Shown here: positions 1 to 44,950 of the stretch, piece by piece
How the letters are laid out: each line of letters starts with the position of its first letter
How positions within the stretch are numbered: the stretch's first letter is position 1
IMG/VR virus record: IMGVR_UViG_2541047795_000004
Length of the DNA: 44,950 nucleotides
Strand: one strand, 5' to 3'
Source of the DNA: a virus
Lineage: Duplodnaviria > Heunggongvirae > Uroviricota > Caudoviricetes
Notes under the pieces: generated by a model
Told to the model about the DNA's origin: nothing
The model's input: only the letters and a program-made list of their open reading frames with translations
Database searches by the model: none
Position numbers and translations under genes: made by a program

Positions 1-1236
1 CTACGATAACCGCGCATTCAACATGGCTATCTGTTCGTCGTTCATGTCATCAATCCACATACCGTAAATTTCATACACCATCTGCGCAGTTTCATGCCCC
101 ATTTGGCTGGCTATAAATGCCGGGTTCGCTCCTGCCGTCAACAGCCAGCAGGCAAAAGTATGCCGCGTATGGTACGGATTACGGCGGCGAATACCAGCAC
201 GTTTTACTGCTGCATTCCACCTTGCCCCCAAACTGCTTACCGAGTAATAAGGTTTTTGTTTTCCGTTACACACCCTGGGCATGAAAACAAAATGCAGTTT
301 TTGCTTTTCGGTTCTGCCGTACTCCCGATGATAAAAGGTGATTTCGCTTTTGCGATGATGCCCGGTCAGTTTGTATTGCTCCTTCAGTGCTTCAAGAGCA
401 GGCTGCAGTAGTGTTACTGTTCGGATCCCGGCATTTGTTTTTGGGGGACCGAACATATCAAGTATCGTCAGGTTTCTTCTGACATTCACTATTCCCTTTT
501 CGAGATCCACATCCTCCCACGCCAGAGCTGCCAGTTCCCCGTGACGAAGTCCTGAGTAAACGGCAAATTTCCACAAGTTCTGGCTCTGTCCTTTTTCACT
601 TTCCATTAATGCATTGAATTCTGTTTTAGATAACGGATCAGGCTTTATTCTGTTTCGCTGTAATTTTTTTACTCCTTCAAATGGTTTAGTTGATATAAAT
701 CCCGACTGATACGCAAAACGCAACAGCGAACAGAGCAGGGCGATATAGTTATCAACTGTGCGCACGGTTCTTCCTTTTTTGTTGGATCTTGGATTATCCA
801 GGTAAAGCGTTTCTCCATGCAGCAGTTCATTCCGGTAGTTTAAGATATCGCTATAACGAATATGTGATATCGGGGTACTTTCACAAATTATTATTCTGAG
901 TGTTTTTAATTGTGATTTCGTTTTCTTCATTGTGTTTGTTGTTAACTCTGTCTCTTTAATTTTTGTCCAGATATCACAAAGCTCTCCGAACGTTTTTATG
1001 ACTCTCGTTGTCACCATTTTTGCCCCAGTGCTGGACTGGGGAAAACGTCTTAAATACTCAAATTCACCGGAGTTTATTTCATGAACTATCAGCGATCTTA
1101 AATTTCCGGCCTTTTTAATATTACTGTTTGTAATCTCCCAGCCTTTTAATGTTTCCCGACATCGTTTTCCTCGAAACATGAACCAGATGCGAATGTATCT
1201 ACCTCTAATCTCGACACCTGTTGGTAATTTAGACAT
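1..1236 (-). CDS. intR: Phage tyrosine integrase (Rac IntR-like), complete; stop codon at 1-3
   Basis: 411-aa ORF with a C-terminal tyrosine-recombinase catalytic region (HTRHTFACWLLTAGANP); sits at the prophage end next to an excisionase-like gene. Confidence 0.9.
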   Translation of the reverse strand: MSKLPTGVEIRGRYIRIWFMFRGKRCRETLKGWEITNSNIKKAGNLRSLIVHEINSGEFEYLRRFPQSSTGAKMVTTRVIKTFGELCDIWTKIKETELTTNTMKKTKSQLKTLRIIICESTPISHIRYSDILNYRNELLHGETLYLDNPRSNKKGRTVRTVDNYIALLCSLLRFAYQSGFISTKPFEGVKKLQRNRIKPDPLSKTEFNALMESEKGQSQNLWKFAVYSGLRHGELAALAWEDVDLEKGIVNVRRNLTILDMFGPPKTNAGIRTVTLLQPALEALKEQYKLTGHHRKSEITFYHREYGRTEKQKLHFVFMPRVCNGKQKPYYSVSSLGARWNAAVKRAGIRRRNPYHTRHTFACWLLTAGANPAFIASQMGHETAQMVYEIYGMWIDDMNDEQIAMLNARLS

Positions 1237-1237
1237 A

Positions 1238-1453
1238 TCATGAGTCTTTGATAAACTGATTTATCTTTGGATAGTTGTACCAGATAATCCCTCGTTTGCT
1301 GTCTGGCTTACCTAAAGGAGATACTCGTTTGAAGTGGAAGCCCTCCACCCAACAGTTCTGGCGGTATGCTTCAATTTGTCTGGCCCCCAGACCAGTGCGA
1401 AGCATCAGGCCGTATTCAACCATCCACTCTTCATTAAAGATTACTTGTGCCAT
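1238..1453 (-). CDS. xisR: Excisionase-like small protein (71 aa from the internal ATG; the ORF could extend to a TTG at 1477)
   Basis: Small ORF immediately upstream of int on the same strand; ATG at 1453 is preceded by a GAGGTGA Shine-Dalgarno. Family assignment rests on position and size. Confidence 0.55.
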
Positions 1454-1531
1454 CGCATCACCTCTGGCAGGCGCCAATGTTAGACTGAAATTGACGCCCG
1501 ATGTTGATTATTAATAATCAGCTATGAAGTT

Positions 1532-1741
1532 TTAATTTGAATACAATGCAATTCTCGAGGACTGAAGTTTCTCGCAATTAAAATTTATCAGTTTTACTTT
1601 CTGCTCTCTGGAAACGCCTGCTTCTTTTTTACCTGAGAGCATTTTTTCGCATTCTGATTTCGTTAGTTTAGATTTTGAATATCTTGTCCAGTTAGTAGGA
1701 GTGCCACCTTCCTTTTCAATAGTGGCGGTAATTTTATACAT
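1532..1741 (-). CDS. ydaC: Small hypothetical protein (YdaC-like), 69 aa
   Basis: ATG at 1741 preceded by GGAGGTG; start chosen inside the 93-aa ORF-track entry. Position between xis and lar matches the Rac layout as I recall it. Confidence 0.5.
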   Translation of the reverse strand: MYKITATIEKEGGTPTNWTRYSKSKLTKSECEKMLSGKKEAGVSREQKVKLINFNCEKLQSSRIALYSN

Positions 1742-1967
1742 GAACACCTCCATTATTATTTCCAGTGGTTCGTTTATTCCATCTTTCGAGTGCTTCTTTT
1801 TCACTTCCACCATAACCGGTTCGGGATTCGCATCCGTTACACTTCGCTCGGTAATATCCTGAAATGGCTTTCACCGTTACTGATGGACAACCACAAAATG
1901 GACATGGTTTAACATTGTCATATCTCATAATTTTTCTCATAAAAAATATTTCAAGTTGGCGGTGCAT
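1734..1967 (-). CDS. ralR: Lar/RalR-family restriction-alleviation zinc-finger protein (start may be an internal ATG at 1940 or 1928)
   Basis: Cys-rich motif KPCPFCG...CNGCES typical of the Lar family; overlaps the ydaC-like start by a few nt. Confidence 0.7.
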   Translation of the reverse strand: MHRQLEIFFMRKIMRYDNVKPCPFCGCPSVTVKAISGYYRAKCNGCESRTGYGGSEKEALERWNKRTTGNNNGGVHV

Positions 1968-1984
1968 TACACCGCCAGGCTGAA

Positions 1985-2794
1985 TTATTCCTCTGAATTA
2001 TCGATTACACTGTATTCCCCGGTTAATACAGAGGAATCTGCAGGATCGATTGTCAGTGGTTCCTTTTCATCCATTGATACTGCACGCTGGATCTCAATTG
2101 ATACGGGCAGATATTTGAACAGGCGACGAATAGCCGTTTTCTTTGCCATTTCTTCCCAGTGAGTTACCCACGGCCCGTTATTACCAGCTTTACTCAGGCT
2201 GCGCACCAGCTCAATCTGTTTGCGCGTCATAACTTCAAACTGAGTACCTCCGTCTTTCAGTCTTGCGACAGCATAGACGTGGGTAACCGGGGCATCTTCG
2301 TTTTCTCCCGGGCGGTGTATTAACTTTTCATCAAGGCCAAATTCGAAGCTAAACTCGTCACCTTCACGGACAACACGGGCTGACAGGCTGGCGATTTGAC
2401 CAGAACGGCGAGCCAGATCAATCATGCCGCGATAGCCAATGATTAGCTGAACGTTCTTTTTACCGCTCTTTTCGTTTTTATTACCAAAAGGCAGTAAATA
2501 TGCATGACCGAGGGCGCTACCTGGCTCAAGTCCGAGCTGTGAACACTGTACGATCGCACTGACAAAACTCATAGTGTCACAGTTTCCTAACGCCGGAACT
2601 TTACGAATTTCTGTGGTGGCGATACGGATCATACGTTCAGCCGTCATATGGCGTGGAAGAGCTGCTGCCAGTTGCTCTTTCATTGATGGCTGGTTAATAA
2701 AACTAATCACGTCGCTATTTTTAACTGCTGCTGGTGCACGGTTTCCCTGAGTTTTTTGCAGATCGGCTTTTGCGATTGGTGGTTGCTTAGTCAT
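1985..2794 (-). CDS. recT: RecT single-strand annealing recombinase, 269 aa
   Basis: Translation from [26 protein letters not shown] onward matches RecT as I remember it; ATG at 2794 has an AAGGA Shine-Dalgarno 8 nt upstream; overlaps the recE stop. Confidence 0.93.
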
Positions 2795-5387
2795 TTGCAT
2801 ATTCCTTAGCCCAGCGGGGCAGTGATAATGTCTTAATAGCTGGCCATTCATCGGTATTCAGGCAGTCAGACAGGGTTCGCAGATTGCGGTGATATTCCTG
2901 TTGACCTGCCAGTTTTGCTTCTTCGCCCATCATGAAAATTTCAACCGGATAACGTCCGCATTCAATAGTTGTGCTGGCAACCAGAAAAACGAAAGTTGGC
3001 TGCACTCCAAACTGTGCTTCATAACCGTCACTGTAGAATGCATCCTGAACGTGATAGCGGTAGTCGTAATAAGCGGTTTTGAATCGTTGAATATCCGCCG
3101 TAGTTTTCACGTCCATGATCCAGTGAAATTCAGGGATAATTTTGTCCGGACGGCACCGACACAAAATTCCTGTTTCAGGATCTTTCCAGTAAATTGATGA
3201 TTCAGCGTGTCCGGCGCTTTCAACAAGCCATTGCCCCAGCGGCAAAGCCATAACGCTTTGATACATGAGTTCAATTTTCCGGCCTTCTTCCGCAGTGATA
3301 ACCGTTTTTCCTGTGCTTGCGCATTCCATCAGAAACGCTTTCTCTTCTTCTTTTCCGGCGTTTGTACGGCGGTTAAATTCAGGTGCTACGATAAAGCGGT
3401 TACTGAATTCTTCCGGTTCAAGTACCCGGCAGTGGAAAGCAGTTCCTAAATCGAGCGTTTTTGTCTTTGTGGTGTCCACGGGGGCATTTTTACGCCACAA
3501 ATATAGTGCCGGAGTATCAGCAATGTCATCGAGCTGAGACTTACTGATACCGGGACCCGCGTGGTAATTCTCATTCGAAATTCCGTAATAAATACCTGGC
3601 TCTATGTCTTCTACGATTACGGGATCTGCGACTTCGCCAGTTTCATCACTGCAATCGCGATGCGGATCGCTGCCAGCATTCTCATTGTGCGGATGTTCAG
3701 CGCCTTCCATTTCCTCCGGATCATTTTCCTTAGCTTCAACCTGACTCTCTTCATCGAATGTTTCCTGGTATGTTGCGTCGCCCATCACCGCACCACAGTC
3801 AGGGCAGTTATCCCCGCCAGTCTGGCCGCAGGCATTGCAGGCTATTTCCGGTTCCTGTTGCACTACTGGCTCAGGTTGATTCATATCTGGGCTGGTTTTT
3901 TCCGTTTCTGGCTGGTTCTGGTACACACAATCGCGAGTCTGGATCCCCTTTACCCATTTCGGATCGTTCGGGTCGCTAATTCCGTCAACAAATTCACCAC
4001 GTGATGCAGCAAGCAATTTATCGGCATCGACAGGATTTTTTGATGGAATGTTTTTCCGGGCTTCATGGAGTTCTGCCCGCAGTTCCTGATATTTCGCATC
4101 AACAGAATTTACCTGTGACTGAGCATCCAGCGGCTGCGTGTCCTGATGATGTTCAGTTGCGTCCGGTTCCATTGTTTCAGCCTCTCCCTGTTCAACTGCC
4201 GTTGTTCCAGATGGTTGCGGTTTTTCTTCATCATCCTGTTTTCCTTCTTCTGTTACTCGCTGCGGCATCGGGGCAGAGGAGCGACCGCAGGCAATATCCA
4301 CGATTTCCGGATCAGGGTTGGCATGATCGGTTTCAGTCAGTGCTTTGTTCAGATATTCAGTGACGTGCGCGGGGATGACCTCGATCCCAATTGGTGCTTC
4401 TTTTACGGACGCAACCACGATGGCGCGGGAATAATCCAGCCCGCCAGGCATGGTGATGAATTTGTCGCGGAAAACAGAAAAGGGCGGTTTATTTTCAGCG
4501 ATAATTTCCTCAATGCGTTTAGCGTGTGCCGGATGAAGGTTATAGATGTCCAGATCCATTGAACGGGCCAGTACGCCAGTGGCTACGTCGCGCGCCAGTG
4601 ACGTCAGATCGTGTACGAAACCTTCGCCGCGATCGGTGAGGTTTCCGCCGCCAGCATTAGCACCGGAAGCCGTGCGAGTGATGTGTGAAACACGATTACC
4701 CTTCATCCACTCTTTTGTCAGCAGTCCTCGATCGGTGTAGTCAGCGTTCAGGTATGCTTCGAAAAAAGCAGTTATCAGTCCCAGGTTTGAATTACCAGGA
4801 TTAGGGAAAACTTTGTCAGTGTCACGAACCAGTTTGTGGAGTTCGCGAATTTCCAGCGGGTCGAGCAGGCTGGTTTTGTGGGAAACAGCCAGGGCAGTAA
4901 CAGCCGGTAGTTCTTCAGCCCGAGCAATGTGTAATGCCTGGAGTCCGTCGCGTGAAACGTGCGTTACCGGTTTTTCGCTGCCGTGTTGAGCAAGCCAACG
5001 AATGGGCAGTTCCTGGCCAGAAATTGGGAGTAGCATATTCTCCTCAATCTCAGTCATGTCTTCGCCGTTGACGTTGGTATTGCCTTGATAGTGAGCGTTG
5101 TCTGGTGCTGCTCCCGGTTTTAGTTCCCATGTCATGGAGTCTTTGCTGAGTTGATAGCGTTCACTCCAGGTAAAATCGATCTCACCTTCAGCGGGCAGGT
5201 CATTAACGACAGGAAAATTCGTGGCAACAGCTTTAAAATAGCTGCTCAGTTTTTTACCTGACTTAACGATCAGGTAGTCCAGAGTGGCACAGGTCGATTC
5301 AAAATCGTTGCTTGCCCACAGGACGACGTCAGGTTCACCGGATGATTTTTTCGCTTTCCGTAACAGGAAGAGTGGTTTTGTGCTCAT
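2787..5387 (-). CDS. recE: RecE exonuclease VIII, 866 aa
   Basis: 866-aa ORF whose C-terminal region ([22 protein letters not shown]...) matches RecE as recalled; sits upstream of and overlaps recT. Confidence 0.93.
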
Positions 5388-5488
5388 TGTTTTTTAACCT
5401 CAACTCAGATTAAAATTCGTTTTGTTCAGTGAATGATCTTGCCGGATACACACTGTTCATAGCCTGCGCCATACGCAGGCTATTTCTT

Positions 5489-5764
5489 TCAGATTTCACC
5501 TTTTAATTTCATTGCAATTAGAGTTGCCAGAAATTCGGCTTTTTTTTCTGCGGGCAGATTCTTTCCGATATGCACCAGGCACATTTTTTTGACACCTTCA
5601 TCAAGTGTTTTTACGTTGCCTGATGGACCATCGATATCAACCACAGTGAATGGGGTTTCTTTATTTTCTGTTTTAATTACGTAGCCAATGCGCTTTCCTT
5701 CCAGATTCACCTCGTGAACAATGTCATCGGTAGTTACAACAGTGGCTTCATAATTGGTAATCAT
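5489..5764 (-). CDS. racC: RacC-like small protein, 91 aa
   Basis: Start at MITNYEATVVTTDD with an AAGGAG Shine-Dalgarno; position upstream of recE. Confidence 0.75.
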   Translation of the reverse strand: MITNYEATVVTTDDIVHEVNLEGKRIGYVIKTENKETPFTVVDIDGPSGNVKTLDEGVKKMCLVHIGKNLPAEKKAEFLATLIAMKLKGEI

Positions 5765-5838
5765 GTTTTTCTCCTTAATTAAGGTTGAGCGAATACCTGC
5801 CATTTCTGGCATAAATTCAGTTTCGAATAGTCAATTAA

Positions 5839-6009
5839 TTAAAGTTCATGTGCCATCTGGTCTTTTTCGGCACAAGCTTCACTGCAATATTTTCTCGGTT
5901 CGTCTTTTGATAAAATCCCGTGCATGAAGTGAAGCATTCTTTCAATAGCTTTGCTTTCTTCAACGTCTTTTTTGCAAAGGTGGTAAGCACATTTTATTTT
6001 CTTAGTCAT
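5839..6009 (-). CDS. ydaE: YdaE-like Cys-rich small protein, 56 aa (below the ORF-track size cut-off)
   Basis: Hand-translated minus-strand [59 protein letters not shown]; its ATG overlaps the kilR stop as TGATG (6007-6011). Confidence 0.6.
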   Translation of the reverse strand: MTKKIKCAYHLCKKDVEESKAIERMLHFMHGILSKDEPRKYCSEACAEKDQMAHEL

Positions 6010-6230
6010 CACCATGACTCCGCCTTTACAGGTAAACCATCACGACCGAGGAAGACTTTAATCATGCGGTCAGTAATGCATGTTTTTGTGGTCAGGTTAC
6101 GAATATATAGTTTTCGCTTTTTAATATTGTTTGCCGAGGCAATATATGTCCGGCCTTCATGAAGAACATAATCGCCAGGAGTCACACACTGACGTGGTAT
6201 TTCATCAGTTCCGAAGTGATGTGCAATCAT
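6009..6230 (-). CDS. kilR: KilR-like cell-division inhibitor, 73 aa
   Basis: Sequence from [29 protein letters not shown] matches KilR as recalled; GGAGA Shine-Dalgarno before the ATG at 6230. Confidence 0.8.
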
Positions 6231-6671
6231 AATTATCTCCATTTTTACAAATGAACTTTGTTGATGCGGTGCCTGGTGCCTCCAGGTGACTGCAACCAGT
6301 TAACAATTACAGTCGGCTTTCCCACCCAAACCAATAAGGACTAACATGACTTTTAACTGTGCCACGTGCGCTTAGCCGCATTCACCGCATCACAAAATTC
6401 ACTTTAAAAAGGGCGGACATCAGCCGAACTTCAAGAAAAAAACTGATGCCGCCAGGACTACACACAGCAATGTCGTTATTTACAACCGGAGGCGCACTCC
6501 CACCATTTAAATTTAACAGACAAGACCGACTCTTTATGGATATCGGAAATGCGCCTTCGTGTTGTGCCCGGTTTTATTTCACCACCTCCGGGCTTCGGTG
6601 GTCTCGGCTATACCCCTACAGCGAGAGCTTGTGTTAACATTTCAATACCCTTACAGTTGAGAGTTATTGAT

Positions 6672-7160
6672 ATGTTGGATGTATTTACTCCATTGTTGAA
6701 ACTTTTTGCTAACGAGCCACTCGAAAGACTTATGTATACGATTATCATTTTTGGTCTCACTCTCTGGCTGATACCGAAAGAGTTTACTGTCGCATTCAAT
6801 GCTTATACTGAAATACCTTGGCTCTTTCAGATTATCGTTTTTGCCTTTTCTTTCGTGGTCGCCATTTCCTTCTCAAGATTGCGAGCACATATTCAAAAGC
6901 ATTATTCATTACTACCAGAGCAACGAGTATTGCTTCGTTTATCTGAGAAAGAAATCGCTGTATTTAAAGATTTCCTTAAAACAGGAAATCTTATTATCAC
7001 TTCTCCTTGCCGTAACCCGGTTATGAAAAAATTAGAACGGAAGGGCATCATTCAACATCAGAGTGATAGCGCAAACTGTTCTTATTATCTCGTCACCGAA
7101 AAATACTCCCATTTTATGAAGTTATTCTGGAACAGCAGGAGTAGACGTTTTAATCGTTAG
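6672..7160 (+). CDS. sieB: Superinfection exclusion protein B, 162 aa, membrane protein
   Basis: Sequence from MLDVFTPLLKLFANEPLERLMYTIIIFGLTLWLIPKEF with hydrophobic helices; the ORF-track N-terminal extension from 6549 is probably not translated. Confidence 0.85.
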   Translation: MLDVFTPLLKLFANEPLERLMYTIIIFGLTLWLIPKEFTVAFNAYTEIPWLFQIIVFAFSFVVAISFSRLRAHIQKHYSLLPEQRVLLRLSEKEIAVFKDFLKTGNLIITSPCRNPVMKKLERKGIIQHQSDSANCSYYLVTEKYSHFMKLFWNSRSRRFNR

Positions 7161-7312
7161 CTTACTGTGTGCTTCTCCAACCATCGGCGCGCACCAGTTT
7201 CGGTTTTAAATGTTTTGCTTTTGGTATACGTCATGGCAGTGAACGTTCCATCCTGGTTGGGGAACACGCCGCACACCAGGGATTCGTTGTTGCCGAGGTC
7301 GATTTTTTGCAT
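7157..7312 (-). CDS. ydaF: YdaF-like small protein, 51 aa (hand-translated)
   Basis: Minus-strand ORF MQKIDLGNNESLVCGVFPNQDGTFTAMTYTKSKTFKTETGARRWLEKHTVS; converges on the sieB end. Confidence 0.5.
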   Translation of the reverse strand: MQKIDLGNNESLVCGVFPNQDGTFTAMTYTKSKTFKTETGARRWLEKHTVS

Positions 7313-7322
7313 TTTGCGAATC

Positions 7323-7457
7323 TCACATCTTGTTGCTACGTATAGCGACTTCTGCCTGCCAGAGATCCCAGTCGTTGCTGCGTAAAGCCTGCACAGCCTG
7401 GTTGTAAGTGATACCGCAACAATCCATCAAATACTGAACTACTTCGTAATGCACCAT
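7323..7457 (-). CDS. ydaG: YdaG-like small protein, 44 aa (hand-translated)
   Basis: Minus-strand ORF MVHYEVVQYLMDCCGITYNQAVQALRSNDWDLWQAEVAIRSNKM between racR and ydaF. Confidence 0.5.
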   Translation of the reverse strand: MVHYEVVQYLMDCCGITYNQAVQALRSNDWDLWQAEVAIRSNKM

Positions 7458-7744
7458 CTTATCTATCCCCTTAACGCCGGGTGGCGGAACTAACTGCTGC
7501 ACTGCAAAATTTGAATCCCGCCGTCATGTTCATACGCCTCGGGCTGGCTACTTAACCCCTGACCACTGCCTGGTAACTCGAAGTATTGCCCGGCGTTCTG
7601 TGGGGCGGGGTGGGTTGGTAGGTATATAATGTACTTTGTGTTCATCATTGTAAAGTACTTTAAGTACATTTTATGTATAAAAAAATGAGACGGGATAAAG
7701 TGAAGCACAAACCCGGAGGGGGACGCTACCGGATTTATGCTGGT

Positions 7745-8164
7745 TTAAGAGGCTTTTTGTTTTTTCTTTCGTGCTAACTCTTCGTAAATTGCATTGTACT
7801 TCTGTTTTTTCTCCTCAAGAGTTTTTAAAAGTTCATCTGTCTCACTGTCAGGGAGCTCGTCCAGAAGGTCAATGATGATTTTTTGTCTTGGATTTAACTC
7901 CTGATAGAAACGTATCTGTCCACTTTCTTCTGTATCCTCTCCCAAAAGATAGGTTGGTGTTGTTCCAATGAGTGTTGCTAATTCCCTTAATTTCTCTCGG
8001 CGAGGAATTGTTTCACCATTAAACCATTTGCTAACCGCTTTTGGTGTTAATTTCATTCGACGGGCAATTTCTGCCTGCCTTCCATGTTGTTCATAACCAG
8101 CGTTTTCACAGGCTAGCGCAAGCCTACTGGCGAACTCTTTACGCGCTTTATCTTCATGAACCAT
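7745..8164 (-). CDS. racR: Prophage repressor (RacR-like, HTH XRE-type, no LexA-like peptidase domain evident)
   Basis: N-terminal helix-turn-helix (QAEIARRMKLTPKAVSKWFNGETIP); divergent from a Cro-like gene; C-terminal part is acidic and Lys-rich with no S24 peptidase motifs. Confidence 0.75.
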   Translation of the reverse strand: MVHEDKARKEFASRLALACENAGYEQHGRQAEIARRMKLTPKAVSKWFNGETIPRREKLRELATLIGTTPTYLLGEDTEESGQIRFYQELNPRQKIIIDLLDELPDSETDELLKTLEEKKQKYNAIYEELARKKKQKAS

Positions 8165-8243
8165 AAGTTCAATGATATTCGCTCTTGAATGTACTGTCAG
8201 TTCTGTTATAGCATGTACTCAAAGTTCACATTGTGAGGATGAT
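8165..8243. promoter_or_regulatory. Divergent promoter/operator region between the repressor and the Cro-like gene
   Basis: 79-bp intergenic interval between divergent starts; contains repeated ATGTACT motifs (GAATGTACTGTCAG and GCATGTACTCAAAG). Confidence 0.4.
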
Positions 8244-8498
8244 ATGAACCAGAAAACACTTGAAGATGTAATCAAAACTGTTCGCGTTTCTGTTGTGGCC
8301 GACGTTTGTGGTGTCAGCCAAAGAGCAATCTACAAATGGATGGATAACGGAAAATTGCCTCGCACAGAATATACCGGCGAAACAAATTACGCTGAAAAAA
8401 TCGCTCATGCATCAAACGGATTATTTTCTGCCGATGCAATTTTAACTATTGGCAGAAATAAAACTACTACGAAAAAGCTGATGGGAGTTGATTCATGA
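8244..8498 (+). CDS. ydaS: Cro-like HTH regulator (YdaS-like); start uncertain (ORF open from 8172)
   Basis: HTH motif VADVCGVSQRAIYKWMDNGKLP; ATG at 8244 has a GAGGA Shine-Dalgarno, whereas the ATG at 8172 would leave only 8 nt to the divergent repressor start. Confidence 0.6.
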   Translation: MNQKTLEDVIKTVRVSVVADVCGVSQRAIYKWMDNGKLPRTEYTGETNYAEKIAHASNGLFSADAILTIGRNKTTTKKLMGVDS

Positions 8499-8917
8499 AA
8501 ATCAAGCATGAGCACATCGAATCAGTGTTGTTAGCCCTGGCAGCCGAAAAAGGGCAGGCGTGGGTCGCTAACGCAATTACTGAAGAATATCTGCACCAGG
8601 GGGGCGGCGAATTGCCCCTGGTACCAGGCAAGGACTGGAACAATCAGCAGAATATCTATCATCGTTGGTTGAAAGGTGAAACGAATGCGCAAAGGGAAAA
8701 AATTCAGAAACTGATCCCTGCGGTTCTGGCAATTCTTCCTCGCGAGCTGCGTCACCGACTCTGCATCTTCGATACCCTGGAACGCCGTGCATTACTGGCG
8801 GCACAGGATGCACTGAGTACGGCAATTGATGCGCATGATGATGCAGTCCAGGCCGTTTACCGTAAAGCACATTTCAGCGGCGGCGGTTCTCCTAGCGATT
8901 CTGTCGTAGTGCATTGA
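8495..8917 (+). CDS. ydaT: YdaT-like protein, 140 aa (possible CII-like regulator or toxin)
   Basis: 140-aa ORF overlapping the Cro-like stop; size and position match YdaT as recalled. Confidence 0.6.
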   Translation: MKIKHEHIESVLLALAAEKGQAWVANAITEEYLHQGGGELPLVPGKDWNNQQNIYHRWLKGETNAQREKIQKLIPAVLAILPRELRHRLCIFDTLERRALLAAQDALSTAIDAHDDAVQAVYRKAHFSGGGSPSDSVVVH

Positions 8918-8961
8918 TTGAAATTAATCGTACCGAACTGTTTTGTTCGGTATCAGTTAAA

Positions 8962-8982
8962 TGTAACGCTGCGAGCGTTACA
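8962..8982. repeat. 21-bp palindrome TGTAACGC-N5-GCGTTACA, copy 1
   Basis: Perfect 8-5-8 inverted repeat read directly from the sequence, just upstream of the replication gene start. Confidence 0.7.
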
Positions 8983-9153
8983 AGGTGAAAACAAATGGCT
9001 TCAAACTGGATAAAGCTCGAAGTTATTACGCCGGATAAGCCGGAAATATTCAGGCTTGCTGAGATTCTGAATATTGATCCAGATGCCGCATTAGGGAAAG
9101 TCATTCGCTTCTGGGCATGGGCGGATCAACAAATGATAGACGGTAACGCAGAG

Positions 9154-9174
9154 TGTAACGCTCGAGGCGTTACA
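9154..9174. repeat. 21-bp palindrome TGTAACGC-N5-GCGTTACA, copy 2
   Basis: Perfect 8-5-8 inverted repeat inside the replication gene; a GGTAACGC half-site lies at 9142-9149. Confidence 0.7.
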
Positions 9175-9361
9175 AAAAGTGCAATAGACCGTATCACTTT
9201 TATGGCTGGTTTTGCTGATGCGTTAATTCAGGTTGGATGGCTGGTCGAAAGTGATGGAGTGCTTTCACTACCAAACTTTGAGCGTCATAACGGAAAAAGC
9301 TCGAAAAAAACGGGCGGTTACAAACGAGAGAGTTACAAAAATACGCGAACTGAAGCGAAAA

Positions 9362-9382
9362 GGTAACGCTGCCAGCGTTACA
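9362..9382. repeat. 21-bp palindrome GTAACGC-N7-GCGTTAC, copy 3
   Basis: Same half-sites as copies 1 and 2; further GTTACAAA and GCGTTACC half-sites nearby (9317-9340, 9398-9406). Confidence 0.65.
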
Positions 9383-9790
9383 CAAACGGATCAAAAAGCG
9401 TTACCAGAGGAAGAGGAAGAGGAAGATATAAATACTGATCTCCCCCTAAATCCCCCTCGGCAAAAACGAGCGTCTAAACAATTCGAGCCGGAGGCCATTG
9501 CTCTGCCCGACTGGTTGCCAGAAACACTCTGGAATGAGTGGGTCCAGTTCAGGCAGGCATTGCGAAAACCGATTCGAACGGAGCAGGGCGCTAACGGGGC
9601 GATACGGGAACTGGAAAAATTCCGCCAGCAGGGTTTTACCCCTGAGCAGGTGATTCGACACAGCATCGCCAATGAATACCAGGGCTTGTTCGCGCCGAAA
9701 AGTGTTCGGCCTGAGACGTTGCTCCGACAGGTTAACACTGTCTCGTTTCCGGACAGTGCGATCCCGCCAGGCTTCAGGGGGTAACTGACC

Positions 9791-10537
9791 ATGAAAAATA
9801 TTGCGACAGGCGGCGTTCTGGAACGTATCCGCAGACTGGCCCCGCCACATGTAACCGCGCCATTCAGGACGGTGGCGGAGTGGCGCGAGTGGCAACTTGC
9901 AGAAGGCCAGAAACGTTGCGAGGAGATCAATCGCCAGAATCGTCAGTTGCGGGTGGAAAAAATTCTGAATCGCTCCGGCATCCAGCCGTTGCACCGCAAA
10001 TGCTCGTTTTCGAATTACCAGGTGCAGAACGACGGCCAGCGATACGCGTTGAGCCAGGCGAAATCCATCGCCGATGAACTGATGGTCGGGTGTACAAATT
10101 TTGCGTTTAGCGGAAAACCTGGTACCGGAAAAAACCATCTGGCGGCGGCTATCGGGAATCGCCTGCTGAAAAACGGTCAGACAGTGATTGTGGTTACCGT
10201 GGCTGATGTTATGAGTGCTCTACACGCCAGCTATGACGACGGGCAATCAGGCGAAAAATTTTTGCGGGAACTGTGCGAAGTGGATCTGCTGGTTCTTGAT
10301 GAAATTGGCATTCAGCGCGAGACAAAAAACGAGCAGGTGGTACTGCACCAGATTGTTGATCGCCGGACAGCGTCGATCCGCAGCGTGGGGATGCTGACAA
10401 ACCTGAACTATGAGGCCATGAAAACATTGCTCGGCGAGAGGATTATGGATCGGATGACCATGAACGGCGGGCGATGGGTGAATTTTAACTGGGAGAGCTG
10501 GCGCCCGAATGTTGGTCAGCCAGGAATTGAGAAGTAA
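9791..10537 (+). CDS. ydaV: DnaC-like helicase loader (IstB-like AAA+ ATPase, YdaV-like)
   Basis: Walker A SGKPGTGKNHLAAAIG and Walker B DLLVLDEIG; directly follows the initiator-like gene. Confidence 0.85.
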   Translation: MKNIATGGVLERIRRLAPPHVTAPFRTVAEWREWQLAEGQKRCEEINRQNRQLRVEKILNRSGIQPLHRKCSFSNYQVQNDGQRYALSQAKSIADELMVGCTNFAFSGKPGTGKNHLAAAIGNRLLKNGQTVIVVTVADVMSALHASYDDGQSGEKFLRELCEVDLLVLDEIGIQRETKNEQVVLHQIVDRRTASIRSVGMLTNLNYEAMKTLLGERIMDRMTMNGGRWVNFNWESWRPNVGQPGIEK

Positions 10538-10559
10538 TTTTTACCGGGAGGAAATTTTA

Positions 10560-11285
10560 ATGGAGACCGTTTTTGACGCACTGAAAGCAATGGGAAAAGC
10601 CTCTTCCCAGGAAGTGGCAGCACGTCTGGGAATGACCCGGGATGAGGCGATTAACGAGCTGTGGAAACTGAAGCGTCGTGGGGAAGCTGATAACAAGGGC
10701 CCGATGTGGTGGTTGACTCAAACCGACGAAAACGCATCTGTAGCACAGGCTTCTAAAGTGACAGCGCAAATGCTGATCGAGGCGATTGAACAGCATGGCC
10801 CTAAAGCGGCTGATGAACTTGCACTGATATTCAGAATTACTTCCCGCAGGGTGAACTCATCGCTGGCTATGGCCATCAGCAAAGGTCGTCTGATTCGCGT
10901 AAATCAGAACGGTAAATTTCGTTACTGCCTGCCGGACGGTAATTTACCAGCAGAGCCGAAAGTTGTATCGGTAGTGAAAACACCTGGTAAAGGCTTTCCT
11001 CAGCCAGCCGGTGTTGCGTTACCAGTACAGGAAGCGGCAACACAGGAAGAAATTAAAACAGATACTGTGGGGGACATTGTGCAGTCACTACCATCGTTCA
11101 CTGAAACGCGAGCCAATGACCTGATTATACCATCGCTGCAAATGGCAAACCGCGAACTGCGCCGGGCGAAAAGTTATGTCCAGAAGTGGGAGCGAGTCTG
11201 CGCCGCGCTGCGTGAGCTGAACAAGCACCAGGATATTGTCCGTCAGATTGTCGATTCCTCCAGTCGTATTGTGTCGGAAAAGTGA
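10560..11285 (+). CDS. Hypothetical phage protein, 241 aa, probable winged-helix N-terminus
   Basis: ATG at 10560 with a GGGAGG Shine-Dalgarno; the ORF-track upstream extension from 10509 overlaps the preceding gene. Confidence 0.6.
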   Translation: METVFDALKAMGKASSQEVAARLGMTRDEAINELWKLKRRGEADNKGPMWWLTQTDENASVAQASKVTAQMLIEAIEQHGPKAADELALIFRITSRRVNSSLAMAISKGRLIRVNQNGKFRYCLPDGNLPAEPKVVSVVKTPGKGFPQPAGVALPVQEAATQEEIKTDTVGDIVQSLPSFTETRANDLIIPSLQMANRELRRAKSYVQKWERVCAALRELNKHQDIVRQIVDSSSRIVSEK

Positions 11286-11300
11286 TTCTAGGGGAGGGCT

Positions 11301-11724
11301 TATGGCAAAAGTATTAACACAGGAAGAGCGCGAAAAAATTAAAGGGCAGATTGTTGATCTCGTACGCCAGAGTGAGCGAGAGACGTTACGACAACTGGAA
11401 GCTAAAACAGGGGCAACCAGATATCTGATAAGTATTCTCGCCAAAGAGCTGGTTTCGAGTGGTTACGTATACAACTCTGGCTACGGGTTATTCCCGTCTG
11501 AGCAGGCACGTAAAGACTGGCAAAACGCCAGCAAAAAACTCTCGAGTGCAAAGTCGAAGGAACCGGTTATGGTTGATCCTGACCTTATCTGCTCGTTATC
11601 TGACGGAGAAATACGTCGTTACGACAGGCGTCATAATATAATTTGTAGTGAGTGCCGTAAAAGAGAAGTTATGCAGCGTGTACTGGCGTTTTATCGGGGA
11701 AACTTTCAAGAGGTGCTGTTGTGA
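11301..11724 (+). CDS. Hypothetical phage protein, 141 aa
   Basis: ATG at 11301 preceded by GGGGAGGG; C-terminal Cys pair CSEC. Confidence 0.55.
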
Positions 11725-11884
11725 GCCAAATTAATAATCGGAACTTGGTGAAGTGAAAGAGAAAGCATAACCCAAATCTGAATAATTAAATTCAGCACTG
11801 TGAATAAAATAGAGTCCTTAACCGGAGGAATTCCTGCACTCTCAAATCATCAGGAGGCCGCCCGAAAAGGCGGTGGAGATAATA

Positions 11885-12403
11885 ATGGAAATAACTAAAG
11901 AACGATTATTGGAAATAGCAAATCTTAGTGATGGGGCATTAAGTGATGGGAGAATTATTTCTCCTGATGCTTATGAATCAGTTACAAGTATAGAAATAAT
12001 AACGATGGCTAGGATGCTTCTTGCGCGATTCAAAAAAGAATATAAAAAACAGGTAGATAGCAATGCTAATATATATGATATTTTGGACGGTTGGGGAGCC
12101 TGGGCTGTAGCTGAAAATAGTTCTATTGATTGGCAGGAAATAGCTGATAAATATAAAAATGTTGTTCCTCATGGTAAAAAATCACGTCGTCAGTGCAGCA
12201 ATGATGAAGGGGGTATAATTGATACCTGCATGTTGAGGCTTAAACAATATAGGATAGATGACTATGAGTTAATTATCGCTCATTTTGTTATGGGAGTTTC
12301 ATTGCGTTGTTTAGCTAAGATAAACGAATGTTCAGATGGTAAAATAAGGAAAAAAATGCAAATGGCAATGGGATTTATTGCAGGTTGTATCTATTACCGT
12401 TGA
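11885..12403 (+). CDS. Q-like antiterminator paralog (QuuD/phage-82-type resemblance), AT-rich
   Basis: WGAW motif followed by a Cys-containing segment and a C-terminal helix, parallel to the Q gene at 16732; GGTGGAG Shine-Dalgarno before the ATG at 11885. Confidence 0.45.
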   Translation: MEITKERLLEIANLSDGALSDGRIISPDAYESVTSIEIITMARMLLARFKKEYKKQVDSNANIYDILDGWGAWAVAENSSIDWQEIADKYKNVVPHGKKSRRQCSNDEGGIIDTCMLRLKQYRIDDYELIIAHFVMGVSLRCLAKINECSDGKIRKKMQMAMGFIAGCIYYR

Positions 12404-12433
12404 TTTTTTAAGGCGAGTTTCTCTCGCCTTAAA

Positions 12434-13867
12434 TTAACTACAGTAACTATTGATTAAGTGAGAACTGAGCCAAGAGGTAATTGCATTCGTAGCATGTTCA
12501 TCAAGCATTGAGAATCCTAATATGATCATTATAAATGAAATCAGCAAAGTCAGAATCACAACGAATGTGGCTATAATCTGATAAGCTTTGTATGCTTCTC
12601 TTAATGGTGTGACTGCAAGATTCTCATAGTCAGTATCATCAAGAAAACCATATAGTTTATCTCTCCAGACTAGCCTAGTATTATCAAGTATCTTAAAGTA
12701 ATTTTTATTTATGAAGAGAGTTGTAACCTGAGATATAAAAATATATATAGATAACGCGAAGAACATATATGGGAATATGTTATTGGTTATATTAATCTTT
12801 GATGCGTCTAGCGCATATTTTATTGCAAATAGACTTATAACCAGAGCCAGATCTTTCCAAAGAGCGGATGTGATGTCTTTAGACTGACTTATTATTTTTT
12901 GCGTGTCTTCAGCTAAGGTTTTCCTTAGATCGGACAGAGATTTAATAGTCTCTCTGCTGCTAGCGCGAATGTGGGCCTTATATAGTAATTTTGCTGACTC
13001 AAAGGCCATAGGGAGTTTTTTTGGTAAACCCTCACAGAAGGATACATACTCTGGCCATTCTCGTGCTAACTCACTTGTGAAGAAAGTATGTTTGAGTTCA
13101 ATCTCATTGCCCTCAATAAAGATCCAGTTTATTACAGTTTGTAAAACTGAATAGTCGGAAAGCAGAATGTCTGGATCTCCATAAATTAATTTTTTTGGTG
13201 GCTTTCCAGTTAAACAAATTGATTTCTTTTCATCTGCTAATAATTCATTAACGAGAGTGCGACAAAGCATATTGCAGGAAACTTGTAACCATTTTTTGAA
13301 AAAGTTGTCCTCTGCCTCAGGCATTTTATAAAGTACCCAAGGAGCTATATCAGATGCAGGCATGAACTCACTAGAATAGAATTTAACGTAGCTCTGTAAA
13401 TTGATTGAAGTTCGTACGGTTTCATTAGATTCAATTTTTTCTGGAGCATGGTTCCATGGCTCAACAGAATATCCTAAAGTTTCAAATCCATGTTTCAAAC
13501 CGAGAATATTCACTTTATTGGTTATTGATACTAAATCATCATTGTGTAGAAAAACATTCCACCCTTCGAGCGTAAAAATATACCTGTTATTTTCGAATGC
13601 AATGCATTTTAGCGTAATGTTAAGTTTATCACCTTCACTGCATGACGATGGTTTTACTTCATCATTACAGTCATCTTTAACAGTAATTTCAATCCAATTT
13701 GGTACGTTTTCGTAAACGTACTGCCAAAGAATGAGTGCATCTTTGTCCATTTTGGCAGAAATTAGAACGCGCGCAGAATCATTTTTTATTGATTCTGATG
13801 CCAAAAATTCAGGGTCTTTCCTTGACGCCTGTATAGACTCATCGATTTTTTGAAGTATCGATGTCAT
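12434..13867 (-). CDS. Cassette gene B: uncharacterised 477-aa protein, large soluble N-terminal domain plus C-terminal transmembrane helices
   Basis: Hydrophobic helices IFPYMFFALSIYIFISQVTTLFI and IIATFVVILTLLISFIMIILGFSML near the C-terminus; GAGGA Shine-Dalgarno 10 nt before the ATG at 13867; overlaps gene A by 29 nt; AT-rich. Confidence 0.7.
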   Translation of the reverse strand: MTSILQKIDESIQASRKDPEFLASESIKNDSARVLISAKMDKDALILWQYVYENVPNWIEITVKDDCNDEVKPSSCSEGDKLNITLKCIAFENNRYIFTLEGWNVFLHNDDLVSITNKVNILGLKHGFETLGYSVEPWNHAPEKIESNETVRTSINLQSYVKFYSSEFMPASDIAPWVLYKMPEAEDNFFKKWLQVSCNMLCRTLVNELLADEKKSICLTGKPPKKLIYGDPDILLSDYSVLQTVINWIFIEGNEIELKHTFFTSELAREWPEYVSFCEGLPKKLPMAFESAKLLYKAHIRASSRETIKSLSDLRKTLAEDTQKIISQSKDITSALWKDLALVISLFAIKYALDASKINITNNIFPYMFFALSIYIFISQVTTLFINKNYFKILDNTRLVWRDKLYGFLDDTDYENLAVTPLREAYKAYQIIATFVVILTLLISFIMIILGFSMLDEHATNAITSWLSSHLINSYCS

Positions 13868-14897
13868 CAGTAATAATCCTCGCAGTAGTAACAATAATTT
13901 GTTTTCGCCCATCATCTAAGTTTCTTATTTCTGGACGGTCATCTTCATTATAACTAATTACTACACTTTCTGCAGTTTCAATTTTTCGTCTTGGTGGTTT
14001 ATGAATGCCATCTGCTTTTATAGTAAAGGATTCGCCTTCAATACCAGCATTTTTTGTTTGAGTTTTGAATGTGTTGAGAATTGGTGATTTTTCATCTAAC
14101 GGCCCAAAAATGCTGGTCAATAACGGAGAAGCATCTTCAGGATTATATTCGAAATCAGCTCTGCTTAAAACTTCATATATTTTATTTACGCCGCTTTTTT
14201 GAATTGACTCTGGCAATAATTCTTTATGCCTTTTGAAGGTTATTTTCAGCGCATCAATAAGCTTATTGCAAAGTTCAATTTCAGAGTTGACTCTTTTAAC
14301 ATTTAAGAAGCCTTTAAAATATCCTGAAATATTGGTTCTTTTACTCCTGTCTTTTACAATAACTTTCCCGCCTTTCCCACTTGGATCAAGTTGAATTAAC
14401 GCTATTTTTTGCATTGCCTCAGCTTTTTTTACGAAAGTTTCATGAAATCTTTCTAAAGTAGGCATTTGTTCTTCAGATAACTTTTCGTCAAGAACATAAC
14501 GAACCACATCTTCATTATCGTATTTTATAATTGCATAGAATTTTTCCTTATCTGAAACCAATTCAAATAAGAAAAAGCATCCCATACTCGTGTTACCGCT
14601 AGAATGGTGTGACTGAAAATCACTGGCCAGTAGCTTCGATTGTTCTGTAAAACAATTAGCTTCAGCATCTGCTTTATCTCTAATGATACGCAGGATTCTT
14701 TCGGTATTTGAATTCTCCAGAAAAGTGAAAAGATTTCCTTTCAGTGAAGATTTGATACGTTCAAGAAAAAAATCCACATGCTGAACTGGTTTTATTTCTT
14801 TGAGAAGTGTCGGTGCTTCAAGATTCTTACCTACAACGTGAAAGATCATTTTATTAATGACTAAATTTTGTACGTCTTGTTCAGAAAGGAAACTCAT
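13839..14897 (-). CDS. Cassette gene A: uncharacterised 352-aa cytoplasmic protein, tentative weak resemblance to NA37/YejK-type nucleoid-associated proteins
   Basis: GGAG Shine-Dalgarno before the ATG at 14897; no transmembrane segment; the NA37 resemblance is by eye only and unverified. Confidence 0.7.
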   Translation of the reverse strand: MSFLSEQDVQNLVINKMIFHVVGKNLEAPTLLKEIKPVQHVDFFLERIKSSLKGNLFTFLENSNTERILRIIRDKADAEANCFTEQSKLLASDFQSHHSSGNTSMGCFFLFELVSDKEKFYAIIKYDNEDVVRYVLDEKLSEEQMPTLERFHETFVKKAEAMQKIALIQLDPSGKGGKVIVKDRSKRTNISGYFKGFLNVKRVNSEIELCNKLIDALKITFKRHKELLPESIQKSGVNKIYEVLSRADFEYNPEDASPLLTSIFGPLDEKSPILNTFKTQTKNAGIEGESFTIKADGIHKPPRRKIETAESVVISYNEDDRPEIRNLDDGRKQIIVTTARIITDDIDTSKNR

Positions 14898-15226
14898 CCT
14901 GACTCCATAATCAAGCAGATTAGAACTATGACTAGTCTAGTATATGCATCTTTTGGTGCGTACGCAAAAGTTCTTAAACTCAAAATGTTATCGCGGATAG
15001 ATCTTTGTAGAGTCAGTGATTGGCGCAGGTAGGTGGTAACAGCAGACAAATAGCTGCGGATACTTGAGGCTATCTGCCTCGGGCATGAACATCAAAGGCA
15101 GATAGAGAAAAGCCCCAGTTAACATTACGCATCCGGCAAGACGCTTAACATTAATCTGAGGCCAATTTCATGCTTTGCACATGTAGGTTAGCCTCTTACG
15201 TGCCGAAAGGCAAGGAGAAGCAGGCT

Positions 15227-15382
15227 ATGAAGCAGCAAAAGGCGATGTTAGTCGCCCTGATCGTCATCTGTTTAACCGTTATAGTGACGGTACTGGTAAC
15301 GAGGAAAGACCTCTGCGAGGTACGAATCCGAACCGACCAGACGGAGGTCGCTGTCTTCACAGCTTACGAACTTGGGGAGTAA
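15227..15382 (+). CDS. hok: Hok/Gef-family type I toxin, 51 aa
   Basis: MKQQKAMLVALIVICLTVIVTVLVTRKDLCEVRIRTDQTEVAVFTAYE is a Hok-family sequence with one transmembrane helix; a 7-bp stem-loop follows at about 15389-15407. Confidence 0.8.
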   Translation: MKQQKAMLVALIVICLTVIVTVLVTRKDLCEVRIRTDQTEVAVFTAYELGE

Positions 15383-15845
15383 GAGGACCGGCGGGGAGAA
15401 ATCCCCGCAACCTCTGATGTATTATGCATCCTCAACGCAGCCACAGTTAACCTGATTGGCGGGTTTATTTCATCTGTAAATATATTTATAAAAATAATGC
15501 CCACGCACAGCATAAAACAAAAAGTATTACAGATAAAAAAGGAACGTAATGTGCAGATTTGTTGTTTTCCATATTTACTCACCTTAATATGATTAACCCT
15601 GATAGGGTTGTTATTTCAGCGGTTTTCAAATGAGATATTATGGTGATCTGACAAATTTGCATAACATTAAAATTTAATTTGTTTAACCGCTTTTAATAAT
15701 AAGCGTTGTTTGTATCCCAGCAATCTGTTGTTTGGTTTTTATTCCATTAAGGTGGGGGCTTTACACTGGAGCCAGTTTATTTATACTTCATACGTCAGCC
15801 TGAACAACTGGCATCTGCTGCGCTGCGCCATCGAGAGATTGAGAA

Positions 15846-16445
15846 ATGGCGCATATACAACTGGTCAAACAAACCTCTTCCGGATTACTTCTCCCGGCGA
15901 CGCCGGAGAGTTGTGATTTTCTGCATCAAATCAAAATAGGCGAGTGGATACACGCAGACTTTAAGCGTGTGCGTAACTACGCATTCCACAAGCGTTTTTT
16001 CAAACTCCTGCAACTGGGATTCGATTACTGGACTCCGGTCGGTGGGGCGATCACGCCTCGCGAACGAAAACTGCTGTCTGGTTTCGTTGATTACCTGTGC
16101 GAATCAGTTGGTCGGGAACACACGCCAGCCCTGAGTGATGCCGCAGAGCAATATCTGAATACAGTTGCGACACGCAGAACCCGGGATACGGCATTGTTAA
16201 AGTCGTTTGAGGCTTTTCGCGAGTGGGTAACCATTCAGGCTGGATTTTACACCGAACATTTTTATCCGGACGGTAGCCATGGGCGTCGGGCGAAATCCAT
16301 CGCTTTTGCGAATATGGACGAAACCGAGTTTCAGCAGGTTTATAAATCTGTTCTGAATGTGCTGTGGAACTGGATTCTGTTCCGTAAATTTTCCTCTCCG
16401 GAACAAGTCGAAAATGTGGCCGCGCAGCTGCTGGAGTTTGCGTAA
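15846..16445 (+). CDS. Nin-region protein, DUF1367-like (YdfU/YbcN-like)
   Basis: 199-aa ORF directly upstream of the YbcO-like and Q genes; family call from position and remembered resemblance. Confidence 0.55.
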   Translation: MAHIQLVKQTSSGLLLPATPESCDFLHQIKIGEWIHADFKRVRNYAFHKRFFKLLQLGFDYWTPVGGAITPRERKLLSGFVDYLCESVGREHTPALSDAAEQYLNTVATRRTRDTALLKSFEAFREWVTIQAGFYTEHFYPDGSHGRRAKSIAFANMDETEFQQVYKSVLNVLWNWILFRKFSSPEQVENVAAQLLEFA

Positions 16446-16735
16446 TGGTGGATTTACGTAAAGCGGCGCGGGGGCAGATGTGCACCGTCAGAATTCCTGG
16501 CTACTGCAATCACGATCCGGAAACGTCTGTGCTGGCGCATTACCGACTGGCGGGAACGTGCGGAACAGCGACAAAACCACACAATATGCAGGCGGCGATT
16601 GCCTGTAGCTCATGCCACGATCTAATCGACGGGCGGGTAAAAACCATCGATTACACCAAAGAAGAATTACGCCTGATGCATGCAGAAGGTGTTCTTCGCA
16701 CACAAGAAATCTGGAGAAAGGAGGGATATTTATGA
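16445..16735 (+). CDS. YbcO-like Cys-rich putative nuclease (DUF1364-like), 96 aa
   Basis: Cys pattern C..C....C...CSSCHD and size characteristic of nin-region YbcO-type proteins. Confidence 0.55.
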   Translation: MVDLRKAARGQMCTVRIPGYCNHDPETSVLAHYRLAGTCGTATKPHNMQAAIACSSCHDLIDGRVKTIDYTKEELRLMHAEGVLRTQEIWRKEGYL

Positions 16736-17274
16736 TTTACCCAACGAATACAGGAAAAAGCGGAGAACACCTTCGTCTCACCACGCTGGAAAGTGTCTGG
16801 ATTCAGGGAAAACTACGTATGTGGGGGCGCTGGTCGTATATTGGCGGCGGTAAGACGGGGAATATGTTCAACCAGTTGTTGGCCTCTAAAAAGCTGACAA
16901 AAACGGCAATTAACGAGGCGCTCCGGAGGATGAAAAAAGCAGGTCTGAACAAGTCTGAACTTGAGGCTTTTTTGCGGGATATGATTAACGGTAAGCAAAA
17001 GAGCTGGCTGGCGCATTGTACTGATGCAGAGGCGTTATGTATTGATCGGGTCATAAGTGAGGTGCTGGCAGAGCATCCAGGATTGATTAGCGTCCTTCGG
17101 CAACGGTATGAGGGGCGGGGGATGACCAAACGCAAAATGGCTGAATTGCTAAATGATGCACACCCAGAGTGGTGTTTTAGCACATGCGAAAAGCGAATTG
17201 CTAATTGGTTGGCCGTTGCTGAGTATGCGCTATACATTCCCATGCGAGAATCATTCGCTCAAAAAACGGCTTGA
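16732..17274 (+). CDS. Late-gene antiterminator Q, 180 aa
   Basis: ATG at 16732 with GGAGGG Shine-Dalgarno, overlapping the upstream stop; WGRW motif; immediately upstream of a promoter-like region, a terminator, tRNAs and the lysis cassette. Confidence 0.6.
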   Translation: MIYPTNTGKSGEHLRLTTLESVWIQGKLRMWGRWSYIGGGKTGNMFNQLLASKKLTKTAINEALRRMKKAGLNKSELEAFLRDMINGKQKSWLAHCTDAEALCIDRVISEVLAEHPGLISVLRQRYEGRGMTKRKMAELLNDAHPEWCFSTCEKRIANWLAVAEYALYIPMRESFAQKTA

Positions 17275-17340
17275 TTTTTTACGCATAAACTGCTTCAATT
17301 TTGCTACGCTTCGCAAAGCTGTATCGCGAGGCGAATCAAG
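17275..17340 (+). promoter_or_regulatory. Putative late promoter (PR'-like) and qut region
   Basis: Position only: TTGATT at 17275 followed 17 nt later by TTCAAT, directly after Q. Elements are weak. Confidence 0.3.
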
Positions 17341-17360
17341 CGCAATTAAACTTTAATAGA

Positions 17361-17390
17361 ACCCGCCATCGAGCGGGTTTTGTTGTTTCT
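17361..17390 (+). terminator. Intrinsic terminator (tR'-like) after Q
   Basis: Hairpin ACCCGC-CATCGA-GCGGGT followed by TTTTGTTGTTT. Confidence 0.55.
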
Positions 17391-17627
17391 GTGGTGTGAT
17401 ATCAGAAACGATATTTAATCATCGCCTTCAAAATAAATTTATTTATATGTTGTTGTATATATTTTAAGTGAAAGTGAATTATTCACATAAAATAAAAACA
17501 TATAAATAAATTTACATAACTTGACGCAAACTGTTGTTGCGATTGGAATATTAAATCGTATCATCGAAAACGGTTCTGAGGGGGAACTCTTCTTTGAACG
17601 GTGATATCGCTCCCCTGAAGAACCAAT

Positions 17628-17703
<76 letters not shown>

Positions 17704-17706
17704 TAT

Positions 17707-17781
<75 letters not shown>

Positions 17782-18147
17782 GCATTTGAAACAAGCCTTA
17801 TTGTATTACGGCACTGGCGTATTTTTTTATTACGTGGGAGCAGGTTGTTTTGAAAAAGCATTCTGTTCTCTGGCTATGATTTGAGGCCGGGTGTAGCCTC
17901 AGTGCTGATTTTTTTACGGCAGCAGAATGGTGCATTATCGGTGGAGATTTTGTATTTCCTGGCAGGGTCGGTGGTGCATCATTCTGGTGTTGTAAATCGC
18001 ACCACAGAGGCGCTCCTCAGTGCGAGGGTGGTTTAAAGAGTCGGTTTAGCGGGAAACCACAGTATCCATACAGCACGGAATACTTCGGGAGGCACCCGAC
18101 GCCTCGGTTTAATAACAATTAAAAAATTCATCCCTTGCATTGACCAA

Positions 18148-18172
18148 CCGCCATATCTGGCGGTTTTTTTTA
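18148..18172 (+). terminator. Intrinsic terminator in the ORF-free interval upstream of the lysis genes
   Basis: Palindrome CCGCCA-TATC-TGGCGG followed by T8. Confidence 0.5.
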
Positions 18173-18560
18173 TTCCTTTCTCAGGACAAAAAAAGACACG
18201 AGCATCCAGGAATACTCGTGGGACAACGTCCTTTAGATAGCAATTTGCGAGAGGGTGAAAAGTAGCGCGGTCGTCGGATTAAGACCGCGGGACAAAGTCC
18301 ATGAAGAATAATAAGTATTGGCCCCCTTCTGGGGACATGTTCATACTACTAAGCTTCAGAAGTGGTTTAAATCATCAAATTAACCTTAATTTTCGATAAG
18401 TCTTATTTCATTTCTTTGCGCCACATCTGGCGCGCATCAAATAACGCCACGCAAAGGGCATCTGCGGATGCCGGTGCTTTTGACGGGGTGTTTTTTACGG
18501 GCCGCTGGTGGCCATTTTTTGTTTCCATTACACAGCGCCCGCATCTGCGAGGTGGGGGTT

Positions 18561-18776
18561 ATGAAATCCATGGATAAGTTAACAACGGGTGTCGCCTATG
18601 GCACCTCCGCAAGCAGTGCTGGCTACTGGTTTTTACAGTTGCTCGATAGAGTAACTCCGTCACAGTGGGCTGCAATCGGTGTGCTGGGTAGTCTGGTTTT
18701 TGGCCTGCTGACGTACCTGACAAACCTTTATTTCAAGATTAAAGAAGATAAGCGCAAGGCTGCGAGAGGTGAATAA
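18561..18776 (+). CDS. Pinholin (phage-21 S-type class II holin), 71 aa, with dual-start motif MKSM
   Basis: [71 protein letters not shown] resembles S21 as recalled; TAATG overlap with the endolysin start. Confidence 0.85.
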
Positions 18777-19273
18777 TGCCTCCATCATTACGAAAAGCCG
18801 TTGCTGCTGCTATTGGTGGCGGAGCAATTGCTATAGCATCAGTGTTAATCACTGGCTCAAGTGGTAACGATGGTCTGGAGGGTGTCAGCTACATACCATA
18901 CAAAGATATTGTTGGTGTATGGACTGTATGTCACGGGCATACAGGAAAAGACATCATGCTCGGTAAAACGTATACCAAAGCAGAATGCAAAGCACTCTTG
19001 AATAAAGACCTTGCCACTGTCGCCAGACAAATTAACCCGTACATCAAAGTCGATATACCGGAAACAACGCGCGGCGCTCTTTACTCATTCGTTTACAACG
19101 TGGGTGCTGGCAATTTCAGAACATCGACGCTTCTTCGCAAAATAAACCAGGGCGATATCAAAGGCGCATGTGATCAGCTACGTCGCTGGACATATGCTGG
19201 CGGTAAGCAATGGAAAGGTCTCATGACTCGTCGTGAGATTGAGCGTGAAATCTGTTTGTGGGGTCAGCAATGA
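18776..19273 (+). CDS. SAR endolysin (lysozyme with N-terminal signal-anchor-release domain)
   Basis: N-terminal Gly/Ala-rich hydrophobic segment [20 protein letters not shown] followed by a lysozyme-like domain; follows the pinholin. Confidence 0.85.
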
Positions 19274-19734
19274 ACAGAGTAACCGCGATTATCTCCGCTC
19301 TGGTTATCTGCATCATCGTCTGCCTGTCATGGGCTGTTAATCATTACCGTGATAACGCCATTACCTACAAAGCCCAGCGCGACAAAAATGCCAGAGAACT
19401 GAAGCTGGCGAACGCGGCAATTACTGACATGCAGATGCGTCAGCGTGATGTTGCTGCGCTCGATGCAAAATACACGAAGGAGTTAGCTGATGCGAAAGCT
19501 GAAAATGATGCTCTGCGTGATGATGTTGCCGCTGGTCGTCGTCGGTTGCACATCAAAGCAGTCTGTCAGTCAGTGCGTGAAGCCACCACCGCCTCCGGCG
19601 TGGATAATGCAGCCTCCCCCCGACTGGCAGACACCGCTGAACGGGATTATTTCACCCTCCGGGAACGACTGGTAATGATGCAGGCCCAACTTGAAGGTGC
19701 TCAGCAATACATAACCGAACAGTGTTTAAAGTAA
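19270..19734 (+). CDS. rzpR: Rz i-spanin
   Basis: N-terminal transmembrane helix, coiled-coil body; ATGA overlap with the endolysin stop. Confidence 0.8.
19490..19675 (+). CDS. rzoR: Rz1 o-spanin lipoprotein, embedded in Rz in the +1 frame
   Basis: Lipobox LVVVGC and proline-rich [15 protein letters not shown], wholly inside the Rz ORF. Confidence 0.75.
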
Positions 19735-19871
19735 AATCTTAACTACAATATGATTCATTTTGATGATTGTTTCATAAGGAACAGTGAAGTAAGATCTAAG
19801 ATGAGTTAAATTTTATACAGTATAATCATAATATTGCAGCAAGGTGGTTATAATTGAAAGAATATTTAGAT

Positions 19872-21329
19872 ATGAATACATCTCATGTAAGAGTTGTTAC
19901 TCATATGTGTGGGTTCCTGGTTTGGCTCTATAGTCTTTCAATGTTGCCACCAATGGTTGTAGCATTGTTTTATAAAGAAAAAAGCCTGTTCGTTTTCTTT
20001 ATAACTTTCGTTATATTTTTTTGCATTGGTGGCGGAGCGTGGTATACAACTAAGAAATCTGGCATTCAATTACGTACCCGTGATGGGTTTATTATAATTG
20101 TAATGTTTTGGATTTTGTTTTCTGTTATTAGTGCATTCCCTTTATGGATTGACTCAGAACTTAATTTAACGTTCATTGATGCTCTGTTTGAAGGGGTTTC
20201 TGGAATAACAACAACAGGAGCAACTGTAATTGATGATGTTAGTTCATTACCTCGGGCATATTTGTACTATCGGTCACAGTTAAATTTTATAGGTGGTTTA
20301 GGAGTTATTGTTCTGGCGGTTGCTGTATTGCCATTATTGGGTATTGGTGGTGCAAAGCTTTATCAGTCAGAAATGCCGGGGCCATTTAAGGATGACAAAC
20401 TCACTCCCCGCCTGGCCGATACGTCACGGACACTGTGGATAACTTATTCTTTATTAGGTATTGCTTGTATTGTCTGTTATAGACTTGCAGGAATGCCTTT
20501 GTTTGATGCTATTTGTCACGGGATTTCCACAGTTTCGCTTGGTGGTTTCTCAACTCATAGCGAGAGTATCGGATATTTTAATAACTATTTGGTTGAGCTG
20601 GTGGCTGGTTCTTTTTCCCTGCTATCGGCTTTCAACTTCACTCTTTGGTATATTGTTATTAGCAGGAAAACGATAAAACCTTTAATCAGAGATATTGAAC
20701 TTCGTTTCTTTCTGTTAATAGCCTTAGGGGTGATCATTGTTACCTCTTTCCAGGTCTGGCATATAGGTATGTATGACTTGCATGGAAGTTTTATTCATTC
20801 GTTTTTTCTTGCCAGCTCCATGCTCACTGATAATGGTTTAGCTACGCAGGATTATGCAAACTGGCCCACGCACACGATAGTGTTTTTGCTGTTGTCAAGT
20901 TTCTTTGGGGGATGTATAGGTTCAACTTGTGGTGGAATTAAGTCACTTCGATTTCTTATACTTTTCAAACAAAGCAAACACGAGATAAATCAGCTTTCTC
21001 ATCCCAGAGCGTTGTTGAGTGTAAATGTAGGAGGGAAGATAGTTACAGATCGTGTAATGAGGTCTGTATGGAGTTTCTTTTTTCTTTATACTCTCTTCAC
21101 GGTGTTTTTTATACTGGTGTTAAATGGTATGGGATATGATTTTCTTACATCATTTGCAACAGTGGCTGCATGTATTAATAATATGGGATTAGGTTTTGGG
21201 GCTACTGCATCGTCATTCGGAGTGCTTAATGACATTGCAAAATATTTAATGTGCATAGCTATGATTCTTGGTCGCCTTGAAATTTATCCTGTTATTATAT
21301 TGTTTTCAGGTTTTTTTTGGCGCTCCTAA
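19872..21329 (+). CDS. trkG: TrkG potassium-uptake membrane protein (moron)
   Basis: 485-aa polytopic membrane protein from MNTSHVRVVTHMCGFLVWLYS, matching TrkG as recalled; AT-rich with AT-rich flanks. Confidence 0.9.
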   Translation: MNTSHVRVVTHMCGFLVWLYSLSMLPPMVVALFYKEKSLFVFFITFVIFFCIGGGAWYTTKKSGIQLRTRDGFIIIVMFWILFSVISAFPLWIDSELNLTFIDALFEGVSGITTTGATVIDDVSSLPRAYLYYRSQLNFIGGLGVIVLAVAVLPLLGIGGAKLYQSEMPGPFKDDKLTPRLADTSRTLWITYSLLGIACIVCYRLAGMPLFDAICHGISTVSLGGFSTHSESIGYFNNYLVELVAGSFSLLSAFNFTLWYIVISRKTIKPLIRDIELRFFLLIALGVIIVTSFQVWHIGMYDLHGSFIHSFFLASSMLTDNGLATQDYANWPTHTIVFLLLSSFFGGCIGSTCGGIKSLRFLILFKQSKHEINQLSHPRALLSVNVGGKIVTDRVMRSVWSFFFLYTLFTVFFILVLNGMGYDFLTSFATVAACINNMGLGFGATASSFGVLNDIAKYLMCIAMILGRLEIYPVIILFSGFFWRS

Positions 21330-21466
21330 TATATGGCTGATTTATAATTGTGAGTTTAATATTATATTGACTCACTCATTGATCCAATACCTAACTTTAC
21401 CAGCAACACCTCCGCCCCCAGTAGCACTGGCTGCTGGGGTGCGTTTTATTCATAAAGCAAGGCTGT

Positions 21467-22255
21467 ATGAGCGAGAAATTAAAGATAGTCTATCGCCCAT
21501 TACAAGAATTGTCACCGTATGCGCACAACGCCAGGACGCACAGTACTGAGCAGGTGGCACAACTGGTAGAAAGTATTAAGCAATTCGGCTGGACTAATCC
21601 GGTGCTGATTGACGAAAAGGGCGAAATTATTGCGGGTCACGGTCGTGTTATGGCGGCTGAAATGCTCAAAATGGATTCTGTTCCGGTCATTGTTCTGTCT
21701 GGCCTGACGGATGAGCAGAAAAAGGCGTACCGCCTGGCAGATAATCGCCTACCGATGAATGCTGGCTGGGATGAAGATCTATTGCGGATGGAGCTGTCGG
21801 ACCTAATCAATGCTGATTTTGATGTCTCCCTGACAGGCTTCGGCCCGACAGAAATTGATGAACTGTTGACGGATGTTTTGCCCGGTACAGGAAATAAGGA
21901 GGAGCCGTATACGACGAAAATTGATACGCCTGTTTATGAGCCGTCGGGCGGTAAACCGGATATCAGTGAACTGTACGACGATACGAAAACTCAGGAGCTG
22001 ATCAGCCGGATACGTTCGGCGTCCCTTGATCCTGATATTGAGAAATTCCTCCTGTGTGCGGCAGAACGTCACACGGTGTTTAATTTCAGCAGAATTGCGG
22101 ACTATTACGCTCATGCCCCCGCTGAAATTCAGTGCCTTTTCGAGGAGTCGGCGCTGGTGATCATTGATTATCAGCAGGCTATTGAAAATGGATTTGTCCG
22201 AATGACGCAGCGCATGGTGGCGATCATGCATAGCGGGGAGGAGGAATATGCGTGA
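21467..22255 (+). CDS. ynaK: ParB-like nuclease domain protein (full-length YnaK-like)
   Basis: N-terminal ParB/Srx-like motif (GHGRVMAA..., PVLIDEKGEIIAG); lies just upstream of the terminase genes. Confidence 0.7.
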   Translation: MSEKLKIVYRPLQELSPYAHNARTHSTEQVAQLVESIKQFGWTNPVLIDEKGEIIAGHGRVMAAEMLKMDSVPVIVLSGLTDEQKKAYRLADNRLPMNAGWDEDLLRMELSDLINADFDVSLTGFGPTEIDELLTDVLPGTGNKEEPYTTKIDTPVYEPSGGKPDISELYDDTKTQELISRIRSASLDPDIEKFLLCAAERHTVFNFSRIADYYAHAPAEIQCLFEESALVIIDYQQAIENGFVRMTQRMVAIMHSGEEEYA

Positions 22256-23180
22256 TGATTTTTGCGCCTTTATTCTGACTCACGGGCGACCGGACAAAGT
22301 TCTGACTTACCGGACGTTGCGTCGTGCTGGCTATACCGGGAAAATTTTTATCGTTGTTGATGATGAAGATAAGACACGGCATCAGTACATGGCTGAATTT
22401 GGTGAACAGGTGCTGGTATTTTCCAAAGCCGATATTGCCAGTCGTTTTGACGAAGCCGATAATTTTGGTGACCGCCGCTCAATTTTTTACGCCCGTAATG
22501 CCTGTTTCGACCTGGCAAAACTGGTCGGGTGTAAATACTTCATTCAGCTCGATGATGATTATCACGAGTTCCAGTTTCGGGTGGATCGCAACTATGACCA
22601 GGCCTATTTCCCGATAAGGAAACTGGATGCGATCCTTTCTGAAATGCTGGCGTATTACGAATCAATACCCGCGCTTTCCATCGCTATGTCGCAGGGCGGG
22701 GATTTTCTTGGTGACAATGGCGGCCATGCTTCGTGGGTGAAACGCAAGGCAATGAACAGCTTTATCTGTTCGGTTGATCGACCGTTCTCATTCATGGGGC
22801 GCATTAACGAGGATGTGAATACGTACACGAATCTCGGTCGCTGTGGTGAATTGTTTATGACGATCGGTGCTGTCCAGTTAGGGCAGAAACAGACGCAGAA
22901 AAACAGCGGCGGAATGACCGAGCTGTATCTGGATTCCGGAACCTACGTTAAAAGTTTTTACTCCGTCATGTATGCGCCGTCGTGCGTAAAAATCTCACTG
23001 ATGGGTGCCAGCCATAAACGCATTCACCATCAGGTCACCTGGAACAACGCTGCAGTAAAAATCCTTCACGAAAAATACAGGAAGAAGACACCCTGCATAT
23101 CAATGGGGGTGACAAATGATTCCGTATTCGAAAGTCGAGTCTCTGGCAGCGTGCCGGATGACTGCACAACAAATCGCTGA
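22248..23180 (+). CDS. Putative GT-A-fold glycosyltransferase-like protein, 310 aa
   Basis: N-terminal KIFIVVDDEDK and downstream FIQLDDDYHEF (DxD-like) motifs; overlaps the ParB-like stop by 8 nt. Fold assignment is by motif only. Confidence 0.5.
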   Translation: MRDDFCAFILTHGRPDKVLTYRTLRRAGYTGKIFIVVDDEDKTRHQYMAEFGEQVLVFSKADIASRFDEADNFGDRRSIFYARNACFDLAKLVGCKYFIQLDDDYHEFQFRVDRNYDQAYFPIRKLDAILSEMLAYYESIPALSIAMSQGGDFLGDNGGHASWVKRKAMNSFICSVDRPFSFMGRINEDVNTYTNLGRCGELFMTIGAVQLGQKQTQKNSGGMTELYLDSGTYVKSFYSVMYAPSCVKISLMGASHKRIHHQVTWNNAAVKILHEKYRKKTPCISMGVTNDSVFESRVSGSVPDDCTTNR

Positions 23181-23367
23181 CGTTCTGGATGTTGATCTGA
23201 ACCGACTGAAAGAAAATCGGGAAGCAATGACAGATTTTTATGCGGCCATCCGTAAGGGCAGAGCGAAAGGTGAAGCCGAGTTACGAGCGGCATTGTTTAA
23301 GCTTGCCAGAAAAGGGGATGCCTTTGCTCTGCGCGAACTACTCAGGGTGGATAAAAATCAGGACTAA
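23116..23367 (+). CDS. Small HTH-like protein (start uncertain; possibly ATG at 23158)
   Basis: 83-aa ORF overlapping the 3' end of the previous gene; helix-rich, basic; weak ribosome-binding site. Confidence 0.35.
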   Translation: MIPYSKVESLAACRMTAQQIADVLDVDLNRLKENREAMTDFYAAIRKGRAKGEAELRAALFKLARKGDAFALRELLRVDKNQD

Positions 23368-23370
23368 CTG

Positions 23371-24465
23371 ATGAGCAGACCGGACTGGGGGGCGTTGCAG
23401 CAGGAGTATATTGCTGAATACACCCGCTCCGGTATATCTCCGGTGGCATGGTGTGAAGCAAGGGGACTGAACTACGCAACAGCCCGTCGTTACATCAAAA
23501 AAACTCCGAAAAATGCGCAGAAAGAAATGCGCAAAACTGCGCAAAAAAGTGCGCGAAAAAAAACTGCGCAGACTGCGCAAAGGCAGAACGGAAAATCTCA
23601 GAAAAAAAAGGCTGTATCCGATGCACTCCTGATTGAGGGGGACACGGAAGAAATTTCGTTCTGCCCCGATGAATTCGGTATTTCTGACCAGCAGGCAAAA
23701 TTCGCCATGTTGGTTGCTCAGGGGAAAAAGCCGACAGAGGCATACCGACTGGCTGGTTATGAGGGGCAAGGTGCGACAGCTAACAGCAACGCCAGCCGTA
23801 TGCTTAGAAATGCCAGGGTTTATCGTGCTATCAGCTACTTCCGCAATCAGTACCAGAAACGCTATACCGCAGACCTGGATTTACTGGTGAGCCAGTTGAT
23901 GGCCATTGTCCAGGCCGACCCCAATCAGTTGGCACAATTTCGCCGTGTTAACTGCCGTTATTGCTGGGGCGAGAATCATCTCTACCAGTGGCGTGATATT
24001 GCAGAATTCGATAAGGCTGCGGCACAGGCCTCCAGAGATGGTAAACCCGAGCCGGAATATGGAGGCCTCGGCTTTGTTGATAACGCCATACCCAATCCGG
24101 ATTGCCCGAAGTGCTGCGGTGAGGGAACGGGACAGCTTTATATGGCTGATACCACACTGCTTGATGGGGATGCGCGGCAATTATATGCAGGGTCAAAGCT
24201 CGGAAAATACGGTGTTGAGATCCTGCTGGAGGATAAGGCTGCCGCCCGGCGTGAATTGTTGCGTTTGCTTTCTGCTGGCGGGGCATTATGTGCAGATAAA
24301 CGGCTACAGGAACTGGAAATTGAACGGCGCAGAATAGAAAACCAGAAGCTGCGCAAAGAGATCGAAACGGTGGAGGATAATGAACATCCCCAGCCTGTGG
24401 CGATCAATATTAATGTGGTTGATGCCAGATTAAGGAGTGATGAAGATGATCTCTCCGACGCTTAA
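23371..24465 (+). CDS. Terminase small subunit, 364 aa (HTH plus Terminase_2-like core plus Cys-rich C-terminal region)
   Basis: Core FCPDEFGISDQQAKFAMLVAQGKKPTEAYRLAGYEGQGATANSNASRMLRNARV resembles small-terminase domains; directly upstream of the large subunit. Confidence 0.75.
   Translation: MSRPDWGALQQEYIAEYTRSGISPVAWCEARGLNYATARRYIKKTPKNAQKEMRKTAQKSARKKTAQTAQRQNGKSQKKKAVSDALLIEGDTEEISFCPDEFGISDQQAKFAMLVAQGKKPTEAYRLAGYEGQGATANSNASRMLRNARVYRAISYFRNQYQKRYTADLDLLVSQLMAIVQADPNQLAQFRRVNCRYCWGENHLYQWRDIAEFDKAAAQASRDGKPEPEYGGLGFVDNAIPNPDCPKCCGEGTGQLYMADTTLLDGDARQLYAGSKLGKYGVEILLEDKAAARRELLRLLSAGGALCADKRLQELEIERRRIENQKLRKEIETVEDNEHPQPVAININVVDARLRSDEDDLSDA
23514..23579. repeat. Cluster of six TGCGCA/TGCGCG motifs at 9-15 bp spacing inside the small-terminase gene
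   Basis: Motif copies start at 23514, 23528, 23538, 23550, 23565 and 23574; the region encodes a basic KTAQ-rich linker. Confidence 0.4.
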
Positions 24466-25747
24466 TGTGCCTCAGGCGCGATTTCTTTCAATGCCCCATA
24501 AATTTAAAGCCTATATTGCTGGTTTTGGCTCGGGCAAAACATGGGTTGGGTGTGGCGGCATATGCAAGGGGATTTGGGAGCATCCAGGTATAAATCAGGG
24601 ATATTTTGCGCCAACGTATCCCCAAATTCGCGATATTTTTTACCCTACAGTGGAAGAAGTTGCTGCTGACTGGGGATTGAACGTAAAAATTAATGAGGGA
24701 AATAAAGAGGTTCACTTTTATTACGGACGCCAGTATCGGGGAACCACTATCTGCAGATCGATGGAGAAGCCACAAACGATCGTCGGTTTCAAAATTGGTA
24801 ATGCGCTGGTGGATGAACTGGATATTTTGCCGAAGGAAAAAGCCAGAACGGCGTGGCGCAAGATAATTGCGCGTATGCGTTATAAGATTGATGGACTTCG
24901 CAACGGTATTGACGTTACAACCACGCCGGAAGGATTCAAATTTGTCTACGAGCAGTTTGTTAAAGCCGTGCGTGAAAAAACAGAGCTGGCCTCACTGTAT
25001 GGTCTGGTGCAGGCATCTACTTTCGATAATGAAAAGAACCTGCCAGCAGATTACATTCCTTTACTTCTTGAATCATACCCTCCAGGGTTGATTAAAGCCT
25101 ATCTTCTAGGACGGTTTACTAACCTGACAAGTGGTACTGTTTACCATCAGTTTGACCGGAAACTGAATAATTGCGAAGAAGTGGAGCAGCCAGGGGAGCC
25201 GATTTATATTGGGATGGATTTTAACGTTGGAAAGATGGCGGGAATCGTCCATGTGCTGCGTTTGGGGCTTCCATGTGCGGTAACTGAAATCATCAATGCC
25301 TACGATACGCCGGATATGATCCGCCTCATTAAAGAACGCTTCTGGCCGTATGACGGGCATGATTACCGGAAAGTGAGGGAGATTTATATTTATCCAGATG
25401 CTTCCGGAGATTCCAGAAAATCAAGTAACGCAAGTACGACGGATATAGCCCAGCTTAAGCAGGCAGGTTTTAACGTTGTGGTGAACAGCTCGAACCCGCC
25501 AGTAAAAGATCGCGTTAACTCAATGAATGCAATGTTCTGCAATGCCAATGGTGAGCGTCGCTATAAAGTTAATGTGAAGCGTTGTCCGGTATATGCCGAA
25601 TCTCTGGAGCAACAGGTCTGGGATGATAAGGGGGAGCCTGATAAAAAATCTGGCAATGATCACCCGAATGATGCCGGAGGTTATTTCATCGTTAAGCAAT
25701 TCCCTATTGTCAAACCGACCGGAAGAGTCACATCACTTCGGATTTAA
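24446..25747 (+). CDS. Terminase large subunit
   Basis: Walker A-like AGFGSGKTW near the N-terminus; AAGGAG Shine-Dalgarno 8 nt before the ATG at 24446 (ORF opens at a GTG at 24437). Confidence 0.85.
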   Translation: MISPTLNVPQARFLSMPHKFKAYIAGFGSGKTWVGCGGICKGIWEHPGINQGYFAPTYPQIRDIFYPTVEEVAADWGLNVKINEGNKEVHFYYGRQYRGTTICRSMEKPQTIVGFKIGNALVDELDILPKEKARTAWRKIIARMRYKIDGLRNGIDVTTTPEGFKFVYEQFVKAVREKTELASLYGLVQASTFDNEKNLPADYIPLLLESYPPGLIKAYLLGRFTNLTSGTVYHQFDRKLNNCEEVEQPGEPIYIGMDFNVGKMAGIVHVLRLGLPCAVTEIINAYDTPDMIRLIKERFWPYDGHDYRKVREIYIYPDASGDSRKSSNASTTDIAQLKQAGFNVVVNSSNPPVKDRVNSMNAMFCNANGERRYKVNVKRCPVYAESLEQQVWDDKGEPDKKSGNDHPNDAGGYFIVKQFPIVKPTGRVTSLRI

Positions 25748-25749
25748 TT

Positions 25750-27156
25750 ATGGCTGATATATCAACACCCAACCTCGACTATAACGATATGCTGGAGGCG
25801 TGGGATATTAACGACGCATTGATGGGCGGTACGCTTGAAATGCGCAGGCAGGGGGAAAATTATCTCCCCAAATGGCCTAATGAAGATGAAGACGCTTATA
25901 AAAAACGCCTGTCTGTGGCTACGCTACTTCCTGTGTATGAAGAAAGCATCAAACAAAATATTGGGCGCATATTTGCAGAGCCGACAGTATTGAGTGAGGA
26001 AACGCCGGAAAAAATCAGGGAATATGCAGAAAATATCGACATGGAGGGGAGCCGACTGGATGTGTGGGCGCAGCAATTTTTCAGTCTCGCATTTCAGTAT
26101 GGTGTGGCACATGCGCTGGTGGACTATCCACGAACGGATATGAACGAGATTCGGACAAAAGCCGATGAAAACGCGGCCGGTGGTCGCCCGTACGTTACGA
26201 TGCTGAATCCACGCCAGGTTATTGGATGGAAATCGAAAGTTGAAAAAGGGAAAGTTGTTCTCACTGATTTGCGTATAAAAGAGGTCATCATTATTGATGG
26301 TGATGATTTCGGGCAGAAGAAGGTGGAGCAGATCCGCCATATTATGCCCCGTCGAGTAGAAATTTATCGACGCAGCGAAGGTACTAATGGCGAATCTGTC
26401 TGGATGCTTCATGAGTCATGGAATACCAGCCGTGATGATATTCCTCTGGTAACACTGTATACGAAGAAAACAGGGTTTATGCGTGGTACACCGCCATTGC
26501 TTAATCTTGGCTTGCTGAATATCAAGCACTGGCAAAGCCAGAGCGAGCAGGACAATATTCTTCATGTTGCCCGCGTTCCATTGCTGGTGGCCTACGGGCT
26601 GGACAGGAATGAAGAACTGACGGTTGGTGCATCCACCGCTACGATTTTTGAGGACAGAACAAAAAATGGCCTCGAATATGTTGAACATAGTGGCGCAGCG
26701 ATAGAATCTGGCGAAACATCACTTGAGAAGCTGGAAAATCAGATGCGTCATGCCGGCGCTAAACTTCTGCGGGCTGAAAATACATCCACCAAATCTGTTG
26801 ATCAGACTAATGAAGAGCGGATGCAGGAACACTCGCCGCTTTATACAATGGCGAACTCCCTCGAAGATGCCCTCGATAATATTCTCCAGATAATGGCGGA
26901 ATGGAGCGGAGAGAGTTGCGGTGGCAATGTGGATGTGCGCACTGAACTGGATGTATCTGCCCAGGTGTTTGACTCATCCTCCGCGCTGGCTGTTCAGTCA
27001 TTGCGTCAGGGCGGTGATATACGTCAGATTGATGCGGTTCGGGTGTTGCAGGCGTTGAAATTTATCGATCAGGATTCCCGTCCAGAGGAAGTGATCGATG
27101 AATTAAAAAATCAGAGTGTAATGCTGATGGAAATCAATGATGCAAACCGTGAATGA
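25750..27156 (+). CDS. Portal protein
   Basis: 468-aa ORF immediately after the large terminase; size and position. Confidence 0.7.
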   Translation: MADISTPNLDYNDMLEAWDINDALMGGTLEMRRQGENYLPKWPNEDEDAYKKRLSVATLLPVYEESIKQNIGRIFAEPTVLSEETPEKIREYAENIDMEGSRLDVWAQQFFSLAFQYGVAHALVDYPRTDMNEIRTKADENAAGGRPYVTMLNPRQVIGWKSKVEKGKVVLTDLRIKEVIIIDGDDFGQKKVEQIRHIMPRRVEIYRRSEGTNGESVWMLHESWNTSRDDIPLVTLYTKKTGFMRGTPPLLNLGLLNIKHWQSQSEQDNILHVARVPLLVAYGLDRNEELTVGASTATIFEDRTKNGLEYVEHSGAAIESGETSLEKLENQMRHAGAKLLRAENTSTKSVDQTNEERMQEHSPLYTMANSLEDALDNILQIMAEWSGESCGGNVDVRTELDVSAQVFDSSSALAVQSLRQGGDIRQIDAVRVLQALKFIDQDSRPEEVIDELKNQSVMLMEINDANRE

Positions 27157-28252
27157 ACGGCTGCGTGATGAATCAATTGCTCATGCAGTCTGGATATCCC
27201 GCTATAGCACTGGTGTGGCTGCCAGAATGGTGAAAATACTGAATGACAGCGATGCGGAGCTTACAGCTCGCCTGCTGGTAGCACTGGACAGCCTCGATCC
27301 TGGTAGTTTTACCGTTACGCGCCTGGAGTCACTTCTGGCGAGTGTCAGAGAGGTTAACCGCGCTGCTATTAACAGCATGTTTACCAGTCTCTCCGGAGAG
27401 CTGAACGAGCTGGCAATTTATGAGGCTGGTTATCAGTTAAGTCTGTTTGATTCTCTGCTACCTGATTTTGTTGCTGATGTTCACCCTCTGGTTGGTATAT
27501 CTTCTGATGCACTTTACGCCGCTGCAATGGCGCGACCATTCCAGGGACGACTGCTCAGTGAGTGGGCCTTGGATCTTGAGGCGGATCGGCTCAGACGCAT
27601 AACAAATACGGTGCGTCAGGGTTTTTTGCTGGGGGATACCAATGAGCAGATCGCAAGAAAAATTCGGGGACATGTCAGCAAGGGATTTCAGGATGGTGCA
27701 TTGCAGATGAGCCGGGCTAATGCGGCCAGCATTGCAAAAACAGCGGTTGGACATCTTGCTGCTACTGCCCGTGAGAGTTTTGCCAGCGCGAATAATGATT
27801 TGATTAAGGGTAAGCAATGGTTATCAACGCTTGATAATCGTACTACGCCACAATGTCGAATCAGGGATCGCCTCAAATATACGCTGGATAATAAACCTGT
27901 AGGTCACAGTGTGCCTTATTTGCATGGGCCGGGAAAAATTCATTTCTGCTGCCGCTCAACGGAAACGTTCATTCTGAAATCAGCGAAGGAACTGGGTATT
28001 GATGTTCGTGATATTTCCCCGGCTGAGCGGGCCAGCATGGATGGCGTGGTGGCCGGAGATACAACCTACAGGGAATGGTTTTTGCGTCAGCCTTACACCA
28101 GACAAAAACAGATTGTGGGGGAAACCCGGGCAAAGCTGATTCGGGATGGCGGTATGTCGCCAGATGAATTTTACACCGATAAAGGCGAATGGCTGACGCT
28201 GAAGCAACTCCGTGAGCGTGATGCACAGGTATTCAGAAAAGCAGGGATTTAA
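27137..28252 (+). CDS. Head morphogenesis protein (minor head protein)
   Basis: 371-aa ORF after the portal gene, overlapping its end; terminator follows. Confidence 0.65.
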   Translation: MMQTVNERLRDESIAHAVWISRYSTGVAARMVKILNDSDAELTARLLVALDSLDPGSFTVTRLESLLASVREVNRAAINSMFTSLSGELNELAIYEAGYQLSLFDSLLPDFVADVHPLVGISSDALYAAAMARPFQGRLLSEWALDLEADRLRRITNTVRQGFLLGDTNEQIARKIRGHVSKGFQDGALQMSRANAASIAKTAVGHLAATARESFASANNDLIKGKQWLSTLDNRTTPQCRIRDRLKYTLDNKPVGHSVPYLHGPGKIHFCCRSTETFILKSAKELGIDVRDISPAERASMDGVVAGDTTYREWFLRQPYTRQKQIVGETRAKLIRDGGMSPDEFYTDKGEWLTLKQLRERDAQVFRKAGI

Positions 28253-28272
28253 ATAAATCATTTATTACAACA

Positions 28273-28298
28273 GGCTACCTTCGGGTGGCCTTTTTTAT
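28273..28298 (+). terminator. Intrinsic terminator/attenuator after the head morphogenesis gene
   Basis: Hairpin GGCTACC-TTCG-GGTGGCC (one G-U pair) followed by T6. Confidence 0.45.
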
Positions 28299-28356
28299 TG
28301 CTGCGATCCGGATGGTGAGCAGCGTAACTGTCGGAAGACTTAAACCAGGTACTAAT

Positions 28357-29121
28357 ATGAAACTGAAAACGGTCGAGATTAACGGAAAACAATACGCAGA
28401 AATCGATACTGCTGGCCTGCCAGTTTATGTGCACGACGATGGTAAAGAAATCGGCTTCGATGCACCGCTGGCGATAAAAAAAATTACAGAGCTTAATGGC
28501 GAGGCAAAAAATCATCGCCTGGCTAAAGAAGCTGCAGAGGAAAAACTGGCTAAGTTTGCCGCTATCGAAGACCCGAAGAAGGCGATCGAGGCACTGGAAA
28601 TGCTGTCAAAAATCGACCAGAAAAAGCTGATCGATGCGGGACAGGTTGACCAGGTTAAGGCAGAAATTACGAAAAATTTTCAGCAGCAATTAGATGAAGA
28701 AAAGCAACGCTCTCAGATGCTGGAGACGCAGCTTTACGATTCTATGATTGGCGGTAGTTTTGCGGGTTCAAAATATATTGCCGATAAAATTGCGATCCCG
28801 GCAGATTTATTACAAGCCCGCTTCGGGCAGGCATTCAAAGTGGAAGAAGGGAAGATCGTTGCTTATGACGCTTCCGGCAACAAAATTTATTCCCGCGCGA
28901 AGCCTGGCGAACTGGCGCAGTTTGATGAGGCGCTGGAGTTCCTCGTCGAAAATTACCCTCAGAAAGACTACATCCTGAAAGCCAGTGGCAACAATGGCGG
29001 CGGCTCCCGTCCGACACAGCATGATGTTGGTCAGAAAACGATGAAACGCTCTGCTTTTGATGCACTGGATGTTGCAGGTAAGCAAAACGCATTGAAAGAC
29101 GGTATCACAATTGTTGATTAA
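28357..29121 (+). CDS. Putative scaffolding protein, 254 aa
   Basis: Helix-rich, charged protein directly upstream of the major capsid gene; start set at ATG 28357 downstream of the terminator. Confidence 0.5.
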   Translation: MKLKTVEINGKQYAEIDTAGLPVYVHDDGKEIGFDAPLAIKKITELNGEAKNHRLAKEAAEEKLAKFAAIEDPKKAIEALEMLSKIDQKKLIDAGQVDQVKAEITKNFQQQLDEEKQRSQMLETQLYDSMIGGSFAGSKYIADKIAIPADLLQARFGQAFKVEEGKIVAYDASGNKIYSRAKPGELAQFDEALEFLVENYPQKDYILKASGNNGGGSRPTQHDVGQKTMKRSAFDALDVAGKQNALKDGITIVD

Positions 29122-29219
29122 CACATTTGTCAGCTTCCGGATGGGAGCTGGTGTCAGGGCTGGATAGCTCATTACTCCATCTATTCACAATTACGCAAAT
29201 TTTTAAGGAATATTTAATT

Positions 29220-30359
29220 ATGGCTGGAAATACCCTGACCGGGTTGATCCCGACTATTTATACCGCCCTGGATATTGTATCCCGTGAGCAGGTAGGTTTT
29301 ATCCCTGCGGTAGCTAAAAACGCAAAAGCTGACGCCGCAGCAAAAGATCAGACGGTAACCGCGCCAGTTGCGCCTGAGGCGAAAACCGAAGATATCGTAC
29401 CGGGGCCGTCAGCTCCGAATACCGGTGATCAAAATATTGGCACTGTTGATGTGAAAATTACTAAATCCAAAATGGCACCGGTTAAATGGAATGGTGAAGA
29501 ACAACTGGCTCTTGGCCCTTCAGGGACTTACAACACCATTCTGGCTGATCAGTTCAAGCAGGCTTTTCGCGCCCTTGCAAACGAGGTTGAGGCTGATCTT
29601 GGTGCGTTGTATTTCGGTGCTTCCCGCGCCGTGGGAACCGCAGGGACAACGCCGTTTGGTGTTAAAGATGATCTTTCTGATGCTGCTCTGGCTCGTCAGG
29701 TTCTGGAGGATAACGGCGCACCGACAACCGATCTGCAGATGGTGCTTGGCTCCACTGCCATTGCTAATTTGCGCGGAAAACAGTCTGTACTGTTTAAAGT
29801 GAATGAATCCGGCACTGAACAGCTACTGCGTGAGGGCGTGTTGGGGCGTCTGGAGGGATTCAATATTCACAGTTCGGCAGGTGTAAAACGAGCGCCAAAG
29901 GTTGCTGCAACTGGTTATCTCGTGAATGGCGAGAAAAAAGAAGGCGATGTTCTTATTTCCATTGATACTGGTTCGGGGAGTATTTCTGCAGGTCAGATTG
30001 TTACGTTCGCTGGCGATCCGAATCAGTATGTTGTGGCAGCAGCGACCAGCAATCTGATTACTCTTGCAGCGCCCGGACTGCGTCAGGATCTGGCCGATGA
30101 TACTGCAATCACAGTTGTTGGCTCCTTTACTGCAAATATGGCGTTTGATCGCAACGCGTTTCTGCTGGCATCCCGTACTCCGGCAATGCCGGAAGGTGGC
30201 GATAATGCTGATGATGTAATGAATGTTACGGACCCGATTTCAGGGATTACGTTCCAGATTGCACTGTATCGTCAGTATCGCCAGGTGCGCTATGAAGTTG
30301 GACTGGCATGGGGTGTTTCATCAGTGAAGCCGGCACATGGTTGTCTGATTCTTGGTTAA
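29220..30359 (+). CDS. Major capsid protein, 379 aa
   Basis: Position between scaffold and head-tail genes; ATG at 29220 with an AAGGAA ribosome-binding site; strong terminator immediately downstream. Confidence 0.7.
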   Translation: MAGNTLTGLIPTIYTALDIVSREQVGFIPAVAKNAKADAAAKDQTVTAPVAPEAKTEDIVPGPSAPNTGDQNIGTVDVKITKSKMAPVKWNGEEQLALGPSGTYNTILADQFKQAFRALANEVEADLGALYFGASRAVGTAGTTPFGVKDDLSDAALARQVLEDNGAPTTDLQMVLGSTAIANLRGKQSVLFKVNESGTEQLLREGVLGRLEGFNIHSSAGVKRAPKVAATGYLVNGEKKEGDVLISIDTGSGSISAGQIVTFAGDPNQYVVAAATSNLITLAAPGLRQDLADDTAITVVGSFTANMAFDRNAFLLASRTPAMPEGGDNADDVMNVTDPISGITFQIALYRQYRQVRYEVGLAWGVSSVKPAHGCLILG

Positions 30360-30369
30360 ACATTCAAAC

Positions 30370-30390
30370 GGGGCTTCGGCCCCATTTTTA
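30370..30390 (+). terminator. Intrinsic terminator after the major capsid gene
   Basis: Hairpin GGGGC-TTCG-GCCCC followed by a T-rich run. Confidence 0.5.
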
Positions 30391-30401
30391 ATGGGGGGCA
30401 T

Positions 30402-30578
30402 ATGGCCGGATTAACTAAAGAGCAAAGAGCACAGCGTGAAGCCGCACAAAAAACGCAAATTGAGTTAGTGGTTATGGTGACCGATTATCAGATGTTTCCC
30501 GGCGCACCAACTATCGCTAATGTTCATCCTGATGAAGTTGACAACTGGAAGGCTATGGGCTGGAAAACTCAGGAGTAA
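30402..30578 (+). CDS. Small hypothetical protein, 58 aa (hand-translated)
   Basis: ORF MAGLTKEQRAQREAAQKTQIELVVMVTDYQMFPGAPTIANVHPDEVDNWKAMGWKTQE fills the gap between the capsid terminator and the next gene. Confidence 0.35.
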   Translation: MAGLTKEQRAQREAAQKTQIELVVMVTDYQMFPGAPTIANVHPDEVDNWKAMGWKTQE

Positions 30579-30581
30579 CAC

Positions 30582-30977
30582 ATGATCACTTACGTGACCT
30601 GTGATGACGTTGATAATGCGTTTGGGAACGCCTGGACGAGTGAGAACGCTAAAAATAAAGCTGTTTTAATGGCTAATGCCTGGCTTAATGGCTTCAACCT
30701 GAAAATTAACCCATCCCGTATTCCGGAAGAGGTAAAACTTGCGGGAGCATATGCAGCCAGAATTGCCTCATTCGGTAAGTTGTTTCAGCAGAAAAATGAT
30801 TCTGGCGTTGTTATCAGTAAAGCCGTGTCGGCTGACGGGGTCAGTGTATCGAAATCATTTTCTGAGTTGCCAGCAAACAGCACTGCATTGCTTGAACCCG
30901 ATTTACAGCTTGCGATAGCACTGCTGAAACCGTACGGACTTAGTCGCTCACAAGTCAGGGTTGTGAGGGGGGGATAA
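30582..30977 (+). CDS. Head-tail connector / head completion protein (hypothetical)
   Basis: Position and size in the head-tail joining block; tightly packed with neighbours. Confidence 0.45.
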   Translation: MITYVTCDDVDNAFGNAWTSENAKNKAVLMANAWLNGFNLKINPSRIPEEVKLAGAYAARIASFGKLFQQKNDSGVVISKAVSADGVSVSKSFSELPANSTALLEPDLQLAIALLKPYGLSRSQVRVVRGG

Positions 30978-31360
30978 TGGGGCTTCGTGAAGAGATTCAG
31001 TCAGAGGTTGCCGCTGCTTTTGATGAGGATTTAGCGGACGCCGTGAGTGATTTTTCTGGTTCTTACGTTACGCACCGGCACTGGGATCCTGTGACGGAAA
31101 CTGGCGGCGAATCCACCGAAATCTATACCGGGCGAGGCGTGTTGACACGTTATAAGCTGGGCAGAATTGATGGGATTAATATTTTGCATGGTGACCTTAA
31201 ATTAACCGCTCTGGTATGCGAGGTTACGGATAAACCAGCTGTCGACCATATTATTGAGATTTATGATCCTGTATCAAGGCAGTTACAACGATACGAGGTA
31301 ATTACAGCAAGTGTAGATCCTTCCGCATCAGTTTACTCTATCCAGTTAAGGAGAGCGTAA
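30977..31360 (+). CDS. Head-tail joining protein (hypothetical)
   Basis: Position and size; ATGA overlap with the previous gene. Confidence 0.45.
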   Translation: MGLREEIQSEVAAAFDEDLADAVSDFSGSYVTHRHWDPVTETGGESTEIYTGRGVLTRYKLGRIDGINILHGDLKLTALVCEVTDKPAVDHIIEIYDPVSRQLQRYEVITASVDPSASVYSIQLRRA

Positions 31361-31741
31361 ATGGCAAAGGCATGGGATATAGAACCGTCAATATTTGCCG
31401 GGATGATTGAGGAAGATGTAGGGCTGAAGATTCGCTACATCGCTATTCAGATTCTTACTGCTATTGATATTGCTGCTCCGGTTGATACCGGACGTTTCAG
31501 AAATAACAACCTGGTGTCGTTACAGCATCCCGATTTTGGTATATCTGATAACGTGGATCCGAACGGTACGATTGCTGTTCAGCGTGGGATCGGGGTTATT
31601 TCGAAAGCTGCAAATTACGGAGTTATTTATATCCAGAATAACCTTCCTTATGCAGAGGCTCTTGAAAACGGTCATTCACAACAAGCGCCAACTGGCGTGT
31701 ATGCCAACGCTTTTCATGGTGTTTTACAGGCTTACAAATGA
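31361..31741 (+). CDS. Neck/tail completion protein (HK97 gp10-like, tentative)
   Basis: Position and size. Confidence 0.45.
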   Translation: MAKAWDIEPSIFAGMIEEDVGLKIRYIAIQILTAIDIAAPVDTGRFRNNNLVSLQHPDFGISDNVDPNGTIAVQRGIGVISKAANYGVIYIQNNLPYAEALENGHSQQAPTGVYANAFHGVLQAYK

Positions 31742-32130
31742 CGTTTACTGAAATCAGAAATACGGTTATTTCCAGAATGACGGCACAGACGATTATTGAT
31801 GGAAAAGACGTATTGTATCCGAACGCGCCAACGTTCGATCCTTCCGGTAAGTTAATCTGGGCGCGGTTAAGTAATATTCCCGGGCAGGCTGGAGTTAATG
31901 AAATTGGCGCGGGGCCGATTGTTTATCGCACGGGGATAATCATTATTCAGTTATTTGTCCCCGCAGGTTCTGGTTCAAAACTCATTACTGAGACAGCCGA
32001 TAAATTGCGGGAACTGTTTGAGTTTCAGGATGACGATCGTCTCAGTTACCAGGCTGTTTCCTCAATAGCCGTTGGCGAAAAGAATGGCTGGTTCCAGCTT
32101 AATCTTCAAATTCCATATCGCGCGCTCTAG
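31738..32130 (+). CDS. Tail terminator-like protein (tentative)
   Basis: Position immediately upstream of the major tail protein gene. Confidence 0.45.
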   Translation: MTFTEIRNTVISRMTAQTIIDGKDVLYPNAPTFDPSGKLIWARLSNIPGQAGVNEIGAGPIVYRTGIIIIQLFVPAGSGSKLITETADKLRELFEFQDDDRLSYQAVSSIAVGEKNGWFQLNLQIPYRAL

Positions 32131-32156
32131 CGCAATTAATGACATAGGAGGCTCCT

Positions 32157-33119
32157 GTGAGTTCAGGTGCAAAGGTTATCTCGGCATTTATCCGGGAGAC
32201 GGTTGCAGGCACTACGCCAGCAAGTGGTGACTGGAGTTTATTAAAACGCACAAGCTGGGGAGTAAAACCCACCCAGAATAAAGGCGAAAATAATGAGATT
32301 GGTGGCTCCCGGATGGCTCAGGGGGCGACGCCTGGCACTGTGGATGTCGGCGGTGATGTTGGTACCAAATTTCGCTGGGGTCAACATGATGATTTTCTTG
32401 CATCCTGTTTCGGCGCGGAATGGTCAGGCGATTCTCTGACAATGGGGAATGAGCGAATAACATTTTCTCTGGCGACCTATGCGTCCGATGTCGGAATTGC
32501 CTCTGTCGTCAGAGGAGCGCAGGTTGGCTCATGGAAAATGCAGATCCCTAACGACGGCGATATTACAGCGACCGTAACCTTTGCCGGACTGGACTGGGAA
32601 TCAAAGGCCGATGATACGAATTTTATCAAAGGCGAACCTGTGGATAGTGCAGGAAAGCTACGTTATTCGTTTAAGGAGGTTTCAGCAGTAAGCCTGAATG
32701 GTGTTGCCGGAGGTAACGGTTTTTGTATCGACAGTTTTGATATTCAGTTCGATAACAAACTCCAGACACAGCGTTGTATCGGGACTGGCTCGCCTTATGC
32801 AGGAGCAAATATTCCGACTACTTTTACACCGTCCGGTACGGTGACGCTTTCATGGTCTAAAGCCGCGTGGGAAATCTGGAGTAAAACACTGACTGGAGAA
32901 ACAGTTCCGTTCAGCTTCACGCTTTCGAATGGAGAGGGGGCATACACTTTCAGTTTCCCGAAGGTTCAGGTGTCAGGTGAATGGCCTGATGGGGGTAATA
33001 GCGACATTATCCAGGTTCAATTGAGCATTACCGCAGCAGATGAAGCACCTACGATAACCAGAAAAAAAAATTCCCCGGCTGCCGTGATCGCAAAAGCCAG
33101 TGCTGAGGCGATTAGTTGA
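32157..33119 (+). CDS. Major tail (tube) protein with a C-terminal Ig-like region; GTG start
   Basis: AGGAGG Shine-Dalgarno before the GTG at 32157; precedes the chaperone gene pair; A9 tract near the 3' end (33062-33070). Confidence 0.7.
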   Translation: MSSGAKVISAFIRETVAGTTPASGDWSLLKRTSWGVKPTQNKGENNEIGGSRMAQGATPGTVDVGGDVGTKFRWGQHDDFLASCFGAEWSGDSLTMGNERITFSLATYASDVGIASVVRGAQVGSWKMQIPNDGDITATVTFAGLDWESKADDTNFIKGEPVDSAGKLRYSFKEVSAVSLNGVAGGNGFCIDSFDIQFDNKLQTQRCIGTGSPYAGANIPTTFTPSGTVTLSWSKAAWEIWSKTLTGETVPFSFTLSNGEGAYTFSFPKVQVSGEWPDGGNSDIIQVQLSITAADEAPTITRKKNSPAAVIAKASAEAIS

Positions 33120-33167
33120 TTTTCCGTTATTCCTCCTGTGGTACTGCCCTACAGGGGGACGCATTGA

Positions 33168-33629
33168 ATGAGGTTATGGATGTTTATTCTTAATCAGAAA
33201 ATTATCATTGGTGGAGAACGCTGGTTTACGCCAATGAAGGACTTAAAACCTGTAGACGGGTTAAAACTGTTGGTGGCAAGCAGCGATAACGATCAGTATC
33301 GCTCCCGTAATGCATTAATCCGTCGCCACATTGAGAAAATGGATGCCAGTTTGCACGTCGGAACGAAGGAGTTTGATATTTCAAAGGTTTCCGAGGTGGA
33401 TTCTGTTGATGATTTACTCATTGATAATGCCGCTCGTTATCTGCTGAAAGACTGGAAAGGGGTTGGTGAACTGGTTAATGGTGTTGAGGTTGCACTGGAA
33501 TATACGGCAGAACGAGGGATCGCGCTGCTTAAGCAGAATCCAGAGTTGTACTGGCAGATCCTTGCAGAAGCAGCCAGCATCGCCCAGGGTAAAGAGCAGC
33601 AGAAGCAGGATACGATAAAAAAGCCATAG
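33168..33629 (+). CDS. Tail assembly chaperone (lambda G analogue)
   Basis: Position between the major tail and tape-measure genes; ends TIKKP* directly over the slippery heptamer. Confidence 0.65.
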   Translation: MRLWMFILNQKIIIGGERWFTPMKDLKPVDGLKLLVASSDNDQYRSRNALIRRHIEKMDASLHVGTKEFDISKVSEVDSVDDLLIDNAARYLLKDWKGVGELVNGVEVALEYTAERGIALLKQNPELYWQILAEAASIAQGKEQQKQDTIKKP

Positions 33630-33937
33630 CTGCCCAGCGGTGGTTATCGGAGTTCGGGGGAGAAAGGGGGGAAAAGGCAAGATGGAAGCGAGAAAAACTC
33701 AGGTTGCCACCGATACCGGAACCAGAAATAGACCCGGTGCTTAAGGAGTTGTTGTACGCCTATTCGGTAATATCCCGTGCCCGACGTTATGCTGGAATGG
33801 CTGGGGTGCCTTTGCCTTTATCTCTGACAGAGATAAATGAATATTTAGCCACTCATCCGGTATTGATTGAGCGCGATGAATTTGAAGCAGTGATCTTTGC
33901 ACTGGATGACCAGTATTTTCAGGAGCAGTGTGTGTAG
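33168..33937 (+). CDS. Tail assembly chaperone fusion (lambda GT analogue) via -1 programmed frameshift at A_AAA_AAG (33617-33623)
   Basis: The -1 frame is open from 33620 to 33937 with no ATG of its own (ORF-track entry starts at a TTG at 33704). Confidence 0.55.
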
Positions 33938-34058
33938 TTGTTAATTACGTACACTCTGTTACAGAGATGTGATGGTGTCTTTAATTAAATCGATGATGCT
34001 CCTGGAGAAAAGCATTGCGTGGCCTCGTAATCGCTATATCTACTATTATGTCGCCTGA

Positions 34059-34084
34059 AACCCACTTCGCGGTGGGTTTTTTGT
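34059..34084 (+). terminator. Hairpin with T-run between the chaperone and tape-measure genes (possible attenuator)
   Basis: AACCCAC-TTCGCG-GTGGGTT followed by T6. Confidence 0.4.
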
Positions 34085-35420
34085 TGTCAGGAGTTTTAAT
34101 AAATGGCAGAGCAAACCTCGCGTCTCGCAATAATTATTGATAGCACTGGAGCGAAAAATAATGCTGACAATCTGACCTCCTCATTAGTCAAAATGACGCA
34201 GGCTGGGGAAACTGCTGCAAATAGCGCAGGGAAAGTGACTAAGGCAACAGAAGATGAGAAGAACGCGCTCGCAAAATTAAAAGTAGCTATTGATCCAGTT
34301 GGTGCCGCAATTGATACTGTCGGTCGACGCTATTCTGAATTAAAGAAATTTTTCGATAAAGGGCTTATTGATAAAGAAGAATATGAATTTCTTGTCCGTA
34401 AACTTAATGAAACCACAGAGGAATTGAGCGGGGTTGCGCAAGCGCAGAGAGAAGCCGAGAAGGCCGGAAAACTTGCTGCCGCCCAGCAGGAAGCGCAGGC
34501 TCAGGCCTTTCAAAGAATGCTGGACAAGATCGACCCTCTGGCTGCGGCGCTAAGAAATCTTGAACAACAGCATGATGAACTTAATGCTGCGTTTGCATCC
34601 GGGAAAATAAATGGTTCTCAGTTTGAGAATTATAGCCGAAAAATACAGGAAACACGGCGAGAGCTTACCGGAGAGGCTCAGGCAGAGCGAGAAGCAGCAA
34701 AAGCGCATGATGAACAGGTTGTTGCTTTGCAACGTCTGATTGCTCAACTTGATCCTGTCGGAACTGCTTTTAATCGTCTGGTAGAACAACAGAAACAGCT
34801 CAATGAAGCAAAAGCTAAGGGGATGCTTTCTCCTGAAATGTATGAGGAGCTTTCTGGAAAACTTCGTGCTATGCGGAGTGAGCTTGAGGTTACTCAATCA
34901 CAATTAAGCAAAACCGGAATGTCGGCAAAACAAACGGCTTTTGCTATGCGCATGTTGCCTGCACAAATGACGGATATTGTTGTTGGGTTGTCCACTGGTC
35001 AGTCGCCATTTATGGTGTTAATGCAGCAGGGCGGCCAGCTAAAAGATATGTTCGGTGGGATTGGCCCGGCGATCAAAGGTGTAGGTTCTTATGTGCTGGG
35101 ATTAGTTAATCCTTTTACCCTAGCCGCAGCAGCCGTTGGGGTCTTAGGACTGGCTTACTATAAAGGCTCTCAGGAGCAGGACGAATTTAATAAATCTCTT
35201 ATTCTTACCGGAAATCAGTTGGGGACAACCAGCGGGCAATTGGGCGATATAGCTCAACGTGCCGGGAATGCGGCTGATTCGACAACTGGTGCTGCGGCGG
35301 CAGTATTAAATCAGCTTGTGCGTTCGGGAAAGGTAGCGAGCAGTTCGCTGGAGCAAGTGACGACAGCGATAGTAAAAACGAGCGAAGTAACAGGAATATC
35401 AACCGGGTAATGACTCCAAC

Positions 35421-35924
35421 TTATTGATAGTGTTTTATGTTCAGATAATGCCCGATGACTTTGTCATGCAGCTCCACCGATTTTGAGAACGACAGCGACT
35501 TCCGTCCCAGCCGTGCCAGGTGCTGCCTCAGATTCAGGTTATGCCGCTCAATTCGCTGCGTATATCGCTTGCTGATTACGTGCAGCTTTCCCTTCAGGCG
35601 GGATTCATACAGCGGCCAGCCATCCGTCATCCATATCACCACGTCAAAGGGTGACAGCAGGCTCATAAGACGCCCCAGCGTCGCCATAGTGCGTTCACCG
35701 AATACGTGCGCAACAACCGTCTTCCGGAGACTGTCATACGCGTAAAACAGCCAGCGCTGGCGCGATTTAGCCCCGACATAGCCCCACTGTTCGTCCATTT
35801 CCGCGCAGACGATGACGTCACTGCCCGGCTGTATGCGCGAGGTTACCGACTGCGGCCTGAGTTTTTTAAGTGACGTAAAATCGTGTTGAGGCCAACGCCC
35901 ATAATGCGGGCAGTTACCCGGCAT
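35421..35924 (-). CDS. insB: IS1 transposase InsB
   Basis: 167-aa ORF matching IS1 InsB as recalled. Confidence 0.9.
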
Positions 35925-36118
35925 CCAACGCCATTCATGGCCATATCAATGATTTTCTGGTGCGTACCGGGTTGAGAAGCGGTGTAAGTGAACTGCAGTT
36001 GCCATGTTTTACGGCAGTGAGAGCAGAGATAGCGCTGATGTCCGGCGGTGCTTTTGCCGTTACGCACCACCCCGTCAGTAGCTGAACAGGAGGGACAGCT
36101 GATAGAAACAGAAGCCAC
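35843..36118 (-). CDS. insA: IS1 InsA
   Basis: 91-aa [46 protein letters not shown] with zinc-finger Cys pairs. Confidence 0.9.
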
Positions 36119-38105
36119 TGGAGCACCTCAAAAACACCATCATACACTAAATCAGTAAGTTGGCAGCATCACCGATCAACCGAACAACTGGTTAATGACT
36201 TCAATGAAATTGCAAAGGATCCTGTCAGTGCCATATCAAAACTTAATGATCAGTACCATTTTCTGACACTTGCGACTTATAACCAGATTAAGGCGCTACA
36301 GGATGAAGGGAACCAGCAGGAGGCCGCCCGCATTGCGACAGAAGAATACTCATCCTCAATGATCCAGCGCACCAACCAGATTAAAGAAAATCTTGGTTAT
36401 CTTGAGACTGCATGGAAAGCTGTCGCAGACTCCGCAAAATGGGCATGGGATTCCATGCTGGATATTGGCCGTGAGACCTCCCTTGATCAAAAAATCTCAG
36501 ATGTTCTCCGTCAAATTGATGAAATAGAAAAAAATACCCGACCCGGAGTTTTCGGGTTAGGTGGCATTGGAGATGGCGGAGCTCAAAATAAAAGGCTGGC
36601 ACGATTAAAGCAGCAATTGGGCGTACTTCAAGCAGAAAAAATTGCTCAGGACGTACTAAATTCATCAATAAACGATTACAACAAGCGACAACAGGAAGGA
36701 ATTGAACTCAGACAGAGAGCAGATGCCTTTTCAAAACAATATCAGACCCGGGAGCAGCAGAGAGCTAGTGAACTTGCAAAACTGGAAAAGCTAAAGAATC
36801 AGTATTCAAAGGAAGAATATAATAATCTTATCGCTCAAATAAATGAGCGTTATAAAGATCCAAAGCAACCAAAGGCGAAAGGTTATTCTGATGATGCAGC
36901 CCAACGAATGATTGATCATCTGAATCAACAGAATGCGTTACTAAGTTCACAAGCTGAGTTGACCGTTAAATTAAGTTCCTCTGAACAGGAACTGGTTAAG
37001 TGGCGTCAGCGGATTGCCGACCTAGAGTCACGACCATCAACGAAATTAACCCAGGATCAGAAATCGCTTCTCTTACACCGGGAAGAAATAACCGCGTTGA
37101 TGGAGAAAAATGTTGCGATTGAAAAAAATAACAGGCTAATCAAGGAATCCGCCGAAATAACAGCATGGCGTGATTCATTGCAGGCTTCGATTGATAATCG
37201 TCAGCAGGGGTATGATATTCAGATTGCTGGTTATGGGGTTGGCGATAAAAATCAGCAACGCCAGCAGGAATTACTGCGGATTGAACATGGATATAACAAT
37301 CAGCGTCTGCAACTTGAACGTGACTATGCAGATAAATCCCGTGGAATGTCAGATCATGTTTTTCAAGAGAAAATGCAGGCTCTGAATGATGCTCTGGAAC
37401 GGGAAAAAGAAATTGTCAGACAGAAAAACGAGCAGCTCGATATTCAGGCAGGAGACTGGGTTAGTGGTGCCTCCCAGGGATTCAATAACTGGCTGGATGA
37501 CACTAAGGATATCAGTGAGCAGATAAAATCAACCACGACTCAGATGTTTGATGGGATGACCGATGCGCTGGGTGATTTTGTCACGACAGGCAAGGCAAAT
37601 TTTCGTTCTTTCGCTACTTCCGTGATTTCGGATCTTAGTCGAATAGCATTAAAGGCTTCAATTACTGGGATTTTCGACAGCATTAGTAACAGTTCTTCTG
37701 GGGGGATTTTAGGAACTATCGGGAGTGCTATTAGTAAATTTATTCCGAATGCAAAGGGCGGTGTTTATGAGTCTCCGTCATTGAGCACGTATTCGAACGG
37801 TATTTATGATTCCCCGCAATTTTTTGCTTTTGCAAAAGGGGCTGGTGTTTTTGGTGAGGCTGGACCGGAAGCTATTATGCCATTAACACGAACTTCCGAT
37901 GGTTCTCTTGGTGTCAGAGCTATTAATAGTAAAAGTGGTAATGGAGGCGGAGATATTACCTATGCCCCTGTATACCAAATCACTATTCAAAATGACGGCC
38001 AGAATGGAGAGATTGGCCCTCAGGCAATAAAAGCACTTATGGGGATGGTTGATCAGCGGGTGCAGGGCAATCTGTTAAATATGCGACGTGATGGGGGAAT
38101 GTTAA

Positions 38106-38444
38106 GTGGCTAATACGGAAGAATTTCACTGGTTACCAGAGGATGGAATGAAAACAGAAAATAAACCATCGATAAAAACTGTAAGATTTGGTGATGGTTA
38201 TGAGCAACGAAGTCCAAATGGACTTAATCATTCTCTGCGCGTTTTCACCTGTGATTTCAAAGTTGAGGCGAATGAACGTGATTCATTTGAAAAATTTTTA
38301 GCCCGGCATGAAGGCTATAAATCTTTTTTTTGGCGCCCGCCGGGTATTAACAGAAAAATCAGAGTGGTGTGTCGAACGTGGTCAGCGACAGAACATATCA
38401 CCTATACCGATTTTTCGTGTCAGTTTGACGAAGTGGTGATCTGA
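38106..38444 (+). CDS. Minor tail protein M (lambda gpM-like); GTG start
   Basis: 112-aa ORF after the tape-measure gene, overlapping its stop; lambda tail gene order. Confidence 0.8.
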   Translation: MANTEEFHWLPEDGMKTENKPSIKTVRFGDGYEQRSPNGLNHSLRVFTCDFKVEANERDSFEKFLARHEGYKSFFWRPPGINRKIRVVCRTWSATEHITYTDFSCQFDEVVI

Positions 38445-39142
38445 TGCAGGACATACGACAGGAAACACTGAATGAATGCATCCGTGTGGAGCAGACGGCC
38501 AGCGTGGTGCTCTGGGAAATTGATCTGACAGAGGTCGGTGGGGAGCGTTACTTTTTCTGCAATGAGCAGAATGAAAAAGGTGAACCGGTTACCTGGCAGG
38601 GGCGAAAGTATCAGGCGTACCCCATTCAGGGAAGCGGCTTTGAGATGAACGGTAAGGGCAGCAGCGCACGTCCCACACTTAAGGTATCTAACCTGTATGG
38701 CATGGTCACCGGGATGGCCGAAGACCTGCAGAGTCTGGTCGGCGGAACGGTGGTCAGGCGTAAGGTTTATGCCCGTTTTCTGGATGCGGTGAACTTCATC
38801 AACGGAAACAGCGAAGCCGATCCGGAGCAGGAGGTGATCAGCCGCTGGCGCATCGAGCAGTGCAGCGAACTGAGCGCGGTCAGTGCCTCCTTTGTACTGT
38901 CCACGCCGACGGAAACGGACGGCGCTGTTTTTCCGGGGCGCATCATGCTGGCCAACACCTGCACCTGGACCTATCGCGGTGATGAGTGCGGTTATCACGG
39001 TCCGGCGGTCGCGGATGAATATGACCAGCCGACATCCGAAATCACGAAGGATAAATGCAGCAAATGCCTGAGTGGCTGTAAGTTCCGCAATAATGTCGGC
39101 AACTTTGGCGGCTTCCTTTCCATTAACAAACTTTCGCAGTAA
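38444..39142 (+). CDS. Minor tail protein L (lambda gpL-like)
   Basis: 232-aa ORF with C-terminal Cys cluster (CSKCLSGCKF); lambda gene order. Confidence 0.85.
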   Translation: MQDIRQETLNECIRVEQTASVVLWEIDLTEVGGERYFFCNEQNEKGEPVTWQGRKYQAYPIQGSGFEMNGKGSSARPTLKVSNLYGMVTGMAEDLQSLVGGTVVRRKVYARFLDAVNFINGNSEADPEQEVISRWRIEQCSELSAVSASFVLSTPTETDGAVFPGRIMLANTCTWTYRGDECGYHGPAVADEYDQPTSEITKDKCSKCLSGCKFRNNVGNFGGFLSINKLSQ

Positions 39143-39147
39143 ATCCC

Positions 39148-39891
39148 ATGACAGAGACAGAATCAGCGATTCTGGCGCACGCCCGGCGATGTGCGCCAGC
39201 GGAGTCGTGCGGCTTCGTGGTGAGAACGTCGGAAGGGGAAAGATATTTTCCCTGCGTGAATATCTCCGGTGAGCCGGAGGATTATTTCCAGATGGCTCCG
39301 GAGGACTGGCTGCGGGCAGAGATGCAGGGTGAGATTGTGGCGCTGGTCCACAGCCACCCCGGTGGCCTGCCCTGGCTGAGTGAGGCTGACCGGCGGCTGC
39401 AGGTGCAGAGTGATTTGCCATGGTGGCTGGTCTGCCGGGGGGCGATTCATAAATTCCGCTGTGTGCCGCATCTTACCGGGCGGCGCTTTGAGCACGGGGT
39501 GACGGATTGTTACACGCTGTTCCGGGACGCTTACCATCTGGCGGGGATTGAGATGCCGGATTTTCATCGCGAGGATGACTGGTGGCGTAACGGCCAGAAT
39601 CTCTATCTGGATAATCTGGAGGCCACAGGGCTGTATCAGGTGCCGTTGTCATCAGCACAACCGGGTGATGTGCTGCTGTGCTGTTTTGGTTCATCGGTGC
39701 CGAATCATGCCGCCATTTACTGTGGTGACGGCGAGCTGCTGCACCATATTCCTGAACAACTGAGTAAACGAGAGAGGTATACCGACAAATGGCAGCGACG
39801 CACACACTCCCTCTGGCGTCACCGGGCATGGCGCGAATCTGCCTTTACGGGGATTTACAACGATTTGGCCGCCGCATCGACCTGCGTGTGA
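39148..39891 (+). CDS. Tail assembly protein K (lambda gpK-like; MPN/JAMM plus NlpC/P60)
   Basis: HSHP motif (LVHSHPGG) and a Cys-containing C-terminal domain. Confidence 0.85.
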   Translation: MTETESAILAHARRCAPAESCGFVVRTSEGERYFPCVNISGEPEDYFQMAPEDWLRAEMQGEIVALVHSHPGGLPWLSEADRRLQVQSDLPWWLVCRGAIHKFRCVPHLTGRRFEHGVTDCYTLFRDAYHLAGIEMPDFHREDDWWRNGQNLYLDNLEATGLYQVPLSSAQPGDVLLCCFGSSVPNHAAIYCGDGELLHHIPEQLSKRERYTDKWQRRTHSLWRHRAWRESAFTGIYNDLAAASTCV

Positions 39892-40436
39892 AAACGGGGG
39901 CCGAAGCAGTCCGGGCGCTGACCACACAGCTTCCGGCGTTTCGTCAGAAACTGAGCGACGGCTGGTATCAGGTACGCATTGCCGGGCGTGATGCAGGTGA
40001 AACTGAATTATCAGCCCGTCTTAATGAACCGCTGGCAAATGGTGCCGTGATCCACATTGTGCCGCGTCTGGCGGGAGCCAAAAGTGGCGGTCTTTTTCAG
40101 GCTGTGCTGGGGGCGGCGCTGATTGCGGTGGCATGGTGGAACCCTGCAGGTTGGTTGGGGGCTGCCGCAATTACAGGAATGTATGGTGCGGGGGCCAGTA
40201 TGGTGCTCGGTGGTGTGGCGCAGATGCTGGCACCGAAAGCCAGAACTCCCCGTACACAGACAACGGATAACGGCAAACAGAACACCTATTTCTCCTCACT
40301 GGATAACATGGTTGCCCAGGGCAATGTTCTGCCGGTTCTGTACGGTGAAATGCGCGTGGGGTCACGGGTGATTTCGCAGGAGATCAGCACGGCAGATGAA
40401 GGAGATGGTGGTCAGGTTGTGGTGATTGGTCGTTGA
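39789..40436 (+). CDS. Tail assembly protein I (lambda gpI-like)
   Basis: Begins MAATHTLPLASPGMARICLYGDLQRFG like lambda I as recalled; overlaps the end of K in another frame, as in lambda. Confidence 0.85.
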   Translation: MAATHTLPLASPGMARICLYGDLQRFGRRIDLRVKTGAEAVRALTTQLPAFRQKLSDGWYQVRIAGRDAGETELSARLNEPLANGAVIHIVPRLAGAKSGGLFQAVLGAALIAVAWWNPAGWLGAAAITGMYGAGASMVLGGVAQMLAPKARTPRTQTTDNGKQNTYFSSLDNMVAQGNVLPVLYGEMRVGSRVISQEISTADEGDGGQVVVIGR

Positions 40437-40496
40437 TGCAGAATGTTTTGTGTGAAACCGCCTCAGGGCGGTTTTGTCGTTTCTGGAGCGTGAGGA

Positions 40497-43400
40497 ATGG
40501 GTAAAGGCAGCAGTAAGGGGCATACCCCGCGCGAAGCGAAGGACAACCTGAAATCATCCCAGATGCTGAGCGTGATAGACGCCATCAGTGAAGGGCCGAT
40601 TGAAGGTCCGGTGGACGGATTAAAAAGTGTGCTGCTGAACAGTACGCCGGTGCTGGACAGTGAGGGGAATACCAATATCGCCGGTGTCACGGTGGTGTTC
40701 CGGGCAGGTGAGCAGGAGCAGACACCGCCGGAGGGATTTGAATCCTCCGGCTCCGAGACGGTGCTGGGTACGGAAGTGAAGTACGACACGCCGATTACCC
40801 GGACCATCACGTCTGCAAACATCGACCGTCTGCGCTTTACCTTCGGTGTGCAGGCACTGGTGGAAACCACCTCAAAGGGGGACCGGAATCCGTCGGAAGT
40901 CCGCCTGCTGGTTCAGATACAGCGTAACGGTGGCTGGGTGACGGAAAAAGACATCACCATTAAGGGCAAAACCACCTCGCAGTATCTGGCCTCGGTGGTG
41001 GTGGATAACCTGCCTCCGCGCCCGTTCAATATCCGGATGCGCAGGATGACACCGGACAGCACCACAGACCAGCTGCAGAACAAAACGCTCTGGTCGTCAT
41101 ACACCGAAATCATCGATGTGAAACAGTGCTACCCGAACACGGCACTGGTCGGCGTGCAGGTGGATTCGGAGCAGTTCGGCAGCCAGCAGGTGAGCCGTAA
41201 TTATCATCTTCGCGGGCGCATTCTGCAGGTGCCGTCGAACTATAACCCGCAGACGCGGCAATACAGCGGTATCTGGGACGGAACGTTTAAGCCGGCATAC
41301 AGCAACAACATGGCCTGGTGTCTGTGGGATATGCTGACCCATCCGCGCTACGGCATGGGGAAACGTCTTGGTGCGGCAGATGTGGATAAATGGACGCTGT
41401 ATGTCATCGGCCAGTATTGCGACCAGTCGGTGCCGGACGGTTTTGGCGGCACGGAGCCGCGCATCACCTGTAATGCGTACCTGACCACGCAGCGTAAGGC
41501 GTGGGATGTGCTCAGTGATTTCTGCTCGGCGATGCGCTGTATGCCGGTATGGAACGGGCAGACGCTGACGTTCGTGCAGGACCGACCGTCGGATAAGGTG
41601 TGGACCTATAACCGCAGTAATGTGGTGATGCCGGATGATGGCGCGCCGTTCCGCTACAGCTTCAGCGCCCTGAAGGACCGCCATAATGCCGTTGAGGTGA
41701 ACTGGATTGACCCGGATAACGGCTGGGAAACGGCAACAGAGCTTGTGGAGGACACGCAGGCCATTGCCCGTTACGGTCGTAACGTCACGAAGATGGATGC
41801 CTTTGGCTGTACCAGCCGGGGGCAGGCGCACCGCGCCGGGCTGTGGCTGATTAAAACGGAACTGCTGGAAACGCAGACCGTGGATTTTAGCGTCGGCGCA
41901 GAAGGGCTTCGCCATGTACCGGGCGATGTTATTGAAATCTGTGATGATGACTATGCCGGTATCAGCACCGGTGGTCGTGTGCTGGCGGTGAACAGCCAGA
42001 CCCGGACGCTGACGCTCGACCGTGAAATCACGCTGCCATCCTCCGGTACCACGCTGATAAGCCTGGTTGACGGAAGTGGCAATCCGGTCAGCGTGGAGGT
42101 TCAGTCCGTCACCGACGGCGTGAAGGTAAAAGTGAGCCGTGTTCCTGACGGTGTTGCTGAATACAGCGTATGGGGGCTGAAGCTGCCGACGCTGCGCCAG
42201 CGACTGTTCCGCTGCGTGAGTATCCGTGAGAACGACGACGGCACGTATGCCATCACCGCCGTGCAGCATGTACCGGAAAAAGAGGCCATCGTGGATAACG
42301 GGGCGCACTTTGACGGCGAACAGAGTGGCACGGTGAACGGTGTCACGCCGCCAGCGGTGCAGCACCTGACCGCAGAAGTCACTGCAGACAGCGGGGAATA
42401 CCAGGTGCTGGCGCGCTGGGACACACCGAAGGTGGTGAAGGGCGTGAGCTTCCTGCTCCGTCTGACCGTAACAGCGGACGACGGCAGTGAGCGGCTGGTC
42501 AGCACGGCCCGGACGACGGAAACCACATACCGCTTCAGGCAGCTGGCTCTGGGAAATTACAGTCTGACAGTCCGGGCGGTAAATGCGTGGGGGCAGCAGG
42601 GCGATCCGGCGTCGGTATCGTTCCGGATTGCCGCACCGGCAGCACCATCGCGGATTGAGCTGACGCCGGGCTATTTTCAGATAACCGCCACGCCGCATCT
42701 TGCGGTTTATGATCCGACTGTACAGTTTGAGTTCTGGTTCTCGGAAAATCGGATTGCGGATATCAGGCAGGTTGAAACCAGCGCACGTTATCTTGGCACG
42801 GCGCTGTACTGGATAGCCGCCAGTATCAATATCAAACCGGGCCATGATTATTATTTTTACGTTCGCAGTGTGAACACCGTCGGCAAATCGACATTCGTGG
42901 AGGCTGTCGGCCGGGCGAGCGATGATGCGGAAGGTTACCTGGATTTTTTCAAAGGCCAGATAACCGAATCCCATCTCGGCAAGGAGCTGCTGGAAAAAGT
43001 CGAGCTGACGGAGGATAACGCCAGCAAACTGGAGGAGTTTTCGAAAGAGTGGAAGGACGCCAACGATAAATGGAATGCCATGTGGGGCGTCAAAATTGAG
43101 CAGACCGAAGACGGCAGGCATTATGTCGCGGGGCTTGGCCTTAGTATGGAGGATACGGAGGAAGGCAAACTGAGCCAGTTCCTGGTTGCCGCTAACCGTA
43201 TCGCGTTTATTGACCCGGCAAACGGGAATGAAACGCCGATGTTTGTGGCGCAGGGCAACCAGATATTCATGAACGAAGTGTTCCTGAAGTATCTGACGGC
43301 TCCCACCATTACCAGTGGCGGCAATCCTCCGGTATTTTCCCTGACACCGGACGGGCGGCTGACGGCGAAAAATGCCGATATCAGCGGTAACGTGAATGCG

Positions 43401-43892
43401 AACTCCGGGACGCTCAATAATGTCACGATTAACGAGAACTGTCGGGTTCTGGGAAAACTGTCCGCGAACCAGATTGAAGGCGATCTCGTTAAAACAGTGG
43501 GCAAAGCTTTCCCCCGGGACTCCCGTGCACCGGAGCGGTGGCCATCAGGGACTATTACCGTCAGGGTTTATGACGATCAGTCGTTTGACCGGCAAATTGT
43601 TATTCCAGCGGTGGCTTTCTGCGGTGCCAGACATGAGCGGGAGAATAGCGATACTTATTCGTCATGCCGCCTGATAGTGAAGAAAAACGGGGCTGAAATT
43701 TATAACCGAACGGCTCTGGATAATACTCTGATTTACACGGGTGTTATTGATATGCCTGCAGGCAGTGGTGTAATGACACTGGAGTTTTCTGTATCAGCAT
43801 GGTGGGTAAATGGCTGGTATCCCACAGCAAGTATCAGCGATTTGCTGGTTGTGGTGATGAAGAAAGCCACTACAGGCATCACGATTAGCTGA
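40497..43892 (+). CDS. Host specificity protein J (central tail fibre, lambda gpJ-like), 1131 aa
   Basis: Size, position and close resemblance to lambda J as recalled. Confidence 0.9.
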
Positions 43893-43959
43893 ATTTTATA
43901 ACCCAGATACGGGCACCAGAAATGGTGCCTTTTTTATTGCAGAAAAGCGAGAGGTAATT

Positions 43960-44559
43960 ATGCGTAAATTATGTGCTGTTATTCTGTCCGCAGTAGTCTG
44001 GCTGGTTGCCGCTGGTACGCCAGCGAGCGCAGCAGAGCATCAGTCCACACTAAGCGCCGGGTATCTTCAGACCCATACTGATATGCCAGGCAGTGATGAC
44101 CTGAAGGGCATTAACGTGAAATACCGTTATGAATTTACGGACACGCTGGGGCTGGTGACGTCATTCAGTTATGCAGGATACAAGAATCGTCAGCTGACCC
44201 GTTACAGCGATACCCGCTGGCATAAAGATTCCGTGCGTAACCGCTGGTTCAGCGTGATGGCGGGGCCGTCTGTGCGCGTGAATGAATGGTTCAGCGCGTA
44301 TGCGATGGCGGGTATGGCTTACAGCCGTGTTTCGACTTTTTCCGGGGATTACCTCCGCGTAACTGACAACAAGGGGAAAACGCACGATGTGCTGACCGGA
44401 AGTGATGACGGTCGCCACAGCAACACGTCTCTGGCGTGGGGGGCTGGCGTGCAGTTTAACCCGACCGAATCCGTGGCCATTGATATTGCTTATGAAGGCT
44501 CCGGCAGTGGTGACTGGCGCACTGACGGTTTCATCGTGGGTGTCGGTTATAAGTTCTGA
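43960..44559 (+). CDS. lom: Lom outer-membrane protein (Ail/Lom family)
   Basis: N-terminal signal peptide (AVILSAVVWLVAAGTPASAA) and a C-terminal ...GYKF beta-barrel ending; downstream of J as in lambda. Confidence 0.85.
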   Translation: MRKLCAVILSAVVWLVAAGTPASAAEHQSTLSAGYLQTHTDMPGSDDLKGINVKYRYEFTDTLGLVTSFSYAGYKNRQLTRYSDTRWHKDSVRNRWFSVMAGPSVRVNEWFSAYAMAGMAYSRVSTFSGDYLRVTDNKGKTHDVLTGSDDGRHSNTSLAWGAGVQFNPTESVAIDIAYEGSGSGDWRTDGFIVGVGYKF

Positions 44560-44585
44560 TTAGCCAGGTAACACAGTGTTATGAC

Positions 44586-44613
44586 AGCCCGCCGGTTCAG
44601 GCGGGCTTTTTTG
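44586..44613 (+). terminator. Intrinsic terminator after lom
   Basis: Hairpin AGCCCGCC-GGTTCA-GGCGGGCT followed by T6. Confidence 0.6.
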
Positions 44614-44623
44614 TGGAGTGGAT

Positions 44624-44950
44624 ATGGCAGCAGTAAAAATCTCAGGTGTGCTGAAAGATGGTGCGGGAAAACCAATACAGAACTGCACTATTCAACTGAA
44701 GGCAAAGCGTAACAGCACCACGGTACTGGTGAACACGGTGGCCTCTGAAAATCCGGATGAAGCCGGGCGTTACAGCATGGATGTTGAGTATGGCCAGTAC
44801 AGCGTCACCCTGCTGGTTGAAGGTTTTCCGCCTTCACATGCCGGGACCATTACCGTCTATGAAGGTTCCAGACCAGGTACGCTGAATGATTTTCTCGGTG
44901 CCATGACGGAAGATGATGTCATGCCGGAGGCATTGCGTCGTTTTGAGGAA
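44624..44950 (+). CDS. Side tail fibre protein, N-terminal fragment; runs off the window end
   Basis: ATG at 44624; translation MAAVKISGVLKDGAGKPIQNCTIQLKAKRNSTTVLVNTVASEN... resembles lambda Stf N-terminus; no stop inside the window. Confidence 0.7.
   Translation, partial: MAAVKISGVLKDGAGKPIQNCTIQLKAKRNSTTVLVNTVASENPDEAGRYSMDVEYGQYSVTLLVEGFPPSHAGTITVYEGSRPGTLNDFLGAMTEDDVMPEALRRFEE

What the first reader, a model, noticed from the sequence alone, without database searches (positions are those of the whole stretch)
1..44950. Mosaic architecture: a largely intact counterpart of a normally decayed Rac-type prophage
The left arm (int through the DnaC-like gene) and trkG follow the gene order I recall for the defective Rac prophage of E. 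coli K-12. Here the nin-like region, Q, tRNAs, complete lysis cassette, full packaging, head and tail genes are all present, the tail module being lambda-like and the lysis module phage-21-like. Only two lesions are visible (the A7 frame break and the IS1 insertion), making this a useful reference for reconstructing the ancestral phage and for locating cargo slots.
Basis: inference. Interest (0 to 1): 0.4.

Follow-up and report, generated by a model that had tools for sequence, protein, structure and literature searches.

The report
Full-length Rac-type prophage, recently disabled
This window is most of a full-length E. coli prophage of the Rac family, the complete form of what strain K-12 keeps only as a three-times-deleted remnant; two recent mutations have disabled it, and such prophages are already known, so the finding is correct but ordinary.

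Summary
The window is 44.95 kb of a ~52-kb lambdoid prophage integrated at ttcA, the Rac site. It is 100% identical to more than a dozen complete E. coli genomes except for one IS1.

K-12 Rac aligns to it in collinear blocks at 99.3-99.9% identity. K-12 differs by exactly three internal deletions (8.3, 11.6 and 8.3 kb), each with a 2-bp microhomology junction that cuts through a gene which is full-length here.

Both reported lesions are real. A +1 A (A6 to A7, 9304-9310) breaks the replication-initiator gene. An IS1 (35406-36173) splits the tape-measure gene. I found no other broken gene in the window.

- Only the tail tip (L-K-I-J) is lambda-like. The portal-to-capsid genes are HK639-like; the terminase, connector and proximal tail genes match neither lambda nor HK639.
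- The immunity region differs from K-12's.
- The window lacks both att sites and the right arm.
- The full-length form is not rare: 677 of 5426 genomes hold at least 80% of the right half, against 351 with the K-12 collapsed form.

Full-sized and active Rac-like prophages are already published (Jobling; KingRac; Sp10/CP-933R). Interest is low. The cargo includes a type II PANGU-like cassette.

The parts
1..1453 (-). intR (1-1236) and xisR (1238-1453): integrase and excisionase of the ttcA-integrating Rac family
   Evidence: IntR is 99.8% and XisR 100% identical in amino acids to K-12. The attL core lies about 100 bp left of window position 1.
1532..1928 (-). rcbA and ralR (type I toxin); the RalA antitoxin sRNA is on the + strand at 1557-1735
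   Evidence: Both proteins are 100% identical to K-12. Rfam RalA scores 225 bits.
1985..6230 (-). recT, recE, racC, ydaE, kilR (recombination and kil block)
   Evidence: 98.6-100% aa identity to K-12. Part of the 7620-nt block that is 99.86% identical to K-12.
6672..7502 (.). sieB (+, 6672-7160), ydaF and a ydaG-like gene (-)
   Evidence: 98-100% aa identity to K-12.
7745..8917 (.). Immunity region: HTH repressor (7745-8164, -), cro-like gene (8244-8498, +), ydaT (cII-like, 8495-8917, +). The repressor and cro genes are NOT homologous to K-12 racR/ydaS.
   Evidence: No nucleotide or tblastn match to K-12 for the repressor or cro-like gene; YdaT is 93.6% identical in amino acids. Pfam HTH_3 and HTH_17.
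8995..9784 (+). ydaU-like replication-initiator gene, broken by a +1 A in the A-run at 9304-9310 (A7; the intact allele is A6 and encodes 262 aa)
   Evidence: Sequence and ORFs. PGAP flags it 'frameshifted'. The A6 allele matches 100% in other genomes and is annotated intact in D217-5.
8963..9381 (+). Three copies of the palindrome GTAACGC-N5-GCGTTAC (8963, 9155, 9363) in and just upstream of the initiator gene: candidate origin or initiator-binding sites
   Evidence: 3 matches against 0.03 expected by chance. The function is inferred by analogy with the lambda ori iterons inside gene O.
9791..11724 (+). ydaV (DnaC-like helicase loader, 9791-10537), DUF1627 (ydaW counterpart, 10560-11285), DUF977 (11302-11724)
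   Evidence: NCBIfam PRK12377 and DnaC. Pfam. YdaV is 96% identical to K-12.
10974..19290 (.). Interval missing from K-12 Rac (deletion 1, 8317 bp): 3' part of DUF1627, DUF977, cargo, hok/sok, DUF1367/1364/1133, tRNAs, S, R, 5' end of Rz
   Evidence: blastn block boundaries and the 2-bp 'TA' junction.
11885..12403 (+). Second antiterminator-Q-family gene (low G+C), at the edge of the cargo insertion
   Evidence: Pfam Phage_antitermQ 1.3e-33. Absent from related Rac-like prophages. Travels with the cassette in 29 genomes.
12434..14897 (-). Two-gene cargo cassette. A NA37/YejK-like nucleoid-associated protein gene (13839-14897) overlaps by 29 nt a 477-aa gene (12434-13867) with an acidic N-domain and C-terminal transmembrane segments. 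Resembles type II PANGU (Pag2A/Pag2B).
   Evidence: Pfam NA37 1.2e-12. Charge and hydrophobic segments. Conserved gene pair in distant bacteria. Description of the system in bioRxiv 10.64898/2026.04.06.716658. G+C about 0.35.
15058..15382 (+). sok antisense RNA family match (15058-15232) and the hok toxin gene (15227-15382)
   Evidence: Rfam sok 99 bits. PGAP names it Hok/Gef.
15846..17274 (+). nin-equivalent region: DUF1367, DUF1364 (YbcO-like), DUF1133 (the Q-like late regulator directly upstream of the late region)
   Evidence: Pfam. No similarity to lambda nin or Q, or to Q21. Called 'q' in the Rac-SA53 annotation.
17628..17781 (+). tRNA-Thr(TGT) and tRNA-Gly(TCC)
   Evidence: ARAGORN; Rfam tRNA.
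18561..19734 (+). Phage-21-type lysis cassette: S (pinholin, dual start MKSM), R (SAR endolysin), Rz, with Rz1 embedded at 19490-19675
   Evidence: 92.4% nt to phage 21. S is 84.5%, R 98.8% and Rz 94% identical in amino acids.
19872..21329 (+). trkG potassium-transporter moron, between Rz and the ParB-like gene
   Evidence: 99.6% aa identity to K-12 TrkG. NCBIfam TrkH family. The same slot holds the LT-IIa toxin genes in D217-5 and Rac-SA53.
21467..23367 (+). ParB-like gene (the full-length form of K-12 ynaK), a 310-aa gene (phrog_842) and a 69-aa gene upstream of the terminase
   Evidence: PHROGs. K-12 retains only the first 89 codons of the ParB-like gene.
21721..33278 (.). Interval missing from K-12 Rac (deletion 2, 11558 bp): 3' part of the ParB-like gene through the 5' end of ydaY, i.e. 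all packaging, head, connector and tube genes
   Evidence: 2-bp 'AA' junction.
23371..30578 (+). Packaging and head genes: terS, terL, portal (DUF4055), SPP1-gp7-like head morphogenesis protein, scaffold, P22-coat-family major capsid protein, and a 58-aa gene
   Evidence: PHROGs. Portal 69%, scaffold 67% and capsid 75% aa identity to phage HK639. No lambda or phage 21 similarity.
30582..33119 (+). Head-tail adaptor, head closure, tail completion, tail terminator and tail tube genes
   Evidence: PHROGs. Full length against L006 and L007. No lambda similarity.
33168..33937 (+). Tail assembly chaperone pair (G/GT-like). ydaY ends at 33629; a -1 slippery heptamer A_AAA_AAG lies at 33617-33623; the -1 frame stays open to 33937.
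   Evidence: Three-frame translation. phrog_313 tail assembly chaperone and phrog_1189.
34103..38113 (+). Tail tape-measure gene, split by IS1 into 34103-35405 and 36175-38113 (uninterrupted and 1077 aa in EC-1639)
   Evidence: 29% aa identity to lambda H.
35406..36173 (-). IS1 (768 bp, insA/insB ORFs present). The 8-bp target duplication ATCAACCG is at 35398-35405 and 36175-36182, with one extra G at 36174.
   Evidence: This exact junction is absent from 5426 complete genomes.
35038..44162 (.). Interval missing from K-12 Rac (deletion 3; 9125 bp here, about 8.35 kb without IS1): 3' two-thirds of the tape-measure gene through the 5' part of lom
   Evidence: 2-bp 'CA' junction.
38106..43892 (+). 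Tail-tip genes M, L, K, I, J. From 38422 onward they are lambda- and phage-21-like.
   Evidence: 92.5% nt to lambda and to phage 21 over 38422-43442. L is 94%, K 86-95%, I 76%, J 89% and M 42% identical in amino acids.
43960..44950 (+). lom (43960-44559) and the first 327 nt of the side-tail-fibre gene (44624 to the end of the window)

Best explanation
The window is the left 45 kb of a lambdoid temperate prophage integrated at ttcA. The prophage is about 52.2 kb without IS1 and about 53 kb with it. It belongs to the Rac family and has the full-length architecture from which E. coli K-12's 23-kb defective Rac was carved by three illegitimate (2-bp microhomology) deletions.

It is a mosaic:
- The Rac left arm (int/xis, ralR/RalA, recET, kilR, sieB) is almost identical to K-12's.
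- The immunity pair and the initiator N-terminus are different from K-12's.
- Replication uses a YdaU/DnaC-type module.
- A DUF1367/DUF1364/DUF1133 region stands in place of nin-Q.
- The lysis cassette is of phage 21 type, with a pinholin and a SAR endolysin.
- The portal-scaffold-capsid genes resemble HK639, and a non-lambda tail shaft is joined to a lambda/21-like tail tip.
- Morons sit in the usual slots: a PANGU-like cassette, hok/sok, trkG and lom, plus sitABCD just outside the window.

This particular copy is very probably unable to make infectious particles. A +1 A frameshift truncates the replication initiator, and an IS1 splits the tape-measure gene. Both events are recent. The frameshift is shared by roughly 20 genomes, including those that match the window at 100%. 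The IS1 insertion is unique to the source strain.

Shown: the architecture, the identities, the lesions and the deletion map. Inferred: loss of infectivity, and deletion as the direction of change in K-12.
For: - Location and identity: 100% identity to EC-1639 and more than a dozen other complete genomes, between ttcA and uspF. The 26-bp att core is present at both ends in EC-1639.
- Relation to K-12: collinear blocks at 99.3-99.9% identity, and three deletion junctions that cut inside ORFs.
- Module assignment: Pfam, PHROGs and NCBIfam; lambda and phage 21 comparisons; HK639.
- Lesions: A7 against A6 alleles; IS1 and its target duplication.
- Integrity of the rest: every other gene is full length against two related prophages, and the chaperone -1 frameshift signal is intact.
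- Literature: full-sized Rac-like prophages (PMC5917428); the active Rac-like phage KingRac, which replaced K-12 Rac in vivo (PMC6731689).
Against: - No experiment. Loss of infectivity is inferred from gene disruption alone.
- The A7 run could be partly bypassed by transcriptional slippage.
- The right arm and both att sites were examined only in a near-identical genome, not in the source strain.
- Regulatory lesions (promoters, operators, the packaging site) cannot be seen with these tools.
- The prophage is a relative of K-12 Rac's ancestor, not the ancestor itself: its immunity region, part of its replication module and its right arm differ from K-12's.
Confidence: 0.88

Rival explanations
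1. The full-length form is secondary. A decayed Rac remnant like K-12's was rebuilt by recombination with, or replacement by, an incoming lambdoid phage, so the window says little about the ancestor of K-12 Rac.
For: - Replacement of K-12 Rac by a resident Rac-like phage was seen directly in the mouse gut (PMC6731689).
- The prophage blocks shared with K-12 are 6-7 times less diverged (0.24%) than 19.6 kb of adjacent chromosome (1.55%), so exchange at this locus is recent.
- The immunity region and right arm differ from K-12's.
Against: - The K-12 junctions lie inside ORFs and leave fragments of the ParB-like gene, the chaperone, the tape-measure gene, Rz and lom. These fragments are 96-100% identical in amino acids to the corresponding parts of the full-length genes here. 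Such fragments can arise only by deletion from a full-length arrangement.
- Recent exchange explains the low divergence, but it does not reverse the direction of change.
Confidence: 0.08
2. The prophage is still a functional, inducible phage. The two lesions are tolerated, bypassed, or complemented by co-resident prophages.
For: - All other genes are intact.
- int and xis are virtually identical to the excision-proficient K-12 genes (PMC4632033).
- A7 runs allow some transcriptional slippage (general knowledge).
- The host genomes carry several other lambdoid prophages: 4-5 matching places per record.
Against: - The tape-measure protein is needed for siphovirus tail assembly, and here it is cut at codon 435 of 1077 by IS1.
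- The initiator needs a +1 shift, which is not a known programmed signal. The -1 frame terminates after 14 codons.
- Intact A6 alleles exist, so A7 is a derived mutation.
Confidence: 0.05
3. An assembly or sequencing artefact: a homopolymer error at A7, or a chimeric join of two prophages.
For: Homopolymer runs are error-prone on some sequencing platforms.
Against: - The same 25-kb left half, including A7, is 100% identical in more than a dozen independently assembled complete genomes.
- The right half is identical apart from IS1, and the IS1 has a proper target duplication.
Confidence: 0.01

Closest known systems
Cryptic prophage Rac of E. coli K-12 MG1655 (NC_000913.3, 1411899-1434958)
   Same: - Same integration site (ttcA) and the same 26-bp att core.
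- intR through ydaG is 99.86% identical over 7.6 kb.
- The Rz-trkG-ynaK block is 99.3% identical and the ydaY-tmpR block 99.9%.
- ydaT, ydaV and ydaW are 90-92% identical.
   Different: - K-12 lacks three internal segments (8.3, 11.6 and about 8.3 kb). These hold the late regulator, the tRNAs, holin and endolysin, and all packaging, head and most tail genes.
- K-12 has racR/ydaS immunity, an IS5 in lomR, and a pinR/ynaE right arm instead of sitABCD.
Full-sized Rac-like prophages that encode LT-II enterotoxin (Jobling 2016; e.g. the prophage of E. coli D217-5, NZ_CP076268.1; Rac-SA53, KU052037)
   Same: - D217-5 shares the whole backbone: the left arm, an intact ydaU-like initiator (the A6 allele), ydaV, DUF1627, DUF977, DUF1367/1364/1133, and the same head and tail genes at 87-99% aa identity.
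- Its moron slots are in the same positions.
   Different: - D217-5 carries eplBA and LT-IIa toxin genes and a different lysis cassette (two holins and a GH108 endolysin), and it has no trkG.
- Rac-SA53 shares only the left arm and early region. Its structural module is unrelated.
KingRac, an active Rac-like prophage at ttcA (PMC6731689)
   Same: It is a full-length (46.8 kb), inducible, particle-forming lambdoid prophage at the Rac site, and it can replace K-12 Rac.
   Different: KingRac is functional, whereas the window's copy carries two disabling lesions.
Phage lambda and phage 21 (NC_001416, OL657228)
   Same: - The overall lambdoid gene order.
- Tail-tip genes L-K-I-J are 92.5% identical in nucleotides to both phages.
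- Rz is 94% identical.
- The S-R-Rz/Rz1 cassette is 92.4% identical in nucleotides to phage 21.
- The right arm of the identical prophage carries sitABCD 97.9% identical to phage 21's.
   Different: There is no detectable similarity in int/xis, recombination, immunity, replication, nin/Q, terminase, head, connector, tube or chaperone genes. The tape measure is only 29% identical in amino acids.
Phage HK639 (NC_016158)
   Same: Portal (69%), head morphogenesis protein (50%), scaffold (67%), major capsid protein (75%) and the small 58-aa protein (62%), all as aa identity. This is the closest match for these genes among the phage-collection records that are not themselves Rac-type prophage sequences.
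   Different: The terminase, connectors, tail shaft, tail tip (about 30%), early genes and lysis genes are unrelated or only distantly related.
Type II PANGU defence system (Pag2A nucleoid-associated sensor + Pag2B membrane effector; bioRxiv 10.64898/2026.04.06.716658). This applies to the cargo cassette only.
   Same: A bicistronic operon with a YejK/NA37-like protein gene first, then a partner protein with an acidic N-terminal domain and C-terminal transmembrane segments. The pair is conserved across distant bacteria and sits in mobile or defence contexts.
   Different: Sequence homology to the published Pag2A and Pag2B could not be checked, because no accession or sequence was available. 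Activity is untested. The cassette gave no PADLOC v2 hit.

Membership tests
Rac / Rac-like prophage (ttcA-integrating lambdoid prophage) | Integration into the 5' end of ttcA, with the 26-bp core TTGTTCAGGTTGTATTGTTCTTTCTT repeated at attL and attR | tested here: met
   The core is present once at each end in EC-1639, which is 100% identical over the window (L001 position 2196, L003 position 8947). The window itself starts about 100 bp inside attL, so this was tested on the identical genome and not on the window.
Rac / Rac-like prophage (ttcA-integrating lambdoid prophage) | Left-arm synteny intR-xisR-rcbA-ralR(RalA)-recT-recE-racC-ydaE-kilR-sieB, with high identity to K-12 | tested here: met
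   99.86% nt identity over 7620 nt and 98.6-100% aa identity per gene. RalA found by Rfam.
Rac / Rac-like prophage (ttcA-integrating lambdoid prophage) | RacR/YdaS immunity pair of K-12 Rac | tested here: not met
   There is no nucleotide or protein match. A different HTH repressor and cro-like pair occupies the position. The literature treats immunity as variable among Rac-like prophages (PMC5700373), so this bears on homo-immunity with K-12 Rac and not on family membership.
Rac / Rac-like prophage (ttcA-integrating lambdoid prophage) | The K-12 remnants (rzpR/rzoR, trkG, ynaK, ydaY, tmpR/ynaA, lomR) map collinearly onto full-length genes | tested here: met
Phage 21-type lysis cassette | Class II pinholin with the dual start Met1/Met4, a SAR endolysin with an N-terminal Gly/Ala-rich membrane segment, and Rz with Rz1 embedded | tested here: met
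   S begins MKSMDK and is 84.5% identical to S21. R is 98.8% identical to R21, including [18 protein letters not shown]. Rz1 is 61 aa and lies inside Rz. Function was not assayed.
Lambda-type tail | Homology to lambda Z-U-V-G/T-H-M-L-K-I-J across the whole tail module | tested here: not met
   Only L, K, I and J are close (76-94% aa). M is 42% and H 29%. There is no hit for the terminator, tube or chaperone. The tail is a hybrid: a non-lambda shaft joined to a lambda-like tip.
IS1 | A 768-bp element with terminal inverted repeats GGTAATGAC.../...CATCACC, insA and insB ORFs, and an 8-9-bp target duplication | tested here: met
   The 8-bp duplication is ATCAACCG. One extra G at 36174 is unexplained.
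Tail assembly chaperone G/GT programmed -1 frameshift | Two overlapping ORFs between the tube and tape-measure genes, joined by an X_XXY_YYZ slippery heptamer near the end of the first | tested here: met
   A_AAA_AAG lies at 33617-33623, two codons before the ydaY stop. The -1 frame stays open for 105 more codons. Hits to phrog_313 (tail assembly chaperone) and phrog_1189. Frameshifting itself was not assayed.
Type II PANGU (cargo cassette) | A YejK/NA37-like nucleoid-associated protein encoded in an operon (gap under 40 bp) with the effector gene | tested here: met
   Pfam NA37 at 1.2e-12, covering 316 of 325 profile positions. The two genes overlap by 29 nt. The same pairing is seen in Citrobacter, Methylomonas and Sphingomonas.
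Type II PANGU (cargo cassette) | An effector with an acidic N-terminal 'DMK' domain and a C-terminal transmembrane domain | tested here: inconclusive
   The N-terminal 340 aa have pI 5.2 (50 acidic against 40 basic residues). Hydrophobic segments lie at about 364-387 and 425-459. No structure was predicted and no sequence of Pag2B was available for comparison.
Type II PANGU (cargo cassette) | Protection against phages that degrade host DNA (e.g. T4), dependent on both genes | not testable with these tools
   This needs plaque assays.

The most novel reading that the evidence does not exclude
K-12's Rac may not be an ancient 'fossil' that has decayed in place for millions of years. It may instead be a recent deletion derivative of a still-circulating Rac-type phage almost identical to this one.

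The blocks that K-12 retains are 0.11-0.66% diverged from this prophage (28 differences in 11.8 kb). The adjacent 19.6 kb of chromosome is 1.55% diverged (303 differences). A shorter comparison, using 4.2 kb of immediate left and right flank (73 differences) against the same blocks, gave a Fisher test p of about 5e-22.

This would mean that Rac-site prophages are repeatedly replaced or homogenised between E. coli lineages, and then disabled again by small lesions such as the A7 frameshift and the IS1 seen here.
Probability: 0.45. Interest if true: 0.35.

Novelty: already known. Interest (0 to 1): 0.15.

Why it matters
The practical value is modest.

- **Deletion map.** The window and its IS1-free and A6-intact relatives give an exact base-level map of the three deletions that produced K-12 Rac. 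They also assign functions to K-12 leftovers: ynaK is the 5' third of a ParB-like gene; ydaY is the tail assembly chaperone with its -1 frameshift partner; ynaA/tmpR is the first 312 codons of the tape measure; rzpR is Rz lacking its first few codons.
- **Moron slots.** The comparison marks the slots of this phage family:
  - DUF977 to hok/sok: a PANGU-like cassette here, other cargo in relatives.
  - Q-like gene/tRNAs to S: empty here, the eplBA pertussis-like toxin genes in LT-II prophages.
  - Rz to the ParB-like gene: trkG here, LT-IIa genes elsewhere.
  - Chaperone to tape-measure gene.
  - Downstream of J: lom.
  - The b-region: sitABCD.
- **Early inactivation.** It is a clean example of the first steps of prophage inactivation.

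None of this is surprising to a phage genomicist, and full-sized and active Rac-like prophages are already in the literature.

Tried and rejected
- **Programmed frameshift at the A7 run: rejected.** The downstream frame needs a +1 shift, and the -1 frame stops after 14 codons. An A6 allele that encodes an uninterrupted 262-aa protein is the commoner form.
- **'Whole tail is lambda-like': rejected.** tblastn shows close similarity only for L to J.
- **'Head is lambda- or 21-like': rejected.** There were no hits. Portal to capsid are HK639-like.
- **Rac-SA53 as the nearest full-length relative: rejected.** It shares only the left arm and early genes.
- **Further broken genes: none found.** I compared every product with two related prophages. 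Regulatory defects remain invisible to these tools.
- **The source genome: not found.** I looked for the exact IS1 junction among 5426 complete genomes. Two genomes have an IS1 about 94 nt away in a related tape-measure gene.
- **Family searches on cargo and initiator.** PADLOC and NCBIfam gave nothing for the two cassette proteins and the upstream Q-family protein; NCBIfam and Pfam gave nothing for the repaired initiator.
- **Papers and supplements.** Jobling 2016 (PMC4957749) is not held. The PANGU preprint has no held supplement, so no Pag2A or Pag2B sequences were available.
- **Not pursued:** structure prediction of the 477-aa protein, a genome-wide phylogeny of the Rac blocks, and identification of the host sequence type.

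Full report
**What the window is.** ORF listing, tRNA search and composition show a lambdoid gene order. The left arm is on the minus strand and everything from about 8.2 kb rightward is on the plus strand. Megablast against 5426 complete E. coli genomes finds the first 25 kb at 100% identity and coverage in more than a dozen chromosomes, including EC-1639, Ecol_316, EcPNK004, THO-008 and MINF_7C. The last 25 kb is identical in the same genomes apart from one missing 0.78-kb segment.

In EC-1639 the region lies between ttcA and uspF. PGAP annotates it, in order, as:
- intR, xisR, rcbA, ralR, recT, recE, racC, ydaE, kilR, sieB, ydaF;
- two HTH regulators, ydaT, a frameshifted hypothetical gene, ydaV, DUF1627, DUF977;
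- a Q-family gene and two minus-strand genes, then hok;
- DUF1367, DUF1364, DUF1133, two tRNAs;
- essD/rrrD/Rz-like lysis genes, trkG, a ParB-like gene;
- terminase, portal, capsid and tail genes, gpJ, lom and tail fibres.

**Relation to K-12 Rac.** blastn of the MG1655 Rac region against the window gives collinear blocks:

| K-12 segment | Window | Identity |
|---|---|---|
| intR to ydaG | 1-7620 | 99.86% |
| ydaT | 8489-8915 | 92% |
| ydaU C-terminus, ydaV, ydaW | 9423-10672 | 90% |
| rzpR-trkG-ynaK | 19290-21720 | 99.3% |
| ydaY-ynaA | 33278-35037 | 99.9% |
| lomR | 44162-44375 | 96% |
| start of stfR | 44370-44946 | 91% |

Consecutive K-12 blocks abut with a 2-nt overlap. K-12 therefore lacks window 10974-19290, 21721-33278 and 35038-44162. 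The junction microhomologies are TA, AA and CA. Each junction falls inside a gene that is complete here: DUF1627/Rz, the ParB-like gene/chaperone, and tape measure/lom. The direction of change is deletion in the K-12 lineage. racR/ydaS and the 5' half of ydaU have no counterpart here, so the immunity region and the initiator N-terminus are of a different type.

**The ends.** The 26-bp att core of K-12 occurs once in ttcA, 101 bp left of window position 1, and once between sitA and uspF in EC-1639. This gives a prophage of about 52.2 kb. The window therefore holds neither att site nor the right arm. In EC-1639 that arm has the side tail fibre genes, a fragment of a tail-fibre assembly gene, and sitABCD. 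The sit operon is 97.9% identical to the one in the b-region of phage 21.

**Mosaic composition.**
- *Lambda and phage 21, nucleotide level.* Lambda matches only Rz (94%), window 38422-43442 (92.5%) and the start of stf. Phage 21 matches the same tail-tip segment plus the whole S-R-Rz cassette (92.4%).
- *Lambda and phage 21, protein level.* L is 94%, K 86-95%, I 76%, J 89%, M 42% and the tape measure 29% identical. Nothing is detectable for the terminator, tube, chaperone, connectors, head, terminase, early genes or Q.
- *Lysis proteins.* S has the S21 dual start MKSM, R is a SAR endolysin 98.8% identical to R21, and Rz1 is embedded in Rz.
- *Morphogenetic genes.* PHROGs assigns a complete set: terS, terL, portal, SPP1-gp7-like protein, scaffold, P22-coat-family capsid, adaptor, head closure, tail completion, terminator, tube, chaperone, tape measure and tip.
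- *Closest capsid match outside Rac-type prophage records.* HK639: capsid 75%, portal 69%, scaffold 67%.

'Phage-21-like lysis' is correct.

**Lesions.**
1. *Initiator frameshift.* The A-run at 9304-9310 (A7) splits the ydaU-like initiator gene into 123- and 183-codon ORFs. Removing one A gives a continuous 262-aa protein. A 120-nt A6 probe finds 65 genomes at 99% or better. Even sampling down the ranking indicates roughly 40 with exact A6 and roughly 20 with a single difference; the one checked by record span (UID2309220031, 121 bases) is A7. D217-5 carries the A6 allele, annotated as an intact 262-aa gene. The shift needed is +1, so this is a mutation and not a programmed signal.
2. *IS1.* It occupies 35406-36173 with an 8-bp duplication, after nt 1303 of the 3234-nt tape-measure gene. 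The exact junction is in none of the 5426 complete genomes.
3. *Everything else.* All other products are full length against the D217-5 and 683R6 prophages. The chaperone -1 frameshift signal (A_AAA_AAG, 33617-33623) and its 105-codon extension are intact.

**How common, how new.**
- At least 80% of window 20001-44950 is present in 677 genomes, and at least 80% of window 1-25000 in 58.
- The K-12 collapsed arrangement is in 351 genomes; the three K-12-type rows sampled were ET12567, GB2005 and C600. Over a thousand other genomes carry the trkG block with non-K-12 flanks.
- GenBank phage records already hold this architecture as predicted prophages: vB_EcoS-666R9, -683R6 and SPF_0923.
- Jobling described 'full-sized Rac-like prophages' carrying LT-II (PMC5917428). 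The D217-5 prophage is of that kind and shares the window's backbone and structural genes.
- KingRac is an inducible, particle-forming Rac-like prophage that replaced K-12 Rac in the mouse gut (PMC6731689).
- Sp10 and CP-933R are Rac-like prophages of O157:H7 (PMC4632033).

The finding is therefore correct but already known.

**Side observations.**
- *Divergence.* The blocks shared with K-12 are 0.24% diverged (28 of 11,811 nt). The left chromosomal flank is 1.55% diverged over 19.6 kb, with a range of 0.55-2.55% per 2 kb. This points to recent exchange at the locus and not to long vertical descent.
- *Cargo cassette.* The low-G+C cassette at 12434-14897 is a NA37/YejK-like gene overlapping by 29 nt a 477-aa gene with an acidic N-domain and transmembrane C-terminus. 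The pair recurs with the same overlap in Citrobacter, Methylomonas and Sphingomonas. It fits the description of type II PANGU. Related prophages carry other cargo at this position.
- *Moron slot.* trkG sits where the LT-IIa genes sit in the toxin phages.
- *Palindromes.* Three GTAACGC-N5-GCGTTAC palindromes (3 found, 0.03 expected) flank and lie within the initiator gene.

**Verdict.** Novelty: already known. Interest is low.

Noticed in passing
window 12434-14897 (- strand): A low-G+C two-gene cassette. A NA37/YejK-like nucleoid-associated protein gene overlaps by 29 nt a 477-aa gene with an acidic N-terminal domain and a transmembrane C-terminus. The pair is conserved with the same overlap in Citrobacter, Methylomonas and Sphingomonas, next to integrase, toxin-antitoxin or defence-like genes. 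It fits the recently described type II PANGU abortive-infection system. It gave no PADLOC v2 hit.
   Followed up: partly
window 11885-12403 (+): A second antiterminator-Q-family gene (PF06530, 1.3e-33) lies far upstream of the late region, at the edge of the cargo insertion and followed only by convergent genes. The gene directly upstream of the late region is the DUF1133 Q-like gene at 16732-17274. Whether the extra Q is functional or a relic of the recombination that brought in the cargo is open.
   Followed up: partly
window 33168-33937 (+), slippery site 33617-33623: ydaY, an 'uncharacterized protein' in K-12, is the tail assembly chaperone. It has a classic A_AAA_AAG -1 frameshift site two codons before its stop and a 105-codon -1 extension (the GT-like product). 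K-12 retains this site, because its deletion 2 ends at window 33278.
   Followed up: yes
window 8963-8981, 9155-9173, 9363-9381: Three perfect copies of the 19-bp palindrome GTAACGC-N5-GCGTTAC, spaced about 200 bp apart, just upstream of and inside the replication-initiator gene (3 found, 0.03 expected). They are probably initiator-binding or origin sites, as in lambda O. The A7 frameshift lies between the second and third copies.
   Followed up: partly
window 1-7620, 19290-21720, 33278-35037 compared with chromosomal flanks (L016/L017, L001-L003): The prophage blocks shared with K-12 are 0.11-0.66% diverged. The neighbouring 19.6 kb of chromosome is 1.55% diverged (per-2-kb range 0.55-2.55%). 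On shorter flanks (4.2 kb) a Fisher test gave p about 5e-22. The Rac-site prophage is much younger or more recently exchanged than its surroundings.
   Followed up: partly
window 19735-21466 (trkG slot) and 17782-18560 (tRNA-to-S gap): trkG occupies the Rz-to-ParB-like moron slot that holds the LT-IIa toxin genes in D217-5 and Rac-SA53. The 780-bp gap between the tRNAs and S, where those phages carry the eplBA toxin genes, has no annotated gene in the identical EC-1639 record.
   Followed up: partly
outside the window: L003 4483-8774 (EC-1639 right arm): The right arm of the identical prophage carries sitABCD, an iron/manganese transporter, 97.9% identical to the sit operon in the b-region of phage 21. 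It also has a truncated tail-fibre-assembly gene. This possible third lesion cannot be seen in the window.
   Followed up: partly
window 36174: There is one extra G between the end of IS1 (...CATCACC) and the second copy of the 8-bp target duplication. The element is therefore either 769 bp, or the duplication is 9 bp with one mismatch.
   Followed up: no
window 21467-23180 (+): The ParB-like gene upstream of the terminase scores 1e-38 against the N-terminal part of a PADLOC type II methyltransferase model. It is followed by a 310-aa phrog_842 protein of unclear role. Both are conserved in related prophages. Their role in packaging or anti-restriction is unknown.
   Followed up: no
window 41097-43121 (-) and 38420-39421 (-): Long antisense ORFs (674 and 333 aa) lie inside the high-G+C J and L/K region (G+C 0.57-0.59). 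They are most likely compositional artefacts and not genes.
   Followed up: no
window 41828: This is the single base difference (G here, A in EC-1639) in the 44.2 kb shared with EC-1639. It lies inside gene J.
   Followed up: no

Follow-up and report, generated by a model that had tools for sequence, protein, structure and literature searches.

Positions 7,745 to 8,917 of the 44,950-nucleotide stretch of viral DNA analysed here (the whole stretch being hereafter the window) belong to the immunity region, i.e., the lysis-lysogeny control, of a lambdoid prophage of the Rac family located at ttcA. This region is a mosaic, a conserved YdaT-box forming the joint between an HK022-type cassette and the ydaT and replication genes of Rac, and its organisation is, with high probability, best explained as a Rac-family prophage switch composed of the HK022-type cassette, the Rac ydaT and an uncleavable repressor. 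The immunity switch proposed in an earlier sequence-only reading is supported by the match of the cassette to that of prophage Sp10, by its HK022-type operators and by its Cro. An uncleavable repressor of the Sp10 type and the switch in which it acts are already known, and the present findings do not overturn the current understanding; their practical value resides in correct annotation, since these genes are the CI, Cro and CII equivalents of a prophage family carried by around one-fifth of the complete E. coli genomes. Additionally, it is tentatively put forward that two points, taken jointly, have gone unreported, namely the retention of HK022 specificity together with the exchange of the S24 domain for a DicA/GtgR-type tail, and a second conserved YdaT box at xisR-intR.

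Prophage identity and the exchanged cassette

The Rac-site prophage of E. coli THO-008 differs from the window by one mismatch in 18,400 bases, and the immunity cassette is identical at 919 of 921 nucleotides to that of Sp10 from E. coli O157:H7 Sakai (ECs_1941-1943). Sp10, a prophage of the CP-933R type in which ECs_1942 encodes Cro, shares with the window the ttcA integration site, the flanking Rac-type genes and a repressor (ECs_1941) of 100% identity, whereas the nin and late regions of the two differ; the NA37 moron and trkG are found in the window, from which the late-region 'antirepressor' ECs_1965 of Sp10 is absent. The cassette was found in 1049 of 5426 complete E. coli genomes (~19%), the repressor gene being intact in 1047 genomes, and the carriers of this prophage family include O157:H7, the adherent-invasive LF82 and human clinical isolates.

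The exchangeable cassette comprises OL, the repressor gene, OR and cro (approximately 7617..8488) and takes the place that racR-ydaS occupies in K-12 Rac. In three-way alignments of the window, K-12 Rac and phage Tritos, its left breakpoint lies after GTGGGGCGGGGTGGG(T)TGG, at ~7616-7620, and its right breakpoint at the YdaT-box, at ~8488. The RacR-YdaS-YdaT system of K-12 Rac has the same backbone, attachment site and gene order as the window, as well as a YdaT-box at the ydaT start; however, its repressor and Cro are non-homologous to those of the window, and GCCTAAT-type repeats occupy the positions at which the window carries ATGWAC-N5-GTWCAT. Judged by sequence, the cassette belongs to the HK022 type rather than to the RacR/YdaS type, only ydaT being Rac-like.

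Rightward of ydaT, a ydaU-like replication initiator gene (8995..9784, + strand) is intact in Sakai Sp10 but frameshifted in the window, where it is represented by the ORFs 8995-9366 and 9233-9784. The prophage may therefore be cryptic in this copy, and its switch may retain only a vestige of the lytic side. Leftward, the PL operon includes kilR (6009..6230, - strand), which was identified from the RefSeq annotation of THO-008, whose locus is near-identical, and which encodes, as annotated in K-12, an FtsZ inhibitor. No RNA family was detected in an Rfam scan of positions 5000-10000, and the ORFs of the early and nin regions yielded neither a defence family nor an antirepressor when scanned with Pfam, PHROG and PADLOC.

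The repressor and its C-terminal tail

The repressor gene (7745..8164, - strand) is an open reading frame of 139 aa, whose product consists of an XRE HTH domain (residues 2-74), a disordered linker (77-87) and a C-terminal helical tail (92-138). The sequence-only reading had described an HTH protein without a LexA/CI-type peptidase, for which RecA-mediated autocleavage was unlikely, and had suggested a domain search of the C-terminus. This search revealed no S24 peptidase domain: Pfam recognised only HTH_3/HTH_31, Peptidase_S24 (PF00717) was absent at E<=0.1, and ~60 residues remain after the HTH domain. The AlphaFold (AF2) model consists of helices throughout and lacks beta strands, and Foldseek matched it to XRE-HTH proteins only, with no S24 match; these proteins include HTH repressors with a helical tail that are under antagonist proteins, i.e., SinR (1b0n) and SPC32H Rep (5d4z). 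In alignments, the S24-bearing relatives, with 62-72% identity over the N-domain, diverge from the repressor exactly at the SAGPG site. These relatives show VDVLD-xxSAGPG and GDSM, whereas the window repressor diverges right after IDLLD and lacks the Ala-Gly site, the Ser/Lys dyad and the whole catalytic domain. Having no S24 domain, Ala-Gly site or Ser/Lys dyad, the repressor is predicted to be incapable of autocleavage, and Pfam, the alignment and the all-helical model agree with the earlier claim on this point. The lack of a peptidase motif in the identical repressor of Sakai Sp10 was published in 2009 (PMC2669165).

Over residues 6-102, which correspond to the N-domain and linker, the repressor is 46% identical to CI of the HK022-type phage HK75, and the recognition helices are near-identical (TPKAVSKWFNGE in the repressor versus TPKAISKWFNGE in HK75). 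The NCBIfam RacR model NF049929 scored 13.7 bits on the repressor against a cut-off of 200, and the BLASTP comparison with RacR yielded only 12/33 identities, confined to the HTH. The HK022-type CI, 235 aa in length, carries both an S24 domain and an Ala-Gly site; in the window repressor, a helical tail of ~45 aa with the motif LLxLFxxLPxSE...LEEKKQxY takes the place of the S24 domain, starting exactly where the Ala-Gly cleavage site would lie. With HK022 specificity kept and the S24 domain exchanged for this tail, one operator set would be served by both SOS-cleavable and SOS-blind repressors. Cross-immunity with HK022 is plausible on sequence grounds, and, if this holds, lysogens may have damage-proof immunity against HK022-type phages. 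The domain swap at the cleavage site would also be an example of induction mode being exchanged independently of immunity specificity in lambdoid phages.

The tail recurs in DicA, Gifsy GtgR and short HTH proteins from 39 clusters, C-terminal in every case, and presumably gives oligomerisation and, in the relatives, a surface targeted by antirepressors, a role suggested by its position and its relatives only. While phrog_5736 matches the repressor over its full length (1.7e-19), the NCBIfam DicA model fell short of its cut-off, with 56 versus 101 bits, indicating that the repressor is a member of the DicA/GtgR/GfoR class and not a DicA orthologue. Its XRE HTH and LLxLFxxLPxSE tail, with no cleavage site, place it by sequence in this class of short non-cleavable repressors. 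DicA (Qin) and GtgR/GfoR (Gifsy) likewise have ~135-140 aa (~135-150 in the class), an XRE HTH with a helical tail and no Ala-Gly site, and in their loci, as in the window, a Cro-like gene runs divergently and the repressor controls division inhibitors on the PL side (PMC3121763, PMC10448788). However, DicA and GtgR are only 25-28% identical to the window repressor, the N-domain of which is HK022-like, and the operators differ. A tblastn search of the 56-aa tail against phages returned only identical proteins, probably because of low-complexity masking.

The homology of the N-domain and linker to S24-bearing CI proteins extends only up to the cleavage site, and the replication gene is frameshifted in this copy, as would also be seen if the repressor were a decayed HK022-like CI deprived of its C-terminal domain and the region a non-functional fossil. 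This is barely credible, considering that the tail is a conserved module, found in the 39 clusters, DicA and GtgR mentioned above, the invariant residues of which persist in Salmonella, where overall identity is 62-65%. Moreover, the repressor gene is intact in the 1047 genomes, it is transcribed in the LF82 lysogen at 24-fold over background and serves a plaque-forming phage (PMC9928086), and an Sp10 lysogen is stably kept in K-12 (PMC2669165). The preferred reading is that of an uncleavable repressor in a prophage switch. Among the genes of the switch, RefSeq uses the label 'helix-turn-helix domain-containing protein', and literature searches (ECs1941, WP_000233319, CP-933R repressor transposon-essentiality data) retrieved no functional study.

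Operators, promoters and YdaT-boxes

The sequence-only reading had pointed to a 79-bp divergent region with repeated ATGTACT motifs, and both observations were confirmed: the intergenic region 8165-8243 measures 79 bp and holds two copies, at 8189 and 8213. Two further copies are found just downstream of the repressor gene, at 7629 and, on the - strand, at 7663, and the control regions hold four of the five copies of the whole window. The total is not above chance (5 versus 3.35 expected, with 23 of 100 shuffles reaching 5), and the significance of ATGTACT lies in its clustering and in the extended 17-bp pattern rather than in its count. It is the left half of the 17-bp pseudo-palindrome ATGWAC-N5-GTWCAT, which, with up to two mismatches, matches the window 12 times versus 5.2 expected, 5 of the 12 matches being inside the two control regions.

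Two operators are predicted at OL, both of them aligning with their annotated HK75 counterparts: oL1 (7629..7645; ATGTACTTTGTGTTCAT) has no mismatches, and oL2 (7653..7669; AAGTACTTTAAGTACAT), 24 bp from oL1, has one. A weak oL3-like remnant (7674-7688; TGTATAAAAAAATGA) was recognised by eye against HK75 oL3. At OR, the predicted OR3 (8156..8172; ATGAACCATAAGTTCAA) overlaps the repressor start codon (8162-8164), has a 15-bp core identical to the annotated HK022-type oR3 and is conserved at a Salmonella homologue locus. The predicted OR2 (8189..8205; ATGTACTGTCAGTTCTG), whose distances to OR3 and OR1 are 33 and 24 bp, aligns with oR2, and the predicted OR1 (8213..8229; ATGTACTCAAAGTTCAC) aligns with the annotated oR1. 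OR and OL as a whole align with the annotated oR1-3, oL1-2, pR and pL of HK75, the 24 and 33 bp spacings included, and this architecture is retained at the Salmonella locus with a 65%-identical repressor. By sequence, the operators are of the HK022 type, as three TG(A/T)AC-N5-GTTCA sites are found at OR, with OR3 over the repressor start, and two at OL; the homology of the repressor DNA-binding domain and of Cro likewise assigns the cassette to this type. HK022 and HK75 thus have operator half-sites nearly identical to those of the window, the same position of OR3 and homologous pR and pL, but the window has no far-right OFR operator and carries a YdaT-family gene in place of HK022 cII.

The cro gene (8244..8498, + strand) encodes a Cro-type lytic repressor of 84 aa (phrog_35), which is 58% identical to the HK022-type Cro of HK75 and 61% identical to Cro of the Salmonella locus. 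Its ATG is located at 8244, not at 8245, with a GAGGA Shine-Dalgarno sequence 5 nt upstream.

All promoters are consensus or homology calls. The candidate PR (8185..8214, + strand) comprises TTGAAT, a 16-nt spacer and TATAGC, with an upstream TGt, and aligns column for column with the annotated HK75 pR (TTGACT...CATAAT); it was missed by the consensus scan because its -10 lacks the final T. Rightward of it are found cro, ydaT and the replication genes. The candidate PL (7626..7654, - strand; TTTACA, 17 nt, CATTAT; 9/12 in the consensus scan) is overlapped by oL1 and oL2, coincides in position with the annotated HK75 pL and precedes, in the leftward direction, the ydaG-like gene, ydaF, kilR, recET, xis and int. 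The candidate PRM (8172..8200, - strand; CTGACA, 17 nt, TATCAT; 10/12) corresponds to CTGATA-17-TATAGT at the aligned HK75 position, and its details are uncertain since its -35 lies inside OR2. Only 7 nt separate the end of its -10 from the repressor ATG, which implies that the mRNA is leaderless or nearly so, and no Shine-Dalgarno sequence is found upstream of this ATG.

By homology, the repressor would bind the ATGWAC-N5-GTWCAT 17-mers through its HK022-CI-like HTH, so as to close PR (cro, ydaT, ydaU, ydaV) from OR1 and OR2, and PL, with its leftward genes, from oL1 and oL2. The position of OR3 over the repressor start codon makes negative autoregulation of the probably leaderless PRM transcript possible, and the HK022-type Cro would act as counter-repressor, resulting in a bistable switch.

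The ydaT gene (8495..8917, + strand; 140 aa) overlaps the cro stop by 4 nt and encodes a transcription factor analogous to CII. PF06254 scored 43.1 bits against a cut-off of 21, phrog_163 (CII-like activator) matched at 1.9e-35, and the protein shares 94% identity with its K-12 counterpart, including the conserved residues H56, R57 and W58. At its start codon lies a YdaT-box (8488..8505; TTGATTcatgaaAATCAA), a perfect TTGATT-N6-AATCAA that coincides with the right-hand recombination joint; it is the sole perfect YdaT-box in the window and is also present in K-12 and Tritos. The K-12 YdaT-box (ATGATTCATGAAAATCAA) has been footprinted, and leftward transcription of racR is activated through it (PMC11879457), TTGATT-N6-AATCAA is the CP-933P consensus (PMC9986795), and leftward activation dependent on the YdaT-box was demonstrated in both K-12 and CP-933P (PMC11879457, PMC8630535). 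Going by these experiments, YdaT would bind the box that spans the start of its own gene and activate a leftward PRE-like promoter, the transcript of which would read antisense through cro into the repressor gene. A consensus sigma-70 scan inside cro revealed no PRE-like promoter, and the leftward -10-like hexamers beside the YdaT boxes were picked by eye only.

A second YdaT-box-like inverted repeat (1504..1521; 11/12) is located 51-68 bp upstream of xisR-intR and is identical in K-12 Rac and Sakai Sp10. YdaT probably also acts at this box, which is a candidate analogue of lambda PI and goes unmentioned in the 2025 YdaT study. Its geometry relative to the -10 matches that at the start of ydaT; were YdaT to act here, the parallel with lambda CII would extend to both PRE and PI.

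Induction behaviour and toxicity

No perfect LexA box (CTGT-N8-ACAG) is found in the window, and its 20 one-mismatch sites are mostly intragenic. A LexA-controlled antirepressor in cis was considered and rejected, there being no perfect box, and the site at 6297, upstream of kilR, having CAG for the critical CTG. Homologues of Rem, of the Gifsy-2 GftA-like ORF STM1020.1n and of DinI were not found in the window (tblastn, all E>0.5), and no antirepressor family is represented among its early genes; a divergent antirepressor or a one-mismatch LexA box in the window is possible. Since neither autocleavage nor a LexA box nor a recognisable antirepressor is found in the window, the switch would be unresponsive to RecA, with derepression being stochastic or dependent on a trans factor.

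Sp10 and Tritos are reported to switch spontaneously and to be uninduced by DNA damage. Sp10 is not mitomycin C-inducible, yet it spontaneously excises, is packaged and transfers (PMC2669165). Tritos, the repressor of which is 99.3% identical to that of the window, forms plaques and is spontaneously produced, its production being slightly lowered by trimethoprim; in LF82, ciprofloxacin strongly induced only the prophages Gally and Cyrano (PMC9928086). The SOS-blind repressor accounts for the failure of DNA-damaging antibiotics to boost these prophages, which is relevant to prophage-mediated gene transfer. The GenBank 'phages' vB_EcoS-666R9, -673R7 and -613R10 were set aside as induction evidence, being PHASTER predictions and not isolated viruses. 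In CP-933P/Sp12 (PaaR2-YdaS-YdaT), the repressor likewise lacks a peptidase motif, the switch is bistable and unresponsive to mitomycin C, and a PRE-like promoter located where cro meets ydaT is switched on by YdaT via TTGATT-N6-AATCAA (PMC8630535, PMC9986795); however, the repressor and Cro families are unrelated to those of the window, where the embedded paaA2-parE2 toxin-antitoxin pair is absent.

The switch could still be coupled to a signal, DNA damage or other, through a small antirepressor encoded in trans, e.g., by another prophage of the host, as in the precedents of GfoA/GftA/FsoA in Gifsy and of Rem acting on DicA in Qin. The tail is shared with GtgR and DicA, both inactivated by antirepressors (PMC3121763, PMC10448788), antirepression across prophages is documented (PMC3121763), and a rem homologue exists in some Rac-like prophages. 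Nevertheless, this coupling is considered rather unlikely: the DicA/GtgR systems have the antirepressors Rem, GftA, GfoA and FsoA, whereas the window has no cognate antirepressor, dinI or LexA box; Tritos has no rem; and mitomycin C, ciprofloxacin and trimethoprim did not induce Sp10 or Tritos in polylysogenic hosts. It would in any case refine, not exclude, the explanation by a switch with an uncleavable repressor.

The sequence-only reading had also stated that racR is essential in K-12 Rac as it represses the toxic ydaS/ydaT, which is accurate (PMC5700373, PMC5700377), and had proposed a similar pair within a toxic module here. Of this pair, the YdaT-like member stands (PF06254, 94% identity), but the YdaS-like member does not: the Cro-like protein is of the HK022 type, shows no meaningful similarity to YdaS or DicC and has no PF15943 (YdaS) match, with BLASTP against YdaS giving E=0.028 over 18 residues. 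The wiring, with a divergent repressor followed by cro and ydaT, nonetheless matches that of RacR-YdaS-YdaT, and this, together with the essentiality of K-12 racR and with the filamentation and death caused by forced expression of the Rac YdaT through rcsA activation (PMC11879457), would fit an addiction-like element whose repressor mainly holds down a toxic Cro-like protein and YdaT, rather than a phage switch. Given its 94% identity and conserved H56/R57/W58, toxicity of YdaT upon forced expression is plausible here by analogy. Even so, such an element is decidedly improbable. The Cro-like protein is unrelated to YdaS; the YdaS and YdaT of CP-933P are Cro and CII analogues and not a toxin-antitoxin pair, that YdaT being non-toxic (PMC8630535); the cassette runs a live plaque-forming phage, Tritos; the OL operators govern the full PL operon, kilR included; and every prophage repressor is 'essential' in its own lysogen. 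The toxin interpretation of YdaS/YdaT has, in addition, been contested (Jobling critique, PMC5917428), an objection that applies here as well, and both proteins are now regarded as Cro and CII analogues (PMC5917428, PMC8630535, PMC11879457).

Therefore, while the immunity switch of the earlier proposal stands, its toxic-module part carries little weight, YdaT being an analogue of CII, and its YdaS-like member falls. No toxin-antitoxin family was matched (Pfam, PADLOC), and the literature on the homologues speaks against a type II toxin-antitoxin identity (PMC8630535, PMC5917428). A second source of toxicity upon derepression would be kilR, which would be released from PL in any case. The Pfam name 'YdaT_toxin' is historical, and the RefSeq label of the protein is 'toxin YdaT family protein'.

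The immunity genes and their prophage setting

The three open reading frames proposed by the sequence-only reading were all found at their places, namely a repressor gene (7745-8164, minus strand, 139 aa), a Cro-like gene (8244-8498, plus strand, 84 aa) and ydaT (8495-8917, plus strand, 140 aa), as was the 79-bp divergent region (8165-8243) between the repressor and the Cro-like gene. In Pfam, HTH_3/HTH_31 were the sole matches of the repressor, the Cro-like protein matched weak HTH families and the third protein was assigned to YdaT_toxin (PF06254, 43 bits versus a cut-off of 21). In PHROGs, they corresponded to phrog_5736 (transcriptional regulator, full-length match), phrog_35 (repressor-type HTH) and phrog_163 (CII-like activator, 1.9e-35), respectively. 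The supposed YdaS/YdaT-like pair was thus retained for the YdaT family, whereas the Cro-like partner matched neither YdaS nor DicC. Additionally, the similarity of the repressor to RacR was limited to 33 HTH residues, with the NCBIfam RacR model reaching 13.7 bits against a cut-off of 200.

Residues 6-102 of the repressor are 46% identical to the CI of phage HK75 (235 aa, HK022 immunity), which bears S24, the LexA/CI-type autopeptidase domain, and the Cro protein is 58% identical to HK75 Cro. Judged by sequence, the cassette is related to HK022 and not to RacR/YdaS. The nearest relatives of the N-domain in a large protein database were likewise S24-bearing proteins of 235-240 aa, 62-72% identical over this domain. 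In a multiple alignment, homology ended at (I/V)D(L/V)LD, immediately before the Ala-Gly site SAGPG of these relatives, and beyond this point the window repressor carries LPDSETDELLKTLEEKKQKYNAIYEELARKKKQKAS in place of the peptidase domain.

The window differs from the E. coli THO-008 chromosome by 1 mismatch in 18,400 bases and starts at the end of intR, adjoining ttcA, the Rac attachment site. Its left arm (xisR, rcbA, ralR, recT, recE, racC, ydaE, kilR, sieB and ydaF) and right arm (ydaT, a ydaU-like gene, ydaV, DUF1627 and DUF977) are Rac-like, and a complete late region lies beyond the latter. Three-way alignments of the window, K-12 Rac and Tritos, a phage of strain LF82, confined the difference from K-12 to about 7617-8488, with the left joint directly after GTGGGGCGGGGTGGG and the right joint, TGATTCATGAAAATCAAGCATGA, at the ydaT start, an arrangement that is a classic heteroimmune cassette swap. 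Tritos (5036-5461) has the same repressor and cro genes, but the YdaT-box (inverted repeat TTGATT-N6-AATCAA) at which they end leads there into a divergent YdaT-family gene (32% identical, annotated 'Rha family'). Since only the first 8 codons of this gene are in common, the box and start codon represent a conserved recombination joint between modules.

The cassette was found in 1049 of 5426 complete E. coli genomes and is identical in 919 of 921 nt to that of prophage Sp10 of O157:H7 Sakai (ECs_1941, ECs_1942 and ECs_1943), with a 100% identical repressor. It is the already described immunity region of Sakai Sp10 and its relatives, for which the absence of the peptidase domain and SOS non-inducibility have been known since 2009. 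What the present analysis adds is modest. It assigns the operators, Cro and the repressor N-domain to the HK022 type, places the swap point precisely at the cleavage site, defines the shared C-terminal tail and names a second, candidate YdaT-box near xisR-intR. The ydaU-like replication initiator gene (8995-9784) is split by a frameshift into ORFs 8995-9366 and 9233-9784 and is a pseudogene by RefSeq in the near-identical THO-008 locus, whereas it is intact in Sakai Sp10; thus, the prophage copy in the window may be cryptic and replication-defective.

Two different Q-like antiterminators occur in this one prophage (11885-12403 and 16732-17274; phrog_79 and phrog_753). Their genes are separated by two inserted genes in reverse orientation (12434-14897, minus strand). 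The product of one belongs to the NA37/NdpA family of nucleoid-associated proteins (PF04245, 48 bits), and the 477-aa product of the other has no match in Pfam, PHROG or PADLOC; the insert is possibly a moron, or a defence pair not yet characterised. Genes for tRNA-Thr(tgt) and tRNA-Gly(tcc) lie at 17628-17781, upstream of the lysis genes, and the host-type potassium transporter gene trkG (about 19872-21329) is found past the lysis cassette, as in K-12 Rac.

Operators and promoters

ATGTACT occurs five times in the whole window against 3.35 expected, and is not over-represented; its repetition at the switch was nevertheless borne out, as four of the five copies flank the repressor gene. The repeats extend to a 17-bp pseudo-palindrome, ATGWAC-N5-GTWCAT, which defines oL1 (7629-7645, no mismatches), oL2 (7653-7669, one), OR3 (8156-8172, one), OR2 (8189-8205, two) and OR1 (8213-8229, one). 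Across the 45 kb, the pattern, itself derived from these five sites, has 12 matches including them. Homology therefore had to serve as the independent test. In the GenBank record of HK75, oR1-3, oL1-3, pR and pL are annotated as 'similar to HK022'; when its OR and OL regions were aligned with those of the window, the predicted sites coincided with HK75 oR1, oR2, oR3, oL1 and oL2. In both HK75 and the window, the centres are spaced by 24 and 33 bp and OR3 overlaps the start codon of the repressor gene. In a Salmonella prophage with a 65% identical, also short-tailed repressor, the three OR sites and their spacing are kept, while the spacers differ.

Candidate PL (TTTACA-17-CATTAT) and PRM (CTGACA-17-TATCAT) promoters passed a consensus scan whose hits in the region were not more numerous than in shuffles, so that the promoter calls are weaker than the operator calls; candidate PR (TTGAAT-16-TATAGC, with TG upstream) was assigned solely because it aligns with the pR annotated in HK75. 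The end of the PRM -10 lies 7 nt from the repressor ATG, before which no Shine-Dalgarno sequence was found, suggesting a leaderless repressor mRNA, as in lambda cI. The first ORF of the PL operon (7323-7502, minus strand; 59 aa, RefSeq 'hypothetical protein', phrog_14709) gave a marginal UBA-like match (PF14555, 23.0 bits versus a cut-off of 21.8).

The repressor tail and derepression

The repressor had been described as lacking a recognisable peptidase domain, and this was correct: Pfam shows the HTH only, the S24 part is replaced by a helical tail, and the protein cannot autocleave. This tail is a real module rather than a truncation scar, since it can be aligned with the C-terminal ends of DicA (28% identity, residues 30-137) and Gifsy-2 GtgR, and its key residues do not vary among Salmonella homologues that are 62-65% identical overall. 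In addition, when the 56-aa tail by itself was the query of an exhaustive HMMER search, 39 clusters at 50% identity were found; all consist of short proteins that carry the tail at their very C-terminus, after HTH domains of diverse kinds (tail consensus LxPRxxILLxLFxxLPxSEQDELxxxLEEKKQxYDxLxEEL). In the AlphaFold2 model (mean pLDDT 82.6), five helices form the HTH domain (residues 2-74), which a disordered linker (77-87) connects to helices at 92-103 and 106-138; no strands are predicted. Foldseek retrieved only XRE-HTH proteins from the PDB; among them, SinR (1b0n) and the SPC32H repressor (5d4z) are HTH-plus-helical-tail repressors under the control of antagonist proteins.

Asadulghani et al. 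(2009) reported that the Sp10 repressor has no peptidase domain and that Sp10 is not inducible by mitomycin C, yet undergoes spontaneous excision, packaging and transfer to K-12 (PMC2669165). Tritos, whose repressor is 99.3% identical and whose operators are the same, forms plaques and is spontaneously released, its repressor gene being transcribed in the lysogen; in LF82, ciprofloxacin strongly induced only prophages Gally and Cyrano, and Tritos production was slightly lower with trimethoprim (PMC9928086). Because antirepressors have been described for the short-repressor class of GfoR, GtgR, DicA and RacR (PMC3121763, PMC10448788), derepression through a trans-acting antirepressor is possible. 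No antirepressor families were found among the early genes, and neither a perfect LexA box nor a homologue of Rem, of the Gifsy-2 ORF beside dinI, or of DinI was found in the window. Simple stochastic, bistable switching is ranked above the antirepressor. A Hok/Gef-family toxin gene lies at 15227-15382; in Qin, the antirepressor gene rem adjoins hokD, whereas no rem homologue was present in roughly 460 bp past hok in the window.

YdaT, its boxes and the toxin question

In K-12 Rac, racR is essential because it represses toxic ydaS/ydaT, as the sequence-only reading correctly stated. The tendency since then has been to regard YdaS and YdaT as Cro and CII analogues, with toxicity as an effect of forced expression (PMC5917428, PMC8630535). 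Rac YdaT is lethal when expressed, via rcsA activation (PMC11879457), and the window YdaT is 94% identical to it, with the DNA-binding residues H56, R57 and W58 intact, making the same killing on expression plausible. Such lethality would favor a toxin-repressor module, in which the repressor holds down a toxic Cro-like and YdaT pair. However, the Cro in the window is HK022-like, and loss of the repressor would also derepress kilR in the PL operon, together with the lytic genes where the prophage is intact, so that an essential repressor is expected of any such prophage and does not make the locus a toxin module. The toxin-repressor reading is therefore the weaker one. The features noted at the locus were thus confirmed, while their interpretation was supported in part, for the immunity switch rather than the toxic module.

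The YdaT-box TTGATTcatgaaAATCAA (8488-8505) spans the ydaT start codon and matches the CP-933P YdaT consensus perfectly, as no other site in the window does. In K-12, a near-identical box was footprinted and is needed for YdaT-dependent leftward racR activation, up to 29-fold (PMC11879457), and in CP-933P a PRE-like promoter between ydaS and ydaT is activated by YdaT (PMC8630535). Visual inspection placed a -10-like hexamer 20-21 nt to the left of this box (TAGTTT in the window, TATGAT in K-12). A second box, the inverted repeat TTGATTATTAATAATCAG (1504-1521, 11/12 match), is located 51-68 bp upstream of xisR-intR and has the same geometry, with a -10-like TAACAT 21 nt away on the minus strand; K-12 Rac and Sakai Sp10 carry the identical sequence. 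Boxes with at most one mismatch number three in the window against 0.26 expected. The boxes would fit a CII-like regulon of PRE plus PI, with the second box as a candidate analogue of lambda PI; xisR and the integrase are not mentioned in the 2025 YdaT paper (PMC11879457). A third box-like site, TTGATTAAGGGTAAGCAA (27800-27817, one mismatch), lies inside a minor head protein gene and may be due to chance.

What the first reader, a model, noticed from the sequence alone, without database searches (positions are those of the whole stretch)
8962..9382. Three spaced 21-bp palindromes (GTAACGC-N-GCGTTAC) spanning the replication initiator gene
Perfect inverted repeats at 8962-8982, 9154-9174 and 9362-9382 share the half-site GTAACGC, with extra half-sites at 9142-9149, 9317-9340 and 9398-9406. 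The roughly 200-bp spacing and location over the initiator gene suggest initiator binding sites (an origin embedded in its own gene, as in lambda ori within O) or operators for a dimeric regulator. They are not explained by coding constraints alone.
Basis: seen in the sequence. Interest (0 to 1): 0.55.

Follow-up and report, generated by a model that had tools for sequence, protein, structure and literature searches.

The report
Phage replication origin inside initiator gene
The three palindromes are most likely binding sites for the prophage's own replication initiator, forming a replication origin inside the initiator gene as in phage lambda, but for a large, uncharacterised initiator family that keeps the same 19-bp site across bacterial phyla.

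Summary
GTAACGC-N5-GCGTTAC occurs three times in the window (0 expected), only at 8963-8981, 9155-9173 and 9363-9381. Nine of the 14 GTAACGC half-sites lie within 442 bp.

The gene is a Rac-like prophage initiator. It is frameshifted here by one extra A and is an intact 262-aa protein in relatives. It combines an N-terminal winged-helix domain with no Pfam model and a YdaU-type C-terminal domain, and a DnaC-like loader gene follows.

Homologues occur in Proteobacteria, Planctomycetota, Verrucomicrobiota and Acidobacteriota. They carry the same 19-bp dyad in two clusters, about +148 and +330 to +420 from the start codon. The arms are invariant and the spacers vary. Synonymous codon positions in the arms are fixed. 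The second cluster is read in two reading frames.

Lineages with a different dyad (GTCACGC, GTTGCGC, GTCCGC) changed both clusters together. A conserved polypurine tract follows the second cluster.

In an unbiased viral scan, 100 of 120 stretches with the exact dyad encode this domain, against 0 of 120 for a control palindrome. YdaT has its own, different boxes in the window.

Best reading: an initiator-bound origin of the lambda type in a new family. Binding and origin firing have not been tested.

The parts
8962..8982 (.). Dyad 1 (TGTAACGC-TGCGA-GCGTTACA). It is intergenic, 13 bp upstream of the initiator ATG and directly before the Shine-Dalgarno AAGGTG. It is a lineage-specific third site.
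   Evidence: Present at -32 in Rac-like relatives. Similar upstream dyads at -42 to -45 occur in other enterobacterial members but not all. Absent from most of the family.
9142..9149 (+). Extra forward half-site GGTAACGC, 12 bp before dyad 2. It was created by a 12-bp (4-codon, 'ECNA') insertion specific to the Rac-like lineage.
9154..9174 (.). Dyad 2, the family-wide cluster 1 site. It encodes C-N-A-R-G-V-T in a low-confidence loop (residues about 47-60) of the winged-helix domain.
9317..9337 (-). Two GTTACA partial half-sites (9317-9322 and 9332-9337). They are weak, not conserved in most relatives, and possibly chance.
9362..9382 (.). Dyad 3, the centre of the family-wide cluster 2, in the DNA that encodes the inter-domain linker. 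This is the proposed core initiator-binding site of the origin.
   Evidence: It is read as GNAASVT here but as VTPTAL in TL-2011b, i.e. in another frame.
9397..9405 (-). Terminal reverse half-site AGCGTTACC, which abuts the polypurine tract. It is universal in the family, whatever the half-site sequence.
9406..9440 (+). 21-nt polypurine tract AGAGGAAGAGGAAGAGGAAGA (9406-9426), then the A/T-rich TATAAATACTGATC with a GATC. This is the proposed DNA-unwinding region.
   Evidence: The tract is conserved in distant clades, read in three ways, and uses only AGA for Arg.
9441..9457 (+). TCCCCCTAAATCCCCCT, the first element of the segment shared with K-12 Rac ydaU. It is the likely junction of the N-domain-plus-repeat module and the C-terminal module.
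8995..9784 (+). Replication initiator gene, a pseudogene here because of an extra A in run 9304-9310. The N-terminal winged-helix domain (aa 1 to about 115) has no Pfam model. The C-terminal domain is YdaU-type with a DnaT-like tail.
9791..10537 (+). ydaV, a DnaC/IstB-like AAA+ helicase loader. It is the presumed partner of the initiator's C-terminal domain.

Best explanation
The palindromes are dyad-symmetric binding sites for the winged-helix N-terminal domain of the prophage's own replication initiator, probably one dimer per 19-bp dyad. Together they form the phage replication origin, embedded in the initiator gene.

The proposed core origin is cluster 2 (dyad 9362-9382 plus half-site 9398-9404), in the DNA that codes for the inter-domain linker. 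It abuts a polypurine/A-rich tract (9406-9440) that is proposed to melt.

Cluster 1 (9142-9174), about 200 bp upstream, is a conserved auxiliary site. The intergenic dyad (8962-8982) is a lineage-specific third site. It may help build a looped or wrapped initiator-DNA complex, or act as a roadblock or autoregulatory site.

After opening, the C-terminal domain (YdaU-type with a DnaT-like tail) and the DnaC-like YdaV would load host DnaB.

What is shown: the sites are under DNA-level selection, are specific to this gene family, and co-evolve with it. What is inferred: the initiator is the binder, replication starts here, the tract melts, and helicase is loaded as described.

In this window the initiator is frameshifted, so the origin is probably silent unless the protein is supplied in trans.
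For: 1. Significance and locality. There are 3 dyads against 0 expected, and 9 of 14 half-sites lie in 442 bp.

2. Linkage to the initiator N-domain.
- In 52 of 57 protein-selected loci of the main clade, both clusters match TAACGC-N5-GCGTTA with at most 1 mismatch. These loci come from Gamma- and Betaproteobacteria, Planctomycetota, Verrucomicrobiota and Acidobacteriota.
- The half-site histogram shows two sharp peaks, at +120 to +210 and +330 to +420.

3. DNA-level constraint.
- Arms carry about 2 bits per position and spacers 0.3-0.9.
- In cluster 1 the synonymous choices are fixed: GGT 50/51 (background 25%), GCT 46/51 (22%), GTT 50/52 (31%). The third position of the centre codon is free.
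- Cluster 2 is read in two frames, 42 against 10 loci.
- One dyad is non-coding.

4. Co-variation. Lineages with GTTGCGC, GTCACG(C), GTCCGC or GTCAC(A) dyads carry the same variant in both clusters, with the same 19-bp geometry.

5. Unbiased test.
- 100 of 120 IMG/VR stretches with the exact dyad encode the N-domain, with the dyad at the expected offsets.
- The GTCACGC variant gives 41 of 120 and a control palindrome 0 of 120.

6. Only the initiator gene is common to all 68 loci within +/-1.5 kb. Annotated neighbours differ between phages.

7. Module swap. K-12 Rac YdaU shares only the C-terminal half (78% identity). It has a DUF1376 N-domain and different repeats (TGTTCAAACA) at the same place.

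9. Origin-like layout.
- A conserved 20-30-nt polypurine tract follows the last half-site. All 90 Arg codons in it are AGA, against 6% elsewhere.
- Lambda's iterons lie at +348 to +432 of O and are followed by an A/purine-rich tract, the same relative position.
Against: - No binding or replication experiment is available. No paper in the searchable library describes this origin.
- Full dyads are about 200 bp apart rather than in a tight tandem array as in lambda. Spacing between clusters varies (198-231 bp) without clear helical phasing.
- The initiator shows no detectable homology to lambda O or DUF1376, so the analogy is architectural only.
- The tract is GA-rich rather than strongly AT-rich. 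GC is about 40%.
- The initiator is a pseudogene in this window.
- Only +/-1.5 kb was examined for other co-occurring genes.
Confidence: 0.75

Rival explanations
1. The sites bind the initiator but serve only autoregulation: an operator or transcriptional roadblock that limits initiator synthesis. The replication origin would lie elsewhere.
For: Dyad 1 sits right next to the ribosome-binding site. Upstream dyads recur in several enterobacterial lineages. From general knowledge, Rep dimers of iteron plasmids bind inverted repeats at their own promoters for autorepression.
Against: No sigma-70-like promoter is predicted anywhere in 8400-9600, so there is no obvious promoter to operate on. The family-wide sites are intragenic, and the upstream one is absent from most members. 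The conserved polypurine tract directly abutting cluster 2 and the positional match to lambda ori are not explained by autoregulation.
Confidence: 0.1
2. The palindromes are operators of another prophage regulator: YdaT/CII-like, the CI-like repressor, Cro-like, or DUF1627/DUF977 proteins.
For: They are palindromic, as expected for dimeric HTH proteins. Half-site centres are 12 bp apart, as in the YdaT box (PMC9986795, PMC11879457).
Against: Canonical YdaT boxes (TGATT-N6-AATCA) are present separately at 8489-8504, over the ydaT ATG exactly as in K-12 Rac, and at 8915-8930; their sequence is unrelated. There is no GTAACGC in the repressor/cro intergenic region. The dyads occur in phages whose neighbours are methylases, KilAC, RuvC and others, with no ydaT. 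No other gene is shared by all loci.
Confidence: 0.03
3. The palindromes act as nucleic-acid hairpins rather than protein sites. Examples are mRNA stability or processing elements, or, for dyad 1, part of a leftward oop-like antisense RNA ending at the minus-strand terminator-like hairpin 8952-8931.
For: Each dyad folds stably as a single strand (z -3.4 to -4.8). A terminator-like hairpin with a T-run lies on the minus strand just upstream of dyad 1. Arm changes between clades preserve pairing.
Against: Arm sequence, not just pairing, is invariant across phyla, and the copies within one genome are identical. Clusters contain direct-repeat half-sites at 11-12 bp spacing that cannot pair as simple hairpins. 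There is no Rfam match and no promoter is predicted for a leftward RNA.
Confidence: 0.05
4. The palindromes arise by chance or as a by-product of a conserved peptide motif (GNAxSVT).
For: Dyad 2 encodes a conserved peptide in frame.
Against: None are expected by chance. One dyad is non-coding. Synonymous positions are fixed only in the arms. Cluster 2 is read in two frames. The peptide changes to follow the DNA variant: GCAPSAT with GTTGCGC and GHA..VT with GTCACGC.
Confidence: 0.01

Closest known systems
Phage lambda ori within gene O (and other lambdoid O-type origins)
   Same: The origin lies inside the initiator gene, in the DNA coding for the linker between the N-terminal DNA-binding domain and the C-terminal recruitment domain. 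The repeats are about 19 bp with internal dyad symmetry and a 5-bp centre (lambda TCCCTC-N5-GAGGGA). An A/purine-rich tract follows. Both sit at nearly the same offset from the ATG: lambda +348 to +432, here +330 to +420.
   Different: There is no detectable protein homology to O and no PF04492 hit. Each cluster has one full dyad flanked by half-sites, rather than four tandem iterons. A second conserved cluster lies about 200 bp upstream inside the DNA-binding-domain coding region. The tract is GA-polypurine. The partner is a DnaC-like loader or a DnaT-like domain rather than lambda P.
E. coli K-12 Rac prophage replication module (oriJ; YdaU DUF1376 + YdaV)
   Same: Same prophage type and gene order. 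The C-terminal half of the initiator is 78% identical and YdaV is the same loader. Repeats lie in the linker-coding DNA, followed by an A-rich tract and C5-7TAAATC5-7.
   Different: The N-terminal domain is unrelated (DUF1376 against an unannotated winged helix). The repeats are different (TGTTCAAACA-type). This is a swap of the specificity module. That oriJ maps to these K-12 repeats rests on my own recollection and inference, not on a result obtained here.
Winged-helix Rep initiators of iteron plasmids (RepE, pi, RepA)
   Same: A winged-helix origin-binding domain. Repeated cognate sites lie next to an unwinding region. An inverted repeat lies next to the start of the rep gene, like dyad 1. 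The plasmid properties are from general knowledge.
   Different: No sequence relationship was found. The sites here are dyads inside the ORF, not direct 17-22-bp iterons upstream. The family is essentially absent from plasmids, with 2 phage-like records in PLSDB.
Annotated 'replication initiation protein / primosomal protein I' of epsilon15, TL-2011b, Xanthomonas CP2 and similar phages (phrog_2509, phrog_9474)
   Same: Same N-terminal domain family and the same two-cluster dyad architecture.
   Different: Those proteins carry a DnaT DNA-binding domain (PF17948) at the C-terminus. The window's protein has the YdaU-type C-terminus with only a DnaT-like 19-aa tail. The epsilon15 clade uses GTCCGC dyads, with cluster 1 at +54 to +115. 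No origin feature is annotated in the epsilon15 record.

Membership tests
Lambda-type origin embedded in the initiator gene | Initiator-binding repeats lie inside the initiator ORF, in the linker-coding DNA between the DNA-binding and recruitment domains. | tested here: met
   Cluster 2 lies at +330 to +420, between the conserved N-domain (aa 1-115) and the variable C-domains. Lambda's iterons lie at +348 to +432.
Lambda-type origin embedded in the initiator gene | Repeats of about 19 bp with internal dyad symmetry, present in several copies. | tested here: met
   Three copies of GTAACGC-N5-GCGTTAC in the window. Two or more per genome across the family.
Lambda-type origin embedded in the initiator gene | A tight tandem array of four or so full iterons at about two-turn spacing. 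| tested here: not met
   Full dyads are 192-208 bp apart here and 198-231 bp apart in the family. Within a cluster there is one dyad plus flanking half-sites at 11-12 bp spacing.
Lambda-type origin embedded in the initiator gene | An A/T-rich, strand-asymmetric region immediately next to the repeats. | tested here: met
   A 21-nt polypurine tract at 9406-9426, then TATAAATA. AT skew is +0.4 to +0.7 and GC is about 40%. The tract is conserved family-wide.
Lambda-type origin embedded in the initiator gene | The initiator is homologous to lambda O (Pfam Phage_rep_O N-terminal domain). | tested here: not met
   No Pfam hit even at E up to 5. BLASTP E = 0.47. hhalign probability 0.1%.
Lambda-type origin embedded in the initiator gene | The initiator binds the repeats and replication starts there. 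| not testable with these tools
   This needs EMSA or footprinting, and origin mapping.
YdaT (CII-like) operator | The inverted repeat T/ATGATT-N6-AATCAA (PMC9986795, PMC11879457). | tested here: not met
   The dyads are GTAACGC-N5-GCGTTAC. True YdaT boxes lie elsewhere in the window, at 8489-8504 and 8915-8930.
YdaT (CII-like) operator | Co-occurrence with a ydaT gene. | tested here: not met
   The dyads are present in TL-2011b, the Klebsiella phage (ST11-OXA245phi3.2), CP2 and VW-6S, where no ydaT is annotated beside the initiator. No second gene is shared by all 68 loci.
K-12 Rac YdaU (DUF1376) / oriJ module | A DUF1376 N-terminal domain and its TGTTCAAACA-type repeats. | tested here: not met
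   Only the C-terminal 124 aa align. DUF1376 hits K-12 YdaU but not this protein. The repeats differ.
Winged-helix N-domain initiator family (phrog_2509/9474; no Pfam model) | Homology of the N-terminal ~115 aa. | tested here: met
   phrog_2509 E = 3e-89. tblastn hits in 61 phage records. Profile search gives 11,566 cluster representatives at E <= 1e-3 and 4,043 at E <= 1e-30.
Winged-helix N-domain initiator family (phrog_2509/9474; no Pfam model) | Two intragenic clusters of a 19-bp dyad, plus a polypurine tract after cluster 2. | tested here: met
   Window sites at 9142-9174 and 9362-9404, and the tract at 9406-9426. Matches the family pattern.
Winged-helix N-domain initiator family (phrog_2509/9474; no Pfam model) | A DnaT DNA-binding domain (PF17948) at the C-terminus, as in most members. 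| tested here: not met
   No PF17948 hit for the window-type protein. Only the last 19 aa resemble the DnaT tail (E = 0.004).
Iteron-plasmid Rep | A winged-helix fold in the origin-binding domain. | tested here: inconclusive

The most novel reading that the evidence does not exclude
This is a previously undescribed initiator-origin system that spans bacterial phyla (about 11,500 protein clusters at 50% identity). Its features would be:
- A winged-helix domain with no Pfam model recognises a 19-bp dyad written twice into its own coding sequence.
- As a result, part of the protein (the GNAxSVT loop and the linker) is dictated by the protein's own binding site and changes in step with it.
- The origin is bipartite, with two half-site clusters about 200 bp apart that are probably looped, and it ends in a hard-wired GA polypurine tract.
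- In most members the initiator is fused to a DnaT-like domain. This suggests helicase loading at a duplex origin by borrowing the replication-restart primosome.
Probability: 0.5. Interest if true: 0.6.

Novelty: new member of a known kind. Interest (0 to 1): 0.48.

Why it matters
If confirmed, this gives a sequence-level origin prediction (dyad clusters plus polypurine tract) for thousands of temperate phages and prophages from at least four phyla. It also defines an unannotated origin-binding domain family.

It is an unusually clear case of a protein whose coding sequence is shaped by its own DNA target. The specificity switches (GTAACGC, GTCACGC, GTTGCGC, GTCCGC) offer natural experiments on how an initiator and its origin co-evolve.

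For E. coli genomics, it marks which Rac-like prophages keep an intact replication module and which do not. This window's copy does not.

Tried and rejected
- YdaT as the binder. Rejected: canonical YdaT boxes are found elsewhere in the window (papers read).
- Repressor or Cro operators. There is no GTAACGC in 8165-8243.
- DnaA boxes. None lie near the locus, and the window total is at chance level.
- Known RNA families. No credible Rfam hit in 7000-11000.
- Promoter overlapping dyad 1. None is predicted.
- Homology of the N-domain to lambda O or to DUF1376. None. No solved relative by sequence.
- Plasmid replicon role. Only 2 PLSDB records, and the one inspected in detail (Pusillimonas, 41 kb) carries lambdoid phage genes.
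- Literature searches for oriJ, ydaU, GTAACGC and iterons found no description of this origin. The 'oriJ' whole-word search mostly matched an author name.
- The first homologous-protein search returned only short fragments. An alignment query was needed.
- The afdb50 fold library was unavailable.
- A search for specificity-determining residues between the GTAACGC and GTCACGC classes pointed to the basic segment after residue 103 (T/V/H against A/K/Q). This is confounded by phylogeny and is only suggestive.
- Helical phasing between the two clusters shows no clear pattern.

Full report
**Observation**

The three sites exist as described.
- 8962-8982 is TGTAACGC-TGCGA-GCGTTACA.
- 9154-9174 is TGTAACGC-TCGAG-GCGTTACA.
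- 9362-9382 is GGTAACGC-TGCCA-GCGTTACA. The perfect dyad is 9363-9381.

GTAACGC-N5-GCGTTAC occurs exactly three times in the 44,950-bp window, against none in 100 shuffles. The half-site GTAACGC occurs 14 times against 3.45 expected, and nine copies lie in 8963-9404. The extra half-sites at 9142-9149 and 9398-9404 are real. The two GTTACA at 9317-9337 are weaker.

**Context**

The window is a Rac-like E. coli prophage. The gene order is:
- recE, racC, kilR, sieB
- a CI-like HTH repressor (7745-8164, minus strand)
- a Cro-like HTH gene
- ydaT (8495-8917)
- the initiator (8995-9784)
- ydaV, a DnaC/IstB-like loader (9791-10537)
- DUF1627, DUF977 and Q genes

RefSeq flags the initiator gene as frameshifted. 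Alignment to strain KE55 shows a single extra A in the run 9304-9310. The intact product is 262 aa. Among 82 close relatives, 79 have A6, and ORFs of 260-265 aa are the norm.

Dyad 1 is intergenic. Dyad 2 encodes residues 54-60 (CNARGVT). Dyad 3 encodes GNAASVT in the linker.

**The dyads are not YdaT or repressor operators**

Two YdaT homologues have been footprinted on T/ATGATT-N6-AATCAA (PMC9986795, PMC11879457). The window has that box exactly over the ydaT start codon (8489-8504, TGATTCATGAAAATCA, as in K-12 Rac) and a near-match at 8915-8930. So YdaT has its own, unrelated sites. No GTAACGC lies in the repressor/cro intergenic region.

**Module swap with K-12 Rac**

K-12 YdaU shares only its C-terminal 124 aa (78% identity) with this protein. 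Its N-terminal domain is DUF1376. The linker-coding DNA of K-12 ydaU carries different repeats (TGTTCAAACA and relatives). As in the window, these are followed by an A-rich stretch and C5-7TAAATC5-7. The N-domain and the repeats therefore change together, while the C-domain and YdaV stay the same.

**The family**

The N-terminal ~115 aa define a large family.
- 61 phage records contain it, including TL-2011b, Klebsiella, Xanthomonas CP2, Pseudomonas VW-6S, Vibrio and epsilon15 phages.
- 65 loci in GTDB species representatives contain it. They come from Gamma- and Betaproteobacteria, Planctomycetota, Verrucomicrobiota, Acidobacteriota and Latescibacterota.
- A profile search found 11,566 representatives of 50%-identity clusters at E <= 1e-3, and 4,043 at E <= 1e-30.
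- No Pfam model hits the domain.

C-terminal domains vary. Most members carry a DnaT DNA-binding domain (PF17948). The window's type has the YdaU C-terminus with only a DnaT-like tail.

**Conserved architecture**

Among loci selected by protein alone, 52 of 57 in the main clade have TAACGC-N5-GCGTTA, with at most 1 mismatch in 12 arm positions, at both about +149 and +347 to +385. Half-sites pile up in two peaks, +120 to +210 and +330 to +420, over a near-empty background.

Cluster 2 typically reads forward, forward, reverse, reverse at 11-12 bp spacing. It ends in ...CGTTACC immediately followed by a polypurine tract, with consensus AGAGAAGAGAAGAGAAGAGAAGA.

In the window the tract is AGAGGAAGAGGAAGAGGAAGA (9406-9426). 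It is followed by TATAAATACTGATC.

**DNA-level selection**

- Arms carry about 2 bits per position, and spacers 0.3-0.9.
- In cluster 1 the synonymous choices are fixed. GGT is used in 50 of 51 cases (background 25%), GCT in 46 of 51 (22%), AGC in 42 of 52 sequences at that codon (AGC is 28% of Ser codons in the background), and GTT in 50 of 52 (31%). The third position of the central codon varies freely.
- Cluster 2 is translated in two frames, 42 against 10 loci. For example, TL-2011b reads GTA ACG (V T), while the window reads GGT AAC GCT (G N A).
- The polypurine tract is read as REEKRRE, EKRREEK or EEEEEE. All 90 of its Arg codons are AGA, against 6% AGA elsewhere in the same genes.

**Co-variation**

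Lineages with other dyads keep the 19-bp geometry and use the same variant in both clusters:
- GTTGCGC..GCGCAAC in L116
- GTCACG(C)..(G)CGTGAC in L143 and L146
- GTCCGC..GCGGAC in the epsilon15 clade
- GTCAC..GTGAC in the Vibrio phage

The encoded loop follows the DNA: GNAxSVT becomes GCAPSAT or GHAxxVT. Identical copies within a genome, together with clade-specific switches, fit recognition by one co-evolving protein. They do not fit independent hairpins.

**Unbiased tests**

- Scanning IMG/VR for the exact dyad returned 120 stretches. Of these, 100 encode the N-domain, with the dyad at +148/160, +337 to +441 or -32 to -44. Several of the remaining 20 have the dyad within about 120 bp of an end of the stretch.
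- The GTCACGC variant gave 41 of 120 in the family, at the same offsets.
- A control palindrome (GATACGC-N5-GCGTATC) gave 0 of 120.
- Within +/-1.5 kb, the initiator is the only gene common to all 68 diverse loci. Annotated neighbours differ widely.

**The binder**

Residues that separate the GTAACGC and GTCACGC classes fall mainly in the basic segment after residue 103. This is suggestive only, because class and phylogeny are confounded.

**Comparison with lambda**

Lambda's four iterons (TCCCTC-N5-GAGGGA) lie at +348 to +432 of gene O. An A/purine-rich tract follows them. This is the same relative position and logic as cluster 2 plus its tract here.

The proteins are not detectably related. 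This family also has features lambda lacks:
- a conserved second cluster about 200 bp upstream
- an extra dyad just 5' of the gene in some enterobacterial lineages
- a GA polypurine tract rather than a plain A/T-rich one

No DnaA boxes are nearby.

**Conclusion**

The palindromes are best explained as binding sites for the prophage's own initiator, forming an origin embedded in its gene. This is a new member of the classical lambda-type design, in a large uncharacterised family.

- Shown: the sites are significant, under DNA-level constraint, specific to the gene family, and co-vary with it.
- Inferred: the initiator binds them, the polypurine/A-rich tract melts, the clusters loop together, and DnaB is loaded through the C-terminal domain and YdaV.

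In this window the initiator is a pseudogene, so the origin is probably inactive. I found no paper describing this origin in the searchable library. That is not proof that none exists.

Noticed in passing
window 9304-9310: The initiator gene is frameshifted by one extra A (A7 instead of A6). RefSeq marks it 'frameshifted'. Among 82 close relatives, 79 have A6. The replication module of this prophage copy is therefore probably defective.
   Followed up: yes
window 8489-8504, 8915-8930, 1505-1520, 10891-10906: YdaT-box-like inverted repeats (TGATT-N6-AATCA) are enriched: 11 hits with at most 1 mismatch against 2.7 expected. One lies exactly over the ydaT ATG as in K-12 Rac, and one at the ydaT stop. 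Exact matches also lie at 1505-1520 and inside the DUF1627 gene. These may be further YdaT targets.
   Followed up: partly
window 8931-8952 (minus strand): A terminator-like hairpin with a T-run lies on the minus strand, between ydaT and the initiator. Together with dyad 1 it could end a leftward, oop-like antisense RNA covering the initiator's ribosome-binding site. No promoter was predicted and there is no Rfam match.
   Followed up: partly
window 9441-9457; L003 5631-5649: The motif C5-7TAAATC5-7 marks the start of the segment shared between this initiator and K-12 Rac ydaU. It is the likely recombination junction of the specificity module and the recruitment module.
   Followed up: partly
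L003 5472-5590 (K-12 Rac ydaU): K-12 ydaU carries its own array of TGTTCAAACA-type direct and inverted repeats in the linker-coding DNA, followed by an A-rich tract. These are candidate iterons of the K-12 Rac origin (oriJ).
   Followed up: partly
L009 +54 to +115 (epsilon15) and L147-L154: In the epsilon15 clade, cluster 1 has moved to codons about 18-38. It holds five or six GTCCGC/GCGGAC half-sites at 11-12 bp spacing. The position of the auxiliary cluster is therefore not fixed in the family.
   Followed up: partly
L275 (Pusillimonas sp. T7-7 'plasmid' NC_015459.1), L276 (E. coli pE16EC1016-8): These are the only two PLSDB records with this N-domain. The 41-kb circular Pusillimonas record carries lambdoid phage genes (CII, NinB, Rha, loader), which suggests an episomal phage rather than a true plasmid. 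The 52-kb E. coli record shows a Mu transposase domain protein, HTH genes and an IS1 element around the initiator.
   Followed up: partly
intact initiator aa 244-262 (window about 9725-9784): The last 19 residues (..PDSAIPPGFRG) match the extreme C-terminus of E. coli DnaT (NCBIfam NF002770, E = 0.004). The same tail is present in K-12 YdaU. This may mimic a DnaT interaction motif.
   Followed up: no

What the first reader, a model, noticed from the sequence alone, without database searches (positions are those of the whole stretch)
9304..9310. Frame break at an A7 homopolymer inside the replication initiator-like gene
Frame 1 reads ...PNFERHNGKSSKK and stops at 9366, while frame 2 continues sensibly ...KKRAVTNERVTKIRELKRKG... 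to 9784. Deleting one A from the A7 run (9304-9310) restores a single 262-aa ORF. This is either a genuine inactivating slip, a sequencing error at a homopolymer, or a recoding site.
Basis: seen in the sequence. Interest (0 to 1): 0.45.

Follow-up and report, generated by a model that had tools for sequence, protein, structure and literature searches.

The report
Frameshifted prophage replication initiator pseudogene
One extra A in a run of six has broken the replication-initiator gene (ydaU family) of a Rac-type prophage of E. coli; it is a real, inherited mutation that RefSeq annotation already flags as 'frameshifted', so it is ordinary prophage decay and not a recoding signal.

Summary
A7 lies at 9304-9310. 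Frame 1 (8995-9366) ends after 123 aa, frame 2 runs on to 9784, and removing one A gives a 262-aa ORF.

The intact form is the norm:
- 80 of 80 viral-contig homologues, and distant homologues from five other genera of Enterobacterales, are single ORFs carrying AAA-AAA at this site.
- The repaired protein matches phrog_2509 (replication initiation protein) end to end.

The A7 allele is not a sequencing error:
- It is in 14 complete E. coli records, and eight genomes from seven countries share a near-identical host flank.
- Its exact 123-aa product is on 323 public contigs.
- PGAP marks the gene 'frameshifted' in all five A7 records I inspected.

It is not a recoding site:
- The two-ORF layout is not conserved.
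- The same background also carries A8.
- No stimulatory signal is present.
- A7 is below the run length at which E. coli RNA polymerase slips.

The shift falls at codon 105. That is just after a predicted folded N-terminal domain, so a conserved basic motif, the linker and a DnaT-like C-terminal domain are lost.

The A tract is a mutational hotspot: A7 recurs in at least three other backgrounds, and ydaU carries several other independent lesions.

The verdict is an ordinary, already-annotated pseudogene.

The parts
8995..9784 (+). ydaU-family phage replication initiator gene, inactivated by a +1 insertion (pseudogene)
   Evidence: PGAP annotates this exact interval as a CDS pseudogene 'frameshifted' in Ecol_316; the corresponding ydaU interval is likewise flagged 'frameshifted' in THO-008, EcPNK004, JSWP006 and 300033. 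The repaired ORF matches phrog_2509 over residues 1-262 at E=3e-89.
9304..9310 (+). A7 homopolymer; the ancestral state is A6 (codons AAA AAA = Lys104 Lys105)
   Evidence: Alignment of the window with A6 alleles. All 80 IMG/VR homologues and the distant Enterobacterales homologues carry TCN AAA AAA CGN in frame.
8995..9366 (+). Frame-1 product: 105 native residues (the whole predicted folded N-terminal domain) plus 18 out-of-frame residues, then a stop
   Evidence: The AlphaFold2 model places the folded N-domain at about residues 10-96. The exact 123-aa product is on 323 public contigs.
9311..9784 (+). Frame-2 remainder, now untranslated: conserved basic motif RAxTNxRV, acidic linker, and DnaT-like C-terminal domain ending in IPPGFRG
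   Evidence: R106, A107, T109, R112 and V113 are invariant in a 30-sequence alignment. Residues 170-262 match PDB 2ru8, the DnaT C-terminal domain, at E=4.8e-4. No ATG lies in this frame downstream of the run, and the only TTG/GTG codons lack a Shine-Dalgarno sequence.
9791..10537 (+). ydaV, a DnaC-like helicase loader and the downstream partner gene; intact, with its own AGGGGG Shine-Dalgarno
   Evidence: Pfam IstB_IS21 at E=1.4e-19. NCBIfam PRK12377 at 504.6 bits and DnaC at 304.4 bits. The sequence was read.
8963..8981 (.). Palindrome 1, GTAACGC-N5-GCGTTAC, upstream of the start codon (14 nt between its end and the ATG); candidate initiator-binding or origin site (inferred)
   Evidence: Only three such sites occur in the 44.9-kb window, against 0.03 expected. 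The half-sites are conserved at the same relative position in most of the homologue loci checked.
9155..9173 (.). Palindrome 2, inside the N-domain coding sequence (encodes CNARGVT)
9363..9381 (.). Palindrome 3, in the linker coding sequence (encodes GNAASVT in frame 2); the frame-1 stop TAA at 9364-9366 lies inside it
9407..9424 (+). GAG/GAA Glu-codon repeat (EEEEEE in frame 2), length-polymorphic among alleles
   Evidence: A 6-nt deletion is present in 300033 (A7) and in LH10-b-1 (A6). CB209's 795-nt match length implies the same deletion.

Best explanation
Replication slippage added one A to an A6 tract (Lys-Lys codons) in the ydaU-family replication-initiator gene of a full-length Rac-type prophage integrated next to ttcA. 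The mutation is real, was fixed in one E. coli lineage, and is inherited vertically.

Translation now leaves the native frame after Lys105 and stops 18 codons later. The product keeps the predicted folded N-terminal domain, which is inferred to bind the origin. It loses a conserved basic motif, the linker, and the DnaT-like C-terminal domain that is inferred to recruit the DnaB helicase with the YdaV (DnaC-like) loader. The prophage is therefore predicted to be unable to start its own replication after induction.

Shown: the insertion, its heritability, the single-ORF ancestral state, and the position of the domain boundary. Inferred: the function of each domain and the replication-defective phenotype.
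For: (1) The A6 allele is otherwise identical and is a single 262-aa ORF, WP_001326319.1, 'phage replication initiator YdaU family protein'.

(2) All 80 IMG/VR homologues are single ORFs of 262-265 aa with an in-frame AAAAAA. Homologues from Mixta, Erwinia, Samsonia, Pantoea and Pectobacterium also read through the site. The 30-sequence protein alignment has invariant residues on both sides of the site.

(3) The repaired protein matches phrog_2509 over residues 1-262 at E=3e-89.

(4) A 91-nt probe found A7 in 14 of 66 matching complete-genome records. Eight A7 genomes (USA/Puerto Rico, Japan, Texas, Australia, Thailand, Mozambique, Germany) share a 10,960-nt host flank with 0-2 SNPs. Two A6 strains differ by 1.7-1.9% there, and the A6 strain CH4796 shares the flank with 1 SNP. 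THO-008 and STN0717-11 are ST393 (PMC8709547).

(5) The exact 123-aa product is on 323 public contigs from NCBI, JGI, Logan and ENA.

(6) PGAP flags the gene 'frameshifted' in all five A7 records inspected.

(7) The tract drifts. A8 occurs in the same background, with the left arm 100% identical over 8,994 nt. A7 recurs in other backgrounds where ydaU is 96-99% identical and, for the three loci that include it (L117-L119), host ttcA about 98% identical.

(8) The AlphaFold2 model has a folded N-domain at about 10-96, low confidence over 97-160, and a helical C-domain at 161-236. The C-domain matches the DnaT C-terminal domain at E=4.8e-4.
Against: The raw reads of the isolate that gave this window were not available. 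Inactivation of replication was not tested. A small amount of full-length protein from rare slippage cannot be excluded. Apart from this gene, PGAP flags no pseudogene in the matching 45-kb stretch of Ecol_316, so it is not obvious why this gene alone should have decayed; this could simply mean the mutation is recent. The 11-kb host flank is a limited proxy for clonality, and sequence type is documented for only two strains.
Confidence: 0.93

Rival explanations
1. The extra A is a homopolymer sequencing or assembly error, and the real sequence is A6.
For: A/T homopolymers are the classic site of indel errors in long-read assemblies. The reads of this isolate were not inspected.
Against: The same A7 is present in 14 complete-genome records, including genomes from seven countries. 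Ecol_316 is among them; its plasmid was assembled from PacBio reads (PMC5517641). The exact truncated product is on 323 contigs from NCBI, JGI, ENA and Logan assemblies. The allele tracks a single host lineage, which is what a heritable variant does and what random error does not.
Confidence: 0.02
2. The A7 run is a programmed recoding site. Either a +1 ribosomal frameshift or transcriptional slippage (loss of one A, or gain of two) yields full-length initiator from two overlapping ORFs.
For: The shift needed is +1 at a Lys-codon A run, and tRNA-Lys is known to be slippery on A runs. E. coli genes do use A or T runs for slippage, for example the cases reviewed in PMC1088944.
Against: The two-ORF layout is not conserved: every homologue outside the mutant alleles is a single ORF. 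The tract length is not held, since A8, which is also out of frame, occurs in the same background. There is no in-frame stop at the shift site and no Shine-Dalgarno-like element just upstream. The first 33 nt downstream are unstructured, and the only stem is the palindrome about 52 nt away; the fold z-score is -1.6. E. coli RNA polymerase needs at least 7 T, and more than 7 A, to bypass indels (PMC6260861). Selection against runs in bacterial genes typically sets in at 9 nt (PMC1088944).
Confidence: 0.03
3. This is a functional split gene, in which the N-domain and C-domain are made as two separate active proteins.
For: The break falls between two predicted domains. The two domains also occur with other partners in other genomes: loci L013-L015, L018 and L024 match the C-domain only, and L017, L019 and L021 match the N-domain only.
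Against: Frame 2 has no ATG downstream of the run. The remaining TTG/GTG codons (9515, 9560, 9650 and beyond) lack a Shine-Dalgarno sequence and would truncate the C-domain. The invariant motif R106-V113 is lost from both products. No homologue has this arrangement.
Confidence: 0.01
4. The A tract is a reversible on/off switch (contingency locus) for prophage replication competence.
For: A6, A7 and A8 all occur in nature, A7 in at least three or four backgrounds. The AAA-AAA codon pair is retained across several genera of Enterobacterales.
Against: Tracts of 6-8 nt are short for phase variation in a mismatch-repair-proficient E. coli (general knowledge). All eight sampled genomes of the lineage kept A7. 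AAA is the preferred Lys codon in enterobacteria, so conservation of AAA-AAA is expected without selection. ydaU is also hit by unrelated lesions elsewhere, which looks like decay and not switching.
Confidence: 0.03

Closest known systems
YdaU-family phage replication initiator (RefSeq WP_001326319.1; phrog_2509) of Rac-type prophages
   Same: The sequence is 100% identical apart from the one inserted A. The gene order is the same, ydaT - ydaU - ydaV (DnaC-like) - DUF1627 - DUF977.
   Different: Here the gene is a pseudogene, with translation ending after 123 aa.
Phage lambda O protein with ori-lambda inside the O gene
   Same: Both are two-domain initiators with an N-terminal DNA-binding part, a flexible linker and a C-terminal part that brings in the helicase-loading partner. 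Both have repeated binding-site-like sequences inside their own gene. Here these are three conserved palindromes at 8963, 9155 and 9363. phrog_678, 'replication initiation O-like', matches residues 85-237 at E=1.5e-25.
   Different: There is no Pfam lambda-O match. The sites are 19-bp palindromes about 200 bp apart, not four clustered iterons. The partner is a DnaC-like ATPase, not lambda P. Binding was not tested.
E. coli DnaT (primosomal protein i) C-terminal domain and the dnaT-dnaC operon
   Same: Residues 170-262 align to the DnaT C-terminal domain, including the terminal PDSxIPPGFRG (PDB 2ru8 at E=4.8e-4; 9zbt_D at E=1.3e-3). As with dnaT and dnaC, the gene sits directly upstream of a DnaC-type loader (PMC5778457).
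   Different: Only the C-terminal domain is related. The NCBIfam DnaT model scores 16.7 bits against a cut-off of 201. The N-terminal domain is unrelated.
Slippage-dependent genes with homopolymer runs (Thermus thermophilus dnaX A9, Shigella mxiE T9, IS elements)
   Same: Two overlapping frames are joined at an A run.
   Different: Those runs are 8-9 nt or longer and are conserved among homologues together with the two-frame layout (PMC1088944). Here the run is 7 nt, the layout is confined to mutant alleles, and the tract length drifts.

Membership tests
YdaU-family phage replication initiator (phrog_2509) | End-to-end sequence match to the family profile | tested here: met
   The repaired 262-aa ORF matches profile positions 1-277 of 277 at E=3e-89. 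It is 100% identical to WP_001326319.1.
YdaU-family phage replication initiator (phrog_2509) | Position in the early-right operon, between the ydaT (cII-position) gene and a DnaC-like loader | tested here: met
   ydaT lies at 8495-8917, the gene at 8995-9784 and ydaV at 9791-10537.
YdaU-family phage replication initiator (phrog_2509) | Uninterrupted reading frame encoding both domains | tested here: not met
   A +1 insertion at 9304-9310 puts a stop at 9364-9366. It is a pseudogene member of the family.
Programmed frameshift or transcriptional-slippage site | Shift site and two-frame layout conserved among homologues | tested here: not met
   80 of 80 IMG/VR homologues, five other genera of Enterobacterales, and all 30 aligned proteins are single ORFs. 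A8 occurs in the same background.
Programmed frameshift or transcriptional-slippage site | Stimulatory elements: an upstream Shine-Dalgarno-like sequence, a stop or hungry codon at the site, or a nearby downstream structure | tested here: not met
   The site reads TCG AAA AAA ACG GGC with no stop. No Shine-Dalgarno-like element lies within 10 nt upstream. No structure forms in the first 33 nt downstream, and the fold z-score is -1.6.
Programmed frameshift or transcriptional-slippage site | Run long enough for E. coli RNA polymerase slippage | tested here: not met
   The run is A7. E. coli RNA polymerase needs at least 7 T 'and even more adenine residues' (PMC6260861). Selection against runs typically sets in at 9 nt (PMC1088944). 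Actual slippage on this template was not measured.
Phase-variable contingency locus | Tract-length polymorphism among close relatives | tested here: met
   A6 (CH4796), A7 and A8 all occur in the same or a near-identical background.
Phase-variable contingency locus | Frequent, reversible switching within a clone | not testable with these tools
   All eight sampled genomes of the lineage carry A7. Population-level read data would be needed.
DnaT (primosomal protein i) | Full-length match above the NCBIfam equivalog cut-off | tested here: not met
   NF002770 scores 16.7 bits against a cut-off of 201, and only the last 19 residues align. phmmer against the PDB aligns the C-terminal domain only, at E=4.8e-4. 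This is a shared domain, not membership of the DnaT family.
Winged-helix origin-binding N-domain (lambda O / DnaD-like initiators) | Structural match of the N-domain to a solved winged-helix fold | tested here: inconclusive
   The best Foldseek matches against the PDB are winged-helix regulators (GntR, CRP/Clr, PrfA, MarR and Sso10a types), but all have E of 0.4 or worse and TM-scores of 0.36 or lower. The N-domain pLDDT is 71-92.

The most novel reading that the evidence does not exclude
The A6/A7/A8 tract could work as a leaky or reversible throttle on prophage replication. Rare polymerase or ribosome slippage, or reversion to A6, would supply just enough full-length initiator for occasional productive induction. 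Meanwhile the abundant N-domain fragment would occupy the conserved GTAACGC-N5-GCGTTAC sites, blocking in-situ replication or the replication of superinfecting Rac-type phages.
Probability: 0.04. Interest if true: 0.45.

Novelty: already known. Interest (0 to 1): 0.1.

Why it matters
It matters little beyond annotation. The finding means this otherwise complete-looking 45-kb Rac-type prophage is probably replication-defective in a globally distributed E. coli lineage; the two strains with a published type are ST393. Prophage-prediction tools may therefore score the prophage as 'intact' when it is not. The A tract in ydaU is a recurrent site of inactivation and could serve as a lineage marker. 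Two by-products may be of more use than the frameshift itself: the conserved palindromes that probably mark the Rac-type origin, and the DnaT-like C-terminal domain of the initiator.

Tried and rejected
- Pfam on both partial ORFs found no family. NCBIfam gave only a sub-threshold match to the DnaT tail.
- Foldseek of the AlphaFold2 model against the PDB found nothing significant, only weak winged-helix-type matches.
- I looked for recoding signals and found none: no upstream Shine-Dalgarno-like element, no stop at the shift site, and no downstream structure.
- I looked for an internal restart codon that could express the C-domain separately. None is plausible.
- The promoter and terminator scan of 8850-9850 found no promoter-like site. 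On the minus strand it found only the palindrome and two other weak stems.
- I asked whether the +1 insertion would disturb the spacing of the candidate origin palindromes. Spacing between palindromes 2 and 3 ranges from 198 to 219 nt among homologues, so one extra nt is unlikely to matter.
- A literature search for oriJ of Rac gave only a citation to Potrykus et al. 2000 and no sequence-level description in the held library.
- HM24, intended as an A6 control for the host flank, carries the prophage at a different chromosomal site, so it was uninformative.

Full report
**Observation.** The run AAAAAAA lies at exactly 9304-9310. An ATG ORF starts at 8995 and ends at 9366: 123 aa...HNGKSSKKTGGYKRESYKNTRTEAKR*. 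Frame 2 is open from 9233 to 9784 and reads ...KKRAVTNERVTKIRELKRKG...IPPGFRG*. Removing one A joins them into 262 aa.

**Context.** The window is a full-length Rac-type prophage. It runs from intR, xisR, recET, kilR and sieB, through the repressor, cro-like gene and ydaT, to the gene in question. Downstream come the DnaC-like ydaV, DUF1627, DUF977, Q, the lysis genes, terminase, head and tail genes, and the start of a tail-fibre gene.
- It is nearly identical to E. coli Ecol_316 (NZ_CP018957.1, 3621427-3666376). The only differences are one SNP at 7638 and divergence from 35406 onward.
- In that RefSeq record PGAP already annotates 8995-9784 as a pseudogene, 'frameshifted'. The ydaU gene is flagged the same way in THO-008, EcPNK004, JSWP006 and 300033.

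**The ancestral state is a single ORF.**
- An allele identical except for A6 is annotated as the 262-aa 'phage replication initiator YdaU family protein', WP_001326319.1.
- All 80 best homologues in IMG/VR are single ORFs of 262-265 aa with in-frame AAAAAA. Three have TCA AAA AAA, which is an in-frame A7.
- Homologues from Mixta, Erwinia, Samsonia, Pantoea and Pectobacterium read TCN AAA AAA CGN straight through.
- In a 30-sequence protein alignment H98, N99, G100, K104, R106, A107, T109, R112 and V113 are invariant, so a conserved motif spans the break.
- The 374-380-aa variants common in E. coli and Salmonella keep the same N- and C-terminal parts, with a longer linker, and are also uninterrupted at this site.
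- The repaired protein matches phrog_2509, 'replication initiation protein', over its whole length at E=3e-89.

**It is not a sequencing error.**
- A 91-nt probe across the run finds 66 complete E. coli records. Fourteen are 100% identical (A7) and the others are one or two bases shorter.
- Eight A7 genomes share a 10,960-nt host flank (abgT to ttcA) with 0-2 SNPs. They come from Puerto Rico, Japan (two), Texas, Australia, Thailand, Mozambique and Germany.
- Two A6 strains differ by 1.7-1.9% in that flank. The A6 strain CH4796 shares the flank with one SNP and looks like the ancestral-state sister.
- THO-008 and STN0717-11 are ST393 (PMC8709547).
- The exact 123-aa truncated product is recorded on 323 public contigs from NCBI, JGI, ENA and Logan. 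The intact 262-aa protein is on at least 1000.
- The variant is therefore heritable and was recovered independently many times.

**It is not a recoding site.**
- Restoring the frame needs a +1 ribosomal shift, or an mRNA with one A fewer or two more.
- The two-frame layout is absent from every homologue outside the mutant alleles.
- The tract is not maintained. In the window's own background (left arm 100% identical over 8,994 nt, ttcA identical) some assemblies carry A8, which is also out of frame.
- There is no stop or obvious hungry codon at the site, and no Shine-Dalgarno-like element just upstream. The 33 nt downstream are unstructured; the only stem is a palindrome about 52 nt away, and the fold z-score is -1.6.
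- E. coli RNA polymerase bypasses indels only on runs of at least 7 T 'and even more adenine residues' (PMC6260861). Selection against slippery runs in bacterial genes typically begins at 9 nt (PMC1088944).
- A trace of full-length protein cannot be excluded, but nothing suggests it is used.

**A mutational hotspot in a gene that often decays.**
- The same A7 is found in at least three other backgrounds. In these, ydaU is 96-99% identical; the three loci with flanking sequence (L117-L119) also have a different repressor and cro module and a host ttcA about 98% identical.
- Independent lesions elsewhere in ydaU are: GGG to GG three bases downstream of the run in strain 1919D3; a frame change after 'LNP', at the C run at 9442-9446 (P0081); a frameshift that appears in many Shigella flexneri records (P0066, 243 member sequences; L009); and an interruption with unrelated sequence (P0138).
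- This is the usual picture of neutral or mildly favoured loss of a prophage replication function.

**What is lost.**
- The AlphaFold2 model (mean pLDDT 68.6) has three parts: a confident N-terminal domain at about residues 10-96 (helices plus a beta hairpin), a low-confidence stretch at 97-160, and a confident three-helix C-terminal domain at 161-236.
- The C-terminal 93 residues align to the C-terminal domain of E. coli DnaT (PDB 2ru8, E=4.8e-4), including the terminal PDSxIPPGFRG.
- DnaT is required for recruiting DnaB in replication restart, and dnaT lies directly upstream of dnaC (PMC5778457). The pair ydaU and ydaV (DnaC-like) mirrors that arrangement.
- The frameshift at codon 105 therefore leaves the N-domain and removes everything inferred to connect it to helicase loading.
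- The fold of the N-domain could not be assigned with confidence. Foldseek gave only weak winged-helix-type matches, all with E of 0.4 or worse.
- The predicted consequence is that the prophage can no longer initiate its own replication. This is an inference and was not tested.

**By-product: candidate origin sites.**
- Three perfect GTAACGC-N5-GCGTTAC palindromes lie at 8963, 9155 and 9363. They are the only ones in the window, against 0.03 expected.
- The half-sites recur at the same relative positions in homologous loci from other Enterobacterales and in loci from Planctomycetota and an unclassified Pseudomonadota genome; they are exact in most of these loci, and two copies (in L019 and L020) differ at one base. 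The 5-nt spacers vary, and protein identity falls to about 50%.
- This points to a constraint at the DNA level, most simply the initiator's own binding sites, which would make this the prophage origin. The A run lies between sites 2 and 3, but their spacing varies from 198 to 219 nt among homologues, so the extra base is unlikely to matter for the origin.

**Verdict.** This is a real, heritable +1 insertion that makes the Rac-type replication initiator a pseudogene. It is already flagged as such in RefSeq. It is ordinary and of low interest.

Noticed in passing
window 8963-8981, 9155-9173, 9363-9381 (extra half-sites GTTAC at 9317, 9332, 9400): Three perfect GTAACGC-N5-GCGTTAC palindromes sit about 200 bp apart, in and just upstream of ydaU; 0.03 are expected in the window. 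The half-sites are conserved at the same relative positions in homologues down to about 50% protein identity, including loci from Planctomycetota, and are exact in most of them, while the spacers vary. In the protein they appear as 'NAxSVT' peptides, whose copy number varies among homologues. They are likely the initiator's binding sites, which would make this the Rac-type origin.
   Followed up: partly
window 9500-9784 (frame 2), with 9791-10537: The C-terminal domain of the YdaU-family initiator is homologous to the C-terminal domain of the host replication-restart protein DnaT (PDB 2ru8, E=4.8e-4; shared terminal IPPGFRG). The ydaU-ydaV gene pair mirrors the host dnaT-dnaC operon.
   Followed up: partly
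loci L117-L123, L005, L009; proteins P0066, P0081, P0127, P0128, P0133, P0138: ydaU is inactivated repeatedly and independently in E. coli and Shigella. A7 occurs in at least three other backgrounds, and A8 in the window's own background. Other lesions are GGG to GG in strain 1919D3, a frame change at the C run at 9442-9446 (P0081), a frameshift present in many S. flexneri records, and an interruption with unrelated sequence.
   Followed up: partly
window 9407-9424: The GAG/GAA Glu-codon repeat in the linker varies in length among alleles. A 6-nt deletion was seen on an A7 allele (300033) and on an A6 allele (LH10-b-1), and CB209's shorter match implies the same deletion. Other alleles have 264-265 aa. 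The 6-nt change appears to have arisen more than once.
   Followed up: partly
window 35406 onward, and 7638: The window is identical to Ecol_316 up to 35405 apart from one SNP at 7638. It then falls out of base-by-base register, inside the tape-measure gene, so it comes from a different isolate of the lineage. The cause (an indel or a recombined segment) was not resolved.
   Followed up: no
window 11885-15382; compare L117 13052-19639 and L118 12940-17072: The stretch just downstream of the DUF977 gene carries different cargo in related prophages. Here it holds Q, a 477-aa hypothetical protein, an NA37 nucleoid-associated-like protein (minus strand) and hok. L117 has IS1, an IS with an rve integrase, and an nSTAND1 NTPase. 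L118 has an HD-domain protein and an AbiJ_NTD4 protein. It looks like a variable cargo or defence slot.
   Followed up: no
window 17628-17781 and 19872-21329: The prophage carries tRNA-Thr and tRNA-Gly genes. It also carries the potassium transporter gene trkG, between the lysis and packaging modules, as in K-12 Rac.
   Followed up: no
host flank outside the window (L110, L111): The two A7 strains with the shorter ydaU allele (795-nt match), 300033 and CB209, also share an internal stop in abgB, which marks a sub-clade of the lineage.
   Followed up: no

Follow-up and report, generated by a model that had tools for sequence, protein, structure and literature searches.

The open reading frame (ORF) at 11885-12403 of the window, the whole stretch of 44,950 nucleotides of Caudoviricetes DNA analysed here, encodes what its domain matches identify as a genuine antiterminator-family protein of the Q21/Q933 type, termed long-Q below. 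Together with the convergent cassette at 12434-14897 and the 12-mer GCGTACGCAAAA at 14958-14969, a predicted Q-binding element, the gene would form a three-part module. With a probability of about one half, long-Q binds the 12-mer after induction and thereby shuts the defence cassette off; among the earlier readings of the gene (a recombination scar, a decoy or a regulator), that of a regulator is favoured. Prophages that carry abortive-infection systems must not trigger them during their own induction. To our knowledge, the means by which such prophages avoid self-triggering are largely unknown. The layout described here suggests a concrete, testable answer: a predicted antiterminator site overlaps the promoter of a defence cassette, not only in the window but also in dozens of prophages across many genera of enterobacteria.

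The long-Q gene is made up as follows:

11885-12403, + strand: long-Q ORF, intact, 172 aa, ATG start

11885..12067, + strand: N-terminal extension of about 61 aa, which defines the long-Q lineage

12068..12403, + strand: Q domain of the Q21/Q933 family (residues 62-172)

The original prediction of a Q-like antiterminator is borne out by Pfam, where residues 62-169 span positions 3-110 of the 118 in PF06530 (Phage_antitermQ; E=1.3e-33, 115.9 bits against a cut-off of 26), by PHROG 79, 'Q-like' (E=5e-33), and by a long-Q family profile that finds the phage 21 Q structures 6P18 and 6JNX (E=2.8e-6). The lambda-type family PF03589 and the phage 82-type family PF06323 were absent among the Pfam matches of long-Q at E<=1. 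Residues 62-172 share at most 59% identity with the late Q proteins of Stx1a, Stx2a, SfII, mEp460 and Klebsiella phages, and contain the Q-domain motifs WGAW, PHGKK and C..DEG..ID as well as a helix-turn-helix, SLR..AK...CSDG.IRK. Residues S139, L140, R141, D151, G152 and R155, the positions that align with DNA-contacting residues of phage 21 Q (contacts from PMC6606751), are kept in 95-100% of long-Q sequences, and SLR (139-141), D151, G152 and R155 are kept to the same extent (95-100%) across the long and short forms of Q. Residues W70, G71, W73, W83, K99, D107, G109, I112 and D113 are invariant in long-Qs; the motifs from W70 to D113 belong to the half of Q thought to contact RNA polymerase. 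In long-Qs, retention of the positions that are invariant in short Qs is 85% in the DNA-binding half and 69% in the half aligned to the RNA-exit-channel loop of phage 21 Q.

An ECF sigma factor was considered as another identity for this ORF and rejected: TIGR02937 scores 12.3 bits (E=0.097) against a cut-off of 42.9 and aligns with the C-terminal helix-turn-helix alone, a weak match that is consistent with the published resemblance between the folds of phage 21 Q and sigma region 4. An AlphaFold2 model of long-Q, built from a 58-sequence alignment, had a mean pLDDT of 55 and was too poor for a fold search, which was therefore left out. The ORF is AT-rich, as had been noted (33-35% GC, like the cassette, against 49-50% in the flanks). 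RefSeq already gives 11885-12403 a Q-family name, and a second Q-family gene as such is ordinary.

The N-terminal extension is matched by PHROG 3323, to which no function is assigned (E=3e-14). It is confined to Rac-type prophages of E. coli and Salmonella and missing from all short Qs, and a tblastn search with it against sequenced phages gave no match. It is helical in the AlphaFold2 model, at low confidence. In a BLASTP comparison with the ORF found at this position in a Rac prophage without Q, the first 13 residues alone aligned (E=0.027).

That the prophage carries two Q-like genes also holds, since a second, separate one is found at the late position:

16732-17274, + strand: late Q candidate, DUF1133 (PF06576, E=1e-107; PHROG 753 'Q-like', E=1e-79)

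17305-17328, + strand: promoter-like block of the DUF1133 gene, conserved with Salmonella

17360-17385, + strand: terminator after DUF1133, nearly identical to the SfII late terminator

The tRNA and lysis genes come after the DUF1133 block, whereas long-Q, flanked by DUF977 and hok, belongs to the early-right region and is not directly upstream of the late (lysis and morphogenesis) operon. Long-Q always stands between DUF977, or another early gene, and hok, with convergent cassettes of at least seven kinds after it. The two genes had been described as paralogs, yet their pairwise similarity is not significant: BLASTP gives E=1.2 and aligns WGAWA/WGRWS only, and hhalign gives E=0.059 with a single sequence and E=0.012, at 3.5% probability, with a family profile. 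They are linked at all only because the DUF1133 protein barely passes the PF06530 cut-off (27.1 bits against 26). At best, the alignments would make them very distant relatives, not duplicates.

Upstream of long-Q lies a leader:

11725..11884, + strand: conserved 5' leader, including a hairpin (11858-11873) and the Shine-Dalgarno sequence GGAG (11875-11878) of the long-Q start codon

The leader is 80-100% conserved among seven long-Q loci, and its stretch 11766-11874 occurs in 2,838 of 5,426 E. coli genomes, 5' of unrelated genes; it is a generic intergenic module rather than a Q-specific one. The hairpin pointed out earlier is present (CCGCC/CGAAAA/GGCGG), but it is not Q-specific, because the leader of about 110 nt in which it sits is found ahead of unrelated genes in over 2,800 E. 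coli genomes, and it has no excess stability, the region folding no better than shuffled sequence (z=-0.28). Substitutions in its arms among relatives are one-sided and break pairs. A boxB/nut-like or regulatory hairpin at 11858-11873 was accordingly rejected for want of covariation and excess stability and as part of a generic leader. Rfam, run on the leader as well as on the window as a whole, found nothing at the leader or hairpin, and a promoter consensus scan of the + strand upstream of long-Q found no promoter-like site.

On its other side the ORF runs, as originally described, into a convergent cassette, which consists of two overlapping genes on the - strand:

12410..12430, no strand assigned: inverted repeat AAGGCGAG-TTTCT-CTCGCCTT in the 30-nt gap between the convergent genes

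12434..13915, - strand: second cassette gene, putative membrane effector (493 aa in the longest ORF, 477 aa in RefSeq)

13839..14897, - strand: first cassette gene, YejK/NA37-like nucleoid-associated protein, 352 aa

14939..14967, - strand: predicted leftward sigma-70 promoter of the cassette, read from the sequence

14958-14969, + strand: GCGTACGCAAAA, predicted Q-binding element, an 8-bp palindrome followed by four A

15058..15232, + strand: hok/sok toxin-antitoxin locus (Rfam RF01794 sok, 99.4 bits; Hok/Gef CDS annotated)

The first cassette protein matches PF04245 (NA37) over its whole length (E=1.2e-12, 48 bits) and is named 'nucleoid-associated protein' in RefSeq. The second has no family match in Pfam, PHROG or PADLOC and is a hypothetical protein in RefSeq; its hydropathy segments at about 380-403 and 441-475 correspond to C-terminal transmembrane helices. 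The type II PANGU abortive-infection system comprises a nucleoid protein and a membrane effector (bioRxiv 10.64898/2026.04.06.716658), and the cassette has this layout, with a YejK-like gene and an effector gene with a C-terminal transmembrane region in one operon. PADLOC gave no match for the three proteins of the window submitted to it (long-Q and the cassette pair); version 2.0 predates PANGU, and its null result on the cassette covers older systems. The inverted repeat between the convergent genes escaped the terminator scan because its T-run stands before the stem and not after it, and a bidirectional terminator at 12410-12430 was rejected because a T-run after the stem is missing on both strands. 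In other long-Q loci the convergent genes overlap, hence there is no gap.

The predicted cassette promoter has a -35 TTGCGT (14967-14962), a 17-nt spacer and a -10 TATACT (14944-14939), and its -35 is the complement of part of GCGTACGCAAAA. The geometry TTGCGT-16/18-TAnnnT recurs in five of the six long-Q loci and in 31 of 47 short-Q loci. Homology between loci by blastn resumes at 15048-15054, in the window from 15049, and hok/sok belongs to the conserved Rac backbone, at the right edge of the variable region.

GCGTACGCAAAA occurs as a single copy in the window (0 expected from 100 shuffles), just past the far side of the cassette from long-Q. The exact 12-mer is present once, on the + strand and between unrelated flanks, in every long-Q locus for which the region upstream of the cassette was in hand. 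It is also present, as one + strand copy each, in five sequenced phages and, across many enterobacterial genera, in 42 of 50 genome loci with a short Q. In the short-Q loci it lies about 0.6-2.65 kb downstream of the Q gene, within the spacer of a late promoter homologous to the 933W leader. After it come a -10, then the conserved TAAGAGTGG block and then a terminator with homology to the late leader of 933W. This position agrees with published Q-binding elements, which lie in the -35/-10 spacer (PMC6606751). The palindrome also changes with the Q allele, being GCGTACGC with the helix CSDGTIRK, CGGTCCG with KDEKLIRIE, and ACGATCGT in 933W. Judged only from position and covariation, GCGTACGCAAAA appears to be the Q-binding element of the subfamily to which long-Q belongs. 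The binding elements thus predicted for three Q alleles include that of the Stx-phage Q933 type, which bears on Shiga-toxin expression.

These results also bear on the description of long-Q as an orphan with no late operon downstream. The second half of that description is literally correct, but a predicted cognate Q-binding-element motif does lie downstream, at 14958-14969. The term 'orphan' is not supported, as GCGTACGCAAAA stands beyond the cassette, the same layout is found in 42 of 50 related loci, and a short homologue occupies the late-gene position in the sequenced phages examined. To judge from these loci, short relatives in many enterobacterial prophages and phages normally have their late control laid out in the order Q, convergent cassette, element. 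The minus strand carries 99 of the 101 ORFs between Q and element. This interval yielded about 20 cassette types, most of them uncharacterised; NA37 with a partner is the commonest type, and the contents include Kiwa, PD-Lambda-5, PDC-M53 and NA37 systems. By its gene content, the interval between Q and the predicted binding element is a defence-system hotspot, which provides a discovery rule for defence systems: whatever the 12-mer and a Q gene from the subfamily enclose. A description of a Q/binding-element hotspot was not found in the searchable literature, which offered at most general papers on the heterogeneity of Stx late promoters, and nothing relevant was found on DUF6731 or on two-Q prophages.

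According to the proposed mechanism, long-Q would not be produced in the lysogen, because no promoter of its own is predicted and its gene lies within the repressed rightward early operon. The cassette would be transcribed there from the leftward promoter, whose -35 is complementary to part of the element. After induction, long-Q would be made, bind the element and occlude this -35. The abortive-infection cassette would thereby be off during the prophage's own lytic growth, and its shut-off would also remove antisense transcription into the Q gene. The late genes of Rac-type prophages would be under a different protein, DUF1133, with the module confined to the early-right region between DUF977 and hok. 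Against such an off-switch, the polymerase-contacting core motifs are still invariant, which is unexpected for a protein that only binds DNA. The 12-mer may also persist mainly because it provides the cassette -35 and an A/T tract upstream, independently of any binding by long-Q. A broader and more tentative reading extends to a large subfamily of lambdoid Qs. Here Q and element would bracket the hotspot and the late switch would itself turn abortive infection off, because the cassette -35 lies inside the predicted binding element; long-Q would be a copy that has lost antitermination and acts purely as an off-switch, in the lytic cycle, for early-region defence cassettes of Rac-type prophages.

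Classical rightward antitermination from 14958-14969 is less likely, because the six long-Q loci are without the conserved initially transcribed block and terminator. Under this rather unlikely alternative, long-Q would be a true antiterminator that loads at a rightward promoter at about 14950-14985 and reads through hok/sok and terminators into DUF1367, YbcO and DUF1133, which implies a Q-to-Q cascade replacing the N function missing from Rac-type phages. With respect to Q, the element indeed has the orientation that it has at genuine late promoters, long-Q retains the core motifs of its polymerase-contacting half, and four terminator-like sites lie on the + strand from 15449 to 15773, ahead of DUF1367. 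On the + strand, the window (TAAACT at 14975-14980) and two other long-Q loci (L008, L014) have hexamers resembling a -10, 17-18 nt from the 12-mer's start, and possible displaced remnants of the late-promoter block were seen by eye further to the right; together they leave rightward loading at the 12-mer conceivable. However, the spacing of the -10 is off by 1-2 nt (in the window it is 2 nt too close, with no clear -35), and the -10 is missing in L002 and L015. The TAAGAGTGG block, present in 42 of 47 short-Q loci, is found in none of the six long-Q loci, window included, and the terminator adjoining it is missing from all six, so that the element has no nearby terminator after it, unlike late promoters. 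A profile of the right-hand part of the late promoter found no match in long-Q loci. Read-through would also be unnecessary, because the best promoter-like site of the region, TTTACA-16-TATACT (15760-15787), is directly upstream of DUF1367. Rac-type prophages without long-Q share the hok-DUF1367 backbone. Finally, long-Q co-occurs with four unrelated types of late Q (DUF1133, lambda-type PF03589, phage 82-type PF06323 and short PF06530); occurring alongside every kind, it is not co-adapted to one late system.

An action in trans is improbable as the main function. Long-Q would then act on other lambdoid phages that share the element, such as SfII, mEp460 and certain Stx phages, either as a decoy or exclusion factor that mistimes or blocks their late transcription, or as a cross-activating helper of co-resident prophages. 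Its DNA-recognition residues are the same as those of short Qs, element-bearing phages are common in Enterobacterales, its gene lies within a defence hotspot, and in one prophage (L203, L204) a long-Q coexists with a short Q whose recognition helix it shares. This action would leave the retention of the 12-mer at the cassette, seen in every long-Q locus examined, without explanation; moreover, no promoter is predicted for expression of long-Q in the lysogen and PADLOC gives no match. Least probable is a functionless remnant, the recombination scar of a Q-plus-cassette block captured from a late region. The module layout and several cassette types also occur in late regions of short-Q phages, the parts of the rightward promoter have decayed, and the fusion to an unrelated N-terminal segment resembles a recombination product. 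Against this, long-Q is carried by 68 complete E. coli genomes and by Salmonella; its ORF is intact in all sampled alleles, its clade-specific residues are conserved, and the exact 12-mer is kept in every long-Q locus checked. Across six diverged alleles dN/dS is 0.09-0.42 overall and amounts to 0.09-0.35 in the Q domain, where dS reaches 1.9, and to 0.16-0.42 in the extension, which is thus also under purifying selection. Such selection argues against a scar, and long-Q is, as far as these alleles indicate, selectively maintained.

Long-Q and its cassette resemble several known systems. Phage 21 Q and 933W Q have the same PF06530 domain (34% identity between VT2-Sakai/933W Q and long-Q), and phage 21 Q shares WGAW, C..DD.G and the DNA-contacting helix-turn-helix positions with long-Q; the element predicted here is likewise short and allele-specific, and in the short-Q loci it lies where Q-binding elements do, in a -35/-10 spacer. 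Long-Q differs from them in its 61-aa N-terminal extension, in not standing upstream of lysis or late genes and in a predicted element without pause block and terminator. The phage 21 element is a TGAGCA direct repeat (PMC6606751), whereas that predicted for long-Q is a palindrome with four A. Also similar are the short late Qs of SfII, mEp460, Stx1_499, Stx2a_1447/WGPS2 and Klebsiella ST846-OXA48phi9.1, which are 48-59% identical to the Q domain of long-Q; these five phages have the identical 12-mer and the order Q, convergent cassette (one to three genes), 12-mer. Cassette families are partly common to both forms, the cassette of long-Q locus L014 being homologous to that of Stx1_499 and the NA37 pair being widespread. 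However, the short Qs are 113-121 aa long and occupy the late-gene position, compared with 172 aa and the early-right region for long-Q, and in short-Q phages a -10, the TAAGAGTGG block and a terminator come after the element, ahead of stx or lysis genes; long-Q loci have none of these. DUF1133 (PF06576) of Rac-type prophages is, like long-Q, annotated Q-like and matches PF06530, marginally where long-Q does so strongly; unlike long-Q, it has the canonical late position and its own promoter-like block and terminator directly 3'.

The cassette resembles type II PANGU as a two-gene operon of a YejK/NA37-like protein and then a protein with a C-terminal transmembrane region, but no family match was detected for its effector and, at 48 bits against NA37, its nucleoid protein is divergent. 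The hotspot, for its part, recalls those that P2 and P4 prophages have for defence systems (Rousset et al. 2022, PMC9122126; Vassallo et al. 2022, PMC9519451), which are likewise fixed sites with conserved boundaries at which diverse systems are exchanged. In contrast to those, the boundaries here are a regulator gene and that regulator's predicted DNA site, which the cassette promoter overlaps.

The 172-codon ORF at 11885-12403 (+) is intact, with a GGAG 7 nt 5' of its ATG, and the Q-like identity proposed for it in the original prediction is correct: residues 62-169 match Pfam PF06530 (Phage_antitermQ, E=1.3e-33), PHROG 79 is matched as well, and a profile of its relatives matches the solved structures of phage 21 Q (E=2.8e-6). 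The gene's existence is already known from annotation (RefSeq WP_001586995.1, 'antiterminator Q family protein'). Residues 62-172 share 48-59% identity with the annotated Qs of Stx1a, Stx2a, SfII, mEp460 and Klebsiella phages, all of which lack residues 1-61, and 34% with the Q of VT2-Sakai/933W. The sole match of this N-terminal extension is PHROG 3323, a family of unknown function. Qs with the extension are here called long-Qs; relatives without it, at the late-gene position in sequenced phages, are called short Qs. Assignment of the ORF to the ECF sigma factors fails in family-model comparison.

Full-length long-Q homologs (170-185 aa) occur in E. coli and Salmonella with 65-99% identity, and 68 of 5,426 complete E. 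coli genomes carry a long-Q. In pairs among six diverged alleles, the Q domain has dN/dS values of 0.09-0.35 (dS 0.5-1.9) and the extension has values of 0.16-0.42, which argue against the recombination scar suggested earlier; the gene is maintained by selection. Gene order is the same in all long-Q loci retrieved: early-right genes (DUF977 or a neighbor), a shared leader, long-Q, a cassette of one to three convergent genes, and hok. Nucleotide homology between loci breaks off close to the 3' end of the long-Q gene and restarts at 15049 (hok). The late Q of these prophages can be a DUF1133 protein, a lambda-type, a phage 82-type or a short PF06530 Q; thus, long-Q is independent of any single late system.

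Features of the window
1557-1735: RalA antitoxin sRNA (Rfam), next to ralR
11766-11874: leader of about 110 nt, recurring at 77-88% identity ahead of unrelated prophage genes
14944-14939 (-): -10 TATACT of the predicted leftward cassette promoter, with a 17-nt spacer
15058-15232: sok/hok locus (Rfam)
17305-17385 (+): Salmonella-conserved block TACGCTTCGCAAAGCTGTATCGCG and terminator
17628-17778: two tRNA genes (Rfam) between late Q and lysis genes

The leader contains CCTTAACCGGAGG, a GC hairpin and the ribosome-binding site. The hairpin noticed at 11858-11873 is present, but it does not fold more stably than shuffled controls, and the changes in its variants are one-sided and disrupt pairing. 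Of 5,426 E. coli genomes, 2,838 carry the leader that holds it, placed before unrelated genes; this leader has the look of a mosaic-boundary or translation-initiation module.

One copy of a 12-mer, GCGTACGCAAAA, lies on the + strand 5' of the first cassette gene in every long-Q locus whose cassette-upstream region is in hand, although the surrounding DNA is otherwise unrelated between loci; the window copy is at 14958-14969, and no copy is expected in the window by chance. The 12-mer also occurs in five sequenced phages that have a convergent cassette behind a short Q, and in 42 of 50 short-Q loci (one genome per species, many Enterobacterales genera), always on Q's strand and 0.62-2.65 kb downstream of it. 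In short-Q loci it precedes, in this order, 7 nt, a -10 (TAAyCT or TATCGT), the conserved block tTAAGAGTGGTcAC and an intrinsic terminator, and this right-hand region shares homology with the leader 3' of Q in VT2-Sakai/933W. When IMG/VR was searched in reverse, starting from the motif, 82 loci could be evaluated, and 40 of them have a Q on the same strand 0.64-3.6 kb upstream; the rest, inspected by eye, are mostly isolated copies without the late-promoter flank, but at least one locus (L095) has the flank and no Q within 4 kb upstream.

The Stx2 phage VT2-Sakai/933W carries another palindrome with an A-tract, ACGATCGTAAAA, in place of the 12-mer. Distant Qs (35-38% identity), whose recognition helix is KDEKLIRIE and not CSDGTIRK, have CGGTCCGCAAA at the 12-mer position. 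Such variants occupy the same position upstream of the shared late-promoter leader, and both are candidate binding elements of their Q alleles.

Variant palindrome and A-tract sites in comparison loci
L027: about 1188-1199
L074: about 8225
L075: about 1623
L077: about 8907

Q-binding elements sit in the -35/-10 spacer (PMC6606751). Because the 12-mer has this position in short-Q loci and covaries with the Q allele, and because helix-turn-helix residues are kept in long-Qs, we infer that GCGTACGCAAAA is the predicted Q-binding element of its Q subfamily. One E. coli prophage (comparison loci L203/L204) encodes a long-Q (5001-5522), in which family motifs take the variant forms WGNW and PHANK, as well as a short late Q (9579-9929). 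The two have the same recognition helix, CSDGTIRK, and a convergent cassette lies behind each of them; it seems unavoidable that they cross-talk. For the Q-cassette-binding element layout, the long-Q lineage and the allele-specific palindromes, our search of the accessible literature turned up no description.

Long-Q loci have a selectively maintained Q-family gene on one side of the cassette and, on the other, a DNA motif specific to the family; the interval between them is a defense hotspot. In five of the six long-Q loci examined in detail, and in 31 of 47 short-Q loci, a leftward promoter is predicted in which part of the 12-mer, read as its complement, supplies the -35 (TTGCGT). Long-Q itself has no predicted promoter; its production is probably confined to the time after induction and to transcripts of the early rightward operon. 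Long-Q would bind the 12-mer, and since the lysogen would have to express the cassette in the absence of Q, a plausible effect of binding at the cassette -35 is cassette shut-off during lytic growth.

Long-Q might instead antiterminate rightward transcription as part of a Q-to-Q cascade. Long-Qs keep 85% of short-Q-invariant positions in the DNA-binding half and 69% in the half aligning with the phage 21 Q exit-channel loop region, although the core motifs of that half persist. The rightward initially transcribed block is found in none of six long-Q loci, whereas 42 of 47 short-Q loci have it; the six long-Q loci examined in detail lack the adjacent terminator, and a profile of the right-hand late-promoter part has zero matches in long-Q loci. 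We regard such a cascade as unlikely. Action of long-Q in trans on other phages is less probable still, and a functionless scar, which the dN/dS values contradict, is very unlikely.

The protein at 16732-17274, previously called a canonical Q and paralog of long-Q, shows no significant similarity to it in direct comparison; it is a DUF1133/PF06576 member that barely passed PF06530 (27.1 bits, cut-off 26). It is nevertheless the credible late regulator. Immediately 3' of its gene come the Salmonella-conserved block, a terminator (17360-17385) that differs little from the late terminator of SfII, and then tRNA and lysis genes. The block, which looks like a divergent form of the 12-mer region, may contain the DUF1133-type binding element. 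Of the sigma-70-like sites in the region, the best (TTTACA-16-TATACT, 10/12 matches, 15760-15787 (+)) is directly 5' of DUF1367, YbcO and DUF1133 and could be the late-regulator operon's own promoter.

A Rac-type prophage integrated beside ttcA in E. coli Ecol_316 is 100% identical to the window, as are prophages in about two dozen further complete genomes. A replication-initiator-like gene (8995-9784 (+)), which precedes the DnaC-like gene, is split into two overlapping frames and flagged as frameshifted by RefSeq. Replication of this prophage, which otherwise looks complete, may therefore be defective. After the lysis genes, an AT-rich stretch (38-39% GC) with a trkG potassium-transporter gene (19872-21329, annotated in the comparison locus L001) forms a second compositionally foreign insert.

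The Q-to-12-mer interval (comparison loci L020, L023-L026, L028-L073) is a defense hotspot: across 53 loci, 99 of its 101 ORFs are on the strand opposite Q. They represent about 20 cassette types, among them many uncharacterized pairs, and include Kiwa, PD-Lambda-5, PDC-M53, a methyltransferase system and RelA/SpoT-type proteins; NA37-containing pairs are commonest. Cassette families of long-Q are also found beside short Qs (23-71% protein identity).

Cassettes of long-Q loci
NA37-like protein and 493-aa protein (window)
NA37 and 406-410-aa protein
DUF6731 and 159-aa protein
three-gene set
single 332-aa gene
199 and 311 aa
161 and 273 aa

The exact window cassette is present in 29 of 5,426 complete E. 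coli genomes and is not recognized by PADLOC 2.0. Abortive-infection systems that combine a YejK-like nucleoid protein with a toxSAS or membrane effector have been described as PANGU types I and II (bioRxiv 10.64898/2026.04.06.716658). The window cassette (12434-14897 (-)) encodes a YejK/NA37-like nucleoid-associated protein, then the 493-aa protein with C-terminal transmembrane helices; judged by gene content and predicted helices, it has the same two-gene architecture as type II PANGU.

Follow-up and report, generated by a model that had tools for sequence, protein, structure and literature searches.

What function is served by a pair of overlapping minus-strand genes, here called A and B, that lies in a Rac-family Escherichia coli prophage? 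A preliminary description, made from the DNA alone, had proposed that the pair is a candidate abortive-infection module in which a DNA-associated sensor acts together with a membrane-anchored partner. We analysed the two genes in their window, by which we mean the whole stretch of viral DNA (44,950 nucleotides) in which they are found, and favour, at a probability of about 0.7, the reading that they form a prophage-borne, two-gene abortive-infection defence composed of a nucleoid-associated protein (NAP) as putative sensor and a membrane protein as putative effector, in the manner of the recently described type II PANGU systems. The features on which the argument draws are the following.

11873..12403, plus strand: Q-family antiterminator gene (Pfam Phage_antitermQ, E 1.3e-33), tail-to-tail with gene B
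12410..12430, no strand assigned: perfect, G+C-rich inverted repeat of 8 bp (AAGGCGAG, loop TTTCT, CTCGCCTT)
12434..13867, minus strand: gene B, putative effector, 477 aa, RefSeq WP_001586996.1, member of a family without name
13839..13881, minus strand: A/B junction (GAGGA 13881-13877; B start codon 13867-13865; A stop codon 13841-13839)
13839..14897, minus strand: gene A, putative sensor, 352 aa, ATG start, RefSeq WP_001586997.1, YejK/NA37-family nucleoid-associated protein
14898..15057, minus strand: non-coding region upstream of A with a putative promoter, read by eye
15058..15382, plus strand: hokD-like hok/sok type I toxin-antitoxin locus, divergent from A; a neighbour outside the cassette

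Organization and base composition of the locus

The ORF list agrees with the preliminary description in placing two overlapping minus-strand genes at 12434-13867 and 13839-14897. The longest ORF for B spans 12434-13915 and would encode 493 aa; the RefSeq start at 13867, which yields the 477-aa protein, is supported by the conservation of the N-terminus MTSILxKI in the family alignment. From the codon positions at the junction the overlap of the two frames amounts to 29 nt, and GAGGA, read from the sequence, sits nine nt 5' of the B start codon. Both the overlap and the GAGGA site, as claimed earlier, were seen on reading the junction, and the overlap is a candidate for translational coupling of B to A. 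Upstream of A, a GGAG Shine-Dalgarno site is present at 14906-14903, and a putative promoter can be read farther out (TTGCGT 14967-14962, a spacer of 17 nt, TATACT 14944-14939); this promoter agrees with the consensus at 8 of 12 positions, making it a weak one, and since it falls below the scan threshold we treat it as tentative. Promoter and terminator scans returned sites no more frequently than in shuffled sequence, with none in the upstream region of A. At the other end of the cassette, B and the Q-family gene converge on stop codons separated by 30 nt, and the inverted repeat lies in this gap; with no T-run past the stem on either strand it does not qualify as a canonical intrinsic terminator, and it went unreported in the terminator scan.

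The cassette has a G+C content of 0.345, compared with 0.477 for the remainder of the window. A windowed scan gave values of 0.334-0.360 in 500-base windows across 12001-15000, flanked by windows of 0.498-0.568 on the left and 0.476-0.516 on the right, and third-codon-position G+C was 0.25 in A and 0.31 in B against 0.52-0.62 in neighbouring phage genes. The deviation from the phage backbone, which had been judged by eye, is therefore upheld by the computed composition and by the codon check. Its extent is not that originally proposed: the Q-family gene is likewise AT-rich (G+C 0.347), so that the AT-rich stretch is a three-gene rather than a two-gene island. We regard the Q-family gene as a syntenic neighbour and at most a putative functional part of the cassette; a Serratia prophage remnant displays the same convergent Q-B-A order, the Q proteins being 46% identical. 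On the opposite side, the hok gene reported to lie beside the cassette corresponds to a hok/sok locus with an Rfam sok match of 99.4 bits (the RNA model starting at 15058) and an annotated Hok/Gef CDS, and this locus is 90-94% identical to hokD loci. The placement of relBE in this slot of the Qin prophage, put forward in the preliminary description, finds its counterpart in strain PD4, where relB-relE are located in the same slot upstream of hokD-DUF1367-DUF1364-DUF1133.

Gene A encodes a YejK/NA37-family protein

The product of gene A matches the Pfam family NA37 (PF04245) with an E-value of 1.2e-12 and 48.3 bits (cut-off 24.6), and the match is full-length, residues 18-335 aligning to profile positions 1-316 of 325. 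The same domain is present in 78 of the 79 homologue clusters of A. The only significant match of its AF2 model (pLDDT 85.4) in the PDB was 9be2, the E. coli YejK protein (E 1.3e-7, probability 1.00, 356 columns), so that the NA37/YejK resemblance first noticed by eye is borne out by profile and by fold. The TM-score of this comparison was 0.41, a low value which we attribute to apparently differing domain orientations in the two structures. Non-specific binding of long double-stranded DNA and localisation to the nucleoid are putative properties of A; the one sequence feature pointing to them is a conserved basic stretch at residues ~181-203, in which D183, R184, S185 and R202 are invariant and whose conserved basic residues include R184, K186, R187 and R202. 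Among PHROGs, A matched only phrog_1974, a family without assigned function, and it matched no model of PADLOC (2023) or NCBIfam. The gene was found in 30 of 5426 complete E. coli genomes. The exact protein (WP_001586997.1) is listed, on contig NZ_JSGY01000132.1, as a 'Predicted novel defense gene' in Table S10 of the DefensePredictor study, with a mean log-odds of 8.4 against a strict cut-off of 4, the overall validation rate of that study being 45% (Science 2026, PMC13092281).

Gene B encodes a membrane protein of an unnamed family

The family of B comprises at least 663 representatives at 50% identity. The protein is laid out as an N-terminal alpha/beta domain (residues ~1-230), a conserved helical core (~231-335) and C-terminal transmembrane helices. 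In its AF2 model (pLDDT 87.2) a soluble alpha/beta domain at the N-terminus leads into long helices, and the hydropathy profile has strong hydrophobic helices at ~365-387 and ~430-455 and a weaker one at ~337-356; together, model and profile confirm the earlier view of B as a protein with a soluble N-terminal part and at least two strong C-terminal transmembrane helices. The strong pair is conserved across the family, and the charge distribution of the protein fits a predicted N-in topology. Conservation peaks in the helical core at 231-335, which contains the motifs ELKHTF..ELAREW and LYKAHIR..LSDLRK, and not in the acidic N-terminal 150 residues. The N-terminal part has a pI of 5.2 and a net charge of -10 over 335 residues (family range -20 to +2), a mild acidity that is ordinary for a cytoplasmic domain, so that charge does not establish DNA mimicry by B.

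Searches of B against Pfam, PADLOC, NCBIfam and PHROGs gave nothing above cut-off, no relatives were found in the PDB by sequence or by fold, and structural likeness to known pore formers was limited to generic helical bundles. A sub-threshold Pfam match to Saf_2TM (E 0.044, 14 bits against a cut-off of 29.5) covered 34 residues of one hydrophobic helix and was judged to be compositional.

Pairing, carriage and genomic neighbourhoods of A and B homologues

In all 66 loci, sampled at one per species from gamma-, alpha- and beta-proteobacteria and one Terriglobus, B is directly preceded on its own strand by a homologue of A. The two frames overlap in 65 of these loci, the remaining one having a truncated B frame, and across loci the identity of A to its window counterpart rises and falls with that of B (r = 0.89). 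In a few genomes A is truncated (L073) or split by an insertion sequence (H22) next to an intact B.

One and the same slot of Rac-type prophages houses the exact cassette in every case. Relatives are the first cargo past a P4-type integrase at two chromosomal sites, are carried on ten plasmids and occur on the sequenced temperate Thiobacimonas phage vB_ThpS-P1, where they adjoin its Cro/CI gene. A DNA-level search of sequenced phages with the cassette gave no matches, and a protein-level search gave one distant phage-borne A/B pair, that on vB_ThpS-P1. Septu PtuAB genes lie immediately downstream of the pair in two loci (L005 and L010) and ~3 kb away in a third (L004), and N6_Mtase/ResIII, OLD-type ATPases, capP/capH, patatin and RES proteins are encoded nearby as well. 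The Septu, N6_Mtase/ResIII, OLD-type ATPase and capP/capH genes, together with P4-type integrases, occur within 6 kb; this describes raw presence in the sampled loci and not enrichment over a matched background. The neighbourhood analysis that had been suggested at the outset accordingly places homologues in prophages, integrase-proximal islands and plasmids, and beside Septu or restriction-modification genes. The window copy, for its part, occupies an accessory slot of a prophage and lies outside any classical defence island.

The cassette resembles type II PANGU systems in its architecture

Type II PANGU, described in April 2026, consists of the YejK-like protein Pag2A and of Pag2B, which carries an acidic N-terminal 'DMK' DNA-mimic domain and a C-terminal transmembrane domain; such systems were found in E. 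coli and across phyla, linked to defence genes (Li et al., bioRxiv 10.64898/2026.04.06.716658). An E. coli example, PANGU-Ecu, lowers T4 titres by 3-4 logs and shows an abortive-infection phenotype; the protection needs both genes, and neither gene by itself nor the two together proved toxic (10.64898/2026.04.06.716658). T4 infection drives Pag2A-GFP off the nucleoid, Pag2A is bound by the N-terminal domain of Pag2B with a KD of 19 nM, and T4 denA mutants escape, the sensor being described as freed by phage degradation of host DNA and then engaging the membrane effector (10.64898/2026.04.06.716658). T1 and T5 degrade host DNA yet are unrestricted by the PANGU systems tested, and the authors propose polyphyletic origins for NAP operons (10.64898/2026.04.06.716658).

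The Methods of that work define the NAP as a protein of at least 300 aa that matches the NdpA profile at E < 1e-10; the operons are bicistronic, with less than 40 bp between the NAP gene and its neighbour. A is 352 aa long and matches NA37 at E 1.2e-12, a value obtained with the Pfam model and not with the authors' HMM; B lies on the same strand with an overlap of 29 nt, an arrangement that is kept in all 66 loci. Linkage to defence genes and mobile elements, a trait of type II PANGU, is likewise present in the sampled A/B loci. The architecture of the cassette thus fits the type II PANGU class, by layout and not by Pag2 sequence. Given that the pair can be assigned to a named class, it is not 'uncharacterised' in kind, and the statement of the preliminary description that it could be matched to no named defence system is superseded. 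The contig NZ_JSGY01000132.1 may belong to the 'upec-NNN' assembly series, which would fit the 'Escherichia coli upec' designation of PANGU-Ecu.

Proposed mechanism

The steps of the mechanism that we propose are modelled on the published behaviour of Pag2A and Pag2B. A would be made constitutively from its own weak promoter and would bind chromosomal DNA non-specifically, as YejK does, and so be held on the nucleoid. B, translated off the same mRNA, would reside in the inner membrane in an inactive state, its N-terminal domain and conserved helical core facing the cytoplasm. Upon infection by a phage that degrades the chromosome, such as T4 or another T-even phage, A would lose its DNA and be set free to bind the cytoplasmic part of B. 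This binding would switch the transmembrane helices of B to a membrane-damaging state, halting both the growth of the infected cell and phage production; the membrane-damage step is a proposal even for type II PANGU. In support, the present analysis supplies the family and fold of A, the domain layout of B, their obligatory A-then-B pairing, their carriage on mobile elements and their defence neighbourhoods. We infer from these a defence function for the cassette, which is probably an abortive-infection module.

Alternative interpretations

The same parts might respond to another trigger. A could recognise a phage product directly (for example phage DNA, an intermediate of replication or recombination, or a protein mimicking DNA) and not the loss of the nucleoid, B then being activated as in RexA/RexB. 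That A and B share no sequence similarity with the tested DS-1 pair compared below would suit such a reading, as would their residence in a lambdoid prophage, which in nature competes with temperate phages that leave host DNA undegraded, and the escape of T1 and T5, which degrade host DNA, from the tested PANGU systems; moreover, with NAP operons considered polyphyletic by the PANGU authors, the trigger need not be common to all of them. We nevertheless consider it unlikely, in that A keeps the full YejK fold and the conserved basic stretch at ~181-203, the published E. coli type II example behaves as one that senses nucleoid release, and the sequence gives no pointer to a specific phage ligand. 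Quite improbable, in our estimation, is a role in maintenance and not defence, whereby the pair would act as an addiction module, with B as a membrane toxin and A as its antidote, or as a DNA-membrane tether promoting persistence of the element. The position of the cassette between two toxin-antitoxin-type loci, the relBE genes that fill the slot in another strain, the carriage of relatives on plasmids and islands, and the few genomes with an IS-interrupted cassette or a truncated A beside an intact B could all be read in this way. The last of these cuts in both directions, since the persistence of an intact B where A is truncated (L073) or IS-split (H22) argues that B alone is no lethal toxin; published type II PANGU, in addition, is non-toxic singly or paired and requires both genes for protection, Septu and restriction-modification genes are among the neighbours of the pair, and DefensePredictor scores A as defensive.

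A diverged Kiwa-like system, pairing a KwaA-type membrane partner with a KwaB/DUF4868-type DNA-binding partner, had also been suggested through the mention of DUF4868. Beyond the general combination of a membrane and a DNA-binding protein, we see little to commend it and hold it to be barely credible: A has no DUF4868 match in Pfam at E <= 1, and neither A nor B matches any model of PADLOC, a set which we take to include Kiwa, and these comparisons lend the idea no support. In Kiwa, moreover, sensing falls to the membrane protein and the effector role to the DNA-binding protein, which would reverse the roles proposed here, and B, with 477 aa and a large cytoplasmic domain, is unlike KwaA.

A more far-reaching reading joins three propositions, and taken together we find them doubtful. 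The A/B pair would represent a third nucleoid-guard lineage, separate from either of the NAP-TM pairs tested by experiment; B would exemplify a new kind of membrane-damaging protein, without a relative of solved structure and gated via its conserved cytoplasmic helical core; and the cassette would be subject to antisense self-silencing from the Q side. With regard to the latter, the Q-family gene lies tail-to-tail with B, 30 bp away, in lambdoid prophages, so that rightward transcription upon induction would run antisense into the cassette, and such run-through could silence a host-killing module during the prophage's own replication.

Significance

The observation of this cassette is real, but its kind is no longer new given the 2026 description of type II PANGU. 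If it works as proposed, the cassette would be a natural, prophage-encoded E. coli case of a newly recognised form of infection sensing, in which a chromosome-binding protein signals the destruction of the host genome. Its family of at least 663 representatives at 50% identity, confident predicted structure and sharply conserved cytoplasmic core make B a tractable protein in which to study the step by which a freed sensor switches on its membrane effector. The cassette would also extend the list of defence genes that occupy the accessory slot upstream of hokD in Rac/Qin-type prophages, and its rarity in E. coli (30 of 5426 complete genomes) could help to explain strain-specific phage resistance.

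Comparison with known systems

Housekeeping YejK (NdpA) of E. coli shares with A the Pfam family and the fold over the whole length, at ~15% identity in the structural alignment. Unlike this protein, A is borne by mobile elements, always paired with B and rare in E. coli.

DS-1 (working id D390), an experimentally validated E. coli defence, consists of the ZF-YejK protein WP_000355468.1 and of WP_000150292.1 (PMC13092281). Like A/B, it joins an NA37/YejK-domain protein to a directly following protein whose N-terminal part is soluble and whose C-terminal part carries hydrophobic helices. Unlike A, the DS-1 NAP bears a zinc ribbon at its N-terminus, and DS-1B is 404 aa long compared with 477 aa for B. 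Homology between the two pairs was considered and rejected: BLASTP gave E >= 0.2, hhalign a probability below 1%, and hmmsearch negative bit scores with filters off, using family profiles built from 219 sequences for B and ~80 for A.

Type I PANGU, made up of Pag1A and the GRel toxSAS Pag1B, has in common with A the sensor family and the proposed trigger, release of the NAP from chromosomal DNA as this is degraded. Its effector is a soluble, pppGpp-synthesising enzyme, whereas B is a membrane protein in which toxSAS similarity was absent from the Pfam matches.

The RexA/RexB pair of phage lambda is likewise encoded by a prophage, and in the usual model its cytoplasmic partner senses the state of the DNA and activates a membrane protein, aborting infection. 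Their relation to A/B is one of functional analogy without homology, as originally proposed. RexB is a small protein with four transmembrane helices, unlike B, which has a large cytoplasmic domain of its own and two to three transmembrane helices.

The closest correspondence in layout is with type II PANGU, which shares with A/B the bicistronic order, a YejK-like NAP first and then a protein whose soluble N-terminal part precedes a transmembrane C-terminal one, the two systems being likened by architecture and description and not by Pag2A/Pag2B sequence. The N-terminal domain of Pag2B is described as an acidic DNA mimic, and its counterpart in B is weakly so on charge (pI 5.2, net charge -10). 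The logic put forward in the preliminary description, namely a DNA-associated sensor and a membrane effector that together abort infection, is that of the published type II PANGU mechanism.

Genetic organization of the cassette and its setting in the prophage

The window is a Rac-family prophage adjoining ttcA and spanning the integrase to the tail-fibre genes. Its gene map was taken from the annotation of E. coli Ecol_316, which, like other strains, is 100% identical over the 2.7 kb searched (window 12300-15000). The cassette and its neighbours are as follows.

11873-12403, plus strand: Q-family antiterminator gene, tail-to-tail with B
12434-13867, minus strand: gene B, putative membrane effector, 477 aa (WP_001586996.1)
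13839-14897, minus strand: gene A, putative sensor, 352 aa (WP_001586997.1)
15058-15382, plus strand: hokD-like hok/sok locus (Rfam sok, 99 bits)
16732-17274: second Q-like gene (DUF1133), directly ahead of the tRNA and lysis genes
17628-17781, plus strand: two tRNA genes (Thr and Gly in the Ecol_316 annotation), between the DUF1133 gene and the lysis cassette

ORF listing and reading of the sequence bore out the coordinates, minus-strand orientation, 29-nt overlap and GAGGA site of the preliminary description. The longest ORF of B extends to 13915; the start at 13867 is backed by RefSeq and by the family-conserved N-terminus MTSILxKI. The junction reads GAGGA, nine nt and the ATG of B, the A stop codon falling 29 nt within B. 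The AT-richness judged by eye holds on computation, the cassette having a G+C content of 0.345 versus 0.477 in the remainder of the window, with third-position values of 0.25 (A) and 0.31 (B) where neighbouring phage genes have 0.52-0.62; the block is wider than the two genes first described, however, as it also takes in the convergent Q-family gene (0.347).

The cassette occupies a variable accessory slot upstream of hokD-DUF1367-DUF1364-DUF1133, since slot comparison (L088, L089) found there relB-relE in strain PD4, in line with the preliminary description, and small unknown or hypothetical genes in CFT073; the hok gene reported beside the cassette is the hokD-like locus listed. In one genome (H22, NZ_CM146015.1) the cassette region is split by ISKpn26, and two loci (L068 and L073) carry a DDE_Tnp_1 element between hok and DUF1367, A being reduced to 301 aa and B intact in L073.

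The tail-to-tail arrangement of the Q-family gene with A-B is old, because it is repeated in a Serratia prophage remnant (L084), where a 44%-identical A-B pair faces a Q-family gene (L084:11478-11834) whose product is 46% identical to that of the window. Self-silencing of the cassette via the convergent Q-family gene is possible. We note that a perfect 8-bp G+C-rich hairpin (12410-12430) fills the 30-nt gap between the B and Q-family stop codons; on the plus strand a T-run precedes it and an A-run follows, the reverse of a bidirectional terminator. Either this Q-family gene or the DUF1133 gene may be the functional late antiterminator.

The prophage holds several accessory or exclusion loci, namely RalR/RalA, sieB (6672-7160), kilR and a ydaT-family gene, RalR/RalA and rcbA adjoining its integrase/excisionase end. 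Two loci of the prophage are placed as follows:

1532-1928, minus/plus strands: RalR/RalA type I toxin-antitoxin locus (Rfam RalA at 1557-1735, 225 bits)
21467-23180, plus strand: ParB/Srx N-terminal-domain gene overlapping a PF20691 (TAGT) gene, with the small terminase gene directly downstream

The ParB/Srx and TAGT genes may form a pair for DNA modification or anti-restriction. A gene at 8995-9784 (plus strand), upstream of a ydaV-like ATPase, carries an annotated frameshift in the identical prophage of Ecol_316, which raises the possibility of a defective replication module.

A YejK-like protein and a membrane protein of an uncharacterised family

Protein A is a diverged YejK-type nucleoid-associated protein (NAP), because its whole length aligns with Pfam NA37 (PF04245; E 1.2e-12) and the sole significant solved-structure match of its AlphaFold2 model (pLDDT 85.4) is E. 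coli YejK 9be2 (E 1.3e-7, probability 1.00; 356 aligned columns at about 15% identity), in agreement with the likeness first noticed by eye. A basic stretch at about 181-203 is invariant or nearly so across the family.

Protein B belongs to an uncharacterised family of putative effectors. It had no above-cut-off match in Pfam, PADLOC, NCBIfam or PHROGs, and searches of the PDB by sequence and by fold matched only generic helical bundles. In its confident model (pLDDT 87.2), an alpha/beta domain spans about 1-230 and is followed by a helical region (232-302) and then by four very long helices (305-355, 364-404, 411-454 and 457-476). Family-averaged hydropathy places strong membrane helices at about 365-387 and 430-455, plus a weaker one at about 337-356, so that model and hydropathy agree with the earlier picture of a large soluble N-terminal domain followed by at least two strong C-terminal transmembrane helices. 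The membrane helices bracket a conserved loop with the motif W-R-x-K-L-Y-G-F-L-D-D, and conservation peaks in the cytoplasmic helical core (231-335), where E257, H260, E266, R269, W271, H299 and R315 are invariant. Residues 1-150, where acidity is highest (mean net charge of -9 over the family), belong to the less conserved parts. The charge of residues 1-335 of the window protein (pI 5.2, net charge -10) is compatible with an "acidic DNA-mimic" domain but does not count as evidence for it.

Pairing and genomic contexts of A and B

By their distribution, A and B form an obligatory, horizontally mobile unit. At 90% identity, homologues fall into 101 clusters for B and 79 for A, sharing taxa and often same-sized contigs, and a complete HMM search against 1.84 billion representative proteins yielded 663 B relatives, nearly all of 440-530 aa. 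A species-level scan (one genome per species) gave 66 loci from Enterobacterales, Pseudomonas, methanotrophs, Rhizobiales, Sphingomonadales, Acetobacteraceae, beta-proteobacteria and one Terriglobus. An A-family gene lies directly upstream of B on the same strand in all 66, the frames overlapping in 65 (by 29 nt in Enterobacterales, as in the window). Loci whose A is closer to the window protein tend to have a closer B as well (r = 0.89 between the two identities), and A is the more conserved at 65/66 loci.

The contexts of the pair are mobile and often defence-rich, an association that is qualitative because the scans had no matched background control. Every occurrence of the exact window B was in this one Rac-type slot; a variant in E. 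coli/Citrobacter, 42% identical, comes first after a P4-type integrase at two chromosomal sites. Such an integrase lies directly upstream of the pair in all six Enterobacterales loci first sampled, three of which have Septu PtuA/PtuB downstream (directly abutting B in two). Other neighbours include N6_Mtase/ResIII, OLD-family ATPases, capP/capH, patatin proteins, RES proteins and a Multi_ubiq/ThiF cluster. In this last cluster (Sphingomonas, L086 12794-17096), the genes beside A-B encode RNase_T, three unknown proteins, Multi_ubiq and a DUF6791-ThiF fusion, a likeness to ubiquitin-like conjugation defence systems. A distant pair adjoins a Cro/CI gene in a sequenced temperate phage, Thiobacimonas phage vB_ThpS-P1 (L091, KT381864.1, 437-3011); its A gene (gp052) is annotated too short, from an internal start, and the full 386-aa frame matches A-family profile positions 3-341 (E 3e-44). 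Relatives also occur on ten plasmids. On a conjugative, resistance-bearing Klebsiella variicola IncHI2A plasmid (L092, NZ_CP044051.1), IS26 cuts off the 5' side of a distant B relative (6001-7194); no upstream A-family gene is listed in the plasmid gene tables, which are incomplete.

Proposed function and comparison with known systems

In PANGU (Li et al., bioRxiv 10.64898/2026.04.06.716658, April 2026), a chromosome-bound YejK-like NAP is freed once phage nucleases degrade the chromosome and goes on to bind an effector, which it activates. In type II systems the NAP, Pag2A, has as its partner Pag2B, a protein with an acidic "DMK" domain at its N-terminus and a transmembrane domain at its C-terminus. 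The one from E. coli requires both genes, is non-toxic, behaves as an abortive-infection system that lowers T4 titres by 3-4 logs, and is inactive against T4 denA mutants; upon infection Pag2A-GFP leaves the nucleoid, and Pag2A is bound by the N-terminal domain of Pag2B (KD 19 nM). According to Li et al., neither the activation of Pag2B nor its action is known.

We consider the cassette to be a type II PANGU-like defence module, with a probability of about 0.7. The analysis itself establishes the family and fold of A, the domain layout of B together with signals of its topology, the obligatory operon and its mobile or defence setting. By extrapolation from the published class, A would coat chromosomal DNA while B would be kept ready in the inner membrane, with its N-terminal domain and conserved core facing the cytoplasm; once a phage destroys the nucleoid, A would be free to bind B, whose transmembrane helices might then damage the membrane so that infection is aborted, a last step that is presumed even for PANGU. 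The same parts could instead answer to a different trigger, which seems unlikely, and that the pair serves as an addiction or maintenance module is more doubtful still. A Kiwa-like system is highly improbable, a test on sequence having turned out negative.

That the cassette is a PANGU-like defence module would no longer surprise specialists: the kind of system is known and named, and the exact gene A has been flagged computationally. The prediction table of DefensePredictor (Science 2026, PMC13092281), which covers 3,000 E. coli strains, lists WP_001586997.1 as a "Predicted novel defense gene" (mean log-odds 8.4 against a strict cut-off of 4; overall validation rate 45%). The DS-1 system validated in that paper pairs a zinc-ribbon-YejK protein with a downstream protein that has hydrophobic helices at its C-terminus, but DS-1 has no sequence relationship to the cassette, neither of its proteins resembling A or B, also when compared with large family profiles. 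Type II PANGU and the cassette, likened here on the published description, share a YejK-like NAP and a partner with C-terminal transmembrane helices. If PANGU-Ecu, the E. coli type II example, is this cassette, the cassette is already known. Interest lies in the effector mechanism and in the possible self-silencing through the convergent Q-family gene.
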